Part shown: positions 1-64,000 of the stretch, one piece after another | How positions within the stretch are numbered: position 1 is the first letter of the stretch | Layout: every line of letters begins with the position of its first letter | Source: Halarcobacter sp. | GTDB lineage: Bacteria; Campylobacterota; Campylobacteria; Campylobacterales; Arcobacteraceae | Assembly: GCA_963676565.1 (NCBI GenBank) | Contig: OY781089.1 | Location: forward strand, 2,432,001-2,496,000 | DNA: 64,000 nucleotides | Reading direction: 5' to 3' | Made by a program: the position numbers and the translations under genes | The notes under the pieces: model-generated | The model's database searches: none | What the model was told of the DNA's origin: nothing | Seen by the model: only the letters and a program-made list of their open reading frames with translations

Positions 1-1
1 C

Positions 2-193
2 TTAGAAGTACATCCTAGAAAAATCACATTAGATATTGAAGATAATCAAGAAGAGAGCCTAAAAACTAAACTAAGAAGTTTAGGTTACCCCTTAACTACT
101 GATGAATTAAGTGGTTTTGATAAAGCAGCAACAACTGCAAAAAGTTTTGTATCTTGTGCAGTTGGTAAATTTAATGTTGCAACTTCAAAATAA
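2..193 (+). CDS. 3' end of heavy-metal-associated (HMA-like) domain protein (partial, starts before window)
   Basis: Manual translation of frame 2: LEVHPRKITLDIED...LRSLGYP...AKSFVSCAVGKFNVATSK*, TAA at 191-193. LGYP and KSFVSCAVG resemble the C-terminus of small HMA proteins. Confidence 0.6.
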   Translation, partial: LEVHPRKITLDIEDNQEESLKTKLRSLGYPLTTDELSGFDKAATTAKSFVSCAVGKFNVATSK

Positions 194-200
194 TACAATT

Positions 201-225
201 AAAAAACGTGAATCACACGTTTTTT
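201..225. terminator. Bidirectional intrinsic terminator
   Basis: AAAAAACGTG-AATCA-CACGTTTTTT perfect hairpin between convergent genes. Confidence 0.75.
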
Positions 226-228
226 AAT

Positions 229-1290
229 CTACTGTAAAAGTGGTAATTTATTTAAAAGTTTTTCACAATATTCCCATTGATCAAGAGTCTCTTTCCATTC
301 ATTTGGAATAGCATCTATTCCAAAATATGCACCTAAAACCATTCCTATCATAATACCCCTTGAAGCATTATCTCCTCCAACCATTGCATTTGCCTGCAAT
401 GCTTTTTTTAGCCCATCTTCTTTATCTTGATATTTTAATATAAAATACACACTTCCAGGTAATGTTCCTTCAGTGGGACTTGCTTTTCCAACTTTAATTG
501 GTTCGCTTCTACCAACATCCCATAATCTTGCCATCGAAGTTAATGCCAAGTCATCACTAAATTGTTCTTTTGATAAAGCAGATTCTGGATTTTTTTCCTC
601 TTCATATTTTGCAATTGCTTGCTTTATCTTATCTTCAAAAAAACCACCCATTTGAACCGAAACTTCTTTAATTGCATCATTTGGTTTCATACCATTTATT
701 ACTCTATTTGTAACTCTCGCAAAAAACTCTGCTCCACCAAGGGCATGCTTTTCTCTATGGGTAAACATAACTTTTTTAGCTACATCAACTAATATATCCT
801 CATCATCATAATATGCATGAGCAGCAACATGTCTTATGGCTGTTGCATTTGAGAAACCCCCTAAGTTCTCTATAGGCACTCCTTGTCTCACTTGAGAATA
901 AGTTTCCCTTGTCATAGTACATATCCATGAACCCCAACCGTTTTCTAGTCTATTCATCCAATGTGGTATAATATTTTGAACTTTGAATTCTCTTGGAGGA
1001 TTTGATATACTTGCTAAGTGTTCTAAAACAAGGATATTATAATCTCCATAATCAGTTGTTCCTCCAGCCTTTTTACCTGGATGATAATTTTGTTCACCCC
1101 AACCTATTCCATGTGTCATTCCACCCATCATTTCTCCTGGGCTCATAAATTTTTCAATAGGCTTTTCTCCATATGCTTTAAATATTTTTTTTGCATCATA
1201 TTCATAATGACTACCTAAACATAAAGCATCTGCAACAATAGAGCTAAAAAATGCTCCTCTGATTGAATCTTCTTTTGATATATTTTTCAT
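229..1290 (-). CDS. ADP-ribosylglycohydrolase family protein (J1-crystallin/SelJ-like)
   Basis: N-terminal IRGA...VADAL.LG, TDYGD, and C-terminal GGDNASRGIMIG...GA..G..AIP..W ARH motifs. Confidence 0.85.
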   Translation of the reverse strand: MKNISKEDSIRGAFFSSIVADALCLGSHYEYDAKKIFKAYGEKPIEKFMSPGEMMGGMTHGIGWGEQNYHPGKKAGGTTDYGDYNILVLEHLASISNPPREFKVQNIIPHWMNRLENGWGSWICTMTRETYSQVRQGVPIENLGGFSNATAIRHVAAHAYYDDEDILVDVAKKVMFTHREKHALGGAEFFARVTNRVINGMKPNDAIKEVSVQMGGFFEDKIKQAIAKYEEEKNPESALSKEQFSDDLALTSMARLWDVGRSEPIKVGKASPTEGTLPGSVYFILKYQDKEDGLKKALQANAMVGGDNASRGIMIGMVLGAYFGIDAIPNEWKETLDQWEYCEKLLNKLPLLQ

Positions 1291-1330
1291 GGTTTATTCA
1301 CCTATTTTTATTTTTTTAATTATAACTTGG

Positions 1331-1357
1331 AAAAATTGATTTAATCTGTCAATTTTT
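1331..1357. promoter_or_regulatory. 9-9-9 inverted repeat, candidate operator in divergent intergenic region
   Basis: AAAAATTGA-N9-TCAATTTTT, just upstream of a minus-strand TATAAT for the ARH gene. Confidence 0.3.
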
Positions 1358-1470
1358 ATTAAAACTAATTATTTAGTCTTTTATTATTTACAATAAACAT
1401 TTTATAATTAATTAACATTTCTATAATATATTATATTATAAAATGCTCATTATTTTAAAAGGACAATTTT

Positions 1471-1836
1471 ATGAAAAAAATCTTATTTTCACTTGTTTTA
1501 GTAGGCTTTACTTCTTTATTTGCAGCAGATAGTAATTCTATCAAACACTTTGGATTTTCTGGAATTTTTGGATATGCAGGAGAAACTATAATTCATGATT
1601 ACGAATCATTAAGCCAAACAGAAAAAGTTTTATATGGAACAGCTATTGGATCAATTCCAGGTCTTACAAAAGAATTAACAGATAAAAAATTTGATAATGA
1701 AGATATGGCATTTAATGTTTTAGGTGCATTAACAGGAAGTTTATTAAGTAACTATTTGAACAATAATGTTTTTATTACGATGGAGCATAACTCAACAAAA
1801 AAAAGTAATAAACTTTTAGTTTCTATGAAATTCTAA
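1471..1836 (+). CDS. Hypothetical exported/membrane protein (YfiM/DUF2279-like)
   Basis: Signal peptide, KHF, G..KELTD and F..ED...N..GA pattern; RBS AAGGA. Confidence 0.5.
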   Translation: MKKILFSLVLVGFTSLFAADSNSIKHFGFSGIFGYAGETIIHDYESLSQTEKVLYGTAIGSIPGLTKELTDKKFDNEDMAFNVLGALTGSLLSNYLNNNVFITMEHNSTKKSNKLLVSMKF

Positions 1837-1861
1837 TAAAAGAGGAAAACCTCTTTTATTA
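1834..1861. terminator. Bidirectional intrinsic terminator
   Basis: TAATAAAAGAGG-AAAA-CCTCTTTTATTA between convergent genes. Confidence 0.8.
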
Positions 1862-1866
1862 TTGTC

Positions 1867-2442
1867 TTATTTTAGATTTTCAGCTACAAAATCCCAATTA
1901 ACTAAAGCCCAAAAGTTCTCTAAATAAACTGGTCTTGCATTTCTTGTATCAATATAGTATGCATGTTCCCAAACATCAACAGTTAAAACCGGAGTTAAAC
2001 CATCAGTAATTGGTGTTCCTGCATTTGATGTTGAAACAATTTTTAAAGCTCCACTTGAATCTTTAACTAACCAAGTCCATCCTGAACCAAAATTATTAAC
2101 AGCAGCATTTGTAAAATCTTCTTTAAATTTATCAACTGAACCAAAAGCTTCTGTTAAAGCACTTGCAACTTCATCGCTAATTTCAGATCCACCAGGAGTT
2201 AATCCATTCCAGAAAAAGTCATGGTTAAATACTTGAGCAGCATTATTAAAAATCCCACCTTCACTACTTTTGATAATCTCTTCTAATGTTTTATCAGCAA
2301 ACTGCGTACCTTCAATTAAACCATTTAATTTAGTTACATATGTTTGGTGGTGTTTTCCATAGTGAAATTCTAAAGTTTCTTTAGACATTTGTGGTTCAAG
2401 TGCATCTAATTCATATGGTAGTTTCATTAATTCGTGTTTCAT
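1867..2442 (-). CDS. sodB: Fe superoxide dismutase
   Basis: LPY..DALEP, HYGKHH, FNNAAQVFNH (Fe-type), FGSGWTWL, DVWEHAYY. Confidence 0.97.
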   Translation of the reverse strand: MKHELMKLPYELDALEPQMSKETLEFHYGKHHQTYVTKLNGLIEGTQFADKTLEEIIKSSEGGIFNNAAQVFNHDFFWNGLTPGGSEISDEVASALTEAFGSVDKFKEDFTNAAVNNFGSGWTWLVKDSSGALKIVSTSNAGTPITDGLTPVLTVDVWEHAYYIDTRNARPVYLENFWALVNWDFVAENLK

Positions 2443-2560
2443 TTAAAATCCTTTTTATAAAATATTATTACTGTTATTTTACTACTATAACTTAAATTAA
2501 AATTAATAAATTTACAGTAAATTTTTTAATTAAGACAGGTTTTGTCCTATTTAATTATAA

Positions 2561-3142
2561 CTACCTTATTAAAAGGTTTTCTAAGTGATTTTCTTTAGCA
2601 AAGTTCAATGCGCTATTGCCAAACTTATCTTTTTCATTTATATTTGCATTGTTTTGTATTAAATAATTTATTAATTTTTTTTGCTTATAGAAAAGTGCAT
2701 AAAATATTGCATTAGCACCTAATTGGTCTTTTAGATTAATATCTACACCAAAAGCGATTAACTTTTTTATAAAAGTTAAGTTTCCTTTATAAACTGAATA
2801 AAATAGTGCATGAAGCTTTTTATTTAAATGTACCATTAAATCAATTTCTTTTTTTAACAAAGTTTCAAAAGCTAGTTTATTATCAACTTGAATTGCCCAG
2901 AAAAGTGCATTTCTTCCATCATTATCCCTTAAGTTTATATCTACACCTAGTTTGATAATATCTTCAAATCTCTGGTCATTTTTTTTTACAATTGATTCAA
3001 AAAAAGCAGACCATCCAAAACTATTTTGATAATTTATATCTGCTCCATTAAAAATTAATTGTTTAAAAGTTTTTTCATCTTCTATATTTGTTAAGAGCAA
3101 ATCAGAAAGTTCATTTTTATCAGTTAAATAATTATTACTCAT
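2561..3142 (-). CDS. Ankyrin repeat protein
   Basis: Repeated GADIN/GVDINL.D..G.NAL.A units. Confidence 0.9.
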   Translation of the reverse strand: MSNNYLTDKNELSDLLLTNIEDEKTFKQLIFNGADINYQNSFGWSAFFESIVKKNDQRFEDIIKLGVDINLRDNDGRNALFWAIQVDNKLAFETLLKKEIDLMVHLNKKLHALFYSVYKGNLTFIKKLIAFGVDINLKDQLGANAIFYALFYKQKKLINYLIQNNANINEKDKFGNSALNFAKENHLENLLIR

Positions 3143-3160
3143 TGTTTTTCCTTTTATAAA

Positions 3161-3175
3161 TGATAATATTTATCA
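3161..3175. promoter_or_regulatory. Fur/PerR-like 7-1-7 box upstream of ankyrin gene
   Basis: TGATAAT-A-TTTATCA, one mismatch to TGATAAT-N-ATTATCA; directly downstream of minus-strand -10 TATACT (3186-3181). Confidence 0.55.
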
Positions 3176-3235
3176 AGGAAAGTATATAAATTTATATTTA
3201 AAGGGTATTTAGAGTATCAGTTAGTTAGTGTTTTT

Positions 3236-3261
3236 AAGTAAAGAGAAAATTCTCTTTACTT
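3236..3261 (-). terminator. Putative intrinsic terminator hairpin
   Basis: AAGTAAAGAGA-AAAT-TCTCTTTACTT spanning the stop of 3256..3846. Confidence 0.5.
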
Positions 3262-3846
3262 TTTAATCAATTCATAAAGTGGTTTAAGAGCTGTTTTAAT
3301 CTCTTCTTTTGTCATAGAACCATCTAAGGCTCCTTCTTTAACACTGCCTTCATAAATTTTTGTAATAGTTCCTTCTTTACTTAAAATAAATGCTGCATAT
3401 TTAGTTTTAGCATTATCAGTTACATAAAGTGCGTTTACCATATCTCCATCAAAATCATAAATCATAGGAATATTAGTTCCTTCATTTAGATCTTCAAGTT
3501 TTCCTGGAATAAACATCTTTTTAACAAACCAAGGTGCACTTGAAATGTTTGCAACCATTACATATGGTAAATCAATACTAAACATAGTTGGTAACTCTTT
3601 AACAACGGCTAAAGAATCATGATTTCCAACAACAATTAGAGTGTCTTGATCTTTTTTAAAAAGAGTTTCTCTTTTTACTTTGTCATCTTTTCCTACAAGT
3701 TCATATTCACTTGGAATAGAATCATATTTCGTAATTTTAACAACATTATCATTTGCCAACATTTGTTTTGGTTTTTCTGCCGTTAAAAAAACTAATAAAG
3801 CAAAACCTGCAACACCTAAAAAAACAACTTTTAAAAGATTCCCCAT
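3256..3846 (-). CDS. Hypothetical membrane-anchored periplasmic protein
   Basis: 196-aa ORF with N-terminal hydrophobic anchor and RBS AAGGA. Confidence 0.7.
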   Translation of the reverse strand: MGNLLKVVFLGVAGFALLVFLTAEKPKQMLANDNVVKITKYDSIPSEYELVGKDDKVKRETLFKKDQDTLIVVGNHDSLAVVKELPTMFSIDLPYVMVANISSAPWFVKKMFIPGKLEDLNEGTNIPMIYDFDGDMVNALYVTDNAKTKYAAFILSKEGTITKIYEGSVKEGALDGSMTKEEIKTALKPLYELIKK

Positions 3847-3907
3847 TTTTGTCCTTCTTTTTTTGAATTTTGAACTAAGATTGTATCAACAATATATTAA
3901 TTATTTA

Positions 3908-5074
3908 TTAATGATTTCTTTTAACCCAACGTTTAAATAATCTATGAGTTAAAACTTCCTCTTGAATATCTTTTTGGTTTATAATATTCTCTACTAAAAG
4001 ATTTGCTAAATATGGAGATAAAACAAAGCCCCTACCCCCAACACCATTTATCACATACAAATCATCTTTTGTAATTAACATATTATTTTTAACATGTGAA
4101 CCATTTTTTAAATGGGGATACTTTTCTATAGTTTTTTCTGAATCTATTATTTTACCTAGCATTGGAAAATAATCAACACTAGATGCCCTTGCCCCAACTT
4201 TTAAACTTCGAACTTCAATATCTTCAAGTTTTAATATATCATTTGCTTTTTCTAATAACTCTTTTGTATCATTCTCACATCTTTCAAGACTATAATTGTG
4301 GGACGTTAATTTATTTATATTAACTCCCTTAATACAAAGGTTACAATCTTTCACACTACACTCAAGTCTATGGTGGGTAGCTCCAATTGAAACAATGTTT
4401 TTCTTTTTTTCTTCATCATATTTAGAAAAAGAGATAGAACAGGCTTTATGGTAGTTTTTTAAAACTTCTGTAGAGGTAAATACATCTATTTTTTGTCCCC
4501 AAACTGCTCTTATATTAAAATATTCTTCTTCGATTAATTCAATATCAGCACCAGTAGTTAAAATAACTCTCTTAGCTTTTAAGTTTCCATTAATAAGCCA
4601 AAAATCTTCATCTTTTTTTAATTTATAAACTTCAAAATCTAAAAGTTTTTCAACATCTTTAGCTAAAAGTTCACAAATTTTTTGAGAATTTACATGGGAA
4701 CCTATATCAAAGAAATAACCATCCCCCTCTTCTTTAAAAGGAAAATCCATATAAGGGATATAACTTTCAAATTTTTGCCTATCTTCTTCATTTTTAGGAA
4801 TTCTAACAACTCCACAATTGTTTATTTCTTCAGGGAAGTTTTCTTTGTAAAAAGAAACAGAAAATTTTAAAGCATTTGTTACTAAATCTTTAAATTTGTT
4901 AGGTTTTCCAAGAAGTGGAGACAAAAAAGCTCCAGCTGCACCACTTGCACCAAAACCAACTTCTGGATTTTTATCTATAAGCAAAATAGAATCTGAATAT
5001 TTAGATAAAAAATGAGCAGTACTACATCCTGCAATACCAGCTCCAATAATAATATAATCGTACACTTTAGACAT
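3908..5074 (-). CDS. FAD-dependent oxidoreductase, stand-alone MnmC C-terminal (oxidase) domain-like
   Basis: IIGAGIAG, GASGAAGA, GATH, VGARASSVDYFPMLG, NGVGGRGFV.SP. Confidence 0.8.
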   Translation of the reverse strand: MSKVYDYIIIGAGIAGCSTAHFLSKYSDSILLIDKNPEVGFGASGAAGAFLSPLLGKPNKFKDLVTNALKFSVSFYKENFPEEINNCGVVRIPKNEEDRQKFESYIPYMDFPFKEEGDGYFFDIGSHVNSQKICELLAKDVEKLLDFEVYKLKKDEDFWLINGNLKAKRVILTTGADIELIEEEYFNIRAVWGQKIDVFTSTEVLKNYHKACSISFSKYDEEKKKNIVSIGATHHRLECSVKDCNLCIKGVNINKLTSHNYSLERCENDTKELLEKANDILKLEDIEVRSLKVGARASSVDYFPMLGKIIDSEKTIEKYPHLKNGSHVKNNMLITKDDLYVINGVGGRGFVLSPYLANLLVENIINQKDIQEEVLTHRLFKRWVKRNH

Positions 5075-5402
5075 TTTTATGAATCTCTTCTAATATTTGA
5101 AAGTTTGGTCGCCAGTAACCTCTACCACCCCTTAAACTAAAACATTTATGATTTGGAAGTTTTTTTCTATAAAAATTCAATCTTTCTTTTGTAGTTTTTC
5201 CAGTATCACAATAAAAAACAAAAATAGTTTTTTCGTCCATTAAGGCCATTTCATATGGGTTATAGGTTATTGTTTCTATATTATTTGATATAGGTTTTAA
5301 TATAGTATCTACAAGAACTATCTTATAGCCTTCTTTTTCTAATTCAATAGCATTTTTAAGTAACTCTTCTTGAGTCCATTCATCTTTAGTAAACATAATC
5401 AT
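5067..5402 (-). CDS. Rhodanese-like domain protein
   Basis: VFYCDTG and SLRGG...W motifs; overlaps the downstream gene by 8 nt. Confidence 0.65.
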   Translation of the reverse strand: MIMFTKDEWTQEELLKNAIELEKEGYKIVLVDTILKPISNNIETITYNPYEMALMDEKTIFVFYCDTGKTTKERLNFYRKKLPNHKCFSLRGGRGYWRPNFQILEEIHKNV

Positions 5403-5447
5403 ATAATTACTAAAAAGGGTTTAAAAAGGGTTAAAGTGTAATTTTTA

Positions 5448-5468
5448 CTTTAGCTATCAACACTCAAC
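5448..5468. promoter_or_regulatory. Second, degenerate HAIR-like HspR operator
   Basis: CTTTAGC-N7-ACTCAAC versus HAIR consensus CTTGAGT-N7-ACTCAAG. Confidence 0.55.
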
Positions 5469-5489
5469 TATGCTAATATAAATTTTTAA

Positions 5490-5510
5490 CTTGATTGACA
5501 ATGACTCAAG
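5490..5510. promoter_or_regulatory. HAIR (HspR-associated inverted repeat) operator of cbpA-hspR
   Basis: CTTGATT-GACAATG-ACTCAAG, one mismatch to consensus, just upstream of TATAAT (5518-5523). Confidence 0.85.
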
Positions 5511-5579
5511 TTTATGATATAATATTAATTAAAAATAGATAATACAAAATTTATAAATAGTTTAGAAGGATAAATTATT

Positions 5580-6467
5580 ATGGCAAAAAGTTTATACGAA
5601 ACATTAGAAATAAATGATACTGCATCTGCAGATGAAATAAAAAAAGCATATAGAAAATTAGCAAGAAAATACCATCCAGATGTAAATAAAGATAAAGATG
5701 CAGAGGAAAAATTTAAAGAGATAAATGCTGCATATGAGGTTTTAAGTGACCCAGAAAAAAAACAACAATATGACCAATTTGGTGACTCAATGTTTGGTGG
5801 ACAAAACTTCCATGATTTTGCAAGAGGTCAAGGACAAAATGTTGATTTAGATGAGATTTTAAGACAAATGTTTGGTGGAGGTTCAGGGTTTGGTTCATCA
5901 GGATTTTCACAAGGTGGTTTTAGTGGATTTGGAGGTTTTGGAAATTCAGGTTTTGCAGAACCAAACTTAGATACACAAGCACAAATTACAATCCCATTTG
6001 ATGTGGCAATTCTAGGGGGGAAACAACATATTTCATTAAATAATGACTCCTTTGATATTAAGATACCTGAGGGGATTAATAATGGACAAAAAATAAGAGC
6101 AAAAGGAAAAGGAAAATCATATAATGGACAAAGGGGTGATTTAATCATAAAGATAAATGTTGCTTCAAGTCCAGATTATGAAAGAGATGGAAGTACCTTA
6201 ACTAAATCTTTTGATGTACCATTAAAAACAGCATTATTTGGTGGAAAAGTTTTAATAAAAACTATCCATAAAGATATTACACTAAAAGTTCCACAAAACA
6301 CTAAACAAAACCAAAAGTTTAGAGTAAAAGAACTTGGAGTATTAGATAGAGTTGCTGGTTCAAAAGGTGACCTATATCTAAAAGCAAATATTGTTTTACC
6401 TAAACTTGAAGATTTAGATGAAGAGTTGGTAAAATCATTGGAAGAAAAATTACCAGAAACAGTTTAA
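5580..6467 (+). CDS. cbpA: DnaJ-class co-chaperone CbpA
   Basis: J domain with HPD, G/F region, C-terminal DnaJ domain, no Zn finger; followed by hspR. Confidence 0.9.
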
Positions 6468-6480
6468 AGGAATATATATC

Positions 6481-6861
6481 ATGGCTAACAATGCTTATAA
6501 TGAACCAGTATATTTAATCTCTGCTGTGGCTGAAATTTTGAGTATTCATCCACAAACTTTAAGGCAATACGAAAGGGAGGGTTTAATTAAACCCTCTAGA
6601 ACAAATGGTAAGATTAGGTTATATTCCCAAAAAGATATTGATCATATTAAATATGTATTAACTCTAACAAGGGAATTAGGAATCAATCTTGCAGGAGTTG
6701 ATTTAATACTTCAATTAAATCAAAAAATAGAATCTTTAGAAGTAGAGGTTCAAAATTATAAAAGTAAATTAAAAGATGTAAATAAGTTTGGTATTGTACC
6801 AAACTCAAAAGCTTTAGTTATTAAAAAAAGTTCTTATGATGTTGTAATTTTTGAAGAATAA
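6481..6861 (+). CDS. hspR: Heat-shock transcriptional repressor HspR (MerR family)
   Basis: EPVYLIS.VAEIL.IHPQTLRQYEREGL, RELGINLAGVD. Confidence 0.95.
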   Translation: MANNAYNEPVYLISAVAEILSIHPQTLRQYEREGLIKPSRTNGKIRLYSQKDIDHIKYVLTLTRELGINLAGVDLILQLNQKIESLEVEVQNYKSKLKDVNKFGIVPNSKALVIKKSSYDVVIFEE

Positions 6862-6886
6862 AGAGTAAAATTAATTACTCTTTATT
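6857..6886. terminator. Bidirectional terminator between hspR and ftsZ
   Basis: AATAAAGAGTAA-N6-TTACTCTTTATT overlapping both stop codons. Confidence 0.75.
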
Positions 6887-8020
6887 TATTTGAAATTGTA
6901 CTTTATAATCTCTCATTAATGGTGGAATATCTAAATAGTTTTCATCATTACTATTTGTTTGTTTTGAAGAATTTTCACCATCATTTACATTTGTTTCATA
7001 AGGTTCATCATTTTTAGATTCAAAACCAGTTGCAACAATAGTGATTTTAACTTCATCTGGCTCTAATGTATTATCAGAAGTTGTACCAAAAATAATCTCT
7101 GCATTTGAATCAATTGTTTCATGAATCCTTGACATTACATCATTAATTGCAAATAAAGATACCTGTGGATGTGTATTAAAATGTATTAAAATACCTTTTG
7201 CACCACCAAGTGAAACTTTATCTAAAAGTGGTGAATCAATTGCATCTTCTAAAGCTCTTTGAGCAGCTTGATCACCTTTAGCTTTTCCTATACCCATTAA
7301 TGCCATACCCTTATGTTGCATAATTGTTTGAACATCAGCAAAGTCGGTATTAATATCTGAATTTCCTGGGTTTAAGATAACCTCAGTCATACCATTAACA
7401 GCTTGGTATAAAATATTATCAATAATTTTAAAGGCATCTTTCATACCAACATTTTCATCAATAATCTCTAAAAGTCTGTCATTTGGTACAACAATAATAG
7501 AATCAGATACTTTTTTAATCTCTTCTAATCCAAGATTTGCAAGCCCTGCTCTTTTTTTACCTTCCCAAGTAAATGGTTTAGTTACAACAGAAACAGTAAG
7601 TGCCCCAATATCTTTCGCTGCTTTTGCAATAATAGCTGCGGCACCTGTACCAGTTCCACCACCAAGACCAGCAGCAATAAATACAATATCAGCACCATTT
7701 AAAGACTCTTTTATATCTTCGTAACTTTCAACTGCAGAATCTCGCCCAACCTCTGGCTTCATTCCAGCACCAAGACCTTTTGTAAGCTTTAATCCCAATT
7801 GAATCTTTTTAGGAGCTTTTGATATTCTAAGAACTTGCAAGTCAGTATTAGCTGCAATTAAATCAATCTTATGAGTTCCTTCGTTAATCATGTGGTTGAT
7901 CATATTACAACCACCTCCACCAACTCCAATTACAGAGATTTTTGCTATATTTTCAGATAAGGTTTTGTTAGGCATTTCCACTTTGATATCATCCACTCCA
8001 AATAAATTTTTATTATCCAT
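6875..8020 (-). CDS. ftsZ: Cell division protein FtsZ
   Basis: GVGGGGCN, GLGGGTGTG, NTDFADV. Start placed at the ATG overlapping the ftsA stop (TAATG) rather than at 8047. Confidence 0.97.
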   Translation of the reverse strand: MDNKNLFGVDDIKVEMPNKTLSENIAKISVIGVGGGGCNMINHMINEGTHKIDLIAANTDLQVLRISKAPKKIQLGLKLTKGLGAGMKPEVGRDSAVESYEDIKESLNGADIVFIAAGLGGGTGTGAAAIIAKAAKDIGALTVSVVTKPFTWEGKKRAGLANLGLEEIKKVSDSIIVVPNDRLLEIIDENVGMKDAFKIIDNILYQAVNGMTEVILNPGNSDINTDFADVQTIMQHKGMALMGIGKAKGDQAAQRALEDAIDSPLLDKVSLGGAKGILIHFNTHPQVSLFAINDVMSRIHETIDSNAEIIFGTTSDNTLEPDEVKITIVATGFESKNDEPYETNVNDGENSSKQTNSNDENYLDIPPLMRDYKVQFQINKE

Positions 8021-9420
8021 TAGAACCACTCCGTAATAGCATTCCAAATTTTGTTAACACCCTTACTCTTATCTTTTTTGTTAAGAGTAGGTAGTCTTCC
8101 AGAATCATCTAATTTTGGGTCCTCTTTTTTAATATTCTTTTTTGCTACTTCTGGCTTAATAGGCGCATTTAAATCTAAACCACTCAAATCTTGACTCTCT
8201 ATTTTTACTGATGATAAATCATCAATCTTTCTTTTTTTAATTAATGCTTTATTTGAATCCAATTCAAAATTTCTATTTGGGTCAAGAGAATATAAAAGTA
8301 ATCCAACTATTGTTGACATTTTTTGATCTTCAAAACTCATATATCCATTTTTGATATTAACTGGATTTGAAACTTTTACTGGTAAATTGTCAAAAATTAA
8401 TGTTGCTAATTCTTGGATACCTTCTAGTTTACTCATTCCACCAGTAATAACAAGTCCTGTTCCTAAAGTTTCGTAAATACCACTTTTTTTAAGATCACTT
8501 TTAATTAAAGTTAAAATCTCTTCAACTCTAGCATGTATAATCGTTTGAACATGTTCTAAAGAGACTTCTGAAGAGATTTTTTCATCACCAATTCTTGGCG
8601 TTCTTATTTTTTTATTTTGAATCTCTTCTAAACTTCTTAATAGATTTCCATATTCAGTTTTTATCTTTTCAGCTGCTACAGGTGGGGTATGAAGCATTAC
8701 AGAAAGGTCATTGGTAATATGATTTGAACCAACAGGTAAAAATCCATTATAGATTAAAGATGAGCCTTTATAACAAACATATTGAGTTGTTGTTGCTCCA
8801 ATATTAATAACCGTTGCTCCAAAGTTTCTTTGTTGATCATCTAGAACAGAAATAGCTGAGGCATATGGGTCTAGAACAAAATTAGTAACTGAAAGGTTTG
8901 CCATTTTCATAGCTGATTTGATATTTGTTAAAGCTGTTTTTTTAGCTGTTACAACAAATACTGAAACTTCAAGTCTTGAACCATTCATATTTAAAGGGTT
9001 CTCAACATCAGCTGAATCATCTATTTTAAAGAAGATTGGTATAACATGAATTACATCATATTCTGGGATAATTGTAGCATTGTATAATGCCATTTGTAAG
9101 ACTTGGTTTATCTCGTTTTCAGTGATAAGTCCATTTGGAATATTTACACTTCCTGAACTTCTAATACATTTCGTGTATGCACCTGATATTGAGACAACAG
9201 TAGACTCAATTGGTTCTGTAGTATTTTTTTGTGCTATTGAAACAGCTTCTCTTATAGAGTTAGAGGCATCTTCAATATTTGAGATTACCCCTTTATTAAT
9301 TCCATCACTCTTAGAAGATCCTGTTCCTAAAATATTTATTTTATAATCTAAATTATTCTTTGCAATAACAGCAGTTATATAAGAAGACCCTATATCTATT
9401 GCTAAGAGAGTTTTATTCAA
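8020..9420 (-). CDS. ftsA: Cell division protein FtsA
   Basis: AIDIGS, NIGATTT, VGSNHITNDLS, ITGGMSKL. Confidence 0.95.
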   Translation of the reverse strand: MNKTLLAIDIGSSYITAVIAKNNLDYKINILGTGSSKSDGINKGVISNIEDASNSIREAVSIAQKNTTEPIESTVVSISGAYTKCIRSSGSVNIPNGLITENEINQVLQMALYNATIIPEYDVIHVIPIFFKIDDSADVENPLNMNGSRLEVSVFVVTAKKTALTNIKSAMKMANLSVTNFVLDPYASAISVLDDQQRNFGATVINIGATTTQYVCYKGSSLIYNGFLPVGSNHITNDLSVMLHTPPVAAEKIKTEYGNLLRSLEEIQNKKIRTPRIGDEKISSEVSLEHVQTIIHARVEEILTLIKSDLKKSGIYETLGTGLVITGGMSKLEGIQELATLIFDNLPVKVSNPVNIKNGYMSFEDQKMSTIVGLLLYSLDPNRNFELDSNKALIKKRKIDDLSSVKIESQDLSGLDLNAPIKPEVAKKNIKKEDPKLDDSGRLPTLNKKDKSKGVNKIWNAITEWF

Positions 9421-9422
9421 AA

Positions 9423-10886
9423 TTACTCCTCGAATGTTACAGAAGATTGTACTTCATATCTATTTTTTAAATTTTTAACTAAACTATTCATTAGTTCTTG
9501 GTTATAAAGATTGTTCATTGTAGTCTTAACAGCTTCATCTTTTGAAGCATCATAAGAAGCTAGTTTCGAACTGTTAATTTTATAAACTACAACTTTTTCA
9601 CCAAGTGAAATTGTACCTTGCTTCTGCGTAGTTGAAAATAATTGGTTTAAAAAAGTTAAAGCTTCATCTCTTGCAAGACCATCAATTTTATTAACTGAAT
9701 CCCTTGAAACTAAACCAATATCTTTACCATCAAAATTTTCTAAAGATTTTTTCGCAAGTTCTTCAAGCGCTTTTGCTCTTTGAACAGCTTCAAAATCAAC
9801 AACAACTTTAGCTCTTGCATCTTCAAAAGATAAAGTTTTAGGTGGGATTCTATTTGTGATTTTTACAATGATGTATTTTTCATCAACCAAGAAAGGTTTT
9901 AATAAATCTCCTGGTACAGCATCTAGAATCTCTTTATTATTTTCTTTCCCAAAATTTAAAGCTATTTCGTTAACTGTGTTTTTAGATGTTAAATTAACTT
10001 CACCTTTTTTAATTGCTAAGTATTTTTTTAAAGCTTCTTTTTTTGTTTCTTTCAAATCTAAAGCTTTTACAATATCATTTTTTGCTTCATCTAATGATTT
10101 AATTTTTCCATCTTCTTTTTTCAAATCAATTTTATTCATATTGTAGTATTCAGTAATCTCTTGCTCAGAATAAGAACCAGGGATTAAAGAAACTTCATCA
10201 TAGTCATAAGAGATAGCACTTTGTGATTTATAATTGTCTTTATTTTCTTCCCAATATTTTTTTAATTCATCTTCATTGATTGTTACATTTACATCATTTG
10301 AACTTAAGATTTTAATTGAGATATCATCTTGAGAAAAAAGTAGTTTATTTAAGTTTTCTAATTCTGCTTTATTTGCTTTAACACTAAAGATTTTTTCAAC
10401 TTTTTGTAAAAGTAAATCTCTTTTTACATTTGCTTCAAACTCAGTTGGATTTGTTCTATTTTGATTTAAAACACTAATGTAAACATCTTTATCAAATTTA
10501 CCATCTTTAATAAATGCTGGTATTTTAACTAATTCCTTTGCAACTTCTTCATCCGTTACGTCTAATCCAATCTCATCAGCAAATGAAAGAATAAGATTTT
10601 TTTGAATCACCATATCATAAGCTGCTTGTTTTAATTTTAATTGATCAGCCATCTCTTGGTTAAACTGTTGTCCAAAAACTCTTGCATATTGATCATAAAG
10701 TGATGAATATTCCCTTTGGTATTCACTTACTGTTACTTCTCTATCACCTACAACTGCAACTGACCCACTCTTTGAACCATAGTCATAAGAACCCCATCCT
10801 ACAAAACCGGCTCCAACAAAAGCAATAGTACTTATCCAAATTGTTATCACAAGCCATTTTTTGTGTCTCTGCATCCAAGAAATCAT
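9423..10886 (-). CDS. ppiD: Peptidyl-prolyl isomerase PpiD / SurA N-terminal domain protein
   Basis: MISWMQRHKKWLVITIWISTIAFVGAG membrane anchor; position upstream of ftsA-ftsZ as in Campylobacterota. Confidence 0.85.
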   Translation of the reverse strand: MISWMQRHKKWLVITIWISTIAFVGAGFVGWGSYDYGSKSGSVAVVGDREVTVSEYQREYSSLYDQYARVFGQQFNQEMADQLKLKQAAYDMVIQKNLILSFADEIGLDVTDEEVAKELVKIPAFIKDGKFDKDVYISVLNQNRTNPTEFEANVKRDLLLQKVEKIFSVKANKAELENLNKLLFSQDDISIKILSSNDVNVTINEDELKKYWEENKDNYKSQSAISYDYDEVSLIPGSYSEQEITEYYNMNKIDLKKEDGKIKSLDEAKNDIVKALDLKETKKEALKKYLAIKKGEVNLTSKNTVNEIALNFGKENNKEILDAVPGDLLKPFLVDEKYIIVKITNRIPPKTLSFEDARAKVVVDFEAVQRAKALEELAKKSLENFDGKDIGLVSRDSVNKIDGLARDEALTFLNQLFSTTQKQGTISLGEKVVVYKINSSKLASYDASKDEAVKTTMNNLYNQELMNSLVKNLKNRYEVQSSVTFEE

Positions 10887-10970
10887 AAAATATTATCCTC
10901 TTAAAAATTTTGGATATGATACTCAAAGAATGCTTTTAAATAGGTAAATTAATTATTCTTATGTTTAATT

Positions 10971-13268
10971 TTATTTTGAAAGTAAATCGTTGATTACAGA
11001 TTCTCTTTTTGTAGTTTCAATTCTTTTGCAAGCACTTTTAAAAGCATCCTCTTCACCAACAATAAAACACATCTTTTTTGCCCTAGTAATTGCAGTATAA
11101 AGAAGCTTTGTATTGTGCATAATATAATGGGAAAAGCTCATTGGAATTAAAGCATTTTCATACTCCATTCCTTGGGTTTTATGAATTGTTAAACAATATG
11201 CCAAAGACAAAAGATTAGTTAACTCATCAAAATCATAAAACACTACCATATCATCATTTGGGTATAAAACAATTACATTATTTTCTTCAAAATCAAGTTT
11301 TATAATTAGGCCTAATTGCCCATTAAAAACCCTTTTTTCTAAAAAGTCACTTGAACCTGATTTATACATTTTCATAGTTTGAGCTTTCATATTTTCATTT
11401 TTAATATGAATAACTTTATCGGTCATTCTAAACTCATAAAGTTTAGTTTTATATCCTTTACCTTTAGTATGATTAAACAGCGTTTGCAATTGCATATTTA
11501 GGTTTTCAACCCCTAATATTCCAGCTTTCATAGGAGTGATGACTTGAAATAAAGTCAATGCTTTAGAGATATCTTTTTTCTTTATAAACTCATAAAAACC
11601 TTCAATATAATGACTTGAAATATTTAAAATTGTATTTAAAATATTTTCACTTATATTTGCCCTTACATTTGAAAACTCACTTTGTGTACTTGTATTTTTT
11701 ACTGCATAATAGTTATTTATTGATACATTAACAAATTTAAAATCTTGATAATCTTTTTCATATTCAGGGATATTCCCTTCTCTAATATCATTTGCTATTA
11801 CTGCAATTGCTTGGTCTTGACTTTGTCTATATATTTTTGTAAGTTTACATATTGGCGCAAGTTCATGTTTTATTGCATCACCTAAAATGTTCCCTGCTCC
11901 AATAGCAGGAAGCTGTCCATCATCTCCAACAACTATAAAAATTGTGTCATCTGATATTTTTTTTATAAGATTATAAAACATTACAGAGTTTACCATTGAT
12001 GCTTCATCAAGTAAAATAACTTTATGGGGAAAAAACTCTTTATCTTCATGTTTTACAAAAAGAGATTGGATAGTACTACTATTGTATCCTGTTGTATCAG
12101 AGATTCGCTGTGAAGCAATTCCACTTAAAGCAATGGTTATAATATCATCATATGCAACTATCTCTTCGAGTAATTCTAAAACTGCCCTACTAGAAGTTGA
12201 TTTACCTGTTCCTGCATAACCAATCAAAAATAGTGTTTTATTTCCATTATTGATTATTTCAACTGCTTTTTTTTGCTCACTGCTTAATTCAAACCCTAAT
12301 GTCTTTTGTTTTTTTTCGAGATACTCATCAAAACTTGATATTATTTTTCTATTTAAATCGTTTTTTCTTCTCTCAAAAAAATCTAATATTCTTCTTTCGG
12401 CATTGTAAAGCATTGAAGGGGATAATCTATTTTCATTTGTTTTAAATAATTGTTCTTCAACAAGCATTTTTGTAATAACATTTTCATATAAAATATCTTC
12501 ATTATTAAAATGCAAAGACTCATCTAAAAGTTTATAAAGATGAAATTTGTCTATTGAAGAATTTCCATTATTGTCACAAAACTCTCTTAATGTAAAGTTT
12601 ATACATGCATTTACTCTAAAATCACTTTTAGGATCAATCCCCAAAGACTTTGCTATCTCATCTGCTCTTTTAAAACCAATCCCTTTTATTTGTATTAATA
12701 AATATGGATTTTCTTCTATTTTTTCTATTAGATTATCAACTTCACTAAAATGGGAATAGATTTTATTGATTAGGTTTGAAGTAACCCCAAACTTTGATAA
12801 AAATGTACCAAGTTCCCTAAGGTGTTTAAATTTTTGCCATGAGCTTACTATCTTATCTAGTTTTTTTTCTTTGATACCTTTGAACTTTAAAAGTTCACTT
12901 GGGTTCTCATTTAAAATCTTAACTAACTCATCTTCAGAGTATTTTTCAAGTAATTCATGGGCAAACTTTTTACCAACACCTTTAACAATCTTAGTTAAAA
13001 AGAAAAACATCTCTGCTTCTTTTAATTCTAAAGTTTGAAACTCAAATTGAACACCGTATTTTTTGTGAGTTGTCCAATCCCCTTTTAGTAGGATCTCTTC
13101 CCCTACTAATTTTTCTAAATCAGTATCAAAGTAAGTTCCACAAATTTTTTGATTGTTTTCAAGTACAGCGATTACATATTTGGTTTCTGCATTTTGATAG
13201 AGAACTCTTTTTATTACACCAGATAGATTGAAAAGTTTTTCATTTTCTTGAATATCTTCAGACATCAA
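10971..13268 (-). CDS. recD2: RecD2-like ATP-dependent DNA helicase
   Basis: HhH motifs (VKGVG, IKGIGFKRAD), Walker A GYAGTGKS, DEASM, VGDDGQLP, TIHKTQG, LYTAITRA. Confidence 0.9.
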   Translation of the reverse strand: MMSEDIQENEKLFNLSGVIKRVLYQNAETKYVIAVLENNQKICGTYFDTDLEKLVGEEILLKGDWTTHKKYGVQFEFQTLELKEAEMFFFLTKIVKGVGKKFAHELLEKYSEDELVKILNENPSELLKFKGIKEKKLDKIVSSWQKFKHLRELGTFLSKFGVTSNLINKIYSHFSEVDNLIEKIEENPYLLIQIKGIGFKRADEIAKSLGIDPKSDFRVNACINFTLREFCDNNGNSSIDKFHLYKLLDESLHFNNEDILYENVITKMLVEEQLFKTNENRLSPSMLYNAERRILDFFERRKNDLNRKIISSFDEYLEKKQKTLGFELSSEQKKAVEIINNGNKTLFLIGYAGTGKSTSSRAVLELLEEIVAYDDIITIALSGIASQRISDTTGYNSSTIQSLFVKHEDKEFFPHKVILLDEASMVNSVMFYNLIKKISDDTIFIVVGDDGQLPAIGAGNILGDAIKHELAPICKLTKIYRQSQDQAIAVIANDIREGNIPEYEKDYQDFKFVNVSINNYYAVKNTSTQSEFSNVRANISENILNTILNISSHYIEGFYEFIKKKDISKALTLFQVITPMKAGILGVENLNMQLQTLFNHTKGKGYKTKLYEFRMTDKVIHIKNENMKAQTMKMYKSGSSDFLEKRVFNGQLGLIIKLDFEENNVIVLYPNDDMVVFYDFDELTNLLSLAYCLTIHKTQGMEYENALIPMSFSHYIMHNTKLLYTAITRAKKMCFIVGEEDAFKSACKRIETTKRESVINDLLSK

Positions 13269-13618
13269 TATCCATCATCAAATTTGCTTTTCTTATGTTT
13301 ATCTTTTTTGTAAGAACTTTTATTCTTTTCTTTTTGTAAAAGGTTTGCATCTTTTAAAAGGGTATCCCTTTCATCTTCAAAATTGTCGCTTGAATTTTCT
13401 ATATAACTTAGTGTTTTATTGATAAAAGCTATTAAAGATCTTAAATAATTTGAATCCAAAGGTACTGCTTTAACTCTTTTTAAATCCTCATAGTTTTTTA
13501 ATGTTCTTTCTCTAAAAAGTTCTTTGTCAAAGTTTTCTAGTTTTAGTAAAGAGATAGTTCTAGTAAAAAACTTTTCTAAAACTCTAATGTATCGTATTCT
13601 TAATTGTTTTTCGTGCAT
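13265..13618 (-). CDS. Hypothetical protein
   Basis: 117-aa ORF coupled to recD2 by ATGA overlap. Confidence 0.7.
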   Translation of the reverse strand: MHEKQLRIRYIRVLEKFFTRTISLLKLENFDKELFRERTLKNYEDLKRVKAVPLDSNYLRSLIAFINKTLSYIENSSDNFEDERDTLLKDANLLQKEKNKSSYKKDKHKKSKFDDGY

Positions 13619-13626
13619 ATTAAAAA

Positions 13627-14001
13627 CTACAAACTTGGTAAGATATCATTAAGGCTTTCAAGTCCTAACTCTTCTAAATCCAAATGGATTTGTCCCATTT
13701 TTTTTGATTTTTCATTAATAATTACAGGGGAAAAGATATTCATAGAAGATTCTGAAACTTGAGTTTGCAAAACAAAGATATAAAAAATAGAAATATCTTC
13801 TATAGACTCAATTTCAAGTTTATTTTTAAAATCATCAGGAAGTTCAAAAGCTAAAGATTTCAAAGCTCCAAAACTCATTAATCTAAGAGTTATACCAGTA
13901 TTATTGCCTTTGATTACAGAAAAAAAGTCATCAAGTTTGGTTAACTCAAACTCTGTCTCATCTTTACAACCATCAATTGGAATTACAACTTCATAACTCA
14001 T
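13627..14001 (-). CDS. fliW: Flagellar assembly factor FliW-like
   Basis: N-terminal YEV..PI.G and C-terminal S.MN..SPVIIN...KKMGQI match FliW; divergent from fliK. Confidence 0.65.
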   Translation of the reverse strand: MSYEVVIPIDGCKDETEFELTKLDDFFSVIKGNNTGITLRLMSFGALKSLAFELPDDFKNKLEIESIEDISIFYIFVLQTQVSESSMNIFSPVIINEKSKKMGQIHLDLEELGLESLNDILPSL

Positions 14002-14101
14002 TTACTTCCTTTTTGTGTTGAGAGATTCTACAAAAAATATAATTTGAAGTCAATTAATAATTGATTTATTGTAATAATCATTTAGTTGATTATGGTATAC
14101 T

Positions 14102-15763
14102 TTGAGTATGATAGTTTCAAATAACAATAATCTTTTGAATATTTTACTACCAAATGATAACAAAGTTTTAAAAGAAGCATTAAAAAATGCTGATGCACAA
14201 ACTTTGCAAAAATTTCAAAATGGAACTGCTACAGTTGGTGATATTTTAAAGAATCTCTTTGAAAATCTGAAAACTTCAGATAAGAGTCAGGGAAGTATTG
14301 AAAACTTTTTAAAAAACACAAATGTTTTTAAAATGGAACAAAACTTTTCTAAATCAATAGAACAAGTATTATCTCAATTAAAAGCAACCCCTTCTTTAGA
14401 GAAATTTACAAGTCAAATAGAAACCCTTTTAAAAAATATTACAAATTTAGATGAAAACTCTTTAAAACAAATGATTGATAAATCAGGGGTCTTTTTAGAA
14501 TCAAAGATTGCAAATCAAATCAATGCCCAAGTAAGGAATCCAGCGAATCTACCAAAAAATATAGCTGAATTATTAACACAAATAAAAACCCTTATAAAAG
14601 ATATTCCAAATTTAGAAGCAAAAAATATTACAAATTTAATTGATAAAATATTACAAGCAAATTCAAATCAAACAATGAGTCCTAATAATTTACAAGGTGA
14701 ACTTAAAACTTTAGTTTCTAATTTACAAAATCTATTGTCAAATATCTCTTCAAAGGAGATTACAAGTTTAAGTAATCTTACTCAAAAACTTGAGAATTTG
14801 TCTTCACAAGCTCAACTTGTAGAATCAAAAATTGCAAATTCAAATACTCCTCTTGATACTAATTTACTGAACAATAAAGAGACAATAAACAATAAAACCT
14901 TAGAGACACTATTAACCTTGAAACAAGAGCTAGTAAATATTAAGGGAATAGATACTAAACCATTAAATCAACTAATTGATAAATTGTTAAATTTACAAAA
15001 CCTATTTACAAAAATAAATTTACCTAATCTAAACCAAAGTGGCTTTCAAAGTAATTTTGCTACAAATTTAGATTCTCTTTTAACAAATTTAAAAACATCA
15101 ATACAAAATCTTCCTTCAAGTAATGATAACCTAAACCTTCATCAAAACATAAATAAAACTATTCAAAAACTTGAAACGATTATAAACAATCTAATTCAAA
15201 ACCCAAATAGCTTTTTACCAAAGGAATCAAACCCCATTCAAAATGATATGAAAGCTTTACTTTTACAAGTTCAAGGTGAGTTAATATCAAAGAGTGATCC
15301 TAATTCCCAAGAGACTTTAAAACAGGTTGATAGACTTATTACTCAAATTGAATATCATCAATTACAATCAATCGTTTCTAATTCAAATAATGTATATATA
15401 CCTTTTTTATGGGATATGTTAGATGAAGGCTCAATCTCAATGAAAAAGATTAATGAAGATAAATTCTATTGTGAAATCAATTTGTCATTGAAAGAGTTTG
15501 GGGAAACAAATCTTCTTTTAGCTTTATATGATAAAAACAAATTAGATTTGACTATATTCGCTTCTAAAAATAGTTTTAAAAAAAGTATACAAGAAGCACT
15601 TCCAAAATTAAGAAGTTCATTAAATTCTGTTGACTTAATACCTGTAAATATTAAAATAGTAGATATAAAAAAAGAGGAAACAAAAGAACAAAAACAAATG
15701 AACCAATTCAACCAAAATGATGATTTCATAAATCCTAGTTTTAGTGTTGATATAAGGGTATAA
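14102..15763 (+). CDS. fliK: Flagellar hook-length control protein FliK-like
   Basis: N/Q/L-rich low-complexity body, SGVFLESK, C-terminal YIPFLW...FYCEINLSLKEFG domain; followed by flhB-like gene. Confidence 0.75.
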   Translation: MSMIVSNNNNLLNILLPNDNKVLKEALKNADAQTLQKFQNGTATVGDILKNLFENLKTSDKSQGSIENFLKNTNVFKMEQNFSKSIEQVLSQLKATPSLEKFTSQIETLLKNITNLDENSLKQMIDKSGVFLESKIANQINAQVRNPANLPKNIAELLTQIKTLIKDIPNLEAKNITNLIDKILQANSNQTMSPNNLQGELKTLVSNLQNLLSNISSKEITSLSNLTQKLENLSSQAQLVESKIANSNTPLDTNLLNNKETINNKTLETLLTLKQELVNIKGIDTKPLNQLIDKLLNLQNLFTKINLPNLNQSGFQSNFATNLDSLLTNLKTSIQNLPSSNDNLNLHQNINKTIQKLETIINNLIQNPNSFLPKESNPIQNDMKALLLQVQGELISKSDPNSQETLKQVDRLITQIEYHQLQSIVSNSNNVYIPFLWDMLDEGSISMKKINEDKFYCEINLSLKEFGETNLLLALYDKNKLDLTIFASKNSFKKSIQEALPKLRSSLNSVDLIPVNIKIVDIKKEETKEQKQMNQFNQNDDFINPSFSVDIRV

Positions 15764-15764
15764 G

Positions 15765-16058
15765 ATGGAAAAAAACAATCTTAAAAAAGCTGTTGCCTTA
15801 GGTTATGATATTGATGTTGATAATGCACCAAAAGTATTAGCAAAAGGAACGGGAGAATTAGCAAAAAATATTATAAAAGTTGCCCAAGACAACGAGATAC
15901 CAATAAAAAAAGATGAAGATTTAGTTGAACTTTTATCTGCCCTTGATATAGATAAAGAGATTCCAAATTCTATGTATAAAGCTGTTTCTGAGATTTTTTC
16001 ATTTATTTATGATTTAACAAGCCTTGAACGAAAAAAAAGAGAGTTTGAACAAAGGTAA
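15765..16058 (+). CDS. FlhB C-terminal-like (EscU/YscU family) export switch protein
   Basis: KAVALGY...APKVLAKG.GELA..II..A....IPI. Confidence 0.9.
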   Translation: MEKNNLKKAVALGYDIDVDNAPKVLAKGTGELAKNIIKVAQDNEIPIKKDEDLVELLSALDIDKEIPNSMYKAVSEIFSFIYDLTSLERKKREFEQR

Positions 16059-16120
16059 TATTGATTTAGATATAAGTTCATTTATAATATAATCCTCAAA
16101 AAACAAAGACATATCTGATA

Positions 16121-16561
16121 ATGAGACTCAACAATCTTGATAATCCTTTTTTTATAGTATTACTTGCCATAGCCATAGTAATAGTAAATACTATATCATC
16201 AATAATATTTTTCCCTATATTAACCTTGGGAATTTTATTTATGGCCTTTTTTGTGTGTCTTAAGAAAAGATATTATTATTCATTTACTGTTGTTATTCTT
16301 GCCTTAACTTTTATCGAGTTAAATAATGGATTTAAGCCATTGTCTTTATTTTTACTTGCTACTTTTGTATATGTTTTTCTAGTGCCAAATATTAATAGAG
16401 TCTTCACCTTTAGTAGTTTAAATAGTTATATTTATATGACAGTGTTTTATTTAGGTGTTACCATTGTTTGGTCAATTGACCATCAAATAACACTTTATTT
16501 TGCTGCAATTTTAGTAGTTAATCTTATAATTGATTTTATCTTATTTGGAGTTTTAATTTGA
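16121..16561 (+). CDS. Membrane protein, probable MreD-like
   Basis: About 5 TM helices; overlaps mrdA start by 4 nt. Confidence 0.55.
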   Translation: MRLNNLDNPFFIVLLAIAIVIVNTISSIIFFPILTLGILFMAFFVCLKKRYYYSFTVVILALTFIELNNGFKPLSLFLLATFVYVFLVPNINRVFTFSSLNSYIYMTVFYLGVTIVWSIDHQITLYFAAILVVNLIIDFILFGVLI

Positions 16562-18333
16562 AAAATAGAGTTAATATAGCCTTAATTGTGATTTTTATTG
16601 TATTGTTAACTTTATTATCTAGAGTTTATTTTTTAAGTATTAAATCAAATACATACTATGAAGAACTTTCAAAAAGAAATTATATTAAAAAAGTTTACGA
16701 AGTACCAAATCGAGGTATTATAAAAGATAGAAATGGCGTACCATTAGCTATGAATAAAATTGGGTTTTCAATAAATATAAAGCCTCATTTAAGATCTTAT
16801 AAAAATAAGCATAAGCTAGACCAACTTGTAACTTTGATAAATAAGCACTTACCTCAATATGAAAAAGAGAAACTTTATAAAGAGTATAAAAAGTTAGATT
16901 CAAACTATAAACACGATTTTGTAAAAGTAATTGAGTTTATCCCTTATGATGACTTCTTTGATAAATATACAATTTTTAATTCAAACGATGACATTAAAAT
17001 TAAACCTGAAGTAAAAAGAGTATATCCATATGGTAAAAATGGTTCTCATATAATTGGTTATGTAGGGAAAGCAACGAAAAGAGATATTGAAAATAATGGA
17101 TTTTCAAAATATAGTGGAATCATTGGTAAAAATGGTTTAGAGAAATACTACAATAATAAACTTCAAGGAAAACTTGGTGAAAAAAGTATTAAAGTAAATG
17201 CTTTAAATAAAGAGATTGAAGTTTTAAATGAAATTGAACCCACATCAAATAATGATCTTCACACCTCAATTGATATTGAACTACAAAAATATATTCAAAA
17301 AATTTTTGAAGGTAAAAGTGGCGCAGTTATTGTAATGGACTCAAATAATGGAGAGGTTTTAGCTGCAGGTTCATATCCAGAGTTTGATAATAATATATTT
17401 GTAGATGGAATTTCAGTAAAAGATTGGGAAGATATGAGAAATGACTTTAACCACCCTTTCACAAACAAACTTGTAAATGGTAAATATCCTCCTGGTTCTG
17501 TTATAAAAATGGGAATTGCACTTTCATTTTTAGAAAATGGTTTAAAACCTGATTTTGAAGTTTATGATAATGGTTTTATAAAAATTGGTAGAAGAAACTT
17601 TAGATGTTGGAAAACAACTGGACATGGAAGAGTTGGTTTTACAAAGGCTATTAGAGAAAGTTGTGATGACTTTTTTTATAAGGGTAGTTTAGAAATTGGT
17701 ATAAATAAAATATCAAAAACTTTAGGGAAATATGGAATTGGTCAAGAAACAGGAATAGAACTTACCAACGAATTTTATGCTACTAATCCAAACAAAGAAT
17801 GGAAACAACATAGATTTAAACAACCTTGGTATATAGGTGATACTATTAATGCTTCAATTGGACAAGGATATATGTCTGTAACACCAATGCAGATTGCAAG
17901 ATATACTGCCTTTTTAGCATCGGGGAAGCTTCCAAAACCCCATTTTGCAAAAGATAATTTTGAAGAACCAAAAGAGATTAAGTTTAATCCAGCTCATATG
18001 AAAATTATCAGAAAAGGTATGTATGAAGTAATTAACCATAAAAAAGGTACAGCAACAAATTATATAAAATCTAAAGTAACAATTGCAGGGAAAACGGGTA
18101 CTGCTCAAGTTGTTACAATACCTCAAGAGGAAAAAGTAAGAATGAAAGAGAGTGAACTGGAGTATTATCACAGATCTCATGCATGGCTAACAACCTATGG
18201 ACCATATAAAAATCCACAATATGTAGTAACAGTTTTAGTTGAACATGGTGGGCATGGTGGTAGTGCGGCAGGTAAAGTTGTAAGTCAGATTTATGATAAG
18301 TTACTTGAAATGGGATATATAAAGAATAAATAA
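16558..18333 (+). CDS. mrdA: Penicillin-binding protein 2
   Basis: RGIIKDRNG, YPPGSVIK (SxxK), SCD, KTGTAQ. Confidence 0.93.
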   Translation: MKNRVNIALIVIFIVLLTLLSRVYFLSIKSNTYYEELSKRNYIKKVYEVPNRGIIKDRNGVPLAMNKIGFSINIKPHLRSYKNKHKLDQLVTLINKHLPQYEKEKLYKEYKKLDSNYKHDFVKVIEFIPYDDFFDKYTIFNSNDDIKIKPEVKRVYPYGKNGSHIIGYVGKATKRDIENNGFSKYSGIIGKNGLEKYYNNKLQGKLGEKSIKVNALNKEIEVLNEIEPTSNNDLHTSIDIELQKYIQKIFEGKSGAVIVMDSNNGEVLAAGSYPEFDNNIFVDGISVKDWEDMRNDFNHPFTNKLVNGKYPPGSVIKMGIALSFLENGLKPDFEVYDNGFIKIGRRNFRCWKTTGHGRVGFTKAIRESCDDFFYKGSLEIGINKISKTLGKYGIGQETGIELTNEFYATNPNKEWKQHRFKQPWYIGDTINASIGQGYMSVTPMQIARYTAFLASGKLPKPHFAKDNFEEPKEIKFNPAHMKIIRKGMYEVINHKKGTATNYIKSKVTIAGKTGTAQVVTIPQEEKVRMKESELEYYHRSHAWLTTYGPYKNPQYVVTVLVEHGGHGGSAAGKVVSQIYDKLLEMGYIKNK

Positions 18334-18395
18334 CATATTAATCATATTTTAGCTAACATACACCAATTTTAAGAATTTTATTTTAGGGATTTTGA

Positions 18396-19127
18396 TTGAG
18401 ATTACTTCTAAGTTTATTAATATTTTCAGTGGCACTTTTTGCTGCGGAAGAGCAACTTCCTGTTGTAAATTTATCTGTTGCAGCACTTGAACAACCAGCA
18501 CAATTTGTAAGAACAATCAATATTGCAATAATTCTTGCATTACTTGTTTTAGCACCCTCATTACTACTTATGATCACAAGTTTTACAAGATTATTAATTG
18601 TATTTTCACTGCTTAGACAAGCAATGGGTTTACAGCAAACTCCTCCAAACCAGATTATTGTATCACTTGCACTAATTATGACAATTTTTATTATGGAACC
18701 ATATGCAAAAAGATCTTGGGATGTTGGTGTAAAGCCTTATATGGATGAAGTTATAGGTTATGAACAAGCTTTTGAAGAGGGAGTAAAACCTTTTAAAGAG
18801 TTTATGATTAAAAATACTAGAGAAAAAGATTTAGCCCTATTTTATAGAATAAAAAAAGAAGAAAACCCTAAAAATATCGATGATGTTCCTTTAACTTTGT
18901 TAATGCCTGCGTTTATTGTAAGTGAATTAAAAACTGCCTTTGAGATAGGTTTTTTAATCTTCTTACCCTTTTTAGTAATAGATATTATCGTTGCTTCCAT
19001 ACTTATGTCCCTAGGTATGATGATGTTACCACCTGTAATGATATCCTTGCCTATTAAAATCATCTTTTTTATTGTAATTGATGGTTGGGCATTGATTATA
19101 GGAAACCTTGCTCAGTCCTTTAAGTAA
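18396..19127 (+). CDS. fliP: Flagellar export protein FliP
   Basis: TSFTR...LRQAMGLQQTPPNQ, SELKTAF.IGF, GMMMLPP. Confidence 0.96.
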   Translation: MRLLLSLLIFSVALFAAEEQLPVVNLSVAALEQPAQFVRTINIAIILALLVLAPSLLLMITSFTRLLIVFSLLRQAMGLQQTPPNQIIVSLALIMTIFIMEPYAKRSWDVGVKPYMDEVIGYEQAFEEGVKPFKEFMIKNTREKDLALFYRIKKEENPKNIDDVPLTLLMPAFIVSELKTAFEIGFLIFLPFLVIDIIVASILMSLGMMMLPPVMISLPIKIIFFIVIDGWALIIGNLAQSFK

Positions 19128-19146
19128 TATTTTAGTAAGGTATTAA

Positions 19147-20811
19147 ATGGAAAGAATTGATATTATACCTTGGAATGAGAATTTTTGTACGGGAATTAAT
19201 CAAATAGATGAAGAGCATAAAAAGTTAGTTGAAATAATTAATAGTCTTGCTACAGAATTTGCATATAATACATTTACTCTAAATATCAATACTATATTTA
19301 ATGAACTAATCGATTATACAAAATACCATTTTACGTCTGAAGAGATAATTTGGGATAAACACTTCCAAAATCAAGAAGATAGTAAAAAACATAAAAAAGC
19401 TCACAATAATTTCATTAATGAACTTCACAATTTAATAGAACTACAAAAGAAAAAACCAATTGAAGAAATAGCTGAAATAACACTAGATTTTCTGGTACAA
19501 TGGCTAGTCTCTCATATCCTTGAAACAGATAGATTTATGGCTTATAAAGTTTTAAGTCTAATTGATGGTGATTCAATTGAAGAAGCACACAAAATTGCTA
19601 CACAAAAAATGAGTGGTGAAACAAAAAAACTAACTACACTTATAATGTCTATTTATAAGGTACTATCAAATAATACATTAAAACTTATGAGAGAAAAGGC
19701 AAGACAAGAAAAGGTTCAAAAAGTATTAGAAGAAGAAAAAAATAAATTTGAAGATATATTTAAATATAGTAAAGATGGCATTGCTTTATTAGATTTAGAT
19801 TATAATTTTCTTGACTTTAATGATTCATACCTTAATATGTTAGGCTTTTCAAAAGAAGAATTACTCACCAAAACTAGTATTGAAATAACTGCCCCTAAAG
19901 ATATAAAAAAATCAATTAAAGCAATGGAAGAAGTTCTTGAAAAAGGTTTCATAACCAACTTTGAAAAACAGTTTTGTACAAAGGATGGAACATATATTTA
20001 TGTAAATATCTCTGCTTCATTACAACCAGATAAAAAAACAGTTCTTGTAATTACAAAAGACGTATCATCTTTAAAAATCTTAGAAGAACAATCAAAAATG
20101 GCTGCAATGGGAGAGATGATTGGAAACATCGCCCATCAGTGGAGACAACCACTTTCAGTAATCTCTACAGCTGCAACGGGAATAAAACTTCAAAATAATA
20201 TTGATATTTTAACTAAAGAACAGTTGGACTCAATGTGTGATACCATAAACAACAACGCCCAATACCTTTCAAAAACTATAGATGATTTTAGAAACTTTAT
20301 AAAAGGTGAAAGAGTAATTAAAAAATTCAATCTTTTTGAAACTTTTGAAACTTTTATGGAGCTTATGAAAGGTACCATCAAACAAAACTTCATAAAAGTA
20401 AATATTGATATTCCAAAAAATATTTCTTTAAATGGTTACCCTAATGAATTAATACAATGTTTTATCAATATATTCAACAACTCAAAAGATGCTTTGAAAA
20501 ATAAAGAGGATGAAAGAGTTATAAATATCTTTGCAAAAATAAAAAACAATAACTTAATAATCATTTTTAATGATAATGCAGGGGGAATACCTGAAGAGAT
20601 ACTACCAAAGGTTTTTGAGCCCTATTTTACTACAAAATATAAAGCACAAGGTACAGGCTTAGGATTAAGTATGACATACAATCTAATAACAAATGGTATG
20701 AATGGTTCAATTTCTGTATATAATAAAGACTATCCAAACAACAAAGATTCTTCAAAAGGTGCGGAATTCAAAATTATCTTGCCAATAGATGACAAAATTT
20801 CTATAAAGTAA
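19147..20811 (+). CDS. Bacteriohemerythrin-PAS histidine kinase
   Basis: IDEEHK, HF..EE, H...H, WL..HI...D hemerythrin ligands; PAS; IAHQWRQPL H-box; DNAGG, GTGLGL. Confidence 0.9.
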   Translation: MERIDIIPWNENFCTGINQIDEEHKKLVEIINSLATEFAYNTFTLNINTIFNELIDYTKYHFTSEEIIWDKHFQNQEDSKKHKKAHNNFINELHNLIELQKKKPIEEIAEITLDFLVQWLVSHILETDRFMAYKVLSLIDGDSIEEAHKIATQKMSGETKKLTTLIMSIYKVLSNNTLKLMREKARQEKVQKVLEEEKNKFEDIFKYSKDGIALLDLDYNFLDFNDSYLNMLGFSKEELLTKTSIEITAPKDIKKSIKAMEEVLEKGFITNFEKQFCTKDGTYIYVNISASLQPDKKTVLVITKDVSSLKILEEQSKMAAMGEMIGNIAHQWRQPLSVISTAATGIKLQNNIDILTKEQLDSMCDTINNNAQYLSKTIDDFRNFIKGERVIKKFNLFETFETFMELMKGTIKQNFIKVNIDIPKNISLNGYPNELIQCFINIFNNSKDALKNKEDERVINIFAKIKNNNLIIIFNDNAGGIPEEILPKVFEPYFTTKYKAQGTGLGLSMTYNLITNGMNGSISVYNKDYPNNKDSSKGAEFKIILPIDDKISIK

Positions 20812-20898
20812 AAGAAGAGAAGAAAAGATAATTTCAAAATAATGAGGGGGGAGATGAGATTTTCTAGGGAAATTCTTCTCTTCTTTTATGTTTGGGAC
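20805..20898 (-). ncRNA. Candidate small RNA with 16-bp stem and C/U-rich loop
   Basis: Perfect inverted repeat 20809-20824/20873-20888 enclosing CTCATCTCCCCCCTCA on the minus strand; -10 TATACT at 20909-20904; ends are approximate. Confidence 0.55.
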
Positions 20899-21019
20899 AA
20901 GGAAGTATACAAATCCAAAATGGCCTAAACGTGACATATGTACTTCAAAATTAAAAAATGATACTCTCCTAATACCATTTCTAGATAAAATATCTTATCA
21001 ACTAAGATGAGGAGTAAAT

Positions 21020-23185
21020 TTGAATAATTCAGTTAAAAATTTAGTAAAAATATTTTTATCTTTATTTATAATTTTTGTTTTTATTCAAATTGCAATATCT
21101 TATTTTTATTTCAACCAAAGTAAAAAAAATCTAATCAATAATTCATTGAAAAATGAACTGAAAATAAAAAGAAAAATCTTTAGTGAAAATTTTATTACAA
21201 ATAGTCGTCATTTTCTTCTAGCCATACAAGACAGTAAAGTTTTTCAAAATTTTTTAGAAGGAGATAATTCTTATTTAAAAGAGAATGAAAACATTTTTTT
21301 AAGCCTTGCAAAATCTCATAAATATATTGACCAAGTAAGATATATTGATGAAACAGGACATGAAATAATAAGAGTTGATCAAGATAGAAAAACAAACACA
21401 ACTACTGTAGCAAAACCAGAACAACTCCAAAACAAAGCAAATAGATACTATTTTGAGGAATCTATTTATAAACCTGTAAATAAGATTTGGTTTTCACAAC
21501 TTGACTTAAATATTGAAAATGGTGAAGTTGAACTCCCCTATATACCTACTATTAGAGCAATACTACCTTTAGAGAAAAAAGATGAGTTTAAAGGTATTTT
21601 AATCATAAATTTCAATATATTAAAATTGCTTGAGCAAATAACTTTATCTGAAAAATTCAACTATATCTTAACAAACAAGAAAAGTGAGATTTTAATCCAT
21701 TACAATGATGATTATAATTGGAGTGAATACAATGATAATGAAGTAAAATTAGACAAATTTATATCCACAGACAAAAATGAAATCATTACAAATTTTGAGT
21801 ATTCAAATTCAGATTTTGCATCAATTTATATTTGTAATCAAATTAAAGACTCTTTGATATTGGTTGGTTTTATAAAAGATGAATATCTTCAAGCTTTAAA
21901 AGAAGAGCATATTCAAAGGGGATTATTAATTATCATTGCCATACTTTTAATATTTTTAATTATCTTTACCTTTACAAAAGTTAGATTAACTGAGATATTA
22001 AATAAATTAAAAAAATCAGATCAAATAAATGAAGAGCTTTCAGAAACACTAGAGATTAGTGAAGAAAACTGGAGAAGTGCTATTGAAAACTCTGGTGATG
22101 GACATTGGGATTGGAATACTTCAACAAACGAAATACACTTTTCAAAAAACTGGAAAATTATGTTAGGTTATGAAGAAAATGAAATATCTAATAACTTTTT
22201 TGAGTGGGAAAAAAGAGTTCACAAAGATGATATTAAAAGAGTTTTAAAAGAAGTTGATAAATTTATAACACAAAAAGATTATAAATATAAAGTAAAGTTT
22301 AGATTGCAAACAAAAGATGGTAGCTATAAATGGATTTTTGCACAAGGTTATGTTCTTAGAAAAGACAAAGAAGGAAATCCACTAAGAATAATTGGTACGC
22401 ACAAAGATATTACCACTGATATTAAAAATGAACAATTTTTAATAGATGAAGTAAAAAGAAAAACAGATGAAAACTTTAAACAGTTTCAACTTATCCAACA
22501 ACAAAGTAAATTAGCAGCTATGGGTGAAATGATTGGGGCAATCGCTCACCAATGGAGACAACCTTTAAATGAAATTTCTATTAGAATTCAAAAGTTAAAA
22601 TATGCATACAAAAAAAATGAAATAGATGAAGAGTTTATACAAAGTTTCATAAATAAAAATAAAGAAACAATCAACTTTATGAGTACGACAATTGATGATT
22701 TTAGAAACTTTTTTACAATTGACAAAAGACCTATTAGGTTCTCAATCAATGATTCAATTAAAAATGTATTAAGCCTAACAGAGGCACAACTAAAAAAACA
22801 AAATATCAAAATAGATTTGAATGAAAATCAAAATTTTGAAATAGAAGGTTTTAAATCTGAATTTGAACATGTAATTATGAATCTTATTTCAAATTCAAAA
22901 TATGAGCTTGAGAAAAGGGAAATAAAAAATCCTGAAATTATAATAAATATCAACTATTACGAGATTGAGTTTGAAGATAATGCAGGTGGCATTCCAAAAG
23001 ATTTGATAAATAGAATTTTTGAACCATATTTTACAAGTAAAGACCAAGGTGAAGGTACAGGGATGGGGTTGTATATGTCAAAAATGATTATTGAAGACAA
23101 TATGAAAGGCTCGTTAGAGGTTATAAATACTCAAAAAGGGGCTAAGTTTATTATTAGATTTAACAAAGAGGATAAAAGATGTTAA
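21020..23185 (+). CDS. Sensor histidine kinase (periplasmic Cache-like, PAS_3, HisKA, HATPase)
   Basis: 2 TM, QVRYID..G.E..RV, LQNK..RYYF, WDWN/W..RVH.DD PAS, IAHQWRQPL. Confidence 0.88.
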   Translation: MNNSVKNLVKIFLSLFIIFVFIQIAISYFYFNQSKKNLINNSLKNELKIKRKIFSENFITNSRHFLLAIQDSKVFQNFLEGDNSYLKENENIFLSLAKSHKYIDQVRYIDETGHEIIRVDQDRKTNTTTVAKPEQLQNKANRYYFEESIYKPVNKIWFSQLDLNIENGEVELPYIPTIRAILPLEKKDEFKGILIINFNILKLLEQITLSEKFNYILTNKKSEILIHYNDDYNWSEYNDNEVKLDKFISTDKNEIITNFEYSNSDFASIYICNQIKDSLILVGFIKDEYLQALKEEHIQRGLLIIIAILLIFLIIFTFTKVRLTEILNKLKKSDQINEELSETLEISEENWRSAIENSGDGHWDWNTSTNEIHFSKNWKIMLGYEENEISNNFFEWEKRVHKDDIKRVLKEVDKFITQKDYKYKVKFRLQTKDGSYKWIFAQGYVLRKDKEGNPLRIIGTHKDITTDIKNEQFLIDEVKRKTDENFKQFQLIQQQSKLAAMGEMIGAIAHQWRQPLNEISIRIQKLKYAYKKNEIDEEFIQSFINKNKETINFMSTTIDDFRNFFTIDKRPIRFSINDSIKNVLSLTEAQLKKQNIKIDLNENQNFEIEGFKSEFEHVIMNLISNSKYELEKREIKNPEIIININYYEIEFEDNAGGIPKDLINRIFEPYFTSKDQGEGTGMGLYMSKMIIEDNMKGSLEVINTQKGAKFIIRFNKEDKRC

Positions 23186-23928
23186 AAAAAATAGATACAA
23201 TACTATATGTTGAAGATGAACTAAATGTACAAAAAGAATGTGCAGAATTTCTAAATATGTTTTGTAGAACTTTAATCCTTGCAAAAGATGGTGAAGAGGG
23301 ATTAAAACTGTATAAAGAGATTAATCCTGACCTAATAATAAGTGATATAAAAATGCCAAATATGGATGGCATTGAAATGATAAAAGAGATAAAAGAGTTA
23401 AATTCAAAAGCTCCAGTAATCTTTACAACAGCATTTAATGATACAAACTATTTACATAATTCAATTAAACTACAAGTTGATGGTTATATTTTGAAACCAA
23501 TAGACCTAGAGCAGTTTGAAGAACTATTAATCAAAATAATTTATGTATTAAATTTGGAAAAAGAACAAGCTAAATTAAAAAACAAACTTGATAAAAATCA
23601 TGATAACCTACAAGCAATATTTGATTTTATTGATTATGGAAGGATGATAATAAACTATAGCTCAAAAATACTAAAAGTAAATGATTCTTTATGTGAAGTT
23701 TTAAATTTAAAAAAAGAGCAACTTATTGGTAAAAAGTGTTTTGAAATAGAAAGTTTAAAAGAGTTTCAAGGTGGTGAGGATATCTTTGATGAAATCATCG
23801 AAAAAAGAAAAATAAGAAAAAGAAAAATAACTCTATATAATTCAAAAAAACAAAGAAAAGATGCCTTAGTTGAAGGCTTTGTTCTGCCAAATACTGATGA
23901 GATTTTTTTATCTTTTGAATGGCTTTAG
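23179..23928 (+). CDS. Response regulator (REC + PAS-like C-terminus, no evident DNA-binding domain)
   Basis: ILYVEDE, SDIKMP.MDG, TTA, KP. Confidence 0.85.
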   Translation: MLKKIDTILYVEDELNVQKECAEFLNMFCRTLILAKDGEEGLKLYKEINPDLIISDIKMPNMDGIEMIKEIKELNSKAPVIFTTAFNDTNYLHNSIKLQVDGYILKPIDLEQFEELLIKIIYVLNLEKEQAKLKNKLDKNHDNLQAIFDFIDYGRMIINYSSKILKVNDSLCEVLNLKKEQLIGKKCFEIESLKEFQGGEDIFDEIIEKRKIRKRKITLYNSKKQRKDALVEGFVLPNTDEIFLSFEWL

Positions 23929-25928
23929 TGGGTAATTGTTACTTCAAAACATGCTCCCACATACTCTTTATTATTGTATGTAAAGTTTTTATTGTATACA
24001 TCTAGTTTAAAGTTATATCTTTCCCTTAAAATTTTATCGACCATAACTAAACCAAGTCCAGTACCTTGAGATTTATATTTTGTTGTAAAATATGGTTCAA
24101 AAATTCTATCTTTAATGGAAGAGTCAATTCCCCCTGCACTATCATATATTCTTAAAACTAAACTATTTTCATCTAATTTTTTTACTTCAATAAAAATATA
24201 TCTATCATCTTCATTTTCCACAAATTCTTTTAAAGCATCTTTTGCATTGTTTAATATATTAATAAAAGCTTCTGATAATTCATTTTTAGCTGCAACAATA
24301 CTTATATCTTCATCTATCTTTGTTATTAGTTTAATATATGAACTATTTAATGAACTTTGAACTAAGGAGATAGAGTTTTCAATAATATTTTTAATACTAA
24401 CTAAAGAAGTGCCCTTTTCATCCTTGATAAAGTTTCTAAAATTATCTATGGTAGTTGATAGGTAATTAGCTTGTTTCATAACCTCTTCAGAACAATGTAA
24501 AATCTCTTCACTACTAACTGGTATCTCCATATCTACTTTTAAACTTAGTCCACTAACATTTGTAGTTATTGCACTTAAAGGTTGTCTCCATTGATGGGCA
24601 ATATTTCCAATCATTTCACCCATTGAAGCTAGTTTTGTTTGTTGTTCTGCTATTTTTAAACTTGTTGTATCCCTAATAAATATCAAAAATCTTTGTTTGT
24701 TTGGAAGTAAAGAGATTGAATAATTAATTGGAATAAGCTTTTTATTTAAAGAGATACAATTAGCTTCTTGGTTTTCAATAACGCCTTTTTCTAAAACTAT
24801 ATTCATAGCATTTAAAAGATTCTCTTTATAATTTTGTACAAGTAAATTTAAAAAATTCATTTCAAATAAACTTTTCTCCTCACAGTCAAAAATATTTAAA
24901 AACTCTTTATTAAAATTGAATATATCAAGATTTTTGTCAACAACTAAAATTGCATCCCTTGAGTAATTAAAAATTGTTTCAAACTCCTCTTTTTGTTGAA
25001 CTAATCTCTTTTCATACTCTTTTTGTATAGAAATATCCCTCATAGAACAATAAACTAACTCTTCATCAAAGATTTTAATTCGTACAATACTTACAAAAAC
25101 ATCAAAAAGTTTTCCATCTTTTCTTTTATATTTTGATTCAAAATTAACAGGTTCAAAACTTGTTTTATTTATATTTTCTAAAACTACCTCTTCTTTATGT
25201 ATAGCTTCAAAATCAGTAACTTTAAAATTTAATAATTCCTCATCCTCATACCCAAGTACTTTTTTAAATAATTTACTATATTCAACAAGATTTCCTTCTA
25301 AATCAACAATAAAAATTGCATCTGATGAATTTTCTAGCAAATATTTATATTTTTGTTTCTCAAAAATTATCTCTTCTTCCAATTTTTTTTCAGCAGTAAA
25401 ATCTCTTCCAATACCTAAAACTCCAATTATTTTGCTCTCATCATTTAAAATTTTTGTTTTTGTAGTTTTCAGATATTCTTCATGTCCATCACTTTTGAAA
25501 GTTACTTTTTCAAAATTAGATAATGGAGTATCTGATTCCATAGCATTTTTATCATGTTCAGTGAAAAATTTTGCTAAGTCTTCATCTACAAAGTCAAAAT
25601 CTGTTTTCCCTATAATCTCTTCTTTTTTTGCACCAAAAAACTGCTCAAACCTTTTATTACACTCTAGGTATTTACCATTTTTATTTTTTATCCATAATAA
25701 GTCTGGAATATCGTTTAATATAGCATCAAACTCATTTTTTCGAAGTTCCATTTTTTTCTCAAAGCCTTTTTTCAAAACAAAAACAACAATTGATAAAATA
25801 AGTAAATTCAAAAATAAAAAAAGAGATATAGATTGTGTAGATAAAGTAATATTGTACTGTTTTAAATCAGCTGAAAAAAGAAAAAATGAAAGGAATAGTA
25901 GACTTAGGATAATTTTTATTTTCATCAT
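23925..25928 (-). CDS. Multi-PAS histidine kinase
   Basis: Three PAS repeats (GKTDFD...), IAHQWRQPL, DSAGG, GTGLGL. Confidence 0.88.
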   Translation of the reverse strand: MMKIKIILSLLFLSFFLFSADLKQYNITLSTQSISLFLFLNLLILSIVVFVLKKGFEKKMELRKNEFDAILNDIPDLLWIKNKNGKYLECNKRFEQFFGAKKEEIIGKTDFDFVDEDLAKFFTEHDKNAMESDTPLSNFEKVTFKSDGHEEYLKTTKTKILNDESKIIGVLGIGRDFTAEKKLEEEIIFEKQKYKYLLENSSDAIFIVDLEGNLVEYSKLFKKVLGYEDEELLNFKVTDFEAIHKEEVVLENINKTSFEPVNFESKYKRKDGKLFDVFVSIVRIKIFDEELVYCSMRDISIQKEYEKRLVQQKEEFETIFNYSRDAILVVDKNLDIFNFNKEFLNIFDCEEKSLFEMNFLNLLVQNYKENLLNAMNIVLEKGVIENQEANCISLNKKLIPINYSISLLPNKQRFLIFIRDTTSLKIAEQQTKLASMGEMIGNIAHQWRQPLSAITTNVSGLSLKVDMEIPVSSEEILHCSEEVMKQANYLSTTIDNFRNFIKDEKGTSLVSIKNIIENSISLVQSSLNSSYIKLITKIDEDISIVAAKNELSEAFINILNNAKDALKEFVENEDDRYIFIEVKKLDENSLVLRIYDSAGGIDSSIKDRIFEPYFTTKYKSQGTGLGLVMVDKILRERYNFKLDVYNKNFTYNNKEYVGACFEVTITH

Positions 25929-25991
25929 TAAACTTTTTTATATAATTATTATAATGCCTTAATAACTATAAATCCAAAATAAATTTTCCAC

Positions 25992-26039
25992 TCAAAAGAC
26001 ATTAAAACTATACAAAAAAACATACTTATTCAATAAAAT
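25992..26039 (+). promoter_or_regulatory. Cluster promoter motif, site A (SDR operon)
   Basis: TCAAAAGACA-N7-TATACA-N19-TAAAAT. Confidence 0.65.
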
Positions 26040-26057
26040 AAATAAAAAAGGTTTATC

Positions 26058-26813
26058 ATGGAAGCTAATAATAGAATTTGGATAATTGGCGGAAGTAGTG
26101 GTATTGGATTAGAACTAGTGAAGATATTATTAAATGAAAATCACTATTTAATTGTAAGCTCTAGAAATGCAACCACTAATGAAGAGTTACAAAAACTGCA
26201 AGAAAAATTTCAAGATAACCTTTATTTATTAGATTTAGATGTAAGTAAAGACAACTTCAAAAATGAGGTACAAGAAGCCTGGGGAGTATATAGAGGTTTA
26301 GATATATGGTTTTATAATGCAGGAACTTATGAAGTTATGGATATAAACAATTGGAATAAAGAGCACTTTATTAAAATGAATGAAACAAATTACTTAGGCG
26401 TTGTAAAATTAATGTGTGAGATTATTCCATATTTTAAAAATCAAGGTTTTGGAAAATGGATATGGAATTTAAGTCTTTCTACATATTTTGGCTTACCTAA
26501 AGGTGGTGGTTACTCTGCACCTAAAACAGCCTTATTAAACTTAGCACAATCAATTCATCCTGAACTTGATTCCCTTGGAATTAAATTAAAAGTTATAAAC
26601 CATGGTTTTGTAAAAACTAGACTTACTTCAAAAAATGATTTTGAGATGCCCCAACTTATGAGTGCAGACTATACAGCAAAAAAAATTAGTGAAGAGATGT
26701 TTGAAGATAAAAAATTTGAAATTTCATTTCCCTTTAAATTAAAAATATTTTTAAAATTTCTATCTATACTTCCCTATAAAATATCTTTATCTATTACAAG
26801 AAAGATGATTTAA
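26058..26813 (+). CDS. Short-chain dehydrogenase/reductase
   Basis: GGSSGIG, NAG, YSAPK (YxxxK), GFVKTRLT..NDF.MP. Confidence 0.9.
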   Translation: MEANNRIWIIGGSSGIGLELVKILLNENHYLIVSSRNATTNEELQKLQEKFQDNLYLLDLDVSKDNFKNEVQEAWGVYRGLDIWFYNAGTYEVMDINNWNKEHFIKMNETNYLGVVKLMCEIIPYFKNQGFGKWIWNLSLSTYFGLPKGGGYSAPKTALLNLAQSIHPELDSLGIKLKVINHGFVKTRLTSKNDFEMPQLMSADYTAKKISEEMFEDKKFEISFPFKLKIFLKFLSILPYKISLSITRKMI

Positions 26814-27232
26814 TGAGTATCGAAGAATATGCTTCTTTTTTTGAAAATATTCAAAAAGAGACAAAAAAACAAGAATATGAAAAGTTTTATAATGAAAAGG
26901 TAATATTTAAAGACCCTTTTCATGAATTAACAGGTACTGAAAATATATATATTGTTTTTCAAAATATGTTTCAAAACCTTGATAATACTAAGTTTGATGT
27001 AACAGAAATAGTTTCAAATAAAAAAATATCATATATAAAATGGAATTTTACCTTCTCATTTAAAAACAAAAAAGAGATAAACAAATTTACAGGAGTTAGT
27101 AGAATAGTCTTCGATGAAAATAACAAGGTTTTAATACACGAAGATTATTGGGATGCAGCACATAATATTTATGAAAAATTTCCAATATTATCAAGTTTGC
27201 TAAAATTTGCAAAATCGAAAATTCAGAATTAG
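26813..27232 (+). CDS. NTF2/SnoaL-like protein
   Basis: F.DPF, G.S...F, H.DYWD motif. Confidence 0.85.
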   Translation: MSIEEYASFFENIQKETKKQEYEKFYNEKVIFKDPFHELTGTENIYIVFQNMFQNLDNTKFDVTEIVSNKKISYIKWNFTFSFKNKKEINKFTGVSRIVFDENNKVLIHEDYWDAAHNIYEKFPILSSLLKFAKSKIQN

Positions 27233-27238
27233 TATATT

Positions 27239-28474
27239 ATGAACTATTATTATCCACTAATTGCAATGCCCCTTGCTATATTAGGCTTACCACTATATAT
27301 CTATCTTCCAACATATTATGCAGTTGATTTAGACTTAAATATTACTCTTGTTGGTGTGGTTTTATTTTTAGCAAGATTAATTGATGTAATTAGTGACCCA
27401 CTAGTTGGTTTTTTAAGTGATAAATCCCAAAGAATTTTAAACAGTAAAAAACCAATTATGTTTTTAGGCTTTTTAATCGCTTCACTTTCATTTTATGCTT
27501 TAATAAACCCAATCAAAGAGTATGCTATATATTTTCTAATATTCTTTTCTATTTTAATCTATTTAGGGTTTAGTATGATTATGATTCCCTATTTAACGTG
27601 GGTTTCGGAAATAAGTGATGATTATAATGAGATTAGTACATTAAATAGTAATAGAGAGCTTTTTACAATAATTGGTTTAGTTTTAGCATTAATTGCCCCT
27701 TTTATAATTGATTCTCAGGAACTTTCCCAAAAACTGAATCTACTTTTTTTATTATTTATCTTTTTGTTTACTCCTTTATTTTTAATAACACTTTTTAAAA
27801 TGAAAACAAAATTTATAAATGATCAAACAGAGATAAAATTAAGTACATTAAAACTAATTTATAAAGAAAAAGAGGATTATAAATATTTACAAATTGGATA
27901 TTTCCTAAATTGTTTAGCAAATGCAATTCCAGCAACACTATTTCTTCTATTTATACAAGTGGTTATTCAAGATAAAAACTCAAATGAGTGGATTTTAATA
28001 GTATATTTTGTTGCAGGAATAATTGCCTTACCCTTTTGGAATAAACTATCAAAAAGTAAAGGCAAAAAGCAAGTATGGGTATTATCAATACTTCTGGCTT
28101 CTATTAGCTTTATCTTTGTGATTTTTCTAAAAGAAGGGGATATTTTATGGTTTACATTAATCTCTTTTATAACAGGACTTAGTCTTGGTGCTGACATCGC
28201 TTTTCCAACTGCAATTCAAAGTGATGTTATTCAAAACTCAAAATATAAACAATTATCCTCTACATCATTTGGTATTTGGACTATGTTAACTAAACTTGCA
28301 CTTGCTAGTTCAGTTATGATAACTTTTTCAATTTTAGGACTAATTGGTTTTGATGAAAATAATATAAATCAAAAGATGATTTTAACACTCTCTTTACTTT
28401 ATGCACTTTTACCAGTTATTTTAAAACTATTCTCTTTATATTTTATTTTCAAATTTAAAGAAATCAAAAAATAA
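27239..28474 (+). CDS. MFS transporter (GPH/MFS_2 family)
   Basis: About 12 TM; ARL.D.ISDPLVG.LSD. Confidence 0.88.
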   Translation: MNYYYPLIAMPLAILGLPLYIYLPTYYAVDLDLNITLVGVVLFLARLIDVISDPLVGFLSDKSQRILNSKKPIMFLGFLIASLSFYALINPIKEYAIYFLIFFSILIYLGFSMIMIPYLTWVSEISDDYNEISTLNSNRELFTIIGLVLALIAPFIIDSQELSQKLNLLFLLFIFLFTPLFLITLFKMKTKFINDQTEIKLSTLKLIYKEKEDYKYLQIGYFLNCLANAIPATLFLLFIQVVIQDKNSNEWILIVYFVAGIIALPFWNKLSKSKGKKQVWVLSILLASISFIFVIFLKEGDILWFTLISFITGLSLGADIAFPTAIQSDVIQNSKYKQLSSTSFGIWTMLTKLALASSVMITFSILGLIGFDENNINQKMILTLSLLYALLPVILKLFSLYFIFKFKEIKK

Positions 28475-28478
28475 CCTT

Positions 28479-28527
28479 ATAAATAGACAAATTATTCATA
28501 CAAAAAAACTTCATTTGATTATAAAAT
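28479..28527 (+). promoter_or_regulatory. Cluster promoter motif, site B (lipocalin-ufa operon)
   Basis: ATAAATAGACA-N7-CATACA-N19-TAAAAT, followed by RBS AGAGGAG. Confidence 0.7.
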
Positions 28528-28547
28528 CACTTTCAAGAGGAGTTCAT

Positions 28548-29096
28548 ATGAAGAATTTAACATTCCTAGTAATATTTATGAGTATAGTTTCCTTAATAAT
28601 TTTGACTAAAACTCCCTCTTACGCCAAAGCCCCAGCCCCGGTAATTTATGTAAACCCCAATGAATTCAGTGGGCTTTGGTATGAAATTGCAAGAACTTAC
28701 AATAGTTTCGAAGAAGATTGTGTTGCACCAACAGTTGAATATAAAAAAATCACTGATACAAAACTTGAAGTATATAATAGATGTTTTAAAGAAAAGATTG
28801 GTGCAGATTTAAAAGAATATAAAGGAATTGTGGAACCTTTGGGTTCTAATGGAAATATGTCTTTAATGGAAAAAACATATTATTGGATTTTTTCTGAAGA
28901 GTATAGAATTATTTATTTAGATAATTATGAAACTGCAGTAGTAGTTGACAAAAATATGGAATATGTTTGGATAATGAATAGAAAACCAACTATAGAAAAT
29001 AAAAAATTAGGGAATATAATCTCAATATTAGATAACTACATTGATACTGATAAATTAATATTTCCTAAACAAGATAAAAATGGAAGATACAAATGA
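28548..29096 (+). CDS. Lipocalin (Blc-like)
   Basis: FSGLWYEIAR, two Cys, YVWIMNR. Start moved to ATG 28548 behind AGAGGAG. Confidence 0.85.
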   Translation: MKNLTFLVIFMSIVSLIILTKTPSYAKAPAPVIYVNPNEFSGLWYEIARTYNSFEEDCVAPTVEYKKITDTKLEVYNRCFKEKIGADLKEYKGIVEPLGSNGNMSLMEKTYYWIFSEEYRIIYLDNYETAVVVDKNMEYVWIMNRKPTIENKKLGNIISILDNYIDTDKLIFPKQDKNGRYK

Positions 29097-30343
29097 GTGA
29101 GAAAAAACTAAAAATTGCTGTAATTGGAGCTGGGATAAGTGGTCTTGGTTCAGCATACCTTTTGAGCAAAAAACATGATGTAGATATTTTTGAAAAAGAG
29201 AATAGGCTTGGAGGTCATGCAAGAACAACTCAAATTACAAATGATGGAAAACCATTTGGAGTTGACACAGGTTTTTTGGTTTTCAATCATCAAACCTACC
29301 CTCTTCTAACAAAACTATTTGAAGAATTAGATGTAAAAATAGAAAAGAGTGATATGAGTTTTGCCTTTTGGGATAAAACTTCAAATATTGCTTATAATGG
29401 TCAATCATTAAAAGGTATGTTTGTACAAAAGAAAAATCTATTTAATCTAAGCCACTATAAAATGATAAGTGATATTTTAGATTTTAATAAGAAAGCAAAT
29501 AGTGATTTAAAAACAAATTCAGCTGATTTGGATGTTAGTTTAGAAGAGTATTTAAAACCCTATTCAAAATATTTTAAAGATAGATATATTGTACCAATGG
29601 GAGCATCTATTTGGTCTACACCAACTCAAAAAATGAATGAATTTCCAGCTAGAACATTTTTAACTTTTTTCAAAAACCATGGCTTACTAGGTGTTGATAC
29701 ACATCACCAATGGTTAACCGTTAGCAATGGTTCTATAAATTATGTAAATAAAATCAAATCTAAAATCTCTGGAAAAATATTTCTTAATTCAAATATCATA
29801 TCAGTAAAAAGAGAAGATGGTAAGGTTTATATAACAACAAAAGAAGATGGTGAAAAAGAGTATGATAAAGTTGTTTTTGCCCTACATGCACCAGATGCAT
29901 TAGCTATTTTAGATGAACCATCAATTGAAGAATTAACTATTCTTTCATGTTTTAAATACAAAAAGAACAATGCGGTATTACACAATGATACTAAAGCTTT
30001 ATACCCTAATAAAAAATCATATGCAGCATGGAACTATAAAACAAATGGTGATGAAGAATCAGTTACCTTATCTTATTGGTTAAATCTACTTCAAAATCTA
30101 GATTCAAAAAAAGAATACTTTGTTTCTTTAAATGAAACAGATTCTTTAGATGAAGTGATTGAGAAAATCGAATACTCACATCCCCAATTTGACCAAAAAG
30201 CAATTGATGCACAAGAAAAAAGAGATCTAATTAATGGGAAAAACAATACTTACTACGCAGGAGCATATTGGAGATATGGTTTCCATGAAGATGGTTTATA
30301 TAGTGCAAATACAATAGCAAAAGAGTTTGGATGTGAGTTATGA
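29093..30343 (+). CDS. FAD-dependent oxidoreductase/desaturase (UfaD/RSP1091-like)
   Basis: IAVIGAGISGL, RLGGHA, VDTGFLVFN..TYP, AAWNY, GAYWRYGFHEDG. Confidence 0.85.
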   Translation: MSEKKLKIAVIGAGISGLGSAYLLSKKHDVDIFEKENRLGGHARTTQITNDGKPFGVDTGFLVFNHQTYPLLTKLFEELDVKIEKSDMSFAFWDKTSNIAYNGQSLKGMFVQKKNLFNLSHYKMISDILDFNKKANSDLKTNSADLDVSLEEYLKPYSKYFKDRYIVPMGASIWSTPTQKMNEFPARTFLTFFKNHGLLGVDTHHQWLTVSNGSINYVNKIKSKISGKIFLNSNIISVKREDGKVYITTKEDGEKEYDKVVFALHAPDALAILDEPSIEELTILSCFKYKKNNAVLHNDTKALYPNKKSYAAWNYKTNGDEESVTLSYWLNLLQNLDSKKEYFVSLNETDSLDEVIEKIEYSHPQFDQKAIDAQEKRDLINGKNNTYYAGAYWRYGFHEDGLYSANTIAKEFGCEL

Positions 30344-31086
30344 TACAGCATAATTACCTTGATGGCTCAATCTTTCATAAAAGATTTCATCCAAAAACCC
30401 ATGATTTTAAATACAAATTTTTTATGGTAGATATCGATTTAAACTCTTTCGAGGACTTAAATAAAAACAAATTATTTTCATACAATAGTTTTAATCTATT
30501 TTCATTTCTTACAAAAGATCATTTTGGTAAAAGTGATGATTTTTTAAAAAATGTTGATGAACTATTAAATAAATTCAAAATTAAAAAAACATTAAAAATG
30601 AGATTTATAACCCTTCCTAGAATCTTAGGTTTTGTCTTTAATCCAATTAGTGTACTAATTTTATTTGAGGAAAATAAACCCAAATTTATGTTTGCCGAAG
30701 TGCATAACTATAATGGAGGAAGAGTTGTTTACCCAGTTGAACTAAAAGAAAAGAATGAAAAAACCTTAACGGGTAAAACCAAAAAAGATATGTATGTTTC
30801 ACCTTTTTTTAAAAGGGATGGGGATTATAGTTTTGATTTAATATATGATGAAAATGATTTTCAACTTTCAATAAAACTATATGAAGATGGGAAAAAAGTT
30901 TTAGTTTCAAACCTTTTAACCAAAAAAATAGAGTTTAGTGATAAAAAAACATTAAAGATGTTTTTTAAACACACTTTATTAACTTTTTGGGTTGTTACAA
31001 GAACAATCTACCAAAGTATCAAATTAAGATTAAAAGGTCTTAAATGGACTCAACCAATTCCACAAGATCAAACAAGGAGAATATAA
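30340..31086 (+). CDS. DUF1365 family protein (UfaO/RSP1090-like)
   Basis: H.RF.P..H.F.Y, PRILGFVFNPIS, AEVHN, K.MYVSPF. Confidence 0.9.
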   Translation: MIQHNYLDGSIFHKRFHPKTHDFKYKFFMVDIDLNSFEDLNKNKLFSYNSFNLFSFLTKDHFGKSDDFLKNVDELLNKFKIKKTLKMRFITLPRILGFVFNPISVLILFEENKPKFMFAEVHNYNGGRVVYPVELKEKNEKTLTGKTKKDMYVSPFFKRDGDYSFDLIYDENDFQLSIKLYEDGKKVLVSNLLTKKIEFSDKKTLKMFFKHTLLTFWVVTRTIYQSIKLRLKGLKWTQPIPQDQTRRI

Positions 31087-31087
31087 A

Positions 31088-32314
31088 ATGGAAGCTTTCT
31101 GGAAAAAAATTGGGGAAAAATTTTTATCAAAAATTGAAATTGGAAATTTAGAAGTAACATATCCAAATGGTGAAATAAAAAACTATGGTAAAACTTCTTA
31201 CCCAAAAGCAAAAATAAAACTTTATACAAATAAATTTTTCAAAAGAATTATGTTTTATGGGGATATAGGATTTGCTGAAAGTTACATGGATAAAGATTTT
31301 GATTGTGACAATTTAACTTCATTAATCAAAATTGCATTATTAAACTCTTCATCTTTAGAAACAGTAAGTAATCATGAAAAAAACTTTTCTTTATATAACC
31401 TATTCCCTTTTATAAACAAAGTCAAGCACTACTTAAGAAAAAACTCTAAAACAAAGGCTAGAAAAAACATCTCGAAACATTATGATTTATCAAATGATTT
31501 CTTTAAACTTTTCCTTGATGATACTATGATGTATTCAGCTGCAGTTTTTGAAAACCCAAAAGAACCATTATTTGATGCACAAAAAAGAAAAATAGATATC
31601 TTAGCAAAAAAACTTAATCTAAAAAAAGGTTCAAAAGTTTTAGAGATTGGTTCAGGATGGGGAGCTATGGCAAGTCATTTAGTTAAAGAGTATGATTGTA
31701 AAGTTACAACTTTAACTCTTTCTAAAGAGCAAAAAAAGCTATGTGAAGATAGATTTAAAGAGAATAATATTGAAGAGTCTATTGATGTTTTATTAAAAGA
31801 CTACAGAGATATGGAAGGTAAGTTTGATGCAATTATTGCTGTAGAGATGTTTGAAGCAGTAGGACGTGAATACTTTGATGTATTCTTTAAAAAATGTGAA
31901 GATTTATTAAAACCATCTGGAAATTTAGTTATGCAAATAATTACAATGCCAGACCAAAGATATGATTCATATTGTAAAGGGACAGACTTTATTCAAAAAT
32001 ATATCTTCCCAGGTGGTCATCTACCAAGTGTGGCAAAGATTTTAGATGTAACGACTAATCATACAAACTTAAATCTACTTCACATGGAAGAGTTTACAGA
32101 ACATTATGCAAAAACATTAAATATCTGGCATGAAAACTTCAATCAAAGAATTGAAGAGGTAAAAAAGCTTGGGTTCGATGATTATTTCATAAGAATGTGG
32201 AGAATGTATCTTTGTTACTGTGAAGCTGCATTTTTAACAAGAAATATTGGTTTAGTTCAAATTACCTTAACAAGGTATAACAATATTCATCTAAATGAAG
32301 GGCTTGTAGCATGA
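31088..32314 (+). CDS. Cyclopropane-fatty-acyl-phospholipid synthase family methyltransferase (UfaM-like)
   Basis: GFAESYM, NI..HYDLSNDFF, LEIGSGWG, EMFEAVG, FIQKYIFPGG, YCEAAF. Confidence 0.92.
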   Translation: MEAFWKKIGEKFLSKIEIGNLEVTYPNGEIKNYGKTSYPKAKIKLYTNKFFKRIMFYGDIGFAESYMDKDFDCDNLTSLIKIALLNSSSLETVSNHEKNFSLYNLFPFINKVKHYLRKNSKTKARKNISKHYDLSNDFFKLFLDDTMMYSAAVFENPKEPLFDAQKRKIDILAKKLNLKKGSKVLEIGSGWGAMASHLVKEYDCKVTTLTLSKEQKKLCEDRFKENNIEESIDVLLKDYRDMEGKFDAIIAVEMFEAVGREYFDVFFKKCEDLLKPSGNLVMQIITMPDQRYDSYCKGTDFIQKYIFPGGHLPSVAKILDVTTNHTNLNLLHMEEFTEHYAKTLNIWHENFNQRIEEVKKLGFDDYFIRMWRMYLCYCEAAFLTRNIGLVQITLTRYNNIHLNEGLVA

Positions 32315-32841
32315 AAAAACTACTAGTATTATCAATATTTTTTACAATTTTTTTTACAGGATGTTCAAAAATGCAAATAGAAGATTTTAAAGATAAAACT
32401 CCAGAATTTATTCCACAAGAATACTTCAATGGAAAAATGACTGCTTATGGTTTAGTAAAAGATAGAAGTGGAAAGATTATTAGAAGCTTTAAAGGGCAAC
32501 TTATTGGCTCATGGGATGAAAATGGGATTGGAACATTAGATGAAAAATTTGTTTATGATGATGGTGAAGAATTAACTAGAGTTTGGACTTTAAAACCTAC
32601 AGGTGAAAAATCATTTGATGCAACAGCAGGGGACATAATTGGCACCGCAAAGATGCAAGCTTTAGGAAATACAGTTATGATAGATTATGTAATGAGAGTA
32701 CCATATAATGATTCTACAATAGATATTAGTGTTAGAGACTGGTTACATTTACAAGAAGATGGTGTAATAATTAACCACTCAAAAATGAAAAAATTTGGAT
32801 TTACAGTTGGTGAATTAGTTATCACAATTATCAAGGAATAA
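32311..32841 (+). CDS. DUF3833 family lipoprotein
   Basis: Lipobox FTGC, YFNG...AYG, LDE.F.YDDGE...R.W, DW. Confidence 0.85.
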   Translation: MKKLLVLSIFFTIFFTGCSKMQIEDFKDKTPEFIPQEYFNGKMTAYGLVKDRSGKIIRSFKGQLIGSWDENGIGTLDEKFVYDDGEELTRVWTLKPTGEKSFDATAGDIIGTAKMQALGNTVMIDYVMRVPYNDSTIDISVRDWLHLQEDGVIINHSKMKKFGFTVGELVITIIKE

Positions 32842-32844
32842 GCC

Positions 32845-34014
32845 TTGGAGAATCAAGAGAAGATAAGAGGACAAGAGATAAGAAGCATTTTATTTTTAAT
32901 GATTCTTTTCTTACCATTATCTTCAATTGCTAATTACTTTAATGATAGACCACAATTTACCCTTTTATATTCAATTGCATCAATTTTCACTGTAATTCTT
33001 TTTTTTAATTTAAAGAAAATAAACAACAATAATAAAGTAGCTAAATATATGTTGTTAATTCTATTTACAATATTTTTTAGCTTTTTATTCCTAGGTAATC
33101 AAAACAGTTTTGACATATTTTGGGTTCTGGTACTACCTTTAGTAACAATAATGATTGAATCTTATAAAAATACAAAAAAATGGTTGATTGGTTTTATTGT
33201 TCTACTTTTAATATCTTTAATTATATCCTACACAAAACTAGTAAATTATGATAGTTTTGCCATCTGGTCATTATTGTGGGCAGGTATTTTTGTTTCATAT
33301 ATGAGTTTTCACTACAAAAAATCACAAAATATTTTAGAAAATGAAATTTATGACTACCAAAAGAACTTAGAAAAAAAAGTAGATATTGCCACTAAAGAGA
33401 TTCAAATTTTAAACAATGATTTGGAAGAAACCCAAAAAGAGATTATACAAAGACTTGGAACTTTAGGTGAATTTAGATCAAATGAAACTGGTGCACATGT
33501 TATAAGAGTTGGTTTATATTCAAAGAAACTAGCACTTTTATATGGCTTAAGTGAAGAGTTATCAGAACAAATCAATCTTACAGCTCCTTTACACGATATT
33601 GGAAAAGTAGGTATTGAAGATTCTATTTTAAATAAACCTGCAAAACTTACACAAGAAGAGTATGAAACTATGAAAAAACATGCAAGTATTGGTGAACTAA
33701 TTTTAAGTAATTCAAACAAACCATTAATACAAATGGCATGTGAGATTGCAAGTGGCCACCACGAAAAATATGATGGAAGTGGTTATCCTAAGGGTTTAAA
33801 AGGTGAATTTATACCTTTAAGTGCTAGAATTGTAGCCATTGCAGATGTTTTTGATGCATTATACTCAAAAAGAGTATACAAAAAAAGTTGGTCTAAAGAA
33901 GATATTAAAGACTATTTTATGGAAAATAAAGCTGTTCACTTTGACCCTGAATTAGTCACTCTTTTTTTAGATAACTTTGATGAATTTGTAAATATATATG
34001 ATAAGAATAAATGA
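32845..34014 (+). CDS. Membrane-bound HD-GYP phosphodiesterase
   Basis: About 6 TM; ETGAHV.RV, LHDIGK, HHEKYDGSGYP, ADVFDAL. Confidence 0.9.
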   Translation: MENQEKIRGQEIRSILFLMILFLPLSSIANYFNDRPQFTLLYSIASIFTVILFFNLKKINNNNKVAKYMLLILFTIFFSFLFLGNQNSFDIFWVLVLPLVTIMIESYKNTKKWLIGFIVLLLISLIISYTKLVNYDSFAIWSLLWAGIFVSYMSFHYKKSQNILENEIYDYQKNLEKKVDIATKEIQILNNDLEETQKEIIQRLGTLGEFRSNETGAHVIRVGLYSKKLALLYGLSEELSEQINLTAPLHDIGKVGIEDSILNKPAKLTQEEYETMKKHASIGELILSNSNKPLIQMACEIASGHHEKYDGSGYPKGLKGEFIPLSARIVAIADVFDALYSKRVYKKSWSKEDIKDYFMENKAVHFDPELVTLFLDNFDEFVNIYDKNK

Positions 34015-34021
34015 GGAATAG

Positions 34022-34789
34022 ATGAAAGTAGTATTGACAATTGCAGGAAGTGATAGTAGTGGAGGAGCTGGTATTCAAGCTGATTTAAAAACCTTTGAAA
34101 ATTTTGGAGTTTTTGGAGCATCAGTTTTAACAGTTTTAACAGCTCAAAACACAACAGGTGTGAGAAGTATTAGCCAAATAGATTCAAACTTTGTAAAAGA
34201 ACAACTTGAGATGGTTTTTGATGACTTAGAAGTTGCAGCAGTAAAAATCGGAATGCTTTTTTCAAATGAGATTATTGACACAGTAAGAGAATTTATAAAA
34301 GGTTTAGATATTCCAATAGTATTTGACCCAGTTTTTGTATCAAAAGCAGGTTCTAAACTTTTAAGTGATGATGCAGTAGAAAATATGAAATCTTTATTTC
34401 CCTATGTTACAGTAATAACTCCAAATACCTTTGAAGCAAAGGGTTTGTTTAACTTCAATGAAAACAATGGTAATGGAGTTGAAGAGATTAAATCTTTACC
34501 TTGTGAAGTTTTAATTAAAAATATAAAAAAAGGTACTCAAAGTATTGATAGACTTTATTTAGGTGAAAATATTATAGAGTTTGAATCTGCATTTTTGAAT
34601 TCTGAAAACACCCATGGAACAGGTTGTAGTTTTAGTAGTGCAATAGCTGCTAATATTGCCTTAGGCAAAAGCTTAGAAGATTCAATCTCAATTGCCAATA
34701 AATTTGTTTTTGAAGCAATTAATAATGCCCCAGGAATAGGAAAAGGGAAAGGACCGATTTCTCATAAAAAAGGGTTTGAATCATTATAA
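34022..34789 (+). CDS. thiD: Hydroxymethylpyrimidine/phosphomethylpyrimidine kinase
   Basis: LTIAGSDSSGGAGIQADLKTF, THGTGC. Confidence 0.93.
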   Translation: MKVVLTIAGSDSSGGAGIQADLKTFENFGVFGASVLTVLTAQNTTGVRSISQIDSNFVKEQLEMVFDDLEVAAVKIGMLFSNEIIDTVREFIKGLDIPIVFDPVFVSKAGSKLLSDDAVENMKSLFPYVTVITPNTFEAKGLFNFNENNGNGVEEIKSLPCEVLIKNIKKGTQSIDRLYLGENIIEFESAFLNSENTHGTGCSFSSAIAANIALGKSLEDSISIANKFVFEAINNAPGIGKGKGPISHKKGFESL

Positions 34790-34801
34790 ATTTAAAAAGG
34801 T

Positions 34802-35167
34802 ATGAAAAAAATGAAAGCAATAATATTTATAGCCCATGGTAGTAAAAAAGAACAGTCAAATAATGAATTTGTAAATCTAATTGAAAAAATTTCAAAAGAA
34901 GATACTAAATATGATTTAAAAAAAGCAGCCTTTTTAGAACTTGCAACGCCTAGTATCCAAGAAGTTGCCGTAGAGTTTATAAAAAAAGGTGCAATATATA
35001 TTAGTTTTTATCCATATTTTTTAAACTCTGGAAAACATGTATTAGTTGATCTTCCTATTATCATAGAAGATTTAAAAAAAGAGTATCCCCTTGTGGAGTT
35101 TAAATTACTTTCACATTTTGGAAAATCTGAGAAAATAAAAGATATTATCCTTTCTGATATAAACTAA
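34802..35167 (+). CDS. Small CbiX/SirB-type chelatase
   Basis: AHGS, AFLELA.P, PYFL..G.H...D.P. Confidence 0.85.
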   Translation: MKKMKAIIFIAHGSKKEQSNNEFVNLIEKISKEDTKYDLKKAAFLELATPSIQEVAVEFIKKGAIYISFYPYFLNSGKHVLVDLPIIIEDLKKEYPLVEFKLLSHFGKSEKIKDIILSDIN

Positions 35168-35173
35168 AACATC

Positions 35174-35222
35174 ATAAACTTACATTTTTAGCCTACTAAT
35201 TTCCCACTAATTATAAGATAAT
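35174..35222 (+). promoter_or_regulatory. Cluster promoter motif, site C (degenerate; renalase-like operon)
   Basis: ATAAACTTACA-N7-CCTACT-N19-GATAAT. Confidence 0.45.
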
Positions 35223-35240
35223 AAAATAAAAAGTGGGAAA

Positions 35241-36167
35241 ATGAACGTAGCAATTATTGGAGCAGGTTTTAGTGGTTGTCACTTATATAAAAATCTATCA
35301 CAAAAACAATTTAGGGTAACTATCTTTGATAAATCAAGGGGATGTGGAGGGAGACTTAGTACCAAATATATTGGTGATAAGTTTATTGACCATGGAACCT
35401 CTTCAATTAATATACATGATAAAGAACTAATTGATTTTTTAGATAAAAAAGTTAAACAAAATATTCTTCAAAAAAGTGATAACAACTATATTCCAACAAA
35501 TGGAATAAACAAGCTTTGCTCTTCAATGATAGATAAAAAAGACCTAATTAACAATACTAGAATAATCAAAGCACATTATAAAAATAAAAAATGGTTTTTA
35601 TTTGATGAAAAAGGTAAAATGTACCAATCATATGATTTATTGTTATTAACTAATCCTGCAACACAAATTTTAGAAATGGATCTAAATCTTAATAATGAGA
35701 TAAAAGATTTGTTAAAAGATGTAAAATATACACCAATTAGTACACTTATTTGTTATGATAAAAATAGTAATGATTTAGATTTATCATCACTTGAAAAAAA
35801 TACTAATTTCAAAAAAGTTGTTGATAACTCATCAAAATATCAATACAAAGATTTTAAAAGTTTTGTATTACATTTAAATGAAGAATTTACACAAAAAAAT
35901 ATAGATCTTCCAAAAGAGAAGCTTTTTGAAAAGATTTATTCATTAATTAAAAAAGAGGTAAATATAGATATAAAAAATAAGTTTGAAACTATAGAACACC
36001 TTTGGAAATATGCTTTTGTAGAAAATACAATTAATAAAGAATATATTTTTGACACTAATCAAAACCTAGGGATTTGTGGGGATTATTTTCAAAAGAAGAA
36101 CCTAGAAGGTTCATTTTATAGTTCAAATAAATTATCAGAAAAAATCATAAATTTAATAAAGGAGTAA
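35241..36167 (+). CDS. Renalase-like NAD(P)/FAD-dependent oxidoreductase
   Basis: IIGAG.SG, DKSRG.GGRLST, DHG, H.WKYA, CGD......EG. Confidence 0.85.
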   Translation: MNVAIIGAGFSGCHLYKNLSQKQFRVTIFDKSRGCGGRLSTKYIGDKFIDHGTSSINIHDKELIDFLDKKVKQNILQKSDNNYIPTNGINKLCSSMIDKKDLINNTRIIKAHYKNKKWFLFDEKGKMYQSYDLLLLTNPATQILEMDLNLNNEIKDLLKDVKYTPISTLICYDKNSNDLDLSSLEKNTNFKKVVDNSSKYQYKDFKSFVLHLNEEFTQKNIDLPKEKLFEKIYSLIKKEVNIDIKNKFETIEHLWKYAFVENTINKEYIFDTNQNLGICGDYFQKKNLEGSFYSSNKLSEKIINLIKE

Positions 36168-36169
36168 TT

Positions 36170-36451
36170 ATGTTTAAAGACGTAGTTTTCACAGCACTTG
36201 GTGCAACAAAAAAGATAAGAAAAAGTGTAAAAAAAGAGTTAAAAACTCTAGAAAAAAAAGGGATGTTAAGAAAAGAGGATTTAAAAACTTTTGTTGAGAA
36301 TCTTGAGGCTGAAGGAAAGATAGAAGATAAAAAGATAAAAAAAGAGATTAGATCAATGTTAAAAGAGATAATCAATGAACTTGGTCTTGCTACAAAAAAA
36401 GATCTTCAAAAAATGAAAACAGAGATTTTAGAAGAATTAAAAGGTAAATAG
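36170..36451 (+). CDS. Small phasin/PhaF-like coiled-coil protein
   Basis: LG at N-terminus, KG.L...D...FV, ELGLATKKDL; such proteins often precede ABC1 kinases. Confidence 0.6.
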   Translation: MFKDVVFTALGATKKIRKSVKKELKTLEKKGMLRKEDLKTFVENLEAEGKIEDKKIKKEIRSMLKEIINELGLATKKDLQKMKTEILEELKGK

Positions 36452-36452
36452 T

Positions 36453-37511
36453 TTGAAATGTGACAAATGCAATGAAAAACTAGGATTTGAATCCTTACCA
36501 TCAAAAATATATTTTGTAAGTGAATTTGATGAGCTAATGGCAAAAAGCAGAATATTCTTAATGAAATTAGGTCTAAACTTATTTAAAGTTCATGATTTAC
36601 ACTATATAAAAGTTGAGGATACAAAAGAGTTTTTTAAATCAAATATTGACGCATTAAAAGGTCACTTTAATCAAATGGCAGCTCAAGATATAAAGATTTA
36701 TATTGATTATGAAAATTTAGGTTTTTCATACAAAATGGTTTTACATGCAAAACCATTACAAAGATTCATAAACATGATAGATGATAAAGAGTTTTTTGAT
36801 GTGATAAATAATCAATCCTTAACCTCGTATTTTCAGCCTATAGTTGATGTAAAGACAAACTCTATTTATGGGTATGAAACATTAATTAGAGGGGTTAAGG
36901 CCGATGGTTCCTTAATCTATCCAGATGAATTATTCGAAAAATCTGCTAGAAATGATATGAACTTTAAACTAGATAGGATGTGTAGAGAAAGTGCTTTAAA
37001 AACCGCTGCTACTAAAAAAGTTAATAAAAAAGTATTTATTAATTTTTTACCCACATCTGTTTATGATCCTGAGTTTTGTTTACAATCAACTGTCAAATGG
37101 GCAAAACAACTAGAAATAGACCCCTCAAATATTATATTTGAAGTTGTCGAGACAGAAAAAGTAACAGACCAAGAACATCTAAAATCTATTTTAGAATATT
37201 ATAGAAATGAAGGGTTTAAAATAGCTTTAGATGATGTTGGTGAAGGGTATTCTAGTTTAAATATGATAATTGAATTAAAACCTGATATTATCAAAATAGA
37301 TAGAAATATTATTAAAGATATAGACAAAGATGATTACAAAGTCTCTGTTTATAAAGCTTTAGCTAGTTTAGCAAGGGATAGAGATATTAAGATATTAGCT
37401 GAAGGTATTGAAACAGCTTATGAGTTAGAGGTTATAAAAGAGATTGGAGTTGACTATCTACAAGGTTATTACTTCGCTAAGCCTTTACCAGAACCAATTA
37501 GAAAGATCTAG
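36453..37511 (+). CDS. EAL-domain c-di-GMP phosphodiesterase
   Basis: FQPIV, YETLIR, FINF, LDDVGEGYSSL, IKID, AEGIE, QGYYF. Confidence 0.9.
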   Translation: MKCDKCNEKLGFESLPSKIYFVSEFDELMAKSRIFLMKLGLNLFKVHDLHYIKVEDTKEFFKSNIDALKGHFNQMAAQDIKIYIDYENLGFSYKMVLHAKPLQRFINMIDDKEFFDVINNQSLTSYFQPIVDVKTNSIYGYETLIRGVKADGSLIYPDELFEKSARNDMNFKLDRMCRESALKTAATKKVNKKVFINFLPTSVYDPEFCLQSTVKWAKQLEIDPSNIIFEVVETEKVTDQEHLKSILEYYRNEGFKIALDDVGEGYSSLNMIIELKPDIIKIDRNIIKDIDKDDYKVSVYKALASLARDRDIKILAEGIETAYELEVIKEIGVDYLQGYYFAKPLPEPIRKI

Positions 37512-37522
37512 AAGGATACGTT

Positions 37523-39061
37523 ATAAAATATTTTTCACCCCTAAGGGTTTATCAAGTATTCACATTTTTATTAACAATATATTTAGTAATAAAAAGAAAA
37601 AAGAGTTTTTTATTACTAAAACCTTTAAAACCAAAAAAGCTAAAGGAGACTATTGTAAAACTAGGAGCTAGTTTTATTAAACTTGCTCAAGTATTAGCTA
37701 CGAGGTCTGATTTTTTCACAGAAGATTACCTTGATGAATTAAAGAATCTTCATGATCAAATTCCCCCTATGAGTCACAAACAATTCAAAGAGGTTTATAA
37801 TATCGCTTTTGAAAATAAAGATATTTTTGAAAGCTTCCAAGAGATACCTATTGCTTCAGCTTCAATTGGGCAAGTTCATGTGGCACATTTAAAAAATGGA
37901 AAAAAAGTAGCTGTAAAACTAAGAAGAATAGGAATAAAAGAACAAGTTTTAGCAGATATAAAGATTATTTCATTTTTTAACTTTTTATTTAAACCCCTGT
38001 TTTCATCATATACTAAAAATTCAATTGAAGCTGTAATTTCTGAATTTTCAAAAATGATAGTTGAAGAGATTAGTTTAAATCAAGAACTAAAAAATCTTAA
38101 AAACTTTAAAAAAGTATACAAAAAACAGAAAGTTAGATTTCCAAAAGGATATAAAAAATACTCATGTGATGATGCAATGGTTATGAGTTTTGAAGAGGGA
38201 TTTAGATTTGATGATAAAGAGAGTATTTTTAAAAATAACATTGATTTTAAATCAATTATCTCAAACCTAGTTGACTTTTATACAACCCAGATGTTGATAA
38301 CTGGATTTTTCCATGCGGACCCACATCCAGGTAACCTTTTAGTAAATAAAAAAGGGGAGCTTATTTTACTTGATTTTGGTATGGTAAAAACTGTACCAAA
38401 TGATAAAAGAATTGCTATTATTGAACTTATTAAAGCAGCTCATGAAAAAGATTATGAGACATATATTAGTGCTAGTAAAAGACTAGGTACTATTGCTTAT
38501 GAAGCACCAACAAGTGAATTAGCTGAGTTTACTGCAAAAATGTTTGATATATTTTCAAATGATAATCTAGATAGTGAATCTATGCAAAAACTTGCCTTTG
38601 AGATACTTGAAAGTACTAGAGATTTACCTTTTAAACTGCCAAGTGATGCAATTTATATTTTAAGAGTAAGTGCAATTATTGAAGGTCTTGGGACAACATA
38701 TATAGAAAACTTTAATGGTGTAAAAGATATTTTGCCAATATTAAACCAAAACTTACCAAAGGCGTTAGGAACAAAAAGTACCATAAGTGAAACACTTATT
38801 GCTGAAGCAAAAGAGTTGCCATTTATTGTAAAAGATTTTAAAGTAATGGTAAAAAAAGCTAGTGAAGGTACACTTGAAGTTGAAGTAAGCAGAAACCAGC
38901 TTGAGTATATAATTACAAGTTTAAAAAAAGTTTTAAAATCATATGCAATATCTTTTGGTTTTGTTTTAGCTTCAATGTTTTATTTAATGTATGGCTTTGA
39001 ACCAAAAGAGATATCAATCGTTTTATTTTTATTAGGATTTATAAGGGTATTTTACAAATGA
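37523..39061 (+). CDS. AarF/UbiB/ABC1 family atypical kinase (probable ATA start)
   Basis: ASASIGQVH, VAVK, FFHADPHPGN, LDFG. Frame is open upstream of ATG 37769 back to 37502 and contains LGASFIKLAQVLATRSD; AAGGA lies 6 nt before ATA 37523. Confidence 0.85.
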   Translation: MKYFSPLRVYQVFTFLLTIYLVIKRKKSFLLLKPLKPKKLKETIVKLGASFIKLAQVLATRSDFFTEDYLDELKNLHDQIPPMSHKQFKEVYNIAFENKDIFESFQEIPIASASIGQVHVAHLKNGKKVAVKLRRIGIKEQVLADIKIISFFNFLFKPLFSSYTKNSIEAVISEFSKMIVEEISLNQELKNLKNFKKVYKKQKVRFPKGYKKYSCDDAMVMSFEEGFRFDDKESIFKNNIDFKSIISNLVDFYTTQMLITGFFHADPHPGNLLVNKKGELILLDFGMVKTVPNDKRIAIIELIKAAHEKDYETYISASKRLGTIAYEAPTSELAEFTAKMFDIFSNDNLDSESMQKLAFEILESTRDLPFKLPSDAIYILRVSAIIEGLGTTYIENFNGVKDILPILNQNLPKALGTKSTISETLIAEAKELPFIVKDFKVMVKKASEGTLEVEVSRNQLEYIITSLKKVLKSYAISFGFVLASMFYLMYGFEPKEISIVLFLLGFIRVFYK

Positions 39062-39303
39062 AAAAAATTGACTTGAATGAAGAGGACAAAAATAGGCTTA
39101 TTCAAATGGCCTGGCAAGATAGAACAACCTTTGAAGGGATAAAAAAAGAGTTTGGATTAACAGAAAATCAAGTTAAGAACTTAATGAGAAAACTAATATC
39201 AAAAAATGGCTTTAAAAGATGGAGAAAAAGAGTTCAAGATAGAACTACAAAACATGAGAAAAAAGTTGATTTTAAACCCATAAGATTTAAAGGTCCTTGG
39301 TAA
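39058..39303 (+). CDS. TIGR03643/DUF2805 family protein
   Basis: R.IQMAW.DRT.FE.I...FGL.E..V..LMR......F.RWR.RV..R.TKH. Confidence 0.88.
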   Translation: MKKIDLNEEDKNRLIQMAWQDRTTFEGIKKEFGLTENQVKNLMRKLISKNGFKRWRKRVQDRTTKHEKKVDFKPIRFKGPW

Positions 39304-39306
39304 GAT

Positions 39307-41070
39307 TTAAATTAATACTACTTTATTCTTACCCTCATCTTTAGCTTTATATAAAGCATCATCAGCTCTTTTTAAAACTGTTGTAGAATCATCATCTAAA
39401 GCAAATAAAGTTAATCCAAAACTTGCTGTTACAGTTCCTACCGCTTCAAAGTTTTCAGATTCTATTGTTTTTCTTAAATCTTCCATTAATTTTAAACTTC
39501 CTTCCAATGAAGTTTCTGGACAAATTATAACAAACTCTTCTCCACCCCATCTTCCAAGATGGTCAACATTTCGGATATTTTCTTTTAAGATTTTAGCAAT
39601 TTTAATTAATACACTATCTCCAATTTGATGCCCATAATTATCATTTATATATTTAAAATTATCAATATCAATAATTGCAAGTGCAAAAGTATGATAATAT
39701 CTTTGTGAACGAATTATCTCATCTTGTAATAGTTCATCAATCTTAAATCTATTATTTATTCCTGTTAGTTTATCTGTAATTGCAAGATGTTCTAATTCAG
39801 ACTTTAATTTTTCTTTTGTTTCAAGCATATTATTTAAATAAATTGCCATTTGATTAAACTCTTTAAATAGTATTTTCCCACTATCTATTTTTGTTCTTTC
39901 ATTACTTGAATTTTCAAAGAAAGTATTAAACTCATCTATTGATTTTCTAATTCTTCTATTCCACCAAATCATTGAATATAATGATAAAAGAGTCAAACAA
40001 ATCATTAAAATACCAACTATATAAATCCTATTTTGTTGTTCCTCTTTTTGTTTTAATGCTTTATAAAATATTTCTGATTTCATTTCATCTAAATAAGAAC
40101 CTCCACCAATAGACCAATTCCATGGTTTAAAACCTTTTATATAAGCATACTTAGTTGTTTTTTGATCGGAATTAGGCTTTTTCCAAATATAATGAACAAA
40201 ATCACCCTCTTCTTGTTTTGCTACTTTATTAAACTCTTTTACAACGAATAAGCCATTTTCATCTTTAAAATTAAGCATGTTTTTTCCTACAATTTGAGGA
40301 TTTAAAGGATTCATTAAAACAGTTCCATCTAATTTATTTATAAAAAGATATTCGTGATTTCCATACCTAACTTCATTTAATCTATTTATTACCTCATTTT
40401 GAACAATTTTCTCATAATCTTTAACATATTCAGAAGTCCCAATATATAAATCAAAAGGTTCAAAATATTTTATAAAACCAATTTTTTTACTTTCATTTTT
40501 CTTATTATCTGTTCTATAAAAGTAGTATTCAACATATCCCTCTTTTTGTTTTGATGAAGCAATATATTTAAATAAATTATGAAGATTTATACCATGAGTA
40601 TCTTTATGATCTCTTAGAAAATAGGTGCCTTCATACTGGGGGAAAATAGGATGTAAAACAGTTTCTCCATCTAATTTTAAAATAAAAAAATACCCCCTGT
40701 CATCAAAAAATCTGAATTCTCTTAATGACTCTTTTATTATTGAAATAATCTCTTCATCTGATTTTGTATCTTTAAACTTATTGTATAAATTATCTGCAAT
40801 ATGATAAGCATCATAAATTTTATCTTTTAAAACTTCTTTTAGATTATTTTCTGCATTTATTCTTTTATATTTTATATAATCAATTGCATTTTCAACTTGA
40901 TTTTTAAGTAGAGTTTTTCTTTGTTCTAGTTGCATATTTTGGTAATTTTTGATGATTTGTTCAGAACTAAACCTTACTTCAAAAAACCAAAGTAGTGTTA
41001 AACTAAAGGTAAAGAAAAAAGAAACAAAAAGTATGATATTTGTAAAGGAAAAATGCTTCAAATATTTCAT
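39307..41070 (-). CDS. Cache-domain diguanylate cyclase
   Basis: 2 TM, two sCache_2-like repeats (YFFI/YLFI...HP/NP, W...G.Y), TDKLTG, RNVD I-site, GGEEF. Confidence 0.9.
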   Translation of the reverse strand: MKYLKHFSFTNIILFVSFFFTFSLTLLWFFEVRFSSEQIIKNYQNMQLEQRKTLLKNQVENAIDYIKYKRINAENNLKEVLKDKIYDAYHIADNLYNKFKDTKSDEEIISIIKESLREFRFFDDRGYFFILKLDGETVLHPIFPQYEGTYFLRDHKDTHGINLHNLFKYIASSKQKEGYVEYYFYRTDNKKNESKKIGFIKYFEPFDLYIGTSEYVKDYEKIVQNEVINRLNEVRYGNHEYLFINKLDGTVLMNPLNPQIVGKNMLNFKDENGLFVVKEFNKVAKQEEGDFVHYIWKKPNSDQKTTKYAYIKGFKPWNWSIGGGSYLDEMKSEIFYKALKQKEEQQNRIYIVGILMICLTLLSLYSMIWWNRRIRKSIDEFNTFFENSSNERTKIDSGKILFKEFNQMAIYLNNMLETKEKLKSELEHLAITDKLTGINNRFKIDELLQDEIIRSQRYYHTFALAIIDIDNFKYINDNYGHQIGDSVLIKIAKILKENIRNVDHLGRWGGEEFVIICPETSLEGSLKLMEDLRKTIESENFEAVGTVTASFGLTLFALDDDSTTVLKRADDALYKAKDEGKNKVVLI

Positions 41071-41157
41071 TATTCTAGCCTAACTTTCTGCTTTTATTTT
41101 TATTTTACCATAAATTAACCTCTTATAATAAAATTATTAAAAATTAAATTTTTAATT

Positions 41158-41631
41158 TTATTTTTTATTCTTATAAGATATATATTCTTTTCTTACATCA
41201 ACTATAAAACCTTTTTTCAAAAATTCTCTACCCAATAAAATAGGATAATTCATCTTTTTTCTATTTGTTAATGTAAACTCTGTTTCAATATATTTTCCAA
41301 AAATAAAAACTTCTGTTAATATAACGTATCTTTTTTCTATAATTCCATTTGAACTTCTAACCTTTGCAATTCTTCTAATTGGAAGTTTAAACTTTTGATT
41401 CTTATATTTTTTGTGAGTTTCATCTAAAACATCAAAAACTACATATTTATCATCGATTGATTCAATAAAACTACAATGTAAAGATGAAGTTTTAGCTCCA
41501 GTGTCAATTTTTGCTCTTAAATCTTTTAAATTTAATAAAGGTAAATCTACTCGATCATATTTTCCTATTACAATATCTTTTGCGTATAAACTTGCAAGAA
41601 AAAAACATAAAACTAAAAGTTGTTTAATCAA
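41158..41631 (-). CDS. RimK-associated putative protease (aspartyl-protease-like, 'ATP-dependent zinc protease' family)
   Basis: Signal peptide, AKIDTGAKTSSLH, MNYPILLGR. Confidence 0.85.
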   Translation of the reverse strand: MIKQLLVLCFFLASLYAKDIVIGKYDRVDLPLLNLKDLRAKIDTGAKTSSLHCSFIESIDDKYVVFDVLDETHKKYKNQKFKLPIRRIAKVRSSNGIIEKRYVILTEVFIFGKYIETEFTLTNRKKMNYPILLGREFLKKGFIVDVRKEYISYKNKK

Positions 41632-41649
41632 ATTATCTCTTTTATAAAA

Positions 41650-42162
41650 TTACTCTTGTATTGTCCAAATAAACTTTGAGGTATCAAAACCTTTTTTTGA
41701 GGCTATATCTATTAATCTTTTTTTCGTATTTTCATCAATTGTTTTTGTTCTACTTAATATCCAAAGATATTCTCTACTTGGACTTCCAACTAATGCATAT
41801 TTATAGTCTTTATCTAAATCAATAATCCAGTAATCTCCATAAAATGGTCTAAAGAAACTAACTTTTAATTTTGAATTAGTAATATCAGTAGCATAAGCTA
41901 CCCCTTTTGCTTCTTTTTTCTCATTAGTTTCAATTTTTGTACATCTGTTGATAACTCTTATTTTTTCATCTTCAAGTAAACTATAATTAGCTGTAACATT
42001 CTTGCATCCTTTTTCAAAAAAGTGTTCAAATCTAGCTATTTCATACCAAGTACCTAAGTACCTATTTAAATCAACTCTGTTTTCTGTTGCTAGGGGCTCA
42101 TACTTTGTTGAACATCCCACAAAAAAAATTATAGCTACTGTTAATATTAATTTTCTTATCAT
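41650..42162 (-). CDS. blc: Outer-membrane lipoprotein lipocalin Blc
   Basis: Lipobox FVGC, RYLGTWYEIAR, LKVSFFRPFYGDYW, YLWILSR. Confidence 0.9.
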   Translation of the reverse strand: MIRKLILTVAIIFFVGCSTKYEPLATENRVDLNRYLGTWYEIARFEHFFEKGCKNVTANYSLLEDEKIRVINRCTKIETNEKKEAKGVAYATDITNSKLKVSFFRPFYGDYWIIDLDKDYKYALVGSPSREYLWILSRTKTIDENTKKRLIDIASKKGFDTSKFIWTIQE

Positions 42163-42164
42163 CT

Positions 42165-43454
42165 TTACTCCTTTATTTTATATATGTTCTTTTTTACATC
42201 TAATGCCATTTGTTTATAATCAAAACTTGGTATCAACTCTTCTTTTCCAAGCCATTTTTTCACATACTCTTTTCCACCATAAAAGCTTGATTGTTTAACT
42301 GGGTCAAATATTCGATACTCTTTATCATTGCCAACACCTGCTTGATAAGCAAAGTTACCATAATTTGAAGCAGGATTATAATCTAATAAATACTCTTCAA
42401 AAAATGCTGCACAATATCTAAAATCTAAACCAAGATTTTTTATAAAATAGCTTGCTAATAATTGTCTTTGCCTATTACTTATCCAACCTGTCTTTTTTAG
42501 TTCTATAACTCCTGCATCAATTATATCAATGCCCGTCTTAGCATTAAAAAATAATTCTAATTTATCTTTATTATTTAAAAAATTATACTTTTTATAAATT
42601 AGTCCCTCTTTTAAAAAAAGTCTATTTTCACTTTGAAGCATTACAAAATGAAAAAAATCTCTCCAAAGTAATTCAAAAAAAATCCAATAAGAAGATTTTG
42701 AAACTCCTAATTTGTTTTCATACTCTTTTATTTTATAATACAAAGTTTTAACACTAATACAACCACTTGCTAAATAAGAGGAAAACTTTGTGGAATTATT
42801 AAATCCATCTACTAAACTTCTAGTATCATAATAAATGTGGATATATTTAGATAAATATTCATCAACTCTTTTCAAGGCGTTTGTTTCTCCACCTTTTAAA
42901 ACTCTTTTATTTTCGTCAAAAGATAAGTTTATCTCTTCAATTTTTATACACATAAAAAGTTTATCTTTTGAATCAATCACTTTTATAGGTTCTTTTATAG
43001 TCATTTTTTCTGCTTTTTTTCTAAAATGACTAAAACTTTTAGTGTAATCAAACTCAAATGGTTCTAACATTGTTTGATTAAAGAAGCTTTTACCCTTGTA
43101 TTTTTCTAGCTTCTTTTCAAATTTCCTTTCTTCAACTCCGACTTCTTTTTCAAAAAAAACTCTTAAATCATAATCTTCATTTAAAAGCTCAAGTGTTATT
43201 TGTATATCCTCAACTATATAAAGCCAAATATTTTTTTTCAGTAAATTTTTCTTTAAATCAATTAAGGACTCATAAATAAATTGTTTTCTAAACTCTCCAC
43301 ATTTATTAAATCCAAGATTATTCCCTTTTAAAATCTCCAAAGAATAAAGACATATCATATTTTCACAGCATTTTGAGGCTTCATTTAAAGCTAGATTATC
43401 ATGTATTCTAAGATTGTTTCTAAAAACTGTAATACAAAGTTTTGGCTTACTCAC
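42165..43454 (-). CDS. DASH-family cryptochrome
   Basis: FRNNLRIHDN, STKFS.YLA.GC.S, YWIFFELLWRDFF, SNRQRQ, SNYGNFAYQAGVGND. GTG start behind GAGGAG, overlapping the upstream stop. Confidence 0.85.
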   Translation of the reverse strand: MSKPKLCITVFRNNLRIHDNLALNEASKCCENMICLYSLEILKGNNLGFNKCGEFRKQFIYESLIDLKKNLLKKNIWLYIVEDIQITLELLNEDYDLRVFFEKEVGVEERKFEKKLEKYKGKSFFNQTMLEPFEFDYTKSFSHFRKKAEKMTIKEPIKVIDSKDKLFMCIKIEEINLSFDENKRVLKGGETNALKRVDEYLSKYIHIYYDTRSLVDGFNNSTKFSSYLASGCISVKTLYYKIKEYENKLGVSKSSYWIFFELLWRDFFHFVMLQSENRLFLKEGLIYKKYNFLNNKDKLELFFNAKTGIDIIDAGVIELKKTGWISNRQRQLLASYFIKNLGLDFRYCAAFFEEYLLDYNPASNYGNFAYQAGVGNDKEYRIFDPVKQSSFYGGKEYVKKWLGKEELIPSFDYKQMALDVKKNIYKIKE

Positions 43455-44835
43455 TAAATAACTCCTCTTTAAATCTTTTTGCATTATTCAAATGGTTTTG
43501 AAGTTTCTCCTCATCCATTTTATTTAGTAATGAAATTTGCATTTTCATTCTTGGATTGTCTTTGAAAAGATGATTATATTTATATAAAAAGCTCCAATAT
43601 AAACCATCCCAGATTTCACACCAACTTTCACTTTTTTTATAATCACTTGACATTTTTAAAATATAGTTACTACTACTTATATATGGTTTTGTTGTAATTG
43701 AACCACCGTCACTAAAACCACTCATACCATATACATTTCCAACCATAACCCAATCATATGCATCAATATAGTTTGCCATAAAAAACTCATATACACTATT
43801 TGGTTTTATCTCTAAAAGTAAAAATAAATTTCCAATTATCATAAGTCTTTCTATATGATGGTTATATGAAGTAAGCTTTAGTTTTTTTATTACATCATCA
43901 AAGGGTTTTAATGAAGTATCTCCTTCATAAACTTTTTTAGGAATCTCATTTTCAAAACCAAAAAAATTGGAATTTCTAAGTTTTACATGGGAAGTTTTAT
44001 AGATAGAAAGCATAAACTCTCTCCAAGCAATTATTTGTCTTAAAAATCCCTCTTTTGCATTAAAAGGTACATCAACCTTTGAAGCTTCGTTTATTAGATA
44101 TTTTAAATCTAAAAGTCCAACATTTAAACTTGAAGAGATATTTGAATGAAATAAAAAAGAGCCTTTTTCTACAATTGCATCTTGATAAACACCATATTTT
44201 TTAAATTTATTTTTTAGAAAATAACCTAGGTTTGCCCTTGCCTCTTCAAATGTTATTGGATAAGTAAACTGTTCGCAAGTTCCTACGCTTTTGAATTTCT
44301 TGCAATACTCTTTTGCTTCATGTAAATATTTATTTTCAAAATTTAGTATTTGAGGAACTAATTCATTCTTTGGCATCTTCTTTCTATTTTCACTGTCAAA
44401 ACTCCATTTTCCACCATAAGGTTTACCATTTTCAACAAATAGATTTAATTCTTTTCTTCTATTTATATAGTATTTGTGTAAAAACTTATTTTCATCATTA
44501 ACATTTAAAAAATTTGGGTTCTCAAGAATTTTTATTTTTTTAAAATTTCTTTTTATTTTTTTCAATAACCAGTCATCAACAACATCATAAATAACTATCT
44601 GTTTATCTTGATATGTTTCTAAATATCTCTCATCTTCATAATATTCCACATCGATTTCATTTTTTAGTAAATACTCTTCATAAAACTTCATTGAAGCTCT
44701 ATGAAAAATAAGTTTTTGTATATGAAAAGTATATAAAGTAAAGAACAAAGGCTCTTCAATTAGAAGAACCTTTTTATTTTTTAGATTTTCAATATTTTCA
44801 AATAATTGATGAGGATATAATATAAAGATATTCAA
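43447..44835 (-). CDS. Bacterial (6-4) photolyase-type (PhrB/CryB, FeS-BCP clade) protein lacking Fe-S cysteines
   Basis: YPHQLF, H.QKL.FHRASM, GGKWSFD..NR, EGF.RQII.WRE, HHIERLM, DAYDWVM..NV.GM, TKPYISS.NY. Confidence 0.88.
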   Translation of the reverse strand: MNIFILYPHQLFENIENLKNKKVLLIEEPLFFTLYTFHIQKLIFHRASMKFYEEYLLKNEIDVEYYEDERYLETYQDKQIVIYDVVDDWLLKKIKRNFKKIKILENPNFLNVNDENKFLHKYYINRRKELNLFVENGKPYGGKWSFDSENRKKMPKNELVPQILNFENKYLHEAKEYCKKFKSVGTCEQFTYPITFEEARANLGYFLKNKFKKYGVYQDAIVEKGSFLFHSNISSSLNVGLLDLKYLINEASKVDVPFNAKEGFLRQIIAWREFMLSIYKTSHVKLRNSNFFGFENEIPKKVYEGDTSLKPFDDVIKKLKLTSYNHHIERLMIIGNLFLLLEIKPNSVYEFFMANYIDAYDWVMVGNVYGMSGFSDGGSITTKPYISSSNYILKMSSDYKKSESWCEIWDGLYWSFLYKYNHLFKDNPRMKMQISLLNKMDEEKLQNHLNNAKRFKEELFSE

Positions 44836-44853
44836 CTTAGTTCCAATATGTGT

Positions 44854-45789
44854 TTAAGCACATCTGTTTTCAAATAAATCTTTTAGAGTTTCAAGGAAAT
44901 ATTGATTATGGTTTGGAGCCTTTGCTACTCTATAATCTTTTATTCCAACCTCATCGGCAATCTCTTTATACTCAATGTCAAGTTCAAATTGTGTTTCAGA
45001 GTTATCTACTGTAAAAGATATTGGATAAACAATAACCTTTTTATCTTTCATCTCATGAAGCTTATCATCCATATATGGTCTAATCCATTCCATTGGTCCT
45101 AGTCTAGACTGATATGCTGTATGTATATTCTTAAACTTAATACCTTGTTTTTCTAACTCCTTCTTTGCACACTCTACATTTGCAAGAATATGCTTTTGAT
45201 AAGGATCACCTTTATCTATAGTTCTTTGAGTTAAACCATGTGCAGAAAAGATTAATTCAAACTCTTCTGATTTATCATCTCCTAATGTCTCTTTTATTCT
45301 CTCTACTATTGCTTTATTATATAACTCATGGTCATAATATGAATCTAAGGTTTTAATCTTACCTTTAATACCTAATTTCTTTGCCCATTTTTCAAACTCT
45401 TCAATTGATGATTTAGTTGTAGTTGAAGAATAGTGTGGATACATTGGAATTGCATATATTTCATCATAAGGCTTTAAGTCTTTTAATACATCTTTAGCAA
45501 AAGGTGGTGTGTATCTCATCTTATAAAATACATCAGCATCAACTATTTTTTCTAGTCTTCTAGCTAATCTTTTTGTATGACCTACTATTGGAGACATTCC
45601 CCCTAGAGCTTTATAGTTTTCTTTTGCTTCTTTTTTTCTCATACTTGTAATAAAAAAGCCTATCATTGCTCTTATTGGTTGTGGAGCTCCAATTATATAT
45701 TTATCATTAAACATGTTTGTTAGGAAAACCTCTACCTCATTTAGGTTATTAGGTCCTCCCATGTTCATTAGTACAATTGCTTTTTTCAC
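44854..45789 (-). CDS. hemH: Ferrochelatase
   Basis: LMNMGGP, GG.SP, MRY..P, SAHGL, YQSRLGP..W, F..DNSET..EL. Confidence 0.95.
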   Translation of the reverse strand: MKKAIVLMNMGGPNNLNEVEVFLTNMFNDKYIIGAPQPIRAMIGFFITSMRKKEAKENYKALGGMSPIVGHTKRLARRLEKIVDADVFYKMRYTPPFAKDVLKDLKPYDEIYAIPMYPHYSSTTTKSSIEEFEKWAKKLGIKGKIKTLDSYYDHELYNKAIVERIKETLGDDKSEEFELIFSAHGLTQRTIDKGDPYQKHILANVECAKKELEKQGIKFKNIHTAYQSRLGPMEWIRPYMDDKLHEMKDKKVIVYPISFTVDNSETQFELDIEYKEIADEVGIKDYRVAKAPNHNQYFLETLKDLFENRCA

Positions 45790-45808
45790 TTATATCCTTT
45801 TTATTAGG

Positions 45809-45857
45809 ATAATATTTAAATTGGCTGTTTTTTTGTATGTAATTCTTGTTAGTTTAT
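45809..45857 (-). promoter_or_regulatory. Cluster promoter motif, site D (hemH-phrB-cry operon)
   Basis: Minus strand ATAAACTAACA-N7-CATACA-N19-TATTAT. Confidence 0.7.
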
Positions 45858-46316
45858 ATTATTTTGTTGAGATAAAATTTCTTTAGTGATTTTATGTCTA
45901 AAGCTAAACATACTATCTAATTCTTTTTTTACAAAGAAATTAAAAAGCTTACCAAATCTTCCAAAGGGTAAAACATATAAAACTTCATCTTTCAATTCTA
46001 CACTATTACCTCTTTTAGTAAATATATGGGAATGTTTCCAATACCTAAATGGAGACTTCATCGCAAAATCTACAAGTAAATTAGGTTTTTGATTTTTTAA
46101 TATCTTAACTTCCCAATATATTGGAATAGGCATAAGTTTTTTTACTGTTTTTAATCGTAGAACTTCATGCTCTTTTGCTTCAAAGCTATCATTTAACATA
46201 GTTACTTTCATATCAGGAGGAGTAATCTTTATTAAATTATTTGAATCAAGATGAAACTCATATAACTCCTCTACTGTACAGTTTTTTATTAATGAAGTTT
46301 TCTCATACTTAAACAT
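45849..46316 (-). CDS. SRPBCC family protein
   Basis: FH....NL..ITPP, SPF.YW.H.H.F, D...Y.LPFG, F..R. Confidence 0.85.
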   Translation of the reverse strand: MFKYEKTSLIKNCTVEELYEFHLDSNNLIKITPPDMKVTMLNDSFEAKEHEVLRLKTVKKLMPIPIYWEVKILKNQKPNLLVDFAMKSPFRYWKHSHIFTKRGNSVELKDEVLYVLPFGRFGKLFNFFVKKELDSMFSFRHKITKEILSQQNNIN

Positions 46317-46320
46317 TTAC

Positions 46321-47175
46321 TTAGCCTACTAAATCTTCTATAGTATCTTCTATATTTGTATATTTAAATTTAAAACCACTATCAATTAATCTTTTTGGTT
46401 TAGCACATTGTCCATCAGTTAAAACCTTTGCACCTTCACTAAATATCAAGTTTAATGCAAACTCAGGTACGGGGAATATTGTAGGTCTATTTAAAGTTTT
46501 TCCTAAAGCTTTTGTAAGTCCTAAATTAGTTGTTGGTGTTGGTGCTGTTAAGTTATACACCCCTTCACATTGTTTATTTTCTATTACATGTTCATAGGCA
46601 TCCAATAAATCACTTATATGAATAAATGAAAAATTTTGTTTCCCATCTCCAATGGTACCACCAACTCCAAGTTTAAATGGAGTTAACATCTTTTTTAAAG
46701 CTCCGCCATCACCTAATACAATACCAAATCTAAATATTGCTGTTCTAATATCTAATTCTTTAGCCTTTAAAGCTTCAGCTTCCCAATCTTTTGCTAATTT
46801 ACCTAAAAAATCTTTTGAATAATTAAAGTCATCTTCGTTATAACAAGCAATATTGTCATATATACCAACTGCTGAAGTTGATATTAAAAGTTCAGTTTTT
46901 TTTTCTGCTTTTTCAAAGGCTTTGATTAAAGCTTTTGTAGTATCTATTCTACTAGAGTATAATAATTTTTTATAAGACTCAGTCCATCTGTTGATAATAT
47001 TTGCACCAGCAAGATTAATAACTACATCTGCTTTTTCTATAGTTTTTGTAAGCTCTTTTATATCTTTAAGGGTTTCTCTTTTGATTCCAATTACTTTAAA
47101 TCCCTTATTCTCAAATCTATTTTTAATACTAGTACCAACAAAACCACTTGAGCCAGTTATTGCTAAAGTTTTCAT
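46321..47175 (-). CDS. TIGR01777 family NAD-dependent epimerase/oxidoreductase
   Basis: ITGSSGFVG, VINLAGA.I..RWT, SAVG.Y, RFGIVLG.GGAL, GQ...P..L. Confidence 0.9.
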   Translation of the reverse strand: MKTLAITGSSGFVGTSIKNRFENKGFKVIGIKRETLKDIKELTKTIEKADVVINLAGANIINRWTESYKKLLYSSRIDTTKALIKAFEKAEKKTELLISTSAVGIYDNIACYNEDDFNYSKDFLGKLAKDWEAEALKAKELDIRTAIFRFGIVLGDGGALKKMLTPFKLGVGGTIGDGKQNFSFIHISDLLDAYEHVIENKQCEGVYNLTAPTPTTNLGLTKALGKTLNRPTIFPVPEFALNLIFSEGAKVLTDGQCAKPKRLIDSGFKFKYTNIEDTIEDLVG

Positions 47176-47204
47176 ATCTACTCCTTTGCAATTTAATTTT
47201 ACAA

Positions 47205-47252
47205 ATTATAATATATTTATGATTTATTGGTATATTTTATTTGTTAGTTAAA
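47205..47252 (-). promoter_or_regulatory. Cluster promoter motif, site E (TIGR01777 operon)
   Basis: Minus strand TTTAACTAACA-N7-TATACC-N18-TATAAT. Confidence 0.7.
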
Positions 47253-47257
47253 CCTTT

Positions 47258-47965
47258 TTAAAAACTTCTTTTATCTAGATATTCTCTAAAATCTTTTGCC
47301 CCATCCTTAGAACTTGTCACAATATCATCAATTCCATTAAATGATATCTCTAACTTAGATTGTTCTACACTTTGCATAGATTTAATCTTATCTACATTTA
47401 CAATATATGACCTATGTATCCTAAAGAAATTTTTACCTTCTAATACAGACTGCATATCTCCAATCTTTTTTCGTAAGTAAGCATCTGCATCTTTGATTTT
47501 TATAATAACTTCATCTAAATCAGCTTTGATATAAAAAATATCATCTATATCAATAAGATAGATTTTATTTCCTCTTTTTGCCACAAGTTTTTTTGTTTCA
47601 TCAGCTTTTACAATATATTTTTTCATTTTATCCAATGAGTTTTTTATTGATTCATTTGAAATTGGTTTTAGTAAATAATCAATACCACCACTTTGAAAAG
47701 CTTCAAGTGCATGCTCTTCATATGCAGTTTGAAATATAATAAAAGTTTTTGGATTTAAATTTACTATTGTGTTTGCTAACTCTAAACCATTCATATCTGG
47801 CATTGATATATCTAAAAAGGCAACATCAAACTTCTCTTTACTTAAAATTTTTATTGCTTCAATAGCACTAGAACAAGCAGTAACATCTAAAATCCCTTCT
47901 TCATTTAAAAGTCTATTTAATCTACTAAGTGCTAATTTTTCATCATCTACTATCAATACTTTCAA
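47258..47965 (-). CDS. LytTR-family response regulator
   Basis: IVDDE.LA, FLDI.MP..NG, TAY, DYLLKP; LytTR signature FFRIHRSYIVN. Confidence 0.93.
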   Translation of the reverse strand: MKVLIVDDEKLALSRLNRLLNEEGILDVTACSSAIEAIKILSKEKFDVAFLDISMPDMNGLELANTIVNLNPKTFIIFQTAYEEHALEAFQSGGIDYLLKPISNESIKNSLDKMKKYIVKADETKKLVAKRGNKIYLIDIDDIFYIKADLDEVIIKIKDADAYLRKKIGDMQSVLEGKNFFRIHRSYIVNVDKIKSMQSVEQSKLEISFNGIDDIVTSSKDGAKDFREYLDKRSF

Positions 47966-47967
47966 TA

Positions 47968-48957
47968 CTAATCCTTCAAGCTTATTATAAATTTCATACT
48001 AGAACTATCTACTTGATGGCTTAATCTTCCAACATCAAGCAGATCTAATCTTTTATCAAGATTATTTAAACCTGTTCCATATTTTATTCTTTGAGATAGT
48101 TTACCATTATTTATTATAACAATCTGCTTTGAAGAAACTAAAACATCTATTTTTAGTTTATTTCTATTATATCCATGCTTTATTGCATTTTCTACTAATA
48201 GTTGAATAGAAAACTTAGGTACTAAAATATTTTCATCATCTTCATTTAACTCAACATTTAGTTCAATATTATTCTCAAACCTAATATTTTCAATATTTAA
48301 ATAGGTTTTAACCATATCAATTTCAGTTTTAATTGGAATTAAACTCTCTTTAGTAATGGCATTACGTAAAAACCTAGATAACTCAAGGGTTGCTCTCTCT
48401 GCATCTTTTTTATCTACATATATTAATTCAGAAATAGAATTTAAGGCATTAAATAAAAAATGTGGATTTAATTCATTTTCTAAAGCTTTAATTTTTGTTT
48501 CTAAAACTTGAGAATGTATATTTTCATATCTATGTTTCATTGATACAAATTGGTGTAATATTAGTCCAATTAAAAATGTGAGAAATCCAATAATTATAGA
48601 GATAAAAAACCAATAAGGACTTATAAACTCTACTATTTCAATTTTAAAAAAAGAACCAAAATAAAAACTAAAAGAGAAACCTAAAAACCCAGATAAAAAT
48701 GAGAAAAAGAAACTAATCAAATACCAAAATTTCTCTTTGAGCTTTGGTAATATAAAATCATTTGAGATTGTAATAAATACAAAAGAAAATAAAGAGATAC
48801 AAAAAGCCGTTAAACTACTAAAAAGTACTGTGTATACATTTTTGAATTCTTCATTTAGAAAATAGAAAAACCAAGAGATTAAAAACCCAAAACTAGTTCC
48901 TATAAATATTATATAAAGCCAGTCTCTTTTTGAAATTTTTAATTTTATTCTATCCAT
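47968..48957 (-). CDS. LytS/YehU-type membrane histidine kinase
   Basis: About 4 TM with short loops, L..ELNPHFLFNALNSI, E.IRF, Q.LVENAIKHG, GTGL.N...RL. Confidence 0.9.
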   Translation of the reverse strand: MDRIKLKISKRDWLYIIFIGTSFGFLISWFFYFLNEEFKNVYTVLFSSLTAFCISLFSFVFITISNDFILPKLKEKFWYLISFFFSFLSGFLGFSFSFYFGSFFKIEIVEFISPYWFFISIIIGFLTFLIGLILHQFVSMKHRYENIHSQVLETKIKALENELNPHFLFNALNSISELIYVDKKDAERATLELSRFLRNAITKESLIPIKTEIDMVKTYLNIENIRFENNIELNVELNEDDENILVPKFSIQLLVENAIKHGYNRNKLKIDVLVSSKQIVIINNGKLSQRIKYGTGLNNLDKRLDLLDVGRLSHQVDSSSMKFIISLKD

Positions 48958-50368
48958 TAAATTCCTTGTTTAAAGCTTTTACTCCAATTGCAACGCCAGG
49001 CCATCCTTGACCTGCAAAAACTGAGTCTCCAATATTGTATAAACCTTTAAAGGGTGTTTTAGCACTAGGAGTTGAAAAAATATTTTTCATAGTAATAGCT
49101 CTACCTCCACAATTATATCTATTTACATACCTGTTAAAGGTAAGTGAAGTAGCACTAAATTTTTTTATTATATCCTCTTTTTTTATAGTATTAAGTTTCT
49201 GCAATAGTTTTTCTATAATAAACTCTTGGGTTTGCTCTTTTTTTAATTCATACTCATCTTTATCTAACTTTTTCCAAAAAGAAGCCTTTGTATGAGAAGA
49301 GATTGTAACTGAGAATCCCCTTTTTGACATCTTTTCATCATCTTTACTACTAATAGAGATAAAAAATGAATTTGAGATACAATTTGGTATCTGTTCATCA
49401 AGAATTATTAAATAATGGTGTAAAAGATCATAATTTTTTTCTAATACCAAATTTACTACAAAAGCACTTTGGTCATTGAACTCAAAACTATCATAATATT
49501 TTTTTATTCTTTCATCTTCAAAAAGTTTTCCACTATCATAAATAGTAGAGTTTAATACTACATTCTTTGATAAATATTCATCTTTATTTGAGATTAGTCT
49601 AAAATAGTCTTTTTCTAAAACTATTTTTATAATCTCCTCTTTTTTCTTAATTTCAATATCTTCAAGTAAACCATCAAATAAACTACCCATTCCACCATTT
49701 ACATAAAATACATCATGAAAAGGGTATGAAAGCCCTAAAGCTAAAGAAAGAAGTGATATATCCTTTGATGTTGTTTGTAAAGTAATCAAAAGTTGTGCAT
49801 CAATAAAATGTTGATACTCTAAACTTATATTTCCAAGGGTTTCTTTTATAAAACTATTTGCACTTTTAAATACTTCAATATTAAAACTTCTAAAAAGTTT
49901 AATTAGAGTATTTGCACTAAGTATATAAGATTTTAAAGAATATTTTCCATAATAAATATCATGGATTTGCCAAAACTTTTCATCAAGCTCTTTAATTTTG
50001 GCCCAAAAAGCTCTATTATTTTTATTTGGGAAAGCTTTATTAATTTGGTCTAAAAACTCTTCAAAATCTTTTACTCTATCAATTGTTTTTCCATTTTGAA
50101 AAACTCTAAAAGCTATATTGCTTTTTTTGATATCAGGATTATAATTTGCATAATCAAAAATCTCTTTTACAGGATGGTTTTCTTCAAAGCCTACAAAAGT
50201 AGTTGCCCCACTATTAAAAAAACTTCCATATCTTTTAAAAGTACTTGCACATCCTCCTAAGTTTGAATCCTTTTCAAATACCACTATATCTTTATCGCTA
50301 TTTAATGAGGCAAACATACTGCCTCCCATTCCAGAGCCAATTACACAGAGTTCATAATATCTACACAT
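48950..50368 (-). CDS. Phytoene desaturase (CrtI)-superfamily FAD oxidoreductase, CrtD/CrtH-like
   Basis: VIGSGMGG, GGCASTFKR.G..F..GAT, GGMG.L, GDSVFAGQG..GV. Start moved to ATG 50368, which overlaps the phr stop and follows AGAGG. Confidence 0.8.
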   Translation of the reverse strand: MCRYYELCVIGSGMGGSMFASLNSDKDIVVFEKDSNLGGCASTFKRYGSFFNSGATTFVGFEENHPVKEIFDYANYNPDIKKSNIAFRVFQNGKTIDRVKDFEEFLDQINKAFPNKNNRAFWAKIKELDEKFWQIHDIYYGKYSLKSYILSANTLIKLFRSFNIEVFKSANSFIKETLGNISLEYQHFIDAQLLITLQTTSKDISLLSLALGLSYPFHDVFYVNGGMGSLFDGLLEDIEIKKKEEIIKIVLEKDYFRLISNKDEYLSKNVVLNSTIYDSGKLFEDERIKKYYDSFEFNDQSAFVVNLVLEKNYDLLHHYLIILDEQIPNCISNSFFISISSKDDEKMSKRGFSVTISSHTKASFWKKLDKDEYELKKEQTQEFIIEKLLQKLNTIKKEDIIKKFSATSLTFNRYVNRYNCGGRAITMKNIFSTPSAKTPFKGLYNIGDSVFAGQGWPGVAIGVKALNKEFNG

Positions 50369-51692
50369 TTTTAGCCTCTTTAAATCTATCAATTGCCATT
50401 TTTCTTGATAAAGAGATATCAACAATAGATTTTGGGTAATCAACAAATAAATTTGACTGAACACCATTTTCAATATGAAAAAGTCTAGGAGATAAACTCT
50501 CAAACTCTTTTATAACTGATTTTATAAAAATACCCTCTTTATCAAACTTTTGTGATTGGGTATAGGGATTAAATACTCTAAAATATGGTGCAGCATCAGC
50601 ACCTGTACTTGCTCCCCATTGCCATGAGCCAACATTTGAAGAGCATTCATAATCAAGTAGTTTTAGGGCAAAATACTCTTCCCCTTTTTTCCAATTTATA
50701 AAAAGGTTTTTTGTTAAGAATGAACAAACTATCATTCTAAGACGATTATGCATTGTTCCTGTTTCATTTAGATGTCTCATAGCAGCATCTATAATTGGAA
50801 CTCCAGTATTTCCTTCACACCATTTTAAAAAATCATCTTCATTTTCATTCCATTTAATACTCATACCATTAAAGTTATCAAATTGTGAATGTGGGAAGTG
50901 ATATAAAATATAATTGTAAAATTCTCTCCAAAAAAGTTCTCTAATAAACCCTTCACTGTTATCAAATTTTCTATAATAATTAAACAGTTGTCTTGGACTA
51001 ACTATTCCAAATCTTAGATGAACCGATAGTTTTGAGGTACCATCTTTAAAAAAGTAGTCCCTACTTTCTTGATAATCTTCTAATTTCGAAGAAAAATCTT
51101 CCATAAGCCTACACACATTTTTATTTAAAAACTCAGGTAATTGTACTTCTTTAAAACCCATTTCATCTAAAGTAGGAAATTTTTCATAATCAAAATCAAT
51201 TTTTTTAAGAGTTTCATTAAATTTGTATGTTTCTATATTATTTGATTGAGTTAACATAGCCATTGATTTGTAATATGGAGTAAAAACCTTATAAGGAGTC
51301 CCATCATTTTTTAAATGTTCACTTGGATGAGTGATAAAAGAATCATAAAACCTTTTCATAGGTAGAAGTTCTTCTATCTGATTATCCCTATTTTTTGCAT
51401 AATCATCAAAATCGCATGAGCATAAGATCTCATCAAAACCATCTTTTAATTTCCCAATAACTTCCTTTGGTTCACCATAAAAAATAGCTAAGTCAAGACC
51501 TTTTTGTTTTAATTGTTCTTTAAGACTTAGAACACTTTTATAAATAAAAGTAACTCTTTTATCATCTTTAGGGAGAGATTCTAAAATATTCTTATCAAAA
51601 ATAAAAATAGGCAATACTTCATCTTTTGCATATGAAAGTATTGCATTATCTTCTATTCTAAGATCTCTTCTAAACCAAAGGATTTGTCTCAT
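50361..51692 (-). CDS. phr: CPD (class I-like) DNA photolyase
   Basis: WFRRDLRIEDN, TSKLSVHLRFG, REL.WREFY, MHNRLRM, LLDY...SN.G.WQW. Confidence 0.92.
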   Translation of the reverse strand: MRQILWFRRDLRIEDNAILSYAKDEVLPIFIFDKNILESLPKDDKRVTFIYKSVLSLKEQLKQKGLDLAIFYGEPKEVIGKLKDGFDEILCSCDFDDYAKNRDNQIEELLPMKRFYDSFITHPSEHLKNDGTPYKVFTPYYKSMAMLTQSNNIETYKFNETLKKIDFDYEKFPTLDEMGFKEVQLPEFLNKNVCRLMEDFSSKLEDYQESRDYFFKDGTSKLSVHLRFGIVSPRQLFNYYRKFDNSEGFIRELFWREFYNYILYHFPHSQFDNFNGMSIKWNENEDDFLKWCEGNTGVPIIDAAMRHLNETGTMHNRLRMIVCSFLTKNLFINWKKGEEYFALKLLDYECSSNVGSWQWGASTGADAAPYFRVFNPYTQSQKFDKEGIFIKSVIKEFESLSPRLFHIENGVQSNLFVDYPKSIVDISLSRKMAIDRFKEAKNV

Positions 51693-52642
51693 TATTTAAA
51701 AGCCTCCACTTTAGATCTAAGTGCCATTTCCTTAGGATATGGAGTTAAGAACTTTTGATTATCAAGATATTCAATATTAAATCTTTTTACATAAATTTTT
51801 ATGATTTTAATAACTGCTACTAAAGGGATGATATGTTCTTTAAACTCATCTAAAGCAGCTAATATCTCATGTTTTTCCTCTTTTGTAATATATTTTTTAA
51901 AATATCCAAAAATATGCATTAAGACATTATAAGTGCTTGAAGTTCTACCCTTCAAGGCTATAGCTTCTAAAAACTTTTGTTTGTATAAAGATAATACCTC
52001 TTCAATATCTTTCTTCTCATGATTTGCAACAATTTGACCTAACTCTTTATATGACTTCTGAGATTTTGAATAAATAAGGTATTTATATGAAGTATGAAAA
52101 TCAACTAATTGACCAAATGATGGTTGTGTTTTCATAAACTCAAAAACATCTTTATAGGCAAATACTTGCATTAGAAAGTTTTCTTTTAACCATGGATCAG
52201 TTAATCTTCCTTCTTCTTCTATTGGAAGTAAGGGAAATTTTTCCATAAGCTCTTTGGCAAAAACTCCCACACCAACATTTTCACTTTGACCTTCGCCATC
52301 TGGATAAATTTTCACTCTAGCCATTCCACAAGTTGGAGATTTTGATTTTAAGATATAACCACAAAGTTCATCTTCACTAATAGTATCAACTAATCTTTTA
52401 GAGACACCAACAATATCTTTTGTAACATCTTGTTTAGTGTTTGTTGTTCTTATTATAAGTTCACCATTTATTCTTACTTGTCTAATAGCTTCTCTAGGAG
52501 TTGGATAGATTTCACCTTCTGGGCAAAAAGATCTAAATTCAAAATGTTTTGACAATTCGTCATAAACAAATTTATCCTTAGAATGTTGACCATCATATCG
52601 ACACTGTATTCCAAGTAAACATGTAGAAATACCAATTTTCAT
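51692..52642 (-). CDS. DUF523-DUF1722 (YbgA) fusion, thiouridine desulfidase-like
   Basis: GIS.CLLG...RYDG, CPE, KSKSPTCG, EEEGRL (DUF523); FH..YK, NVLMHIFGYFK, YL.NQ....P (DUF1722). Confidence 0.9.
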   Translation of the reverse strand: MKIGISTCLLGIQCRYDGQHSKDKFVYDELSKHFEFRSFCPEGEIYPTPREAIRQVRINGELIIRTTNTKQDVTKDIVGVSKRLVDTISEDELCGYILKSKSPTCGMARVKIYPDGEGQSENVGVGVFAKELMEKFPLLPIEEEGRLTDPWLKENFLMQVFAYKDVFEFMKTQPSFGQLVDFHTSYKYLIYSKSQKSYKELGQIVANHEKKDIEEVLSLYKQKFLEAIALKGRTSSTYNVLMHIFGYFKKYITKEEKHEILAALDEFKEHIIPLVAVIKIIKIYVKRFNIEYLDNQKFLTPYPKEMALRSKVEAFK

Positions 52643-52663
52643 CTTTAACCCTTTTTTTGTTTT

Positions 52664-52711
52664 ATTGTAACAAAATGAGGTATTTTTGGTATATTTTGTA
52701 TGTCAGTTTAT
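52664..52711 (-). promoter_or_regulatory. Cluster promoter motif, site F (DUF523-phr-crt-lytS-lytR operon)
   Basis: Minus strand ATAAACTGACA-N7-TATACC-N18-TACAAT, with extended -10 TG. Confidence 0.72.
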
Positions 52712-52714
52712 CAA

Positions 52715-53638
52715 TTATGACATAAATAGGAATATTGCAAAAGGGATATAGAATAAAGAGATTAAGATAGAGATAAATACAGTCAAGGACATCATTTCAG
52801 GTTTTAAATTTAAAAGCGTTGCAATAGTAACTGTGTTTCCCGCTAAAGGAACAATTGAATATAAAAACATCACTTTATAAAAACCTTCATCTAAAAGTAA
52901 TAAAAAGTTTCTATCAATATATATAAATAATAAAACAATTCCTGGCCAAAGTAAAAATTTTAAAGAAAGAGCATATGAGATAAACTTAACATCAAAAGCT
53001 TTTGCACTTTTTAGCTTTTCCATCCCCATACCTAAAAACATCATCCCTAAAATTGCATAACAACCTTTTAGATAGATTATATAATTTAAAAACATCTCAG
53101 GCATTTTTATACCTAAAAGATTAAAGGCAAAACCTAAGATAAATGCGTATAAAACAGGAAGCTGAAGAACTTTCTTTAAACTTTGTCTAGCTGTAAAGCT
53201 TCCCTTTGCCGTTATAAAATACCCAACAGAATTTTGATAAAGCATAGTTCCTAAAACTGTAAAGATAAAAACATCCACAAGATGAGGATCAAATAATATA
53301 ATAGCTATTGGAATACCAATATGCCCTGTATTTCCAGTAGAGCTTGCAAAGGCAAGAAGATTTGAAGTATTATCTTTCCATACTTTTTTAAATAAAAAAA
53401 GTAAAATAAAAGCCATAATAGAACTAGCCAAAAAGAAAAAAACTGGTAAAAAGACAACTGAACTATCAAGTTTTACACTCATTGTTGCATTAAATGCAAT
53501 TAATGGAGCCAAGATATAAAATAAAATCTTGGCAATAGTTTCTTTACTACATCCTAGAAATCTAGTGCTTATAAACCCTAAAATAACTGAAAAGTAAAGG
53601 GGTACAATTTTAGAAAGAAGTGCGAAAAAAACTGTCAT
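52715..53638 (-). CDS. AEC (auxin efflux carrier) family transporter
   Basis: About 10 TM, GNTG.IGIP, P.A.NT motif. Confidence 0.85.
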   Translation of the reverse strand: MTVFFALLSKIVPLYFSVILGFISTRFLGCSKETIAKILFYILAPLIAFNATMSVKLDSSVVFLPVFFFLASSIMAFILLFLFKKVWKDNTSNLLAFASSTGNTGHIGIPIAIILFDPHLVDVFIFTVLGTMLYQNSVGYFITAKGSFTARQSLKKVLQLPVLYAFILGFAFNLLGIKMPEMFLNYIIYLKGCYAILGMMFLGMGMEKLKSAKAFDVKFISYALSLKFLLWPGIVLLFIYIDRNFLLLLDEGFYKVMFLYSIVPLAGNTVTIATLLNLKPEMMSLTVFISILISLFYIPFAIFLFMS

Positions 53639-53639
53639 A

Positions 53640-53990
53640 TTAATCTATTAAAGTTATTTCATCCTCTTTTGTAGTAATCATACATAAAAACTCATATGGT
53701 TTATCAAAACAAGCTTCATAGTAGTGAGGAACTCCAGCTGGGATATATAAAAAGTCACCCTCTTTTGCATGAATTATCTCATCACCTATTTTTACTTTTG
53801 CCTCACCATTTAATACATATTGTTGATGTTGTATTAAATTTGTATGGTTTGGCATAGTACCACCAACTTCCAAAGAGACTTTTCTTACAATAAAGTCTTT
53901 ATCAATACTTGGAGTTAAAACTGCAATATTTGCACCATTTGTTTTTGGAATTTCATTTGTTTCATAATCTTTAATATTTTTACAATACAT
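53640..53990 (-). CDS. Cupin domain protein
   Basis: MP.H....H.QYVL.G, GD..YIPAG.PH. Confidence 0.88.
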   Translation of the reverse strand: MYCKNIKDYETNEIPKTNGANIAVLTPSIDKDFIVRKVSLEVGGTMPNHTNLIQHQQYVLNGEAKVKIGDEIIHAKEGDFLYIPAGVPHYYEACFDKPYEFLCMITTKEDEITLID

Positions 53991-54080
53991 GTATAGCCTT
54001 TATTATATTCTTACTAAAAAAGTTTAATTAATAGTAGAATATTATAGACAAAATCTCCTTTATTTTAGAATCTTTCTTGG

Positions 54081-54111
54081 ACACTTTTACCCCACTTCGC
54101 TTAGTTAGAAT
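54081..54111 (+). promoter_or_regulatory. 11-bp direct repeat plus -10 box upstream of symporter
   Basis: ACACTT-N5-CCACTT-N8-TAGAAT; same geometry as upstream of aspA. Confidence 0.55.
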
Positions 54112-54134
54112 TTATTTTTGAAAAGGAGAAAATT

Positions 54135-55589
54135 ATGTTAGCAGAAATCAACAGTTTCTTAAATGACCTTATATGGGGAAATATTTTAATATATTTATTA
54201 CCCTTATTAGGTATATTTTTTACAGTAAGTTCTAGGTTTGTTCAGTTTAGATATTTCTTTAAAATGTTTAGCATTTTAAGACATACAGAACATGATAAAC
54301 ATGGACATATTAGTTCATTTCAAGCACTAATGCTTAGTGTTGCAGGACGTGTTGGTGGTGGAAACATCGCAGGTGTTGCTGTTGCAATTACAATTGGTGG
54401 TCCAGGAGCAGTTTTCTGGATGTGGATTATTGGACTAATTGGTATGAGTACAAGTTTCTTTGAGTGTTCACTTGCACAATTATATAAAGAAAAAGATGCT
54501 CAAGACTCTTGTGTTTATAGAGGTGGACCAGCTTATTATGCAACTAAAGCTTTAGGTCAAAAATGGGTTGGTGTTATTATCTCAATTTTAATTATGATTA
54601 CTTTTGGTTTTGCTTTTAATGCAACACAATCATTTATCATAACTACATCATTTGAGTCTTCATTTAATATTCCAACATGGATTACAGGTATTTCTTTAAC
54701 TTTAATTTTTGCATTAGCAATTTTTGGAGGAATTAAAAGAATCACTAAGTTTTCTGAGTTTATTGTTCCAATTATGGCAGTTGGTTATTTACTAATTGCA
54801 CTTATTGTTATCTCATTAAATTTAAGTGAAATTCCATCTTTAATCTCAATGATTGTACATGAAGCATTTAATCCAAGTTCTGCAATTGGTGGTGGTATTG
54901 GTGCTGTTATTTTACAAGGTGCTAAAAGAGGAATGTTCTCAAATGAAGCTGGATTAGGTTCTGCTCCAAATGTTGCAGCAGTTGCTTATGTAGCCCATCC
55001 AGTTCAACAAGGTATTGTTCAATCATTCTCTGTATTTATTGATACAATTATTCTTTGTTCTTGTACTGCATTTATAATTCTTTTATCTGGTGTTTATCAA
55101 CCAGGAGTTGAAGGTGTTCAAGGAGTATTATTAACTCAAAATGCTTTAATTGAACATATTGGTCCTTATGGAGGATATTTTGTAACAATCGCACTATTCC
55201 TATTTGGTTTTTCATCTATGTTATATAACTACTACCTAGCTGAGAACTCTGTAAACTTCTTTATAAAAGGTAATGTTACTGCATTTAATATCTTTAGAAT
55301 TATTGTAGTTGCACTTATTATTTGGGGTTCATTCCAAGATTTAGGTTCAGTATTTTCATTTGCAGACCTTTCTATGGGACTTTTAGCAGTAATTAACTTA
55401 ATTGTAATTGCCCTACTTTATAAACCAGTTTTACAATTAATCAAAGGTTATGACAGACAACTTAAAGAGGGTAAAAAACCTGTTTTAAGATATAACGATT
55501 ATACTGATTTTAATATTGACAAAAAAATCTGGAAAGAGATTGTTGATACTATTCAAAACAATAGAGCAAAAGGTGAAAAAGACCTTTAA
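54135..55589 (+). CDS. Alanine/glycine:cation symporter (AGCS) family amino-acid transporter
   Basis: GRVG.GNIAGVA.AI..GGPGAVFWMW, RG.FSNEAGLGSAP. Confidence 0.93.
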   Translation: MLAEINSFLNDLIWGNILIYLLPLLGIFFTVSSRFVQFRYFFKMFSILRHTEHDKHGHISSFQALMLSVAGRVGGGNIAGVAVAITIGGPGAVFWMWIIGLIGMSTSFFECSLAQLYKEKDAQDSCVYRGGPAYYATKALGQKWVGVIISILIMITFGFAFNATQSFIITTSFESSFNIPTWITGISLTLIFALAIFGGIKRITKFSEFIVPIMAVGYLLIALIVISLNLSEIPSLISMIVHEAFNPSSAIGGGIGAVILQGAKRGMFSNEAGLGSAPNVAAVAYVAHPVQQGIVQSFSVFIDTIILCSCTAFIILLSGVYQPGVEGVQGVLLTQNALIEHIGPYGGYFVTIALFLFGFSSMLYNYYLAENSVNFFIKGNVTAFNIFRIIVVALIIWGSFQDLGSVFSFADLSMGLLAVINLIVIALLYKPVLQLIKGYDRQLKEGKKPVLRYNDYTDFNIDKKIWKEIVDTIQNNRAKGEKDL

Positions 55590-55618
55590 TATTTAGTAGA
55601 CTAAAGTCTACTAAATAT
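55589..55618 (+). terminator. Hairpin after symporter (possible terminator)
   Basis: ATATTTAGTAGACT-AA-AGTCTACTAAATAT; no clear U-tract. Confidence 0.5.
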
Positions 55619-55665
55619 CAAAACTTTTAAGTAAAAATAAGACATTATATAAGCTGGAAAAGAAA

Positions 55666-56811
55666 ATGACACAAAGGTTTTTTATGTTCAATAAAGAAGG
55701 TATCCCTTTTTTTATTATTACTATTCCTTTTTTAAGTATATTGTTTATCTCTTTTTTTACTCTTTCCTATTATTTGAAACTCTCAAATGAAAATTTTGAG
55801 AAAGATATAAATGAGTACAAAAAACTATATGCTTTAGAAAGTAATATTTCAAAAAAACAAATTGAGGAAAAAATATCTTTAAAAATAGAAGAACATAAAA
55901 AAATAGAAGAAAAATTCAAAAGATTTATTGTTCTTACCACTGTTTCTATTTTAATTTTCATGGCTTTATTTTCACTTTTAATGACTTCAATAATTAATGA
56001 TTTAATAAAAAAATACAAAATGCAAGTTCAATTTAAAGAGAGTAAACTCCAAAGATTAAATAAAAATCTAGCTTCTAAAGTAGAAAAAGGAATAGAAGAA
56101 GGGAAAAGAAAAGATAAAGCAATTTTACAACAATCAAAGTTAGCTAGAATGGGATCTATGCTTAGTATGATAGCCCACCAGTGGAGACAACCTCTAACTG
56201 AACTTTCTGGAATTTTGATGGAACTTGAAACTGCAACTAGATTTAAAAAAGTTAATGAAAGCCATATTTTAAAATCAATCGAAAGAAGTGATACTATGAT
56301 TGAATTTATGTCAAATACTATTGATGATTTTAGAAATTTTTATAAACCAGATAAGATTAAAGAGGATTTTTATTTAGTGGAATCATGTAAAAAAGCTTTA
56401 AGTTTAATTAGTGCAACATTAAGTGAAAATCAAATAAAACTTGAATTTGATGTAAGACAAGATAGTAAAATTCATGGATATCCCACTGAGTTTTCCCAAG
56501 TGATTCTCAATCTTTTAACAAATGCAACAGATATTTTAATTGAAAAAAAGATTCAAAATCCAAAAATAAAAATTAGAATTGAAAGAATAGGAAATAGTTC
56601 CATAATAATTGTTAGTGATAACGCAGGTGGAATAAAAGAAAAAAACTTTGAAATGATTTTTGACCCATATTTTTCAACAAAAGAATCATCAAAAGGTACT
56701 GGCTTAGGATTATATATCTCAAAGCTTATAATTGAAAAAAATATGGGTGGAGAATTAAGTGTTAAAAACGACCATGAAGGTGCAGTTTTTAAAATAGCAT
56801 TAATAGGATAA
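55666..56811 (+). CDS. Sensor histidine kinase
   Basis: 2 TM with short periplasmic loop, IAHQWRQPL, DNAGG, GTGLGL. Confidence 0.88.
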   Translation: MTQRFFMFNKEGIPFFIITIPFLSILFISFFTLSYYLKLSNENFEKDINEYKKLYALESNISKKQIEEKISLKIEEHKKIEEKFKRFIVLTTVSILIFMALFSLLMTSIINDLIKKYKMQVQFKESKLQRLNKNLASKVEKGIEEGKRKDKAILQQSKLARMGSMLSMIAHQWRQPLTELSGILMELETATRFKKVNESHILKSIERSDTMIEFMSNTIDDFRNFYKPDKIKEDFYLVESCKKALSLISATLSENQIKLEFDVRQDSKIHGYPTEFSQVILNLLTNATDILIEKKIQNPKIKIRIERIGNSSIIIVSDNAGGIKEKNFEMIFDPYFSTKESSKGTGLGLYISKLIIEKNMGGELSVKNDHEGAVFKIALIG

Positions 56812-56820
56812 TTAATAAAA

Positions 56821-57501
56821 ATGGACGAAATATTATTAGAAGATTTAAAAAACATACCAATTTTGTGTGTAGAAGATGAAGATGGAATAAGAAAAACTAT
56901 TGTAGATACTTTAAAATACTACTTTGATGAAGTTTATGAAGCAAGTGATGGAAATGAGGCCTTTGAAATATATTTAGAATATAAACCAAAAATCATTTTA
57001 AGTGATATTCAAATGAAAAACTGTGATGGTATAGAGTTTGTTAAAAAAATTAGAGAAAATGATATGTCAACAACTATCATTATGTTAACAGCTTATTCAA
57101 ATGAAGAGTATTTAGTGGATTTAATAAATCTAAATATAAACCATTTTATTTTAAAGCCTTTAAATCTAAAAAAACTAAATACGGCTCTTCTTAAATATTT
57201 GAAAAAATCCCATAAACCAATTATGTTATGTGAGAATTTAGCTTTAGATTTAAATAAAAGAGAACTACTTTATAAAGATGAAGAGCCAATTGTTTTAAGA
57301 AAAAGAGAAAAAGAGTTTCTGGAACTTTTATATCAAAGAAATGGTTCTATTTTATCATATACAGATATAGAAGAGGAGCTTTGGACAGATAAAGAGATGA
57401 CAACCCATGCTCTAAAATCTTTTATAAAAGAATTAAGGGCAAAACTTCCAATAAATATCATAAAAAATATACCTCAAGAGGGTTATGCTTTAAATATATA
57501 A
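56821..57501 (+). CDS. OmpR-family response regulator
   Basis: VEDE, SDIQM...DG, TA, KP; winged-helix C-terminus (IEEELW...LR.KL....I.N....GY). Confidence 0.9.
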   Translation: MDEILLEDLKNIPILCVEDEDGIRKTIVDTLKYYFDEVYEASDGNEAFEIYLEYKPKIILSDIQMKNCDGIEFVKKIRENDMSTTIIMLTAYSNEEYLVDLINLNINHFILKPLNLKKLNTALLKYLKKSHKPIMLCENLALDLNKRELLYKDEEPIVLRKREKEFLELLYQRNGSILSYTDIEEELWTDKEMTTHALKSFIKELRAKLPINIIKNIPQEGYALNI

Positions 57502-57616
57502 ATTAATGATAAAAATATTATTATTCAAAAAAATGAAGATTTAAAGTAGTTTTTTTATTTATTTTATTTTTCAATTTATTAGGCTATTATTTAACTAAAT
57601 AACTAGGAAAGTAATT

Positions 57617-59071
57617 ATGAAAAATATAAATATTTATTTAATTATTTTATTTACTTTATTTTTTTCTGCCTGTGATAGTAAACAATCATCTCCAAAATCT
57701 AATACAATTACTGTAATAACTCCAAACTTTGATAAGGCAATTACTGGTCCAATAAAAAAAGAGATATCTGCCTTTGAGAAAAAAACTAATTCAAAAGTTA
57801 TAATTATATCTCCTAGCTGGGATGATATGGTTGATAAAATAGAAGAATCATTAACTGATGATAGAATAAATTATGATGTTTTTGTTGTATTTTCATCTTG
57901 GGGAGGTTCTCTTTTATCAAAAGATTATGCTGCACAAATACCTAAAGAAGTACAAGACTTAATTGAGTGGAATGATATTCTCCCAATTTATAAAAACAAT
58001 GTACTTTCTTGGAATAATAAATATTACTTCTTACCCTATGATGGAGATTGTATAAATTTATATTATCGAAAAGATATTTTGAATAACAAAGTCTATAAAG
58101 AAGATTTTTATAAAGAGTTTGGATATGAACTAAATGTACCTAAGACGTGGAAAGAGTATGAAGATATAGCTAAATTTTTTAATGGCTGGGATTGGGATAA
58201 CGATGGAAAAATCGAATATGGTTTTGCTGAGAGTAGAATAAAAGGATATGGGACAATATTTGGTTTTTTTACACGAGCTGCATCTTATGCTAAACATCCA
58301 GAAGATAAAGCATTTTATTTTGACAAAGGAATGAATGCAAAAATAAATAGTGATGCCTTTGTTAAAGCTTTAGAAGAATATATAAATAGTGCAAATTATG
58401 CTCCGCATAATCTAATAAATTATTCCCCTGTAGAGGTTAGACAAAGTTTTATTGGTGGAGAAGTTCTTATGGCTATAGATTGGGCTAATACAGGTGCAAT
58501 GTCTCAAAATGCAAAAGAATCTATTATCAAAGATAAAGTTGGTTTTGCCAAACTTCCAGGAGCTAATAAAGTTTATAACTTTAAAAACAAGAAATGGGAA
58601 AAAAAGTATAATGCACCATCTTCAATTAGCGGGAATTGGGTTTTAATAGTAAATAAAAATTCTAAAGATAAAGATTTGGCTTTTAAATTTGCATCTCATA
58701 TAAGTTCAAAGGAAATAACAGGAAAATATGTTCCAATTGGTTGGAGTGGAATAAATCCATCTAGATATTCCCACTTAAAAAATGATAATCTAATTACTTG
58801 GGAAAAAAATGGTTTCTCAAAGAGTTCAGCAAAGGAGTATCTAAATACAATATCAGAAGCACTTTACAATGAGAATGTTCTAGTTGATTTAAGAATTCCA
58901 GGAGCCCACTTGTATTATGATAGTTTTAATGAGTATTTAAATAAAGCTATAAAAAAAGAATTAGGTGTAAAAGAAGCTTTAGATTTAGCTGCAAAAGAAT
59001 GGAATGAAATTACTCAAAAATTAGGGAAAGAGGAGCAACTAAGATTTTATAAGGAATCAATAAATGAGTGA
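57617..59071 (+). CDS. Extracellular solute-binding lipoprotein (family 1, sugar-binding-like)
   Basis: Lipobox FSAC, LPYDGD...LYYRKD, P.TW.E, DWDNDG, A.EW..IT. Confidence 0.85.
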   Translation: MKNINIYLIILFTLFFSACDSKQSSPKSNTITVITPNFDKAITGPIKKEISAFEKKTNSKVIIISPSWDDMVDKIEESLTDDRINYDVFVVFSSWGGSLLSKDYAAQIPKEVQDLIEWNDILPIYKNNVLSWNNKYYFLPYDGDCINLYYRKDILNNKVYKEDFYKEFGYELNVPKTWKEYEDIAKFFNGWDWDNDGKIEYGFAESRIKGYGTIFGFFTRAASYAKHPEDKAFYFDKGMNAKINSDAFVKALEEYINSANYAPHNLINYSPVEVRQSFIGGEVLMAIDWANTGAMSQNAKESIIKDKVGFAKLPGANKVYNFKNKKWEKKYNAPSSISGNWVLIVNKNSKDKDLAFKFASHISSKEITGKYVPIGWSGINPSRYSHLKNDNLITWEKNGFSKSSAKEYLNTISEALYNENVLVDLRIPGAHLYYDSFNEYLNKAIKKELGVKEALDLAAKEWNEITQKLGKEEQLRFYKESINE

Positions 59072-60959
59072 ATTAAAAATGAGGGACATATCTCTTTTTA
59101 GTCTTTTAGCAATTGTTATAGGAATTACTTTAAGTAGTATCATTTTATATGTTTCCTTAAATAAGATTAAATCATTAAACAATCAATTAAAAGTATTTAC
59201 AAATACAAAAAATAGTTTTTTAGAGTTAAAACTAAATACTGAAGAAATTTTAACTACTAAAGATTTAGATGCAACTATCAAAAAATGGAATAGTTCAATT
59301 ACTAAATTTGAAAACGACTTTAAACACCTTGAAAGTGAACAAAAACAAAGCTTAGAAAACCCATGGTATATTAGTAAAAAAGAGATAGTTGATATAAATA
59401 AAATATTAAATAATAAACTTTTAATTCCTCAAAACCTAGATGAAAAATCTATATTATTTATACAAGGACAGATGTTTACCCTTGAAGATAAAAGTGAAAT
59501 TTATTTTGTAATAAGCTCACTAATTAAAAAATTAGAGTTTTTGTTTCAATATGAAAGAATTATTTTTGACGAGCTAGAACAAATTGATGGAAACTTTAAT
59601 AGCTATATTGAAAAACAAATAGATATTACAACATATTATTCAATTTTCTTTATTCTTTTAATTACACTTGCTACTATTTTTGTTATTGTTATTATGGATA
59701 GAAAAGTTGTAAAAATTGAATCTCAATTATTATCTGTACAAAAAAATCTAAGGGCAAGTTTAGTTGATTTAAAAGATTCAAGAGTGTTGTTGCAAAACAT
59801 AATTGATTCCACTCCTGCTGCAATATTTTGGAAAGACAAAAACAACAGGTATTTAGGTGTAAATAAATTGTTTTTGGAAAATGTAAATATAAAAGAATAT
59901 TCAGAGATTATTGGAAAAACAGATTTTGAGATGCCTTGGTCTAAAACTGAAGCTTCAAAATTCACTAAAGATGACAATGAGATTATGAATACAAAAACAC
60001 CTAAGATAAATATTGAAGAGACTTTAACAAACTATAAAGGTGAATTAATAAAATTACTAACATCAAAGGTTCCTTTACAAAATGCCAATGGTGAGATTAT
60101 AGGTATACTTGGAATATATATTGATATAACAGAAAAAGAGAAGATAACTGAAGAATTATTTAAAAAAGATAAACTTTTAGCTCAAAGTTCAAAGATGGCT
60201 GCAATGGGAGAGATGCTTGAAAATATTGCACATCAATGGAGACAACCACTATCTTGTATACTAACAAGTGCTACAGGAATGAAACTAAAAAATGAATTTG
60301 ATCATTTAGACAAAGAGTTTTTAATCGAATCACTAGATGGAATTGAAAATTCAGTAAAACATTTAAATAGAACCATAGATGATTTCAGAAACTTTTACAA
60401 AGAAGATAAACAGAAGAAACTTTTTAGTACAAATGAAGTTTTTGAAAAAGCAATATCTTTAATAGAAGCAAAATTAAAAAATAAATCAATTGATATTATT
60501 ATTAATAGTTTTGATTCAAAAATATATGGCTTTGAAAATGAGTTCATACAGGTTTTAATGAATATATTAAATAACTCAATAGATGAATTTATTAAGATTA
60601 CACAAGAAAAAAAACTAATTTTTATAAATGTTAACAATGAAGAAACCTGTGAAAATAAAGTTTCAGAAAATATAGTTAATCAACCTTGTACAAAAATAGA
60701 AATTTATGATAATGCAGGTGGCATACCTGAAAATATTTTAGAAAAAGTTTTTGATGCATATTTTACAACTAAAGAAAATGAACAAGGTACAGGTATTGGA
60801 CTTTATATGTCAAAGCAAATAATTGAAAAAAATATGCAAGGTTCAATATCAATTCAAAATAAAGTTTTTGAATATGAATCAAAACAGTACACAGGTGCAG
60901 AATTTACTATACTTTTACCTTCAAATGAGTGCTTAATAAATGATATAAAAATTCATTAA
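59064..60959 (+). CDS. PAS-domain sensor histidine kinase
   Basis: 2 TM, FWKD...Y.G.N, GKTDFEMPW, IAHQWRQPL, DNAGG, GTGIGL; overlaps the binding-protein gene by 8 nt. Confidence 0.88.
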   Translation: MSELKMRDISLFSLLAIVIGITLSSIILYVSLNKIKSLNNQLKVFTNTKNSFLELKLNTEEILTTKDLDATIKKWNSSITKFENDFKHLESEQKQSLENPWYISKKEIVDINKILNNKLLIPQNLDEKSILFIQGQMFTLEDKSEIYFVISSLIKKLEFLFQYERIIFDELEQIDGNFNSYIEKQIDITTYYSIFFILLITLATIFVIVIMDRKVVKIESQLLSVQKNLRASLVDLKDSRVLLQNIIDSTPAAIFWKDKNNRYLGVNKLFLENVNIKEYSEIIGKTDFEMPWSKTEASKFTKDDNEIMNTKTPKINIEETLTNYKGELIKLLTSKVPLQNANGEIIGILGIYIDITEKEKITEELFKKDKLLAQSSKMAAMGEMLENIAHQWRQPLSCILTSATGMKLKNEFDHLDKEFLIESLDGIENSVKHLNRTIDDFRNFYKEDKQKKLFSTNEVFEKAISLIEAKLKNKSIDIIINSFDSKIYGFENEFIQVLMNILNNSIDEFIKITQEKKLIFINVNNEETCENKVSENIVNQPCTKIEIYDNAGGIPENILEKVFDAYFTTKENEQGTGIGLYMSKQIIEKNMQGSISIQNKVFEYESKQYTGAEFTILLPSNECLINDIKIH

Positions 60960-60985
60960 ATTTTTCTATTAAAAGTATCAAATAC

Positions 60986-61016
60986 ACACTTTTTACATAC
61001 TTTAGTGTTATATTAT
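60986..61016 (+). promoter_or_regulatory. 11-bp direct repeat plus -10 box upstream of aspA
   Basis: ACACTT-N5-ATACTT-N8-TATTAT. Confidence 0.55.
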
Positions 61017-61051
61017 TAAATAACAAATTTCTACAATAAGACTAAAGGGAA

Positions 61052-62476
61052 ATGATGAAAAAGTCAAAAGAGTTTGAAGAAAACTTTAGAATAGAAAAAG
61101 ATTTTTTAGGTGAAAAAGAGATAGAAAAAGATGCTTATTATGGTATCCAGACACTAAGAGCAAGTGAAAACTTTGATATAACTCATACTAGTTTATCTTT
61201 ATTTCCAACATTTATAAAATCTATCGCAAAAGTAAAAAAAGCTTGTGCCTTAACAAACTATGAGTTAGGTGATTTAACAATTCAACAAAAAGATGCAATT
61301 ATTCAAGCGTGTAATGAGATTATTGATGGGAAATATCATGATCAATTTATAGTTGATCCTATCCAAGGTGGAGCAGGAACTTCAACGAATATGAACGCAA
61401 ATGAAGTAATAGCAAATAGAGCCTTAGAAATTCTTGGTGAAAAAAGAAGTTCATATGAAATTATTCATCCAAATAATCATATAAACATGTCTCAATCTAC
61501 AAATGATGTTTATCCAACAGCGATTAAGATTACCTTACATGAATTAATATATAAATTAAAAGATTCACTTAGATATTTAAGAGATAGTTTTGATGAGAAA
61601 GCAATTGAGTTTAAAGATGTACTTAAAATGGGTAGAACACAACTTCAAGATGCAGTTCCTATGACCTTAGGTCAAGAGTTTAAAACATATGCAGTTATGG
61701 TAAATGAAGATATAAATAGATTAAAAGATTGTCAAACTTTACTAAAAGAGGTAAATCTTGGAGCAACTGCAATTGGAACAGGAATAAATACAAAAGCAAA
61801 ATACCAAAGAAGAGTTATAAGTAATCTAAGAGAGGTTACTGGAGTTGATTATATTAGTGCTGGTGACTTAATTGAAGCAACACAAGATACAGGTGTATTT
61901 GTTCATATTTCAGGTGTTTTAAAAAGAGTAGCAATCAAAATTTCTAAAGTTTGTAATGACTTAAGACTTTTAAGTTCTGGTCCAAGAGCAGGATTAAATG
62001 AGATTAATCTTCCTAAAATGCAACCAGGTAGTTCAATTATGCCAGGAAAAGTAAATCCTGTAATTCCAGAAGTTGTAAATCAAGTTGCCTTTGAGGTAAT
62101 TGGTGCAGATACAACTATTTCTATTGCTTGTGAAGGGGGACAATTACAATTAAATGTATTTGAACCATTAGTTGCATATAAATTATTTACTTCAATTAAT
62201 ATAATGAGAAGATCTTTTGATACACTTGCAGATAAATGTATTAAAGGGATAACTGCAAACGAAGATGTTTGTATGGAAAATATTTTAAATTCAGTTACAA
62301 TAGTAACTTGTTTAAATCCAATACTTGGATATGAGAAAAGTTCAGCATTAGCAAAAGAAGCACTAGCAACAAATAAAAGAATATATGATATTATTTTAGA
62401 ACAAGAACTATTTACAAAAGAAGAATTAGATAAACTTCTACATCCAAAAAATATGGTAACAAACTATCAAGGGTAA
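61052..62476 (+). CDS. aspA: Aspartate ammonia-lyase
   Basis: YYGIQTLRA.ENF, QGGAGTS.NMNANE, GSSIMPGKVNP, QLNVFEP. Confidence 0.95.
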   Translation: MMKKSKEFEENFRIEKDFLGEKEIEKDAYYGIQTLRASENFDITHTSLSLFPTFIKSIAKVKKACALTNYELGDLTIQQKDAIIQACNEIIDGKYHDQFIVDPIQGGAGTSTNMNANEVIANRALEILGEKRSSYEIIHPNNHINMSQSTNDVYPTAIKITLHELIYKLKDSLRYLRDSFDEKAIEFKDVLKMGRTQLQDAVPMTLGQEFKTYAVMVNEDINRLKDCQTLLKEVNLGATAIGTGINTKAKYQRRVISNLREVTGVDYISAGDLIEATQDTGVFVHISGVLKRVAIKISKVCNDLRLLSSGPRAGLNEINLPKMQPGSSIMPGKVNPVIPEVVNQVAFEVIGADTTISIACEGGQLQLNVFEPLVAYKLFTSINIMRRSFDTLADKCIKGITANEDVCMENILNSVTIVTCLNPILGYEKSSALAKEALATNKRIYDIILEQELFTKEELDKLLHPKNMVTNYQG

Positions 62477-62492
62477 AAATTTAAGGAATAAA

Positions 62493-62987
62493 ATGAATAT
62501 AACTATTATAAATACCGGCGGAACATTTAATAAAAGATATAACCCTATAAAAGGACAGCTTGAAGTACCAAGTGATAACATAGCATTAGACAAGATTACA
62601 CAATCTTGTCATAATGTAGATTTTGAAATCAAAAACGTTGTTTCAAAAGATAGTCTTGATATGACAGATATCGATAGACAAGCTATAACTGATGCTGTAG
62701 TAGAATCTAAGAACGAAAAAATTATAATAATTCATGGAACAGATACTGTTGATTTAACATCTGCATTTTTAAAAGAACAAGTGAAAAATAAGAAAATTGT
62801 TTTTACAGGAGCAATGGTTCCAATGAGCATAGATGAAGTTGAAGCAACAATGAACTTCTCAATGGCATTAGGTTTTTTAAATGCAGATATTAATGATGGA
62901 ATATACTTAGCTATGCATGGTGTTGTTGTTGATGCAAGTAAACTAAAAAAAGATAAATCTGTTGGTAAATTTTTAATTCAAGAATAA
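62493..62987 (+). CDS. Short single-domain L-asparaginase
   Basis: TGGTFNK.Y, KDS, HGTDT, TGAM.P; 164 aa with no C-terminal domain. Confidence 0.85.
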   Translation: MNITIINTGGTFNKRYNPIKGQLEVPSDNIALDKITQSCHNVDFEIKNVVSKDSLDMTDIDRQAITDAVVESKNEKIIIIHGTDTVDLTSAFLKEQVKNKKIVFTGAMVPMSIDEVEATMNFSMALGFLNADINDGIYLAMHGVVVDASKLKKDKSVGKFLIQE

Positions 62988-62989
62988 TA

Positions 62990-63091
62990 ATGGAAAATTT
63001 AGAGAATGAACTAATAAGTTTTGGTATAATTGCATTAGTAGTGTTACTTTTAGCATACTTAACAAAGAAAAAAGAAGATAGTTTCAAGTAA
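62990..63091 (+). CDS. Putative 33-aa single-TM small protein
   Basis: MENLENELISFGIIALVVLLLAYLTKKKEDSFK, starting 2 nt after the asparaginase stop. Confidence 0.5.
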   Translation: MENLENELISFGIIALVVLLLAYLTKKKEDSFK

Positions 63092-63160
63092 TATTTAATT
63101 TTTTACTTTTTTTAATTTTTTTCTTGTATAATCCCTTCAAAAAAGGCTTTAGGATGGGAT

Positions 63161-64000
63161 ATGTATAAATTTTACTTATACTTATTATTACTCTCTACGT
63201 ATGGTTTATCTCAAACAATAAACTATGAAGAAGTGGTCTTTCAAACCTTAGAAAACAATAATAAACTTAAGCTTCAAGAATTAAATATTGAAGCTTCAAA
63301 ATTAGATATACAAAAGGTTAATGGTTTATCCTATGGTAAACTTGAATTAAACCATGAAGTGATGAGAACAAATCATCCTGGATATGTTTTTAACTCAAAA
63401 TTATCATCAAGGGAAGCTTCTTTTAATGATTTTGGAGCTTTAGAGTTTACTGGTCCTTCAGCAATCAATGTTATACCAGATAATCTAAATAATCCAGAAT
63501 CAATAAACAATTTTACTACAAAAGTAACATATGATTTACCACTCTTTACAGGGTTTAAACTCTCAAATCAAGAAGAACTTTTAAAAATTAAAAACCAAGC
63601 TCAAATATTAAAACTGACACTTGATAAAAGAGCTTTAGAGTTTGAAGTTTTAAAAGCTTATAATGGTGCAGTTGTCGCGAAAGAGTTTATAGAAGCTACA
63701 AAACAAGCTAAAAATGCTGTTTCTCAATTTGCAAAATCAGCAAATGAATTTTATAAAGAAGGTTTAGTTACTAAAATTGATACTAAACAAGCAAAAGTTC
63801 AAGAATTAAAAGTTCAAAGCAAAGTTACCCAAGCCCAAAATAAATTTGATATTGCAATTGCATATTTAAGATTTTTAAGTTCCAATGAACAACTATCAAA
63901 TGTTAAATCCCTAAAACTTTTTAGATTAAATGATAAAAACCTAAAATCATTATACAAAGAGGCAATTGATAATAGAGTTGATTTAAAAATGCTTGATATT
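63161..64000 (+). CDS. TolC-family outer membrane protein (partial, runs off window)
   Basis: Manual translation MYKFYLYLLLLSTYGLSQTINYEE...YDLPLFTGF...Y.EGL..K.D; signal peptide; open to the window end. Confidence 0.8.
   Translation, partial: MYKFYLYLLLLSTYGLSQTINYEEVVFQTLENNNKLKLQELNIEASKLDIQKVNGLSYGKLELNHEVMRTNHPGYVFNSKLSSREASFNDFGALEFTGPSAINVIPDNLNNPESINNFTTKVTYDLPLFTGFKLSNQEELLKIKNQAQILKLTLDKRALEFEVLKAYNGAVVAKEFIEATKQAKNAVSQFAKSANEFYKEGLVTKIDTKQAKVQELKVQSKVTQAQNKFDIAIAYLRFLSSNEQLSNVKSLKLFRLNDKNLKSLYKEAIDNRVDLKMLDI

Follow-up and report, generated by a model that had tools for sequence, protein, structure and literature searches.

Six upstream regions within a 64,000-nucleotide stretch of the Halarcobacter sp. 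genome (contig OY781089.1; hereafter, the window) appear to share a bipartite promoter element, which raises the question of whether the genes behind them form a single regulon and, if so, of which protein binds the element and to what it responds. Defense regulons against light and singlet oxygen have been studied in depth in Alpha- and Gammaproteobacteria, Myxococcus and Thermus. Campylobacterota promoters mostly do without a -35 element, and the LytTR family of regulators is known chiefly for quorum sensing, autolysis and pyruvate sensing. The original prediction knew of no such regulon described in Campylobacterota, and a literature search on Arcobacter and Campylobacterota likewise found none.

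The six sites were confirmed in position, strand and letters at 25992 (A), 28479 (B) and 35174 (C) on the forward strand and at 45857 (D), 47252 (E) and 52711 (F) on the reverse strand, and the predicted gap-free alignment of box 1, N7 and box 2, with a -10 box at 18/19 nt, holds for all of them. On the forward strand, site A (25990..26016) reads ACTCAAAAGACA-N7-TATACAAA, with TAAAAT at 26034-26039 as its -10 box; site B (28478..28504) reads TATAAATAGACA-N7-CATACAAA, with TAAAAT at 28522-28527; and site C (35173..35199) reads CATAAACTTACA-N7-CCTACTAA, with GATAAT at 35217-35222. On the reverse strand, site D (45832..45858) reads TATAAACTAACA-N7-CATACAAA, with TATTAT at 45814-45809; site E (47227..47253) reads GTTTAACTAACA-N7-TATACCAA, with TATAAT at 47210-47205; and site F (52686..52712) reads GATAAACTGACA-N7-TATACCAA, with TACAAT at 52669-52664. 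Sites E and F have AAAATATACCAA in common, as had been proposed, and site E starts 5 nt past the stop codon of the gene encoding a LytTR response regulator.

The consensus of the shared 27-base element is TATnAACtrACA-N8-mTACaAA, and its distance to a TAnAAT -10 box is 17 nt, sometimes 16; the 18/19 nt separating the named -10 hexamers from the box-2 hexamer correspond to 16/17 nt past the box-2 8-mer. Among 96 distinct sites scoring at least 16 bits, a TAnWWT hexamer, which lies outside the matrix, starts 17 nt past box 2 in 60 and 16 nt past it in 15. The boxes are non-palindromic, and the spacer to the -10 box is not conserved. No base preference was seen at the -35 position of 934 -10-like sites of the genome, so box 2 is not a general -35 element. 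The motif is a cis-element that is both conserved and held at a fixed distance from the -10 box.

Each site precedes the unit of the same letter. Unit A (26058..28474, forward strand) encodes an SDR oxidoreductase, a SnoaL-like protein and an MFS_2 transporter, as assigned with Pfam. Unit B (28515..35167, forward), which judging only from gene spacing is presumably a single transcript, encodes a lipocalin, an FAD amine-oxidase-like protein, DUF1365, a cyclopropane-fatty-acid (CFA)-synthase-like protein, DUF3833, an HD-GYP-type HD domain protein, a ThiD-like kinase and CbiX (Pfam/NCBIfam). Unit C (35241..37511, forward) holds an NAD_binding_8 flavoprotein of 308 aa, a 93-aa coiled-coil protein and an EAL c-di-GMP phosphodiesterase (Pfam). 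Unit D (41158..45789, reverse) comprises a second ferrochelatase paralog, the photolyase-related DPRP, a DASH-type cryptochrome/photolyase, the lipocalin Blc and a Zn_protease-family protein; the housekeeping HemH, encoded elsewhere in the genome, has 49% identity to this ferrochelatase. Unit E (45849..47175, reverse) encodes a YfcH-type epimerase/DUF1731 protein and a 155-aa protein without family. Unit F, also on the reverse strand, begins with a DUF523/DUF1722 protein and a class I CPD photolyase (50361..52642), followed by a CrtD/carotenoid-isomerase-like FAD protein of some 472 aa when started at the ATG at 50368 (48950..50368), a histidine kinase (47968..48957) and the LytTR response regulator (47258..47965). 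No phytoene/squalene synthase was found in the genome. Beyond the window, the ovothiol synthase OvoA is a further regulon candidate, and a glutathione peroxidase gene is tentatively an additional one. Metatranscriptome contigs match parts of the HemH, YfcH, PhrB and DUF523 genes at 90-99% identity, showing neither starts nor strand, and 0 reads from three raw-read RNA runs could be placed.

Although the host genome has a G+C content of 28%, the motif is enriched over an A/T-rich background far beyond chance. The pattern AACTNACA-N9-TACHAA has four matches in the window (C, D, E and F), whereas 100 dinucleotide shuffles average 0.03 and never reach four; a pattern designed around A, B and D has three window matches, with 0.02 expected. 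When each site was ranked among 6,681,286 genome positions with a matrix built from the other five, F came 4th, D 8th, E 10th, B 18th, C 169th and A 260th. With a matrix derived solely from sites of other genomes, five of the sites fell within the genome's top six (D, 24.6 bits, rank 1; C, 23.4 bits, rank 2; B, 22.4 bits, rank 3; F, 21.2 bits, rank 5; E, 20.4 bits, rank 6) and A ranked 18th (15.4 bits). A high-scoring site at genome position 2320073 on the reverse strand lies inside a TerB/DnaJ gene and was treated as spurious. Every other position of the window scored at most 12.3 bits, against 15.4-24.6 for the six sites, which bears out the earlier remark that the motif is absent from its other regions. 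Site C, originally described as weak, is by the same matrix the second-best in the genome, the weakest of the six being site A.

Four other Campylobacterales families, and every sampled Arcobacteraceae genus with the cluster, keep the motif ahead of orthologous operons. In the surroundings of the regulator gene at 20 loci, each from a different genome, homologs of regulon genes are preceded at 25-110 nt by a total of 35 sites scoring 13 bits or more. A site precedes the SDR operon in all 18 complete loci of other genomes, directly ahead of the SDR ortholog in 16 and ahead of a leading ThiD-like gene in 2, and it precedes the lipocalin/amine-oxidase orthologs at 18 of 19 loci. For unit C, sites in other genomes stand ahead of orthologs of C1, C2 or the EAL gene, and the position of site E is also occupied in 15 of 29 other genomes, as scored with a matrix lacking E. 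Sites at ten loci in the four other families precede operons holding two-component genes, HemH, YfcH or PhrB. The presence of sites ahead of orthologs of all six units in many genera is what one shared regulator at the -35 region, as originally proposed, would predict; together with the conservation of the motif and its fixed register with the -10 box, it supports that proposal.

The response regulator encoded at 47258-47965 is the sole LytTR protein of the genome and the sole DNA-binding protein among the conserved cluster genes. It matches Response_reg (2.5e-27) and LytTR (7.5e-21), and its best NCBIfam match is BtsR (3.4e-40), under that model's cut-off. The adjoining kinase matches His_kinase PF06580 (5.3e-23), its NPHFLFN and VENAIKHG blocks being invariant in 18 sequences; its N-terminal part, with about four hydrophobic helices as counted by eye, matched no Pfam family and no known light-sensing domain. 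Full-length relatives of the kinase were found only in Campylobacterales, 4 of the best 80 loci matching full length in a kinase-alignment scan of the collection that was dominated by generic LytS-type kinase cores. At all 20 of the 20 loci compared, the genes for flavoprotein, kinase and regulator adjoin one another. With a matrix built solely from the window's sites, the 7 kb upstream of the regulator contain a site scoring 13 bits or more on the same strand in 26 of 32 distinct loci and none in the remaining 6; on the opposite strand they do so in 3 of 33. LytTR repeats usually have a period of 21 bp, and TAYnAA repeats occur 21 bp apart in the motif (positions 0-5 and 21-26), resting on five A/T-rich positions. 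The two boxes are unequal in length, and the top strand of the motif departs from the usual LytTR consensus; the one part that resembles it is box 1 read as its reverse complement (TGTnAGTTTA).

The six sites are probably the operators of one activator, most likely the LytTR response regulator, controlling a protective regulon. The activator would occupy approximately -56 to -30 of RpoD-type promoters with a -10 box and no usable -35 element, acting by activation and not by repression. The four-helix membrane kinase would phosphorylate the regulator, and the CrtD-like flavoprotein, a putative co-sensor, may act with or upstream of the kinase. Once active, the regulator is predicted to bind the motif and induce the operon that encodes it (unit F), along with three enzymes of the photolyase family, a set for lipid modification (the amine-oxidase-like, DUF1365, CFA-synthase-like and DUF3833 proteins) and the lipocalins, the extra ferrochelatase, YfcH, c-di-GMP phosphodiesterases and OvoA, with glutathione peroxidase as a tentative further target. 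Judged from gene content alone, the stimulus would be light or its by-products, such as singlet oxygen and lipid peroxides; as had been anticipated, the Pfam/NCBIfam assignments match the light and singlet-oxygen sets run elsewhere by sigmaE-ChrR or MerR-type regulators, as these are described in passages of PMC5241685 and PMC3546557. A tentative possibility is that the flavoprotein, the four-helix intramembrane LytS-type kinase and the LytTR regulator form an as yet undescribed three-part sensor that in free-living Campylobacterales replaces sigmaE-ChrR or B12-MerR, with the flavoprotein as primary receptor, which would either absorb blue light by its flavin or recognize membrane lipid damaged by singlet oxygen, and would then signal to the kinase within the membrane.

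With regulator and motif as proposed, the stimulus might instead be a general oxidative, aerobic or membrane stress sensed in the membrane. We regard this as rather unlikely: the core members include three photolyase-family enzymes, whose activity depends on light, and a ferrochelatase expected to decrease levels of the photosensitizer protoporphyrin, and the flavoprotein is always co-encoded with the kinase. Consistent with such a stress, the kinase has membrane helices only, with no known light-sensing domain, OvoA and possibly glutathione peroxidase are general antioxidant functions, and the blue-light response of V. cholerae passes through reactive oxygen species, according to a portion of PMC5241685. 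A PAS kinase at 23925-25928 was also considered as regulator and set aside, no LOV-type cysteine motif being seen by eye.

It is distinctly unlikely that the motif, though real, is bound by another transcription factor encoded outside the cluster, with the LytTR system as a mere member of the regulon, because both motif enrichment and ovoA sites track the presence of the LytTR regulator. Enrichment of the motif is confined to genomes with this regulator: a strict pattern gave 216 matches against 59 for reversed-pattern controls in 99 regulator-positive genomes and 27 against 55 in 52 regulator-negative ones, related genomes being non-independent samples in this and the other co-occurrence counts. 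Of 151 genomes, 57 encode DUF1365, and the regulator is present in 56 of these. Since the cluster copy of HemH is a second paralog, missing in most regulator-negative genomes, HemH was unfit as a universal test gene and ovoA, present in both groups, was taken instead; 9 of the 21 genomes with the regulator, but 0 of the 7 without it, have a site of at least 13 bits ahead of ovoA. In three regulator-negative genomes that keep a cluster-type ferrochelatase, the site is missing or degenerate (at most 12.5 bits). Regulator and regulon are inherited together, so these counts are also compatible with a different co-inherited factor encoded elsewhere. Such a factor would fit the departure of the motif from the textbook LytTR pair of 9-mers and the good sites in three genomes where no regulator was found: G114 (21.4 bits; 99% complete) and G057 (17.6 bits; 77% complete), in both of which a LytTR family search found none, and G100 (19.5 bits), regulator-negative by protein query only. 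All three sites, however, come from fragmented assemblies, on contigs of 3-6 kb; the cluster is accompanied by no other DNA-binding protein; and the OmpR-type regulator at 56821-57501, considered as motif binder, was rejected because it is not syntenic (43 loci).

It is highly improbable that an alternative, ChrR-controlled ECF sigma factor recognizes boxes 1 and 2 as its -35 and -10 elements. Box 1 shares the AAC of ECF -35 elements, but the AAC-TAC gap is only 14 nt, against the usual 16-17, and a TAnAAT box distinct from both is conserved 17 nt further downstream. The gene families found here are sigmaE-ChrR targets in other phyla, according to parts of PMC3546557 and PMC5241685. Genome domain searches nevertheless found no ECF sigma factor: Sigma70_r2 (PF04542) and Sigma70_r4 (PF04545) match the 643-aa RpoD frame only, and Sigma70_r4_2 (PF08281) gave one sub-threshold match (19.5 bits). 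As for a ChrR anti-sigma factor, the 116-aa cupin at 53640-53990 matched Cupin_2 and AraC_binding only.

Control by a LitR/CarH-type B12-MerR or another MerR regulator acting on a long -35/-10 spacer is improbable in the extreme. An 18/19-nt spacer is typical of MerR promoters, yet it is not conserved here, and the boxes that are conserved lack the palindromic form. MerR-type regulators drive light responses elsewhere, in the account given in part of PMC5241685; in this genome, domain searches found three small MerR (MerR_1) proteins and two B12-binding matches, none overlapping, and hence no fusion of the two domains. The MerR gene of the window (6481-6861) follows a DnaJ-like gene, an HspR-like arrangement for which it was rejected as the regulator. 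Finally, a chance likeness of A/T-rich promoters, or a dispersed repeat, has negligible probability: low G+C content and the weakness of site A would suit it, but the shuffle controls and leave-one-out ranks speak against it, as does conservation at orthologous places with diverged flanks, including genomes of up to 48% G+C.

The finding yields a defined operator, a named candidate regulator and a testable regulon whose unexpected members are c-di-GMP phosphodiesterases, an additional ferrochelatase and ovothiol synthesis. Should the flavoprotein and kinase together prove to be the sensor, bacteria would have a new means of perceiving light or lipid photo-damage, which would also bear on the survival of aquatic Arcobacter relatives in sunlit, oxygenated water.

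Known LytTR systems (AgrCA, ComDE, LytSR and BtsSR/YpdAB) likewise pair a receiver-LytTR regulator with a neighboring PF06580 kinase, with a site ahead of the regulator's own operon and a non-palindromic site upstream of the -10 box. The system described here differs from them in its light- and oxidative-protection gene set, in the family-less N-terminal part of its kinase and the CrtD-like flavoprotein as fixed third partner, and in a site that departs from the usual LytTR consensus and overlaps the -35 position, instead of lying further upstream. AgrA-activated promoters, as portrayed in a section of PMC4227749, have over-long spacers of 18-20 nt, as do the motif promoters here. With the sigmaE-ChrR systems of Rhodobacter sphaeroides and Vibrio cholerae, as outlined in excerpts of PMC3546557, PMC5241685 and PMC4336711, the predicted regulon has common targets in photolyase, the CFA-synthase homolog with its neighboring operon and glutathione peroxidase, whereas this genome yielded no ECF sigma factor and the promoters pair an upstream operator with an RpoD-type -10 box. 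MerR-type light regulators (V. cholerae VCA0056 and LitR/CarH) control photolyase operons by light and regulate their own genes, as part of PMC5241685 reports; here, in contrast, no B12-binding MerR was found in the genome, and the operator is a direct bipartite site and not a palindrome within the spacer.

The genome analyzed here is a single 3.34 Mb contig with 28% G+C, of which the window comprises bases 2,432,001-2,496,000. The six copies of a two-box promoter motif that the original prediction placed in this window (sites A-F, each preceding the unit of the same letter) match the sequence exactly in letters, place and strand. With the ACA of box 1 as anchor, the alignment needs no gaps: box 2 starts after 7 nt, and its 8-mer is followed by the named -10 hexamer after 16 nt (sites E and F) or 17 nt (sites A-D). 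The strict pattern AACTNACA-N9-TACHAA has four matches in the window, corresponding to sites C, D, E and F, against a mean of 0.03 in 100 dinucleotide-preserving shuffles of the window, none of which reached four, bearing out the enrichment of the motif over background. A pattern for the A/B/D subtype yields three window matches versus 0.02 expected. The extended box 2 ATACAAAAAAAC common to these sites (25994-26021, 28482-28509 and 45827-45854), which is not found in C, E and F, may mark an operator subtype.

In leave-one-out searches of both genome strands (6,681,286 positions), five-site matrices ranked the omitted sites 4 (F), 8 (D), 10 (E), 18 (B), 169 (C) and 260 (A). A matrix built only from sites in other genomes, initially chosen by the six-site matrix so that the test is not fully independent, ranked D, C, B, F and E in the top six genome-wide and A 18th. 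Scores of the six sites range from 15.4 to 24.6 bits, and no other position in the window exceeds 12.3 bits, in agreement with the earlier remark that the motif was not noticed in its other intergenic regions.

Alignment of 96 distinct sites scoring at least 16 bits, from 43 loci and the window, produced the consensus T-A-T-n-A-A-C-t-r-A-C-A, eight weakly A/T-rich positions and m-T-A-C-a-A-A, with no conservation in the 45 nt upstream of the element. In 60 of the 96 sites a TAnWWT hexamer, which never entered the matrix, begins 17 nt downstream of box 2, and in another 15 the distance is 16 nt, indicating that the element is locked to the -10 box. If transcription starts approximately 7 nt past this box, the element would span about -56 to -30. 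Box 2 does not represent a general -35 element, since no base preference was detected at the equivalent positions of 934 -10-like sites before long reading frames in this genome. The recurrence of TAYnAA, at positions 0-5 and 21-26, defines a 21-bp period that, given the A/T-richness of these positions, is no more than suggestive of a real repeat.

The motif is conserved in orthologous promoters, as the original prediction required. The LytTR response regulator encoded in unit F (47258-47965, minus strand) was identified in 99 of the family's 151 sampled genomes. In 20 loci of 20 kb around it, representing 20 genomes and 12 genera, the genes for flavoprotein, kinase and regulator are invariably adjacent (20/20). 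These loci harbor 35 sites of at least 13 bits, located 25-110 nt upstream of homologs of regulon genes: DUF523/1722, PhrB, HemH, YfcH, the 155-aa gene, SDR, lipocalin, EAL, the 93-aa gene, DPRP, ThiD-like and the flavoprotein or kinase genes themselves. Among 20 loci around DUF1365, all 18 that contain the SDR operon have a site in front of it, which in two cases stands ahead of a leading ThiD-like gene; of the 19 with the lipocalin/amine-oxidase region, 18 have a site before that operon. Under a matrix excluding E, 15 of 29 other genomes have a site of 12 bits or more at the place of site E, just past the regulator stop codon.

Across the phylum, the full-length kinase was identified in 30 of 401 sampled genomes, from 5 of 14 families, all in one order, and in none of the 118 and 158 genomes of the two largest phylum families sampled. 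Ten loci from four other families (35-48% G+C) present sites before operons holding the flavoprotein, kinase and regulator genes, HemH, YfcH or PhrB, as do a Campylobacterales metagenome bin (24.7 bits) and a Sulfurospirillum sp. (15.7 bits).

The new element emerging from this analysis is the LytTR regulator with its putative sensor, which we consider the probable candidate for control of the motif. It is the sole LytTR match in the genome, and no other gene travelling with the cluster encodes a DNA-binding domain. A window-only matrix finds a same-strand site of 13 bits or more in the 7 kb preceding the regulator in 26 of 32 distinct loci, compared with 3 of 33 in an opposite-strand control, all three of which are divergent regulon promoters. 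The strict pattern has 216 matches in the 99 genomes where the regulator was found (regulator-positive), against 59 for reversed-pattern controls, and 27 against 55 in 52 regulator-negative genomes. DUF1365 occurs in 57 of the 151 genomes, 56 of them regulator-positive. The cleanest comparison is provided by ovoA, because this gene occurs in regulator-positive and regulator-negative genomes alike: of 21 regulator-positive genomes, 9 (from four genera) have a site scoring 13 bits or more in the 250 nt before it, and none of seven regulator-negative genomes does (best score 6.4). In three regulator-negative genomes with a cluster-type ferrochelatase, the site is missing or degenerate (at most 12.5 bits).

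Good sites were nonetheless detected in three genomes where no regulator was found: G114 (21.4 bits, locus L137) and G057 (17.6 bits, L138), in which a LytTR family search was also negative, and G100 (19.5 bits, L158), negative by protein query only. Each of these sites falls on a 3-6 kb contig, in an assembly of 200-290 contigs, and either the regulator gene is unassembled or unbinned, or these are true exceptions. As the genomes are related and regulator and regulon are co-inherited, the counts support the LytTR assignment without proving it. The conserved motif before orthologous operons and its enrichment tied to regulator presence likewise support, at the level of sequence, the reading of the six units as a shared regulon.

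Other regulators fare less well than the LytTR protein. An ECF/ChrR system is not supported, since the only frame in the genome matched by Sigma70_r2 and Sigma70_r4 is that of the 643-aa RpoD, and Sigma70_r4_2 returned one sub-threshold match. A B12-MerR regulator was rejected because the three MerR and two B12-binding matches of the genome do not coincide, and an OmpR-type regulator 9 kb away because it is not syntenic in 43 loci. The MerR-family gene of the window (126 aa) follows a DnaJ-like gene (5580-6861, plus strand), and the two look like an HspR-type heat-shock pair, unrelated to the motif.

The first 150 residues of the unit F kinase (47968-48957, minus strand) comprise, by eye, some four hydrophobic helices with invariant polar and glycine positions and match no Pfam family; beyond the order, relatives among the best 80 loci match the kinase core only. 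Among solved structures, the neighboring CrtD-like FAD protein is most closely related to a gamma-carotene desaturase (4rep, E 2.6e-11). Because the genome has no phytoene/squalene synthase, this protein is unlikely to act in carotenoid synthesis, and its fixed place beside the kinase suggests a signaling function. The longest frame of its gene (48950-50503, minus strand) overlaps the photolyase gene by 143 nt; the true start is probably the ATG at 50368, because orthologs begin at the Rossmann motif.

Annotation with Pfam and NCBIfam assigned an SDR, a SnoaL-like protein and an MFS_2 transporter to unit A, and a lipocalin, an FAD amine-oxidase-like protein, DUF1365, a CFA-synthase-like protein, DUF3833, an HD-GYP-type protein, a ThiD-like kinase and CbiX to unit B. 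Unit C encodes a small flavoprotein, a 93-aa coiled-coil protein and an EAL phosphodiesterase, and unit E YfcH (TIGR01777, 293 bits) and a 155-aa protein without family. Unit D comprises a ferrochelatase, a DPRP photolyase-related protein, a DASH-type cryptochrome (TIGR02765, 327 bits, above the model cut-off), the lipocalin Blc and a Zn_protease-family protein; unit F, DUF523/DUF1722, a class I photolyase, the CrtD-like flavoprotein, the PF06580 histidine kinase and the receiver-LytTR response regulator. The unit D ferrochelatase (44854-45789, minus strand) is a second copy, 49% identical to that at G000:C1:1378428-1379336, and most cluster-negative genomes have only ferrochelatase of this other, housekeeping type. 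An inducible unit D enzyme could lower the photosensitizer protoporphyrin IX.

Units B and C contain the HD-GYP-type (32845-34014, plus strand) and EAL (36453-37511, plus strand) genes, and a dCache-GGDEF cyclase gene (39307-41070, minus strand) adjoins the cluster, an arrangement from which the response may lower c-di-GMP. In other genomes the motif is followed by the 93-aa coiled-coil gene and then an ABC1/UbiB-like kinase gene; here the EAL gene sits between the two (36170-36451 and 37769-39061, both plus strand), and the ABC1 gene has no preceding site. Sensory genes also adjoin the cluster (19147-25928), encoding a hemerythrin-PAS kinase, a PAS sensor kinase, a receiver-PAS protein and a three-PAS kinase, the last transcribed divergently from unit A.

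Outside the window, a predicted site at G000:C1:2339321 (minus strand; 21.8 bits, TAAAAT at 17 nt) lies 48 nt before the gene for the ovothiol synthase OvoA (L051 4118-6247; TIGR04344, 647 bits; TIGR04345, 337 bits) and is the seventh strong site. A tentative eighth, scored in this genome at G000:C1:1702138 (minus strand; 16.4 bits, TAAAAT at 17 nt), precedes by 40 nt the gene for a glutathione peroxidase (L053 4527-5072), a candidate regulon member.

A literature search, with subscription journals outside its scope, returned nothing relevant on LytTR with photolyase, on Arcobacter with photolyase and light or with LytTR, or on butzleri with photolyase. LytTR regulators, AgrA among them, are described as binding paired direct repeats upstream of promoters whose spacers are over-long (PMC4227749). 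The target families overlap those of the R. sphaeroides sigmaE-ChrR regulon (PMC3546557) and the V. cholerae ChrR and MerR blue-light response (PMC5241685). The type of regulator proposed here, LytTR, differs from the sigmaE-ChrR and MerR regulators of these two species.

Follow-up and report, generated by a model that had tools for sequence, protein, structure and literature searches.

A flavoprotein-histidine kinase-LytTR module as candidate switch of a photo-oxidative-stress island in Halarcobacter sp.

Light-damage sensing in nonphototrophic bacteria is known for few regulator types, namely, ECF sigma/ChrR, LitR/CarH, LOV, and BLUF. The window analyzed here is a stretch of 64,000 nucleotides from the 3.34-Mb, single-contig, 99.97 % complete genome of Halarcobacter sp. 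It carries a photolyase operon whose last genes encode a two-component system (TCS), which raises the question of whether this system controls the photoprotection genes around it and what it may sense. A sequence-only reading had proposed a LytS/LytTR switch in place of RpoE-ChrR and LitR. The linkage of the two genes, the lack of a sensor domain in the kinase, and the absence of ECF-sigma/ChrR and B12-type regulators were all confirmed, but the partner of the TCS proved to be the adjacent CrtI-like flavoprotein (crtLike) rather than the photolyase. We consider it fairly probable that crtLike, the kinase, and the regulator form one sensory module, which would activate its own operon and serve as the dedicated master switch for an island of 27 kb devoted to photo-oxidative stress.

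The operon lies on the reverse strand. Its first gene (51692..52642), referred to as DUF523 in the earlier reading, was found by Pfam to encode a 2-thiouracil desulfurase-like/DUF1722 protein (PF04463 and PF08349). It is followed by a CPD photolyase gene (50361..51692; PF00875 and PF03441 by Pfam), which the NCBIfam photolyase models match below their cut-offs. The third gene (48950..50368) encodes the CrtI-superfamily FAD flavoprotein, with PF13450 (NAD_binding_8) and weak PF01593 (Amino_oxidase) matches and a length of 472 amino acids counted from the ATG at 50368 (the mechanical ORF begins at 50503). The last two genes encode a histidine kinase of 329 amino acids (47968..48957), with His166 in an NPHFLFN sequence and a short putative catalytic domain, and a response regulator of 235 amino acids (47258..47965), with REC (Asp52; PF00072, E = 2.5e-27) and LytTR (PF04397, E = 7.5e-21) domains. 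The kinase ORF begins 8 nt before crtLike ends (48950), and 2 nt separate the kinase stop from the regulator start; given these junctions, the TCS is predicted to be transcribed with the photolyase operon from the promoter designated site F, as had been proposed. A generic sigma-70 scan of positions 45700-52800 yielded 44 promoter-like sites versus 43 expected, and a terminator scan of the same interval yielded 2 terminator-like sequences versus 1.6 expected. One metatranscriptome run contained short contigs that match portions of the operon at 90-99 % identity, and three host-type RNA runs examined for it gave no match.

A 27-bp motif, ATAAACTnACA-N9-TACnAAA, marks six promoters (sites A to F), all inside one 27-kb island. 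The motif was found by a Gibbs run on upstream-only sequence, an earlier run having converged on coding conservation, and its position weight matrix (PWM) was built from the promoters of relatives only. Over the genome, the PWM gave six matches above 19 bits, with a shuffle maximum of 17.3 bits per Mb, and five of the six are window promoters (25991, 28479, 35174, 45831, and 52685). The other match (2320046, 22.5 bits) falls within coding sequence and was rejected as a site; that it reappears among relatives reflects conservation of the coding sequence. Site F (ATAAACTGACATACAAAATATACCAAA; 52685..52711, reverse strand), which belongs to the DUF523-phr-crtLike-HK-RR promoter, scores 26.8 bits, the best in the genome, has a TACAAT -10 box at 52669-52664 after a gap of 15 nt, and is conserved in 19/19 orthologous promoters examined. 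Site E (47226..47252, reverse strand) precedes genes for a TIGR01777 SDR/DUF1731 protein (46321-47175) and a 155-amino-acid protein (45849-46316) and has TATAAT 15 nt downstream; it scores 15.2 bits here and 19 to 24 at this position in relatives, and a motif lies within 200 nt past the regulator in 32/64 loci drawn from the best 80 of 207 flavoprotein relatives. Site D (45831..45857, reverse strand; 22.3 bits) is in the promoter of hemH (44854-45789), a DPRP photolyase-related gene (43447-44835; NCBIfam/Pfam), a DASH cryptochrome gene (42165-43484), and a lipocalin gene (41650-42162). On the forward strand, site C (35174..35200; 21.0 bits) precedes genes for a 308-amino-acid flavoprotein (35241-36167), a 93-amino-acid protein, and an EAL phosphodiesterase (36453-37511). 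Site B (28479..28505; 20.0 bits) precedes genes at 28515-35167 for lipocalin, amine-oxidase-like flavoprotein, DUF1365, CFA-synthase-like, DUF3833, HD, ThiD-like, and CbiX proteins, and site A (25991..26017; 19.4 bits) precedes SDR, SnoaL-like, and MFS_2 transporter genes (26058-28474). The island thus combines photolyase and cryptochrome genes with a ferrochelatase gene and genes of a furan-fatty-acid-like type.

The motif holds a fixed position relative to the promoter. The -10 box starts 14 to 16 nt past it at each of the six sites in the window and 15 to 16 nt past it in 26/35 nonredundant sites. The two cores are 13 bp apart, center to center, and the proximal core, at about -34 to -32, overlaps the -35 region. 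Characterized LytTR sites consist of two 9-bp repeats, [TA][AC][CA]GTTN[AG][TG], with 12 to 13 bp between them, upstream of -35 (PMC5600425, PMC6193735). The spacing and position seen here differ from those of operators of the AgrA, ComE, and BtsR type, with their 9-bp direct repeats 11 to 13 bp apart, and the earlier caveat about site geometry was therefore right. Among the 35 nonredundant sites, no second nonamer was seen about 21 bp away, and the information content shows no rise further upstream. Resemblance to the LytTR nonamer is confined to the distal block, read as its reverse complement, and is complete in 11/35 sites.

PF06580 (His_kinase; E = 5.3e-23) is the sole Pfam match of the kinase, and no PAS, LOV, BLUF, B12, or 5TM-LYT (PF07694) domain was reported at E <= 0.01. 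Hydropathy places transmembrane (TM) segments at residues 16-34, 44-66, 80-98, and 116-134, with exposed loops of at most 10 residues; the earlier description of a kinase with about four TM helices and no recognizable light-sensing domain thus agrees with both hydropathy and Pfam. Across orthologs, identity is 0.22 to 0.27 in the exposed loops and 0.52 to 0.58 in the cytoplasmic N terminus, the cytoplasmic loop, and TM3. The LNPHF sequence is kept in 40/40 orthologs, the N-box VEN[AG]IKH in 37/40, and G2 in 35/40, and the G1-like box reads NDG in 23/40 and NNG in 10/40. Kinase activity is assumed for the window's protein, which has the NNG form and for which Pfam did not report HATPase_c at E <= 0.01. 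Its profile matches PDB entry 6swj ("Histidine kinase"; E = 5.9e-20), and no NCBIfam model matches it. A search of a protein atlas with the membrane domain returned only unnamed Bacteroidota clusters (0.91 to 0.92). The top NCBIfam model for the regulator is BtsR, at 137.9 bits versus a cut-off of 246, and LytR scores 109 versus 375; the regulator thus falls under both cut-offs. In genome-wide profile searches, the kinase is the only PF06580 protein and the regulator the only LytTR protein; within the island, the latter is the only DNA-binding protein identified.

The sequence-only reading had noted that no ECF sigma, ChrR, or B12-MerR gene is present in the window and had called for a genome search; by profile search, this absence extends to the whole genome. 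For sigma factors (PF04542/TIGR02937), only an RpoD-size protein passed, and a weak second match is a LuxR-type HTH. The only Cupin_7 protein found in the ChrR search is a 206-amino-acid bicupin encoded beside a LysR gene. PF02310, searched for B12-binding regulators, occurs only in a 1,159-amino-acid frame, read as MetH from its size, and in a 136-amino-acid glutamate mutase small subunit next to MutE, and a MerR-B12 fusion of the LitR/CarH type is absent. A PAS-PAS-HisKA kinase is encoded next to the island (23925-25928), in which the LOV-type NCRFL signature was not seen by eye.

The flavoprotein gives a full-length match to the CrtD model at 138.1 bits (cut-off, 549.7) and lower scores to the carotenoid isomerase (97.2 bits; cut-off, 586.9) and crtI_fam (27; cut-off, 238.1) models. 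These scores, below the equivalog and crtI_fam subfamily cut-offs, place it by sequence in the CrtI superfamily only. The N-terminal GxGxxG is present in the translations, residues G447, D448, Q454, G455, W456, and G458 of a C-terminal block are invariant, and among solved structures the closest is 4rep, matched over the full length (E = 4.5e-11). Adjacency to hemH in Sulfurovum and Sulfurimonas had suggested a HemY-type protoporphyrinogen oxidase; this assignment was rejected because only residues 7-64 match, versus the full-length match to CrtD. The protein is a second CrtI-superfamily member, distinct from the product of the UfaD-like gene at 29093-30343. In one relative, a glutathione-peroxidase-like gene was seen by eye in the printed sequence to precede crtLike.

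Synteny identifies the partner of the TCS. The crtLike-HK-RR arrangement is present in 20/20 relatives' loci, and in loci from Campylobacterota genomes carrying the best 80 of 207 flavoprotein relatives, the kinase gene lies within 3 kb downstream of crtLike in 68/71 and is adjacent to it in 59/71, with an overlapping crtLike/kinase junction in 19/25. In a sample of 401 genomes of the phylum, crtLike was found in 29/30 kinase-positive genomes. In the exception (G122), the kinase has another N-terminal membrane domain and crtLike is absent, and the regulator is still linked to a motif-like promoter. The TCS lies within the photolyase operon in the window, as had been described, and the module is inside that operon in 12/20 Arcobacteraceae loci, but its invariant partner is crtLike and not the photolyase; the conserved unit is crtLike, kinase, and regulator. 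Therefore, the product of the Crt-like enzyme, an aside in the earlier reading as a possible signal, becomes the central lead. Of 743 longer homologs of the kinase, the best 120 were scanned and all lack PF13450 and PF01593, which is weak evidence against the existence of flavoprotein-kinase fusions.

Motif enrichment and island genes follow TCS presence; the co-occurrence counts, including that for crtLike above, were obtained from related genomes and are nonindependent. In 884 kb of the loci of the best 80 of 207 relatives, among which the PWM training genomes recur, 93 motif matches above 15 bits were found versus 7 in shuffles, and 90/93 are on the operon strand. In 38/63 of these loci, a motif occurs no more than 2.6 kb ahead of crtLike, and in one locus (L050), it is directly upstream of the kinase gene. 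The other 25/63, including Aliarcobacter loci L125, L126, L127, L129, and L130, lack a match of more than 15 bits ahead of crtLike, so that either autoregulation does not extend to all loci or some variants escape the PWM. With at most one mismatch, the pattern has 92 matches in 22 TCS-positive genomes of the same genus versus 19 for the reversed control and 6 versus 4 in seven TCS-negative family members. An exact-pattern match in TCS-negative G007, about 230 bp upstream of unrelated genes, was treated as chance. Five TCS-negative family genomes were searched for these genes; none has a LytTR gene, and one (G033) has a photolyase gene. In G033, the 19.9-kb photolyase region contains no motif scoring more than 12 bits, crtLike is kept with a weak motif-like site (15.8 bits), and no LytTR gene, PF06580 gene, or TCS remnants were found. 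DUF1365 was found in 0/5 TCS-negative family genomes of another set, which overlaps the first in part, and in 12 of the 401 phylum genomes, 12/12 of them kinase positive. The sequence-only reading had named genomes with the motif but without this TCS as a refutation, and no such case was established among the genomes sampled; the apparent counterexample, G388, which lacks an intact TCS, still carries decayed remnants of the kinase (E = 6e-7) and of the regulator (E = 1e-8) at the locus.

In the mechanism that we infer, light acting via endogenous photosensitizers, or their singlet oxygen, would alter a membrane lipid or the redox or flavin state of cytoplasmic crtLike. The four-helix bundle of the kinase, with its conserved cytoplasmic N terminus and loop, would read this signal, and not from the periplasm. 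The kinase would autophosphorylate at His166 and act as phosphate donor for Asp52 in the LytTR protein, which would bind the bipartite 27-bp motif, with cores near -45 and -33, and activate the sigma-70 promoters A to F, including that of its own operon. The outputs would be three photolyase/cryptochrome-family proteins, ferrochelatase, and a furan-fatty-acid-like lipid-modifying operon, together with lipocalins, dehydrogenases, and c-di-GMP enzymes. In such a module, crtLike may be a co-sensor or a signal-making enzyme, possibly in contact with the kinase, which may itself be an intramembrane or cytoplasmic-face sensor. A narrower proposal, tentative and possible rather than probable, is that crtLike itself, as a cytoplasmic FAD protein, is the primary sensor and that the kinase, through its helix bundle and conserved cytoplasmic face, directly reads the photo-excited or redox state of crtLike or its turnover of a singlet-oxygen-reactive lipid.

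The atypical geometry of the motif for a LytTR protein suggests that a regulator encoded elsewhere, such as a MerR-type class II LitR, which lacks B12 binding, or an unrecognized factor, might bind it, in which case the TCS would merely be a member of the regulon, controlling something else or fine-tuning it. The 25 of 63 loci whose TCS operon is not preceded by a match of more than 15 bits and the weak motif-like site in G033, which has no LytTR gene, are consistent with this. However, no further DNA-binding gene recurs next to the motif promoters in the 20 loci and those of the best 80 of 207 relatives, motif enrichment and island genes track the TCS, and G388 retains remnants of both genes; moreover, the G122 regulator is linked to a motif-like promoter despite the absent crtLike and a different kinase sensor domain, and we judge another regulator quite unlikely. 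The 27-bp element could also be read as a promoter of an alternative, ECF-type sigma factor, with AAC as the -35 and TAC as the -10 element. The -35 boxes of ECF promoters typically contain an AAC triplet, and the conserved blocks are about 14 nt apart, but the only sigma factor detected in this 99.97 % complete genome is of RpoD size, the weak further match being a LuxR HTH, and a TATAAT-like box fixed 14 to 16 nt downstream would be pointless in a leader, which makes such a promoter extremely improbable.

Other considerations concern the signal. The module may regulate the island in response to a membrane-lipid state such as unsaturation, to peroxides from any oxidant, or to temperature, and not to light or singlet oxygen; crtLike would then be a common enzyme of lipid or isoprenoid metabolism, with the kinase monitoring its substrate or product and the photolyases as passengers. 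The kinase without a chromophore domain, its conservation in the membrane and at the cytoplasmic face, a largely lipid-directed regulon (CFA-synthase-like, DUF1365, lipocalins, and SDRs), and the glutathione-peroxidase-like gene before crtLike in one relative would all suit a lipid signal, and tert-butyl hydroperoxide too activates the analogous sigmaE system (PMC3546557). Against it stand three photolyase/cryptochrome-family genes and ferrochelatase behind the same motif, the module's place in the photolyase operon in 12/20 Arcobacteraceae loci, and the resemblance of the genes to blue-light and singlet-oxygen regulons of Vibrio and Rhodobacter (PMC5241685, PMC3546557). On balance, a signal other than light or singlet oxygen seems unlikely, and the photo-oxidative module remains our preferred reading.

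Compared with known systems, the module combines familiar parts in a different way. LytS-LytR, BtsS-BtsR (YehU-YehT), and YpdA-YpdB likewise pair a PF06580 kinase with a REC-LytTR regulator. The LytS, BtsS, and YpdA model kinases have a 5TM-5TMR_LYT sensor and also carry a GAF module, whereas the kinase here has 329 amino acids, four TM helices, and no PF07694. The regulons of those systems concern murein hydrolase and pyruvate, while the module here is coupled to a flavoprotein gene and its predicted regulon is photoprotective. AlgZ(FimS)-AlgR of Pseudomonas comprises a small multi-TM PF06580 kinase with no obvious sensor domain and degenerate ATP-binding motifs and a LytTR regulator. It is similar in kinase and regulator type and different in its regulon, which covers alginate and pili, and it is not known to have a flavoprotein partner. 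In AgrC-AgrA and HdrRM/BrsRM, a promoter-proximal LytTR site mediates positive autoregulation of the own operon (PMC6193735, PMC4227749). Similarly, the module here has a LytTR domain and a putative site in the promoter of its own operon (site F; 38/63 loci), but its kinase family differs and its signal would not be a peptide.

The outputs resemble those of SigmaE-ChrR in Rhodobacter and Vibrio, which include photolyase, CFA-synthase-like, DUF1365, FAD oxidoreductase, and SDR genes (PMC3546557, PMC7380195, PMC5241685). UfaD (RSP1091), a phytoene-desaturase-like fatty-acid desaturase, is reported to be required for full singlet-oxygen activation of sigmaE (PMC3546557, PMC7380195). As with UfaD/UfaM in that system, a regulon-encoded phytoene-desaturase-like flavoenzyme appears tied to signaling here. 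In contrast to SigmaE-ChrR, neither an ECF sigma factor nor ChrR is present, and a phosphorelay would replace anti-sigma proteolysis; in addition, the kinase-linked flavoprotein is distinct from the UfaD-like gene product. LitR/CarH proteins are light-dependent MerR repressors of photolyase and photoprotection genes in nonphototrophs (PMC9758184), whereas no MerR-B12 fusion is present here and the proposed mode is activation, not light-relieved repression.

A literature search did not find the pairing of a sensor-less kinase and a carotenoid-desaturase-like flavoprotein in print. Arcobacter-, Sulfurovum-, Sulfurimonas-, and Sulfurospirillum-like bacteria have photoprotection genes without the ECF sigma, ChrR, or B12-binding regulators searched, and the module, which comprises three genes and a predicted 27-bp operator repeated at six promoters of one island, is a concrete candidate for the regulator that would fill this gap. 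Should the flavoprotein produce the signal or constitute it, a CrtI-like enzyme would take part in photo-oxidative signaling in a second independent case, after UfaD in Rhodobacter. If crtLike is the sensor itself, it would represent a new class of flavin-based light or photo-oxidation receptor wired to a TCS and a Campylobacterota counterpart of ChrR-sigmaE, CarF-plasmalogen, and LitR. The proposed switch, if true, would also provide a function for one branch of the very large and mostly uncharacterized group of small PF06580/LytTR systems.

The photolyase operon behind promoter site F is a minus-strand series of genes whose members overlap or nearly touch, encoding a 2-thiouracil desulfurase/DUF1722 protein (51692-52642), a photolyase (50361-51692), a CrtI-superfamily flavoprotein (48950-50368), a histidine kinase of 329 aa (47968-48957), and a response regulator of 235 aa (47258-47965). 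The flavoprotein and kinase genes overlap by 8 nt, and a 2-nt gap separates the kinase and regulator genes. PF06580 is the sole Pfam match of the kinase, the regulator carries REC and LytTR domains, and, judged by these domains, the pair is a PF06580/LytTR two-component system. ORF positions, junctions, Pfam domains, and four kinase membrane helices all bear out the gene description in a sequence-only reading that had proposed a LytS/LytTR system as the regulator of this operon. Orthology to LytS, BtsS, or YpdA is ruled out, with no 5TM-LYT domain, no NCBIfam match for the kinase, and a regulator under the BtsR and LytR cut-offs. The G1-like box of the kinase reads NNG, and its kinase activity is putative. 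The flavoprotein retains an N-terminal GxGxxG motif and an invariant C-terminal G-D...QGW-G block, shows no hydrophobic segment by hydropathy, and is labeled "phytoene desaturase family protein" or "carotene isomerase" in source annotations. It matches a CrtD-type desaturase model over its full length, although distantly (138 bits; cut-off, 550), and PDB 4rep with an E value of 4.5e-11. Its relatives all begin near the GxGxxG motif, and its likely start is ATG 50368; the mechanical ORF start, TTG 50503, which adds 45 codons and runs into the photolyase gene, is probably wrong. Immediately upstream of site F (52715-53990, minus strand) lie genes for a cupin (116 aa; weak Cupin_7 match) and an AEC-type membrane transporter, on the same strand as the DUF523 gene and 72 bp from it, a pair kept only in the closest relative (L037).

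The conserved unit is the flavoprotein, the kinase, and the regulator. Kinase orthologues are present in 22 of 24 other genomes of the genus; outside the genus they occur in 7 of 12 genomes of the family, and outside the family in 4 of 24 genomes of the order. All 20 loci fetched around them have the three genes in the sequence flavoprotein, kinase, regulator. For co-occurrence across Campylobacterota, a check suggested in the sequence-only reading, a 401-genome phylum sample has the kinase in 30 genomes, the flavoprotein in 33, and both in 29. DUF523-photolyase lies immediately upstream of the flavoprotein gene in only 12 of the 20 loci. A scan with a flavoprotein alignment, using one genome per species and sharing some genomes with the 20-locus set, yielded 207 loci, the best 80 of which are by title nearly all from Arcobacteraceae, Sulfurovum, Sulfurimonas, Sulfurospirillum, Nitratifractor, or other Campylobacterota. 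Among the 71 of these 80 whose sequence continues for 1.1 kb or more past the flavoprotein gene, the kinase lies within 3 kb downstream in 68 and is adjacent in 59. The three exceptions are L113, L095, which occupies the same contig range as the flavoprotein locus of genome G033 (L150), and L111, in which the kinase-regulator pair is divergent and 2.4 kb upstream. Flavoprotein and kinase genes overlap at 19 of 25 measured junctions, and the upstream neighbor of the flavoprotein varies by lineage, being a photolyase in Arcobacteraceae and a ferrochelatase in Sulfurovum and Sulfurimonas. At L047 (G038:C44), the gene that precedes the flavoprotein, immediately upstream of 8386, ends in a glutathione-peroxidase-like sequence, its translation judged by eye only. 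In several Aliarcobacter loci (L125-L130), a 411-aa HD/HD_5 (HD-GYP-like) gene stands between flavoprotein and kinase (e.g., L125:7475-8710), with a homologue in operon B of the window (32845-34014), a hint that the module may be linked to c-di-GMP output.

Few genomes in the phylum sample carry only part of the module. The sole kinase-only genome, G122, lacks the CrtI-like partner genome-wide and encodes a kinase of 450 aa whose multi-TM N-terminal membrane domain is of another kind; its kinase and LytTR regulator close a lipid operon (L156, G122:C8, 6422-12895) of amine-oxidase-like, DUF1365, CFA-synthase-like, DUF3833, and SDR/DUF1731 genes, preceded by a weak motif-like promoter in which TACAAT follows the motif. 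Four genomes have the flavoprotein only; in two of them LytTR genes sit at the ends of contigs, so these are probably assembly splits. In the complete genome G388, the 550 nt that separate the flavoprotein gene from acpP contain ordered remnants (L151, G388:C1, 8699-9149; E values of 1e-3, 6e-7, and 1e-8) of kinase residues 1-24, 118-139, and 226-275 and regulator residues 193-234, and from these sequences its two-component system looks recently decayed. No kinase or regulator remnant was found in G033, also flavoprotein-only.

By hydropathy the kinase has four membrane helices, and its exposed loops do not exceed 10 residues; its N-terminus and 64-76 loop, both K/R rich, lie on the cytoplasmic side. 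In a comparison of 15 orthologues, conservation is lowest in the two exposed loops (mean identity, 0.27 and 0.22) and reaches the level of the catalytic core (0.48-0.63) in the cytoplasmic N-terminus (0.52), in the 64-79 loop on the same side, which contains SNxxILPK (0.55), and in TM3, which contains FSFLSGF (0.58). This pattern points to a stimulus sensed inside the membrane or at its inner face.

Gibbs sampling of operon-upstream sequence from the window and 18 relatives recovered one element, ATAAACTnACA-N9-TACnAAA, in all 19. A weight matrix trained without the window and its near-identical relative gave six matches above 19 bits in the whole genome (shuffle maximum, 17.3 per Mb, both strands). 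Five of them mark intergenic promoters of the window, at 25991 (+), 28479 (+), 35174 (+), 45831 (-), and 52685 (-). The sixth (C1:2320046-2320072 of the genome; 22.5 bits) lies outside the window within a coding region and is rejected as a regulatory site; many relatives share this 27-mer through conservation of the peptide it encodes, so that it can mislead regulon prediction. A seventh site, E (47226-47252), in the gap after the regulator gene, scores only 15.2 bits here but 19 to 24 at the equivalent position in relatives. A TATAAT-like hexamer follows all six window sites at 14 to 16 nt and starts 15 to 16 nt past the motif in 26 of 35 nonredundant sites, upstream of which information content is flat; with this fixed spacing, the distal block falls near -54 to -44, the proximal TAC near -34 to -32. 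The mechanical ORF start TTG 28515 falls within promoter B and is probably wrong; an ATG preceded by GGAG lies about 40 nt further downstream.

Site F (52685) drives the photolyase operon, including the two-component system; site E precedes a TIGR01777 SDR and a 155-aa protein; and site D (45831) precedes ferrochelatase, a DPRP photolyase-related protein, DASH cryptochrome, and lipocalin. Behind site C (35174) lie a 308-aa flavoprotein, a 93-aa protein, and an EAL phosphodiesterase; behind site B (28479), lipocalin, amine-oxidase-like flavoprotein, DUF1365, CFA-synthase-like, DUF3833, HD, ThiD-like, and CbiX genes; and behind site A (25991), SDR, SnoaL-like, and MFS transporter genes. The ThiD/PdxK-family kinase and small CbiX chelatase that end operon B (34022-35167, plus strand) make a vitamin B6 or porphyrin link to photo-oxidative stress possible; in several relatives (L087, L097, L099, and L112), a ThiD-like gene directly follows the regulator with its own motif.

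The motif tracks the two-component system, in counts from related genomes that are not independent trials. With at most one mismatch, the pattern occurs 92 times in 22 same-genus genomes with the system (reversed control, 19), and 6 times in seven family members that lack the system (control, 4). The refuting case named in the sequence-only reading, a genome with the motif but without this system, did not arise among the genomes sampled. Five family genomes without the system have no LytTR gene; four of them lack photolyase, and in the fifth, G033, DUF523-photolyase belongs to a different operon, the 19.9 kb around which contain no motif scoring above 12 bits. DUF1365 is absent from a partly different set of five such genomes. 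All 12 DUF1365-positive genomes of the phylum sample have the kinase. Across the best 80 of 207 flavoprotein loci, motifs above 15 bits number 93 in 884 kb (7 in shuffles), lying within 2.6 kb upstream of the flavoprotein gene in 38 of 63 loci and just past the regulator in 32 of 64. Counting against control by this system are the 25 of 63 loci missing the upstream motif and the weak motif-like sites (14 to 16 bits) that G033 and G388 retain near the flavoprotein gene. As for other regulators, the single 3.34-Mb contig (99.97% complete) has a single LytTR gene and a single PF06580 kinase, and the search for ECF sigma, ChrR, and B12-type LitR/CarH genes suggested by the sequence-only reading found none genome-wide. 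PF04542 and TIGR02937 match only an RpoD-sized sigma factor, a weak second match being a LuxR-type HTH, and B12-binding domains occur only in a 1,159-aa frame (MetH by size) and a glutamate-mutase small subunit. The single Cupin_7 protein is ruled out as ChrR, being a bicupin beside a LysR gene and not beside a sigma factor. An orphan membrane PAS-PAS-HisKA-HATPase kinase (23925-25928, minus strand) diverges from site A; inspection by eye showed no LOV-type NCRFL signature in it.

Characterized LytTR operators are 9-bp repeats, [TA][AC][CA]GTTN[AG][TG], 12 to 13 bp apart upstream of -35 (PMC5600425; PMC6193735), and autoregulation is typical (PMC5600425; PMC6193735; PMC4227749). Predicted autoregulation of the window system fits this picture, but its site geometry does not: resemblance to the nonamer is confined to the distal block read as its reverse complement, with a full match in 11 of 35 sites, and the proximal block may substitute for -35. 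Its functional position would be that of sigmaE-ChrR or LitR elsewhere, and in domain content the island resembles the sets induced by singlet oxygen or blue light in Rhodobacter and Vibrio, which sigmaE-ChrR and MerR-type regulators control (PMC3546557; PMC7380195; PMC5241685). The phytoene-desaturase-like UfaD (RSP1091) is required for full singlet-oxygen signaling (PMC3546557; PMC7380195), and because of this precedent, lipid-mediated input to the kinase is plausible by analogy. The likelier UfaD counterpart is the second, different amine-oxidase-like flavoprotein, which adjoins DUF1365 and the CFA-synthase-like gene, rather than the kinase-linked one. Among the titles and abstracts listed on LytTR/photolyase, Arcobacter photolyase, and Campylobacterota light signaling, none describes the flavoprotein-kinase-regulator module. 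The signaling chassis and the regulon are each familiar; their combination is not described in that literature, and the flavoprotein partner is rated as unprecedented.
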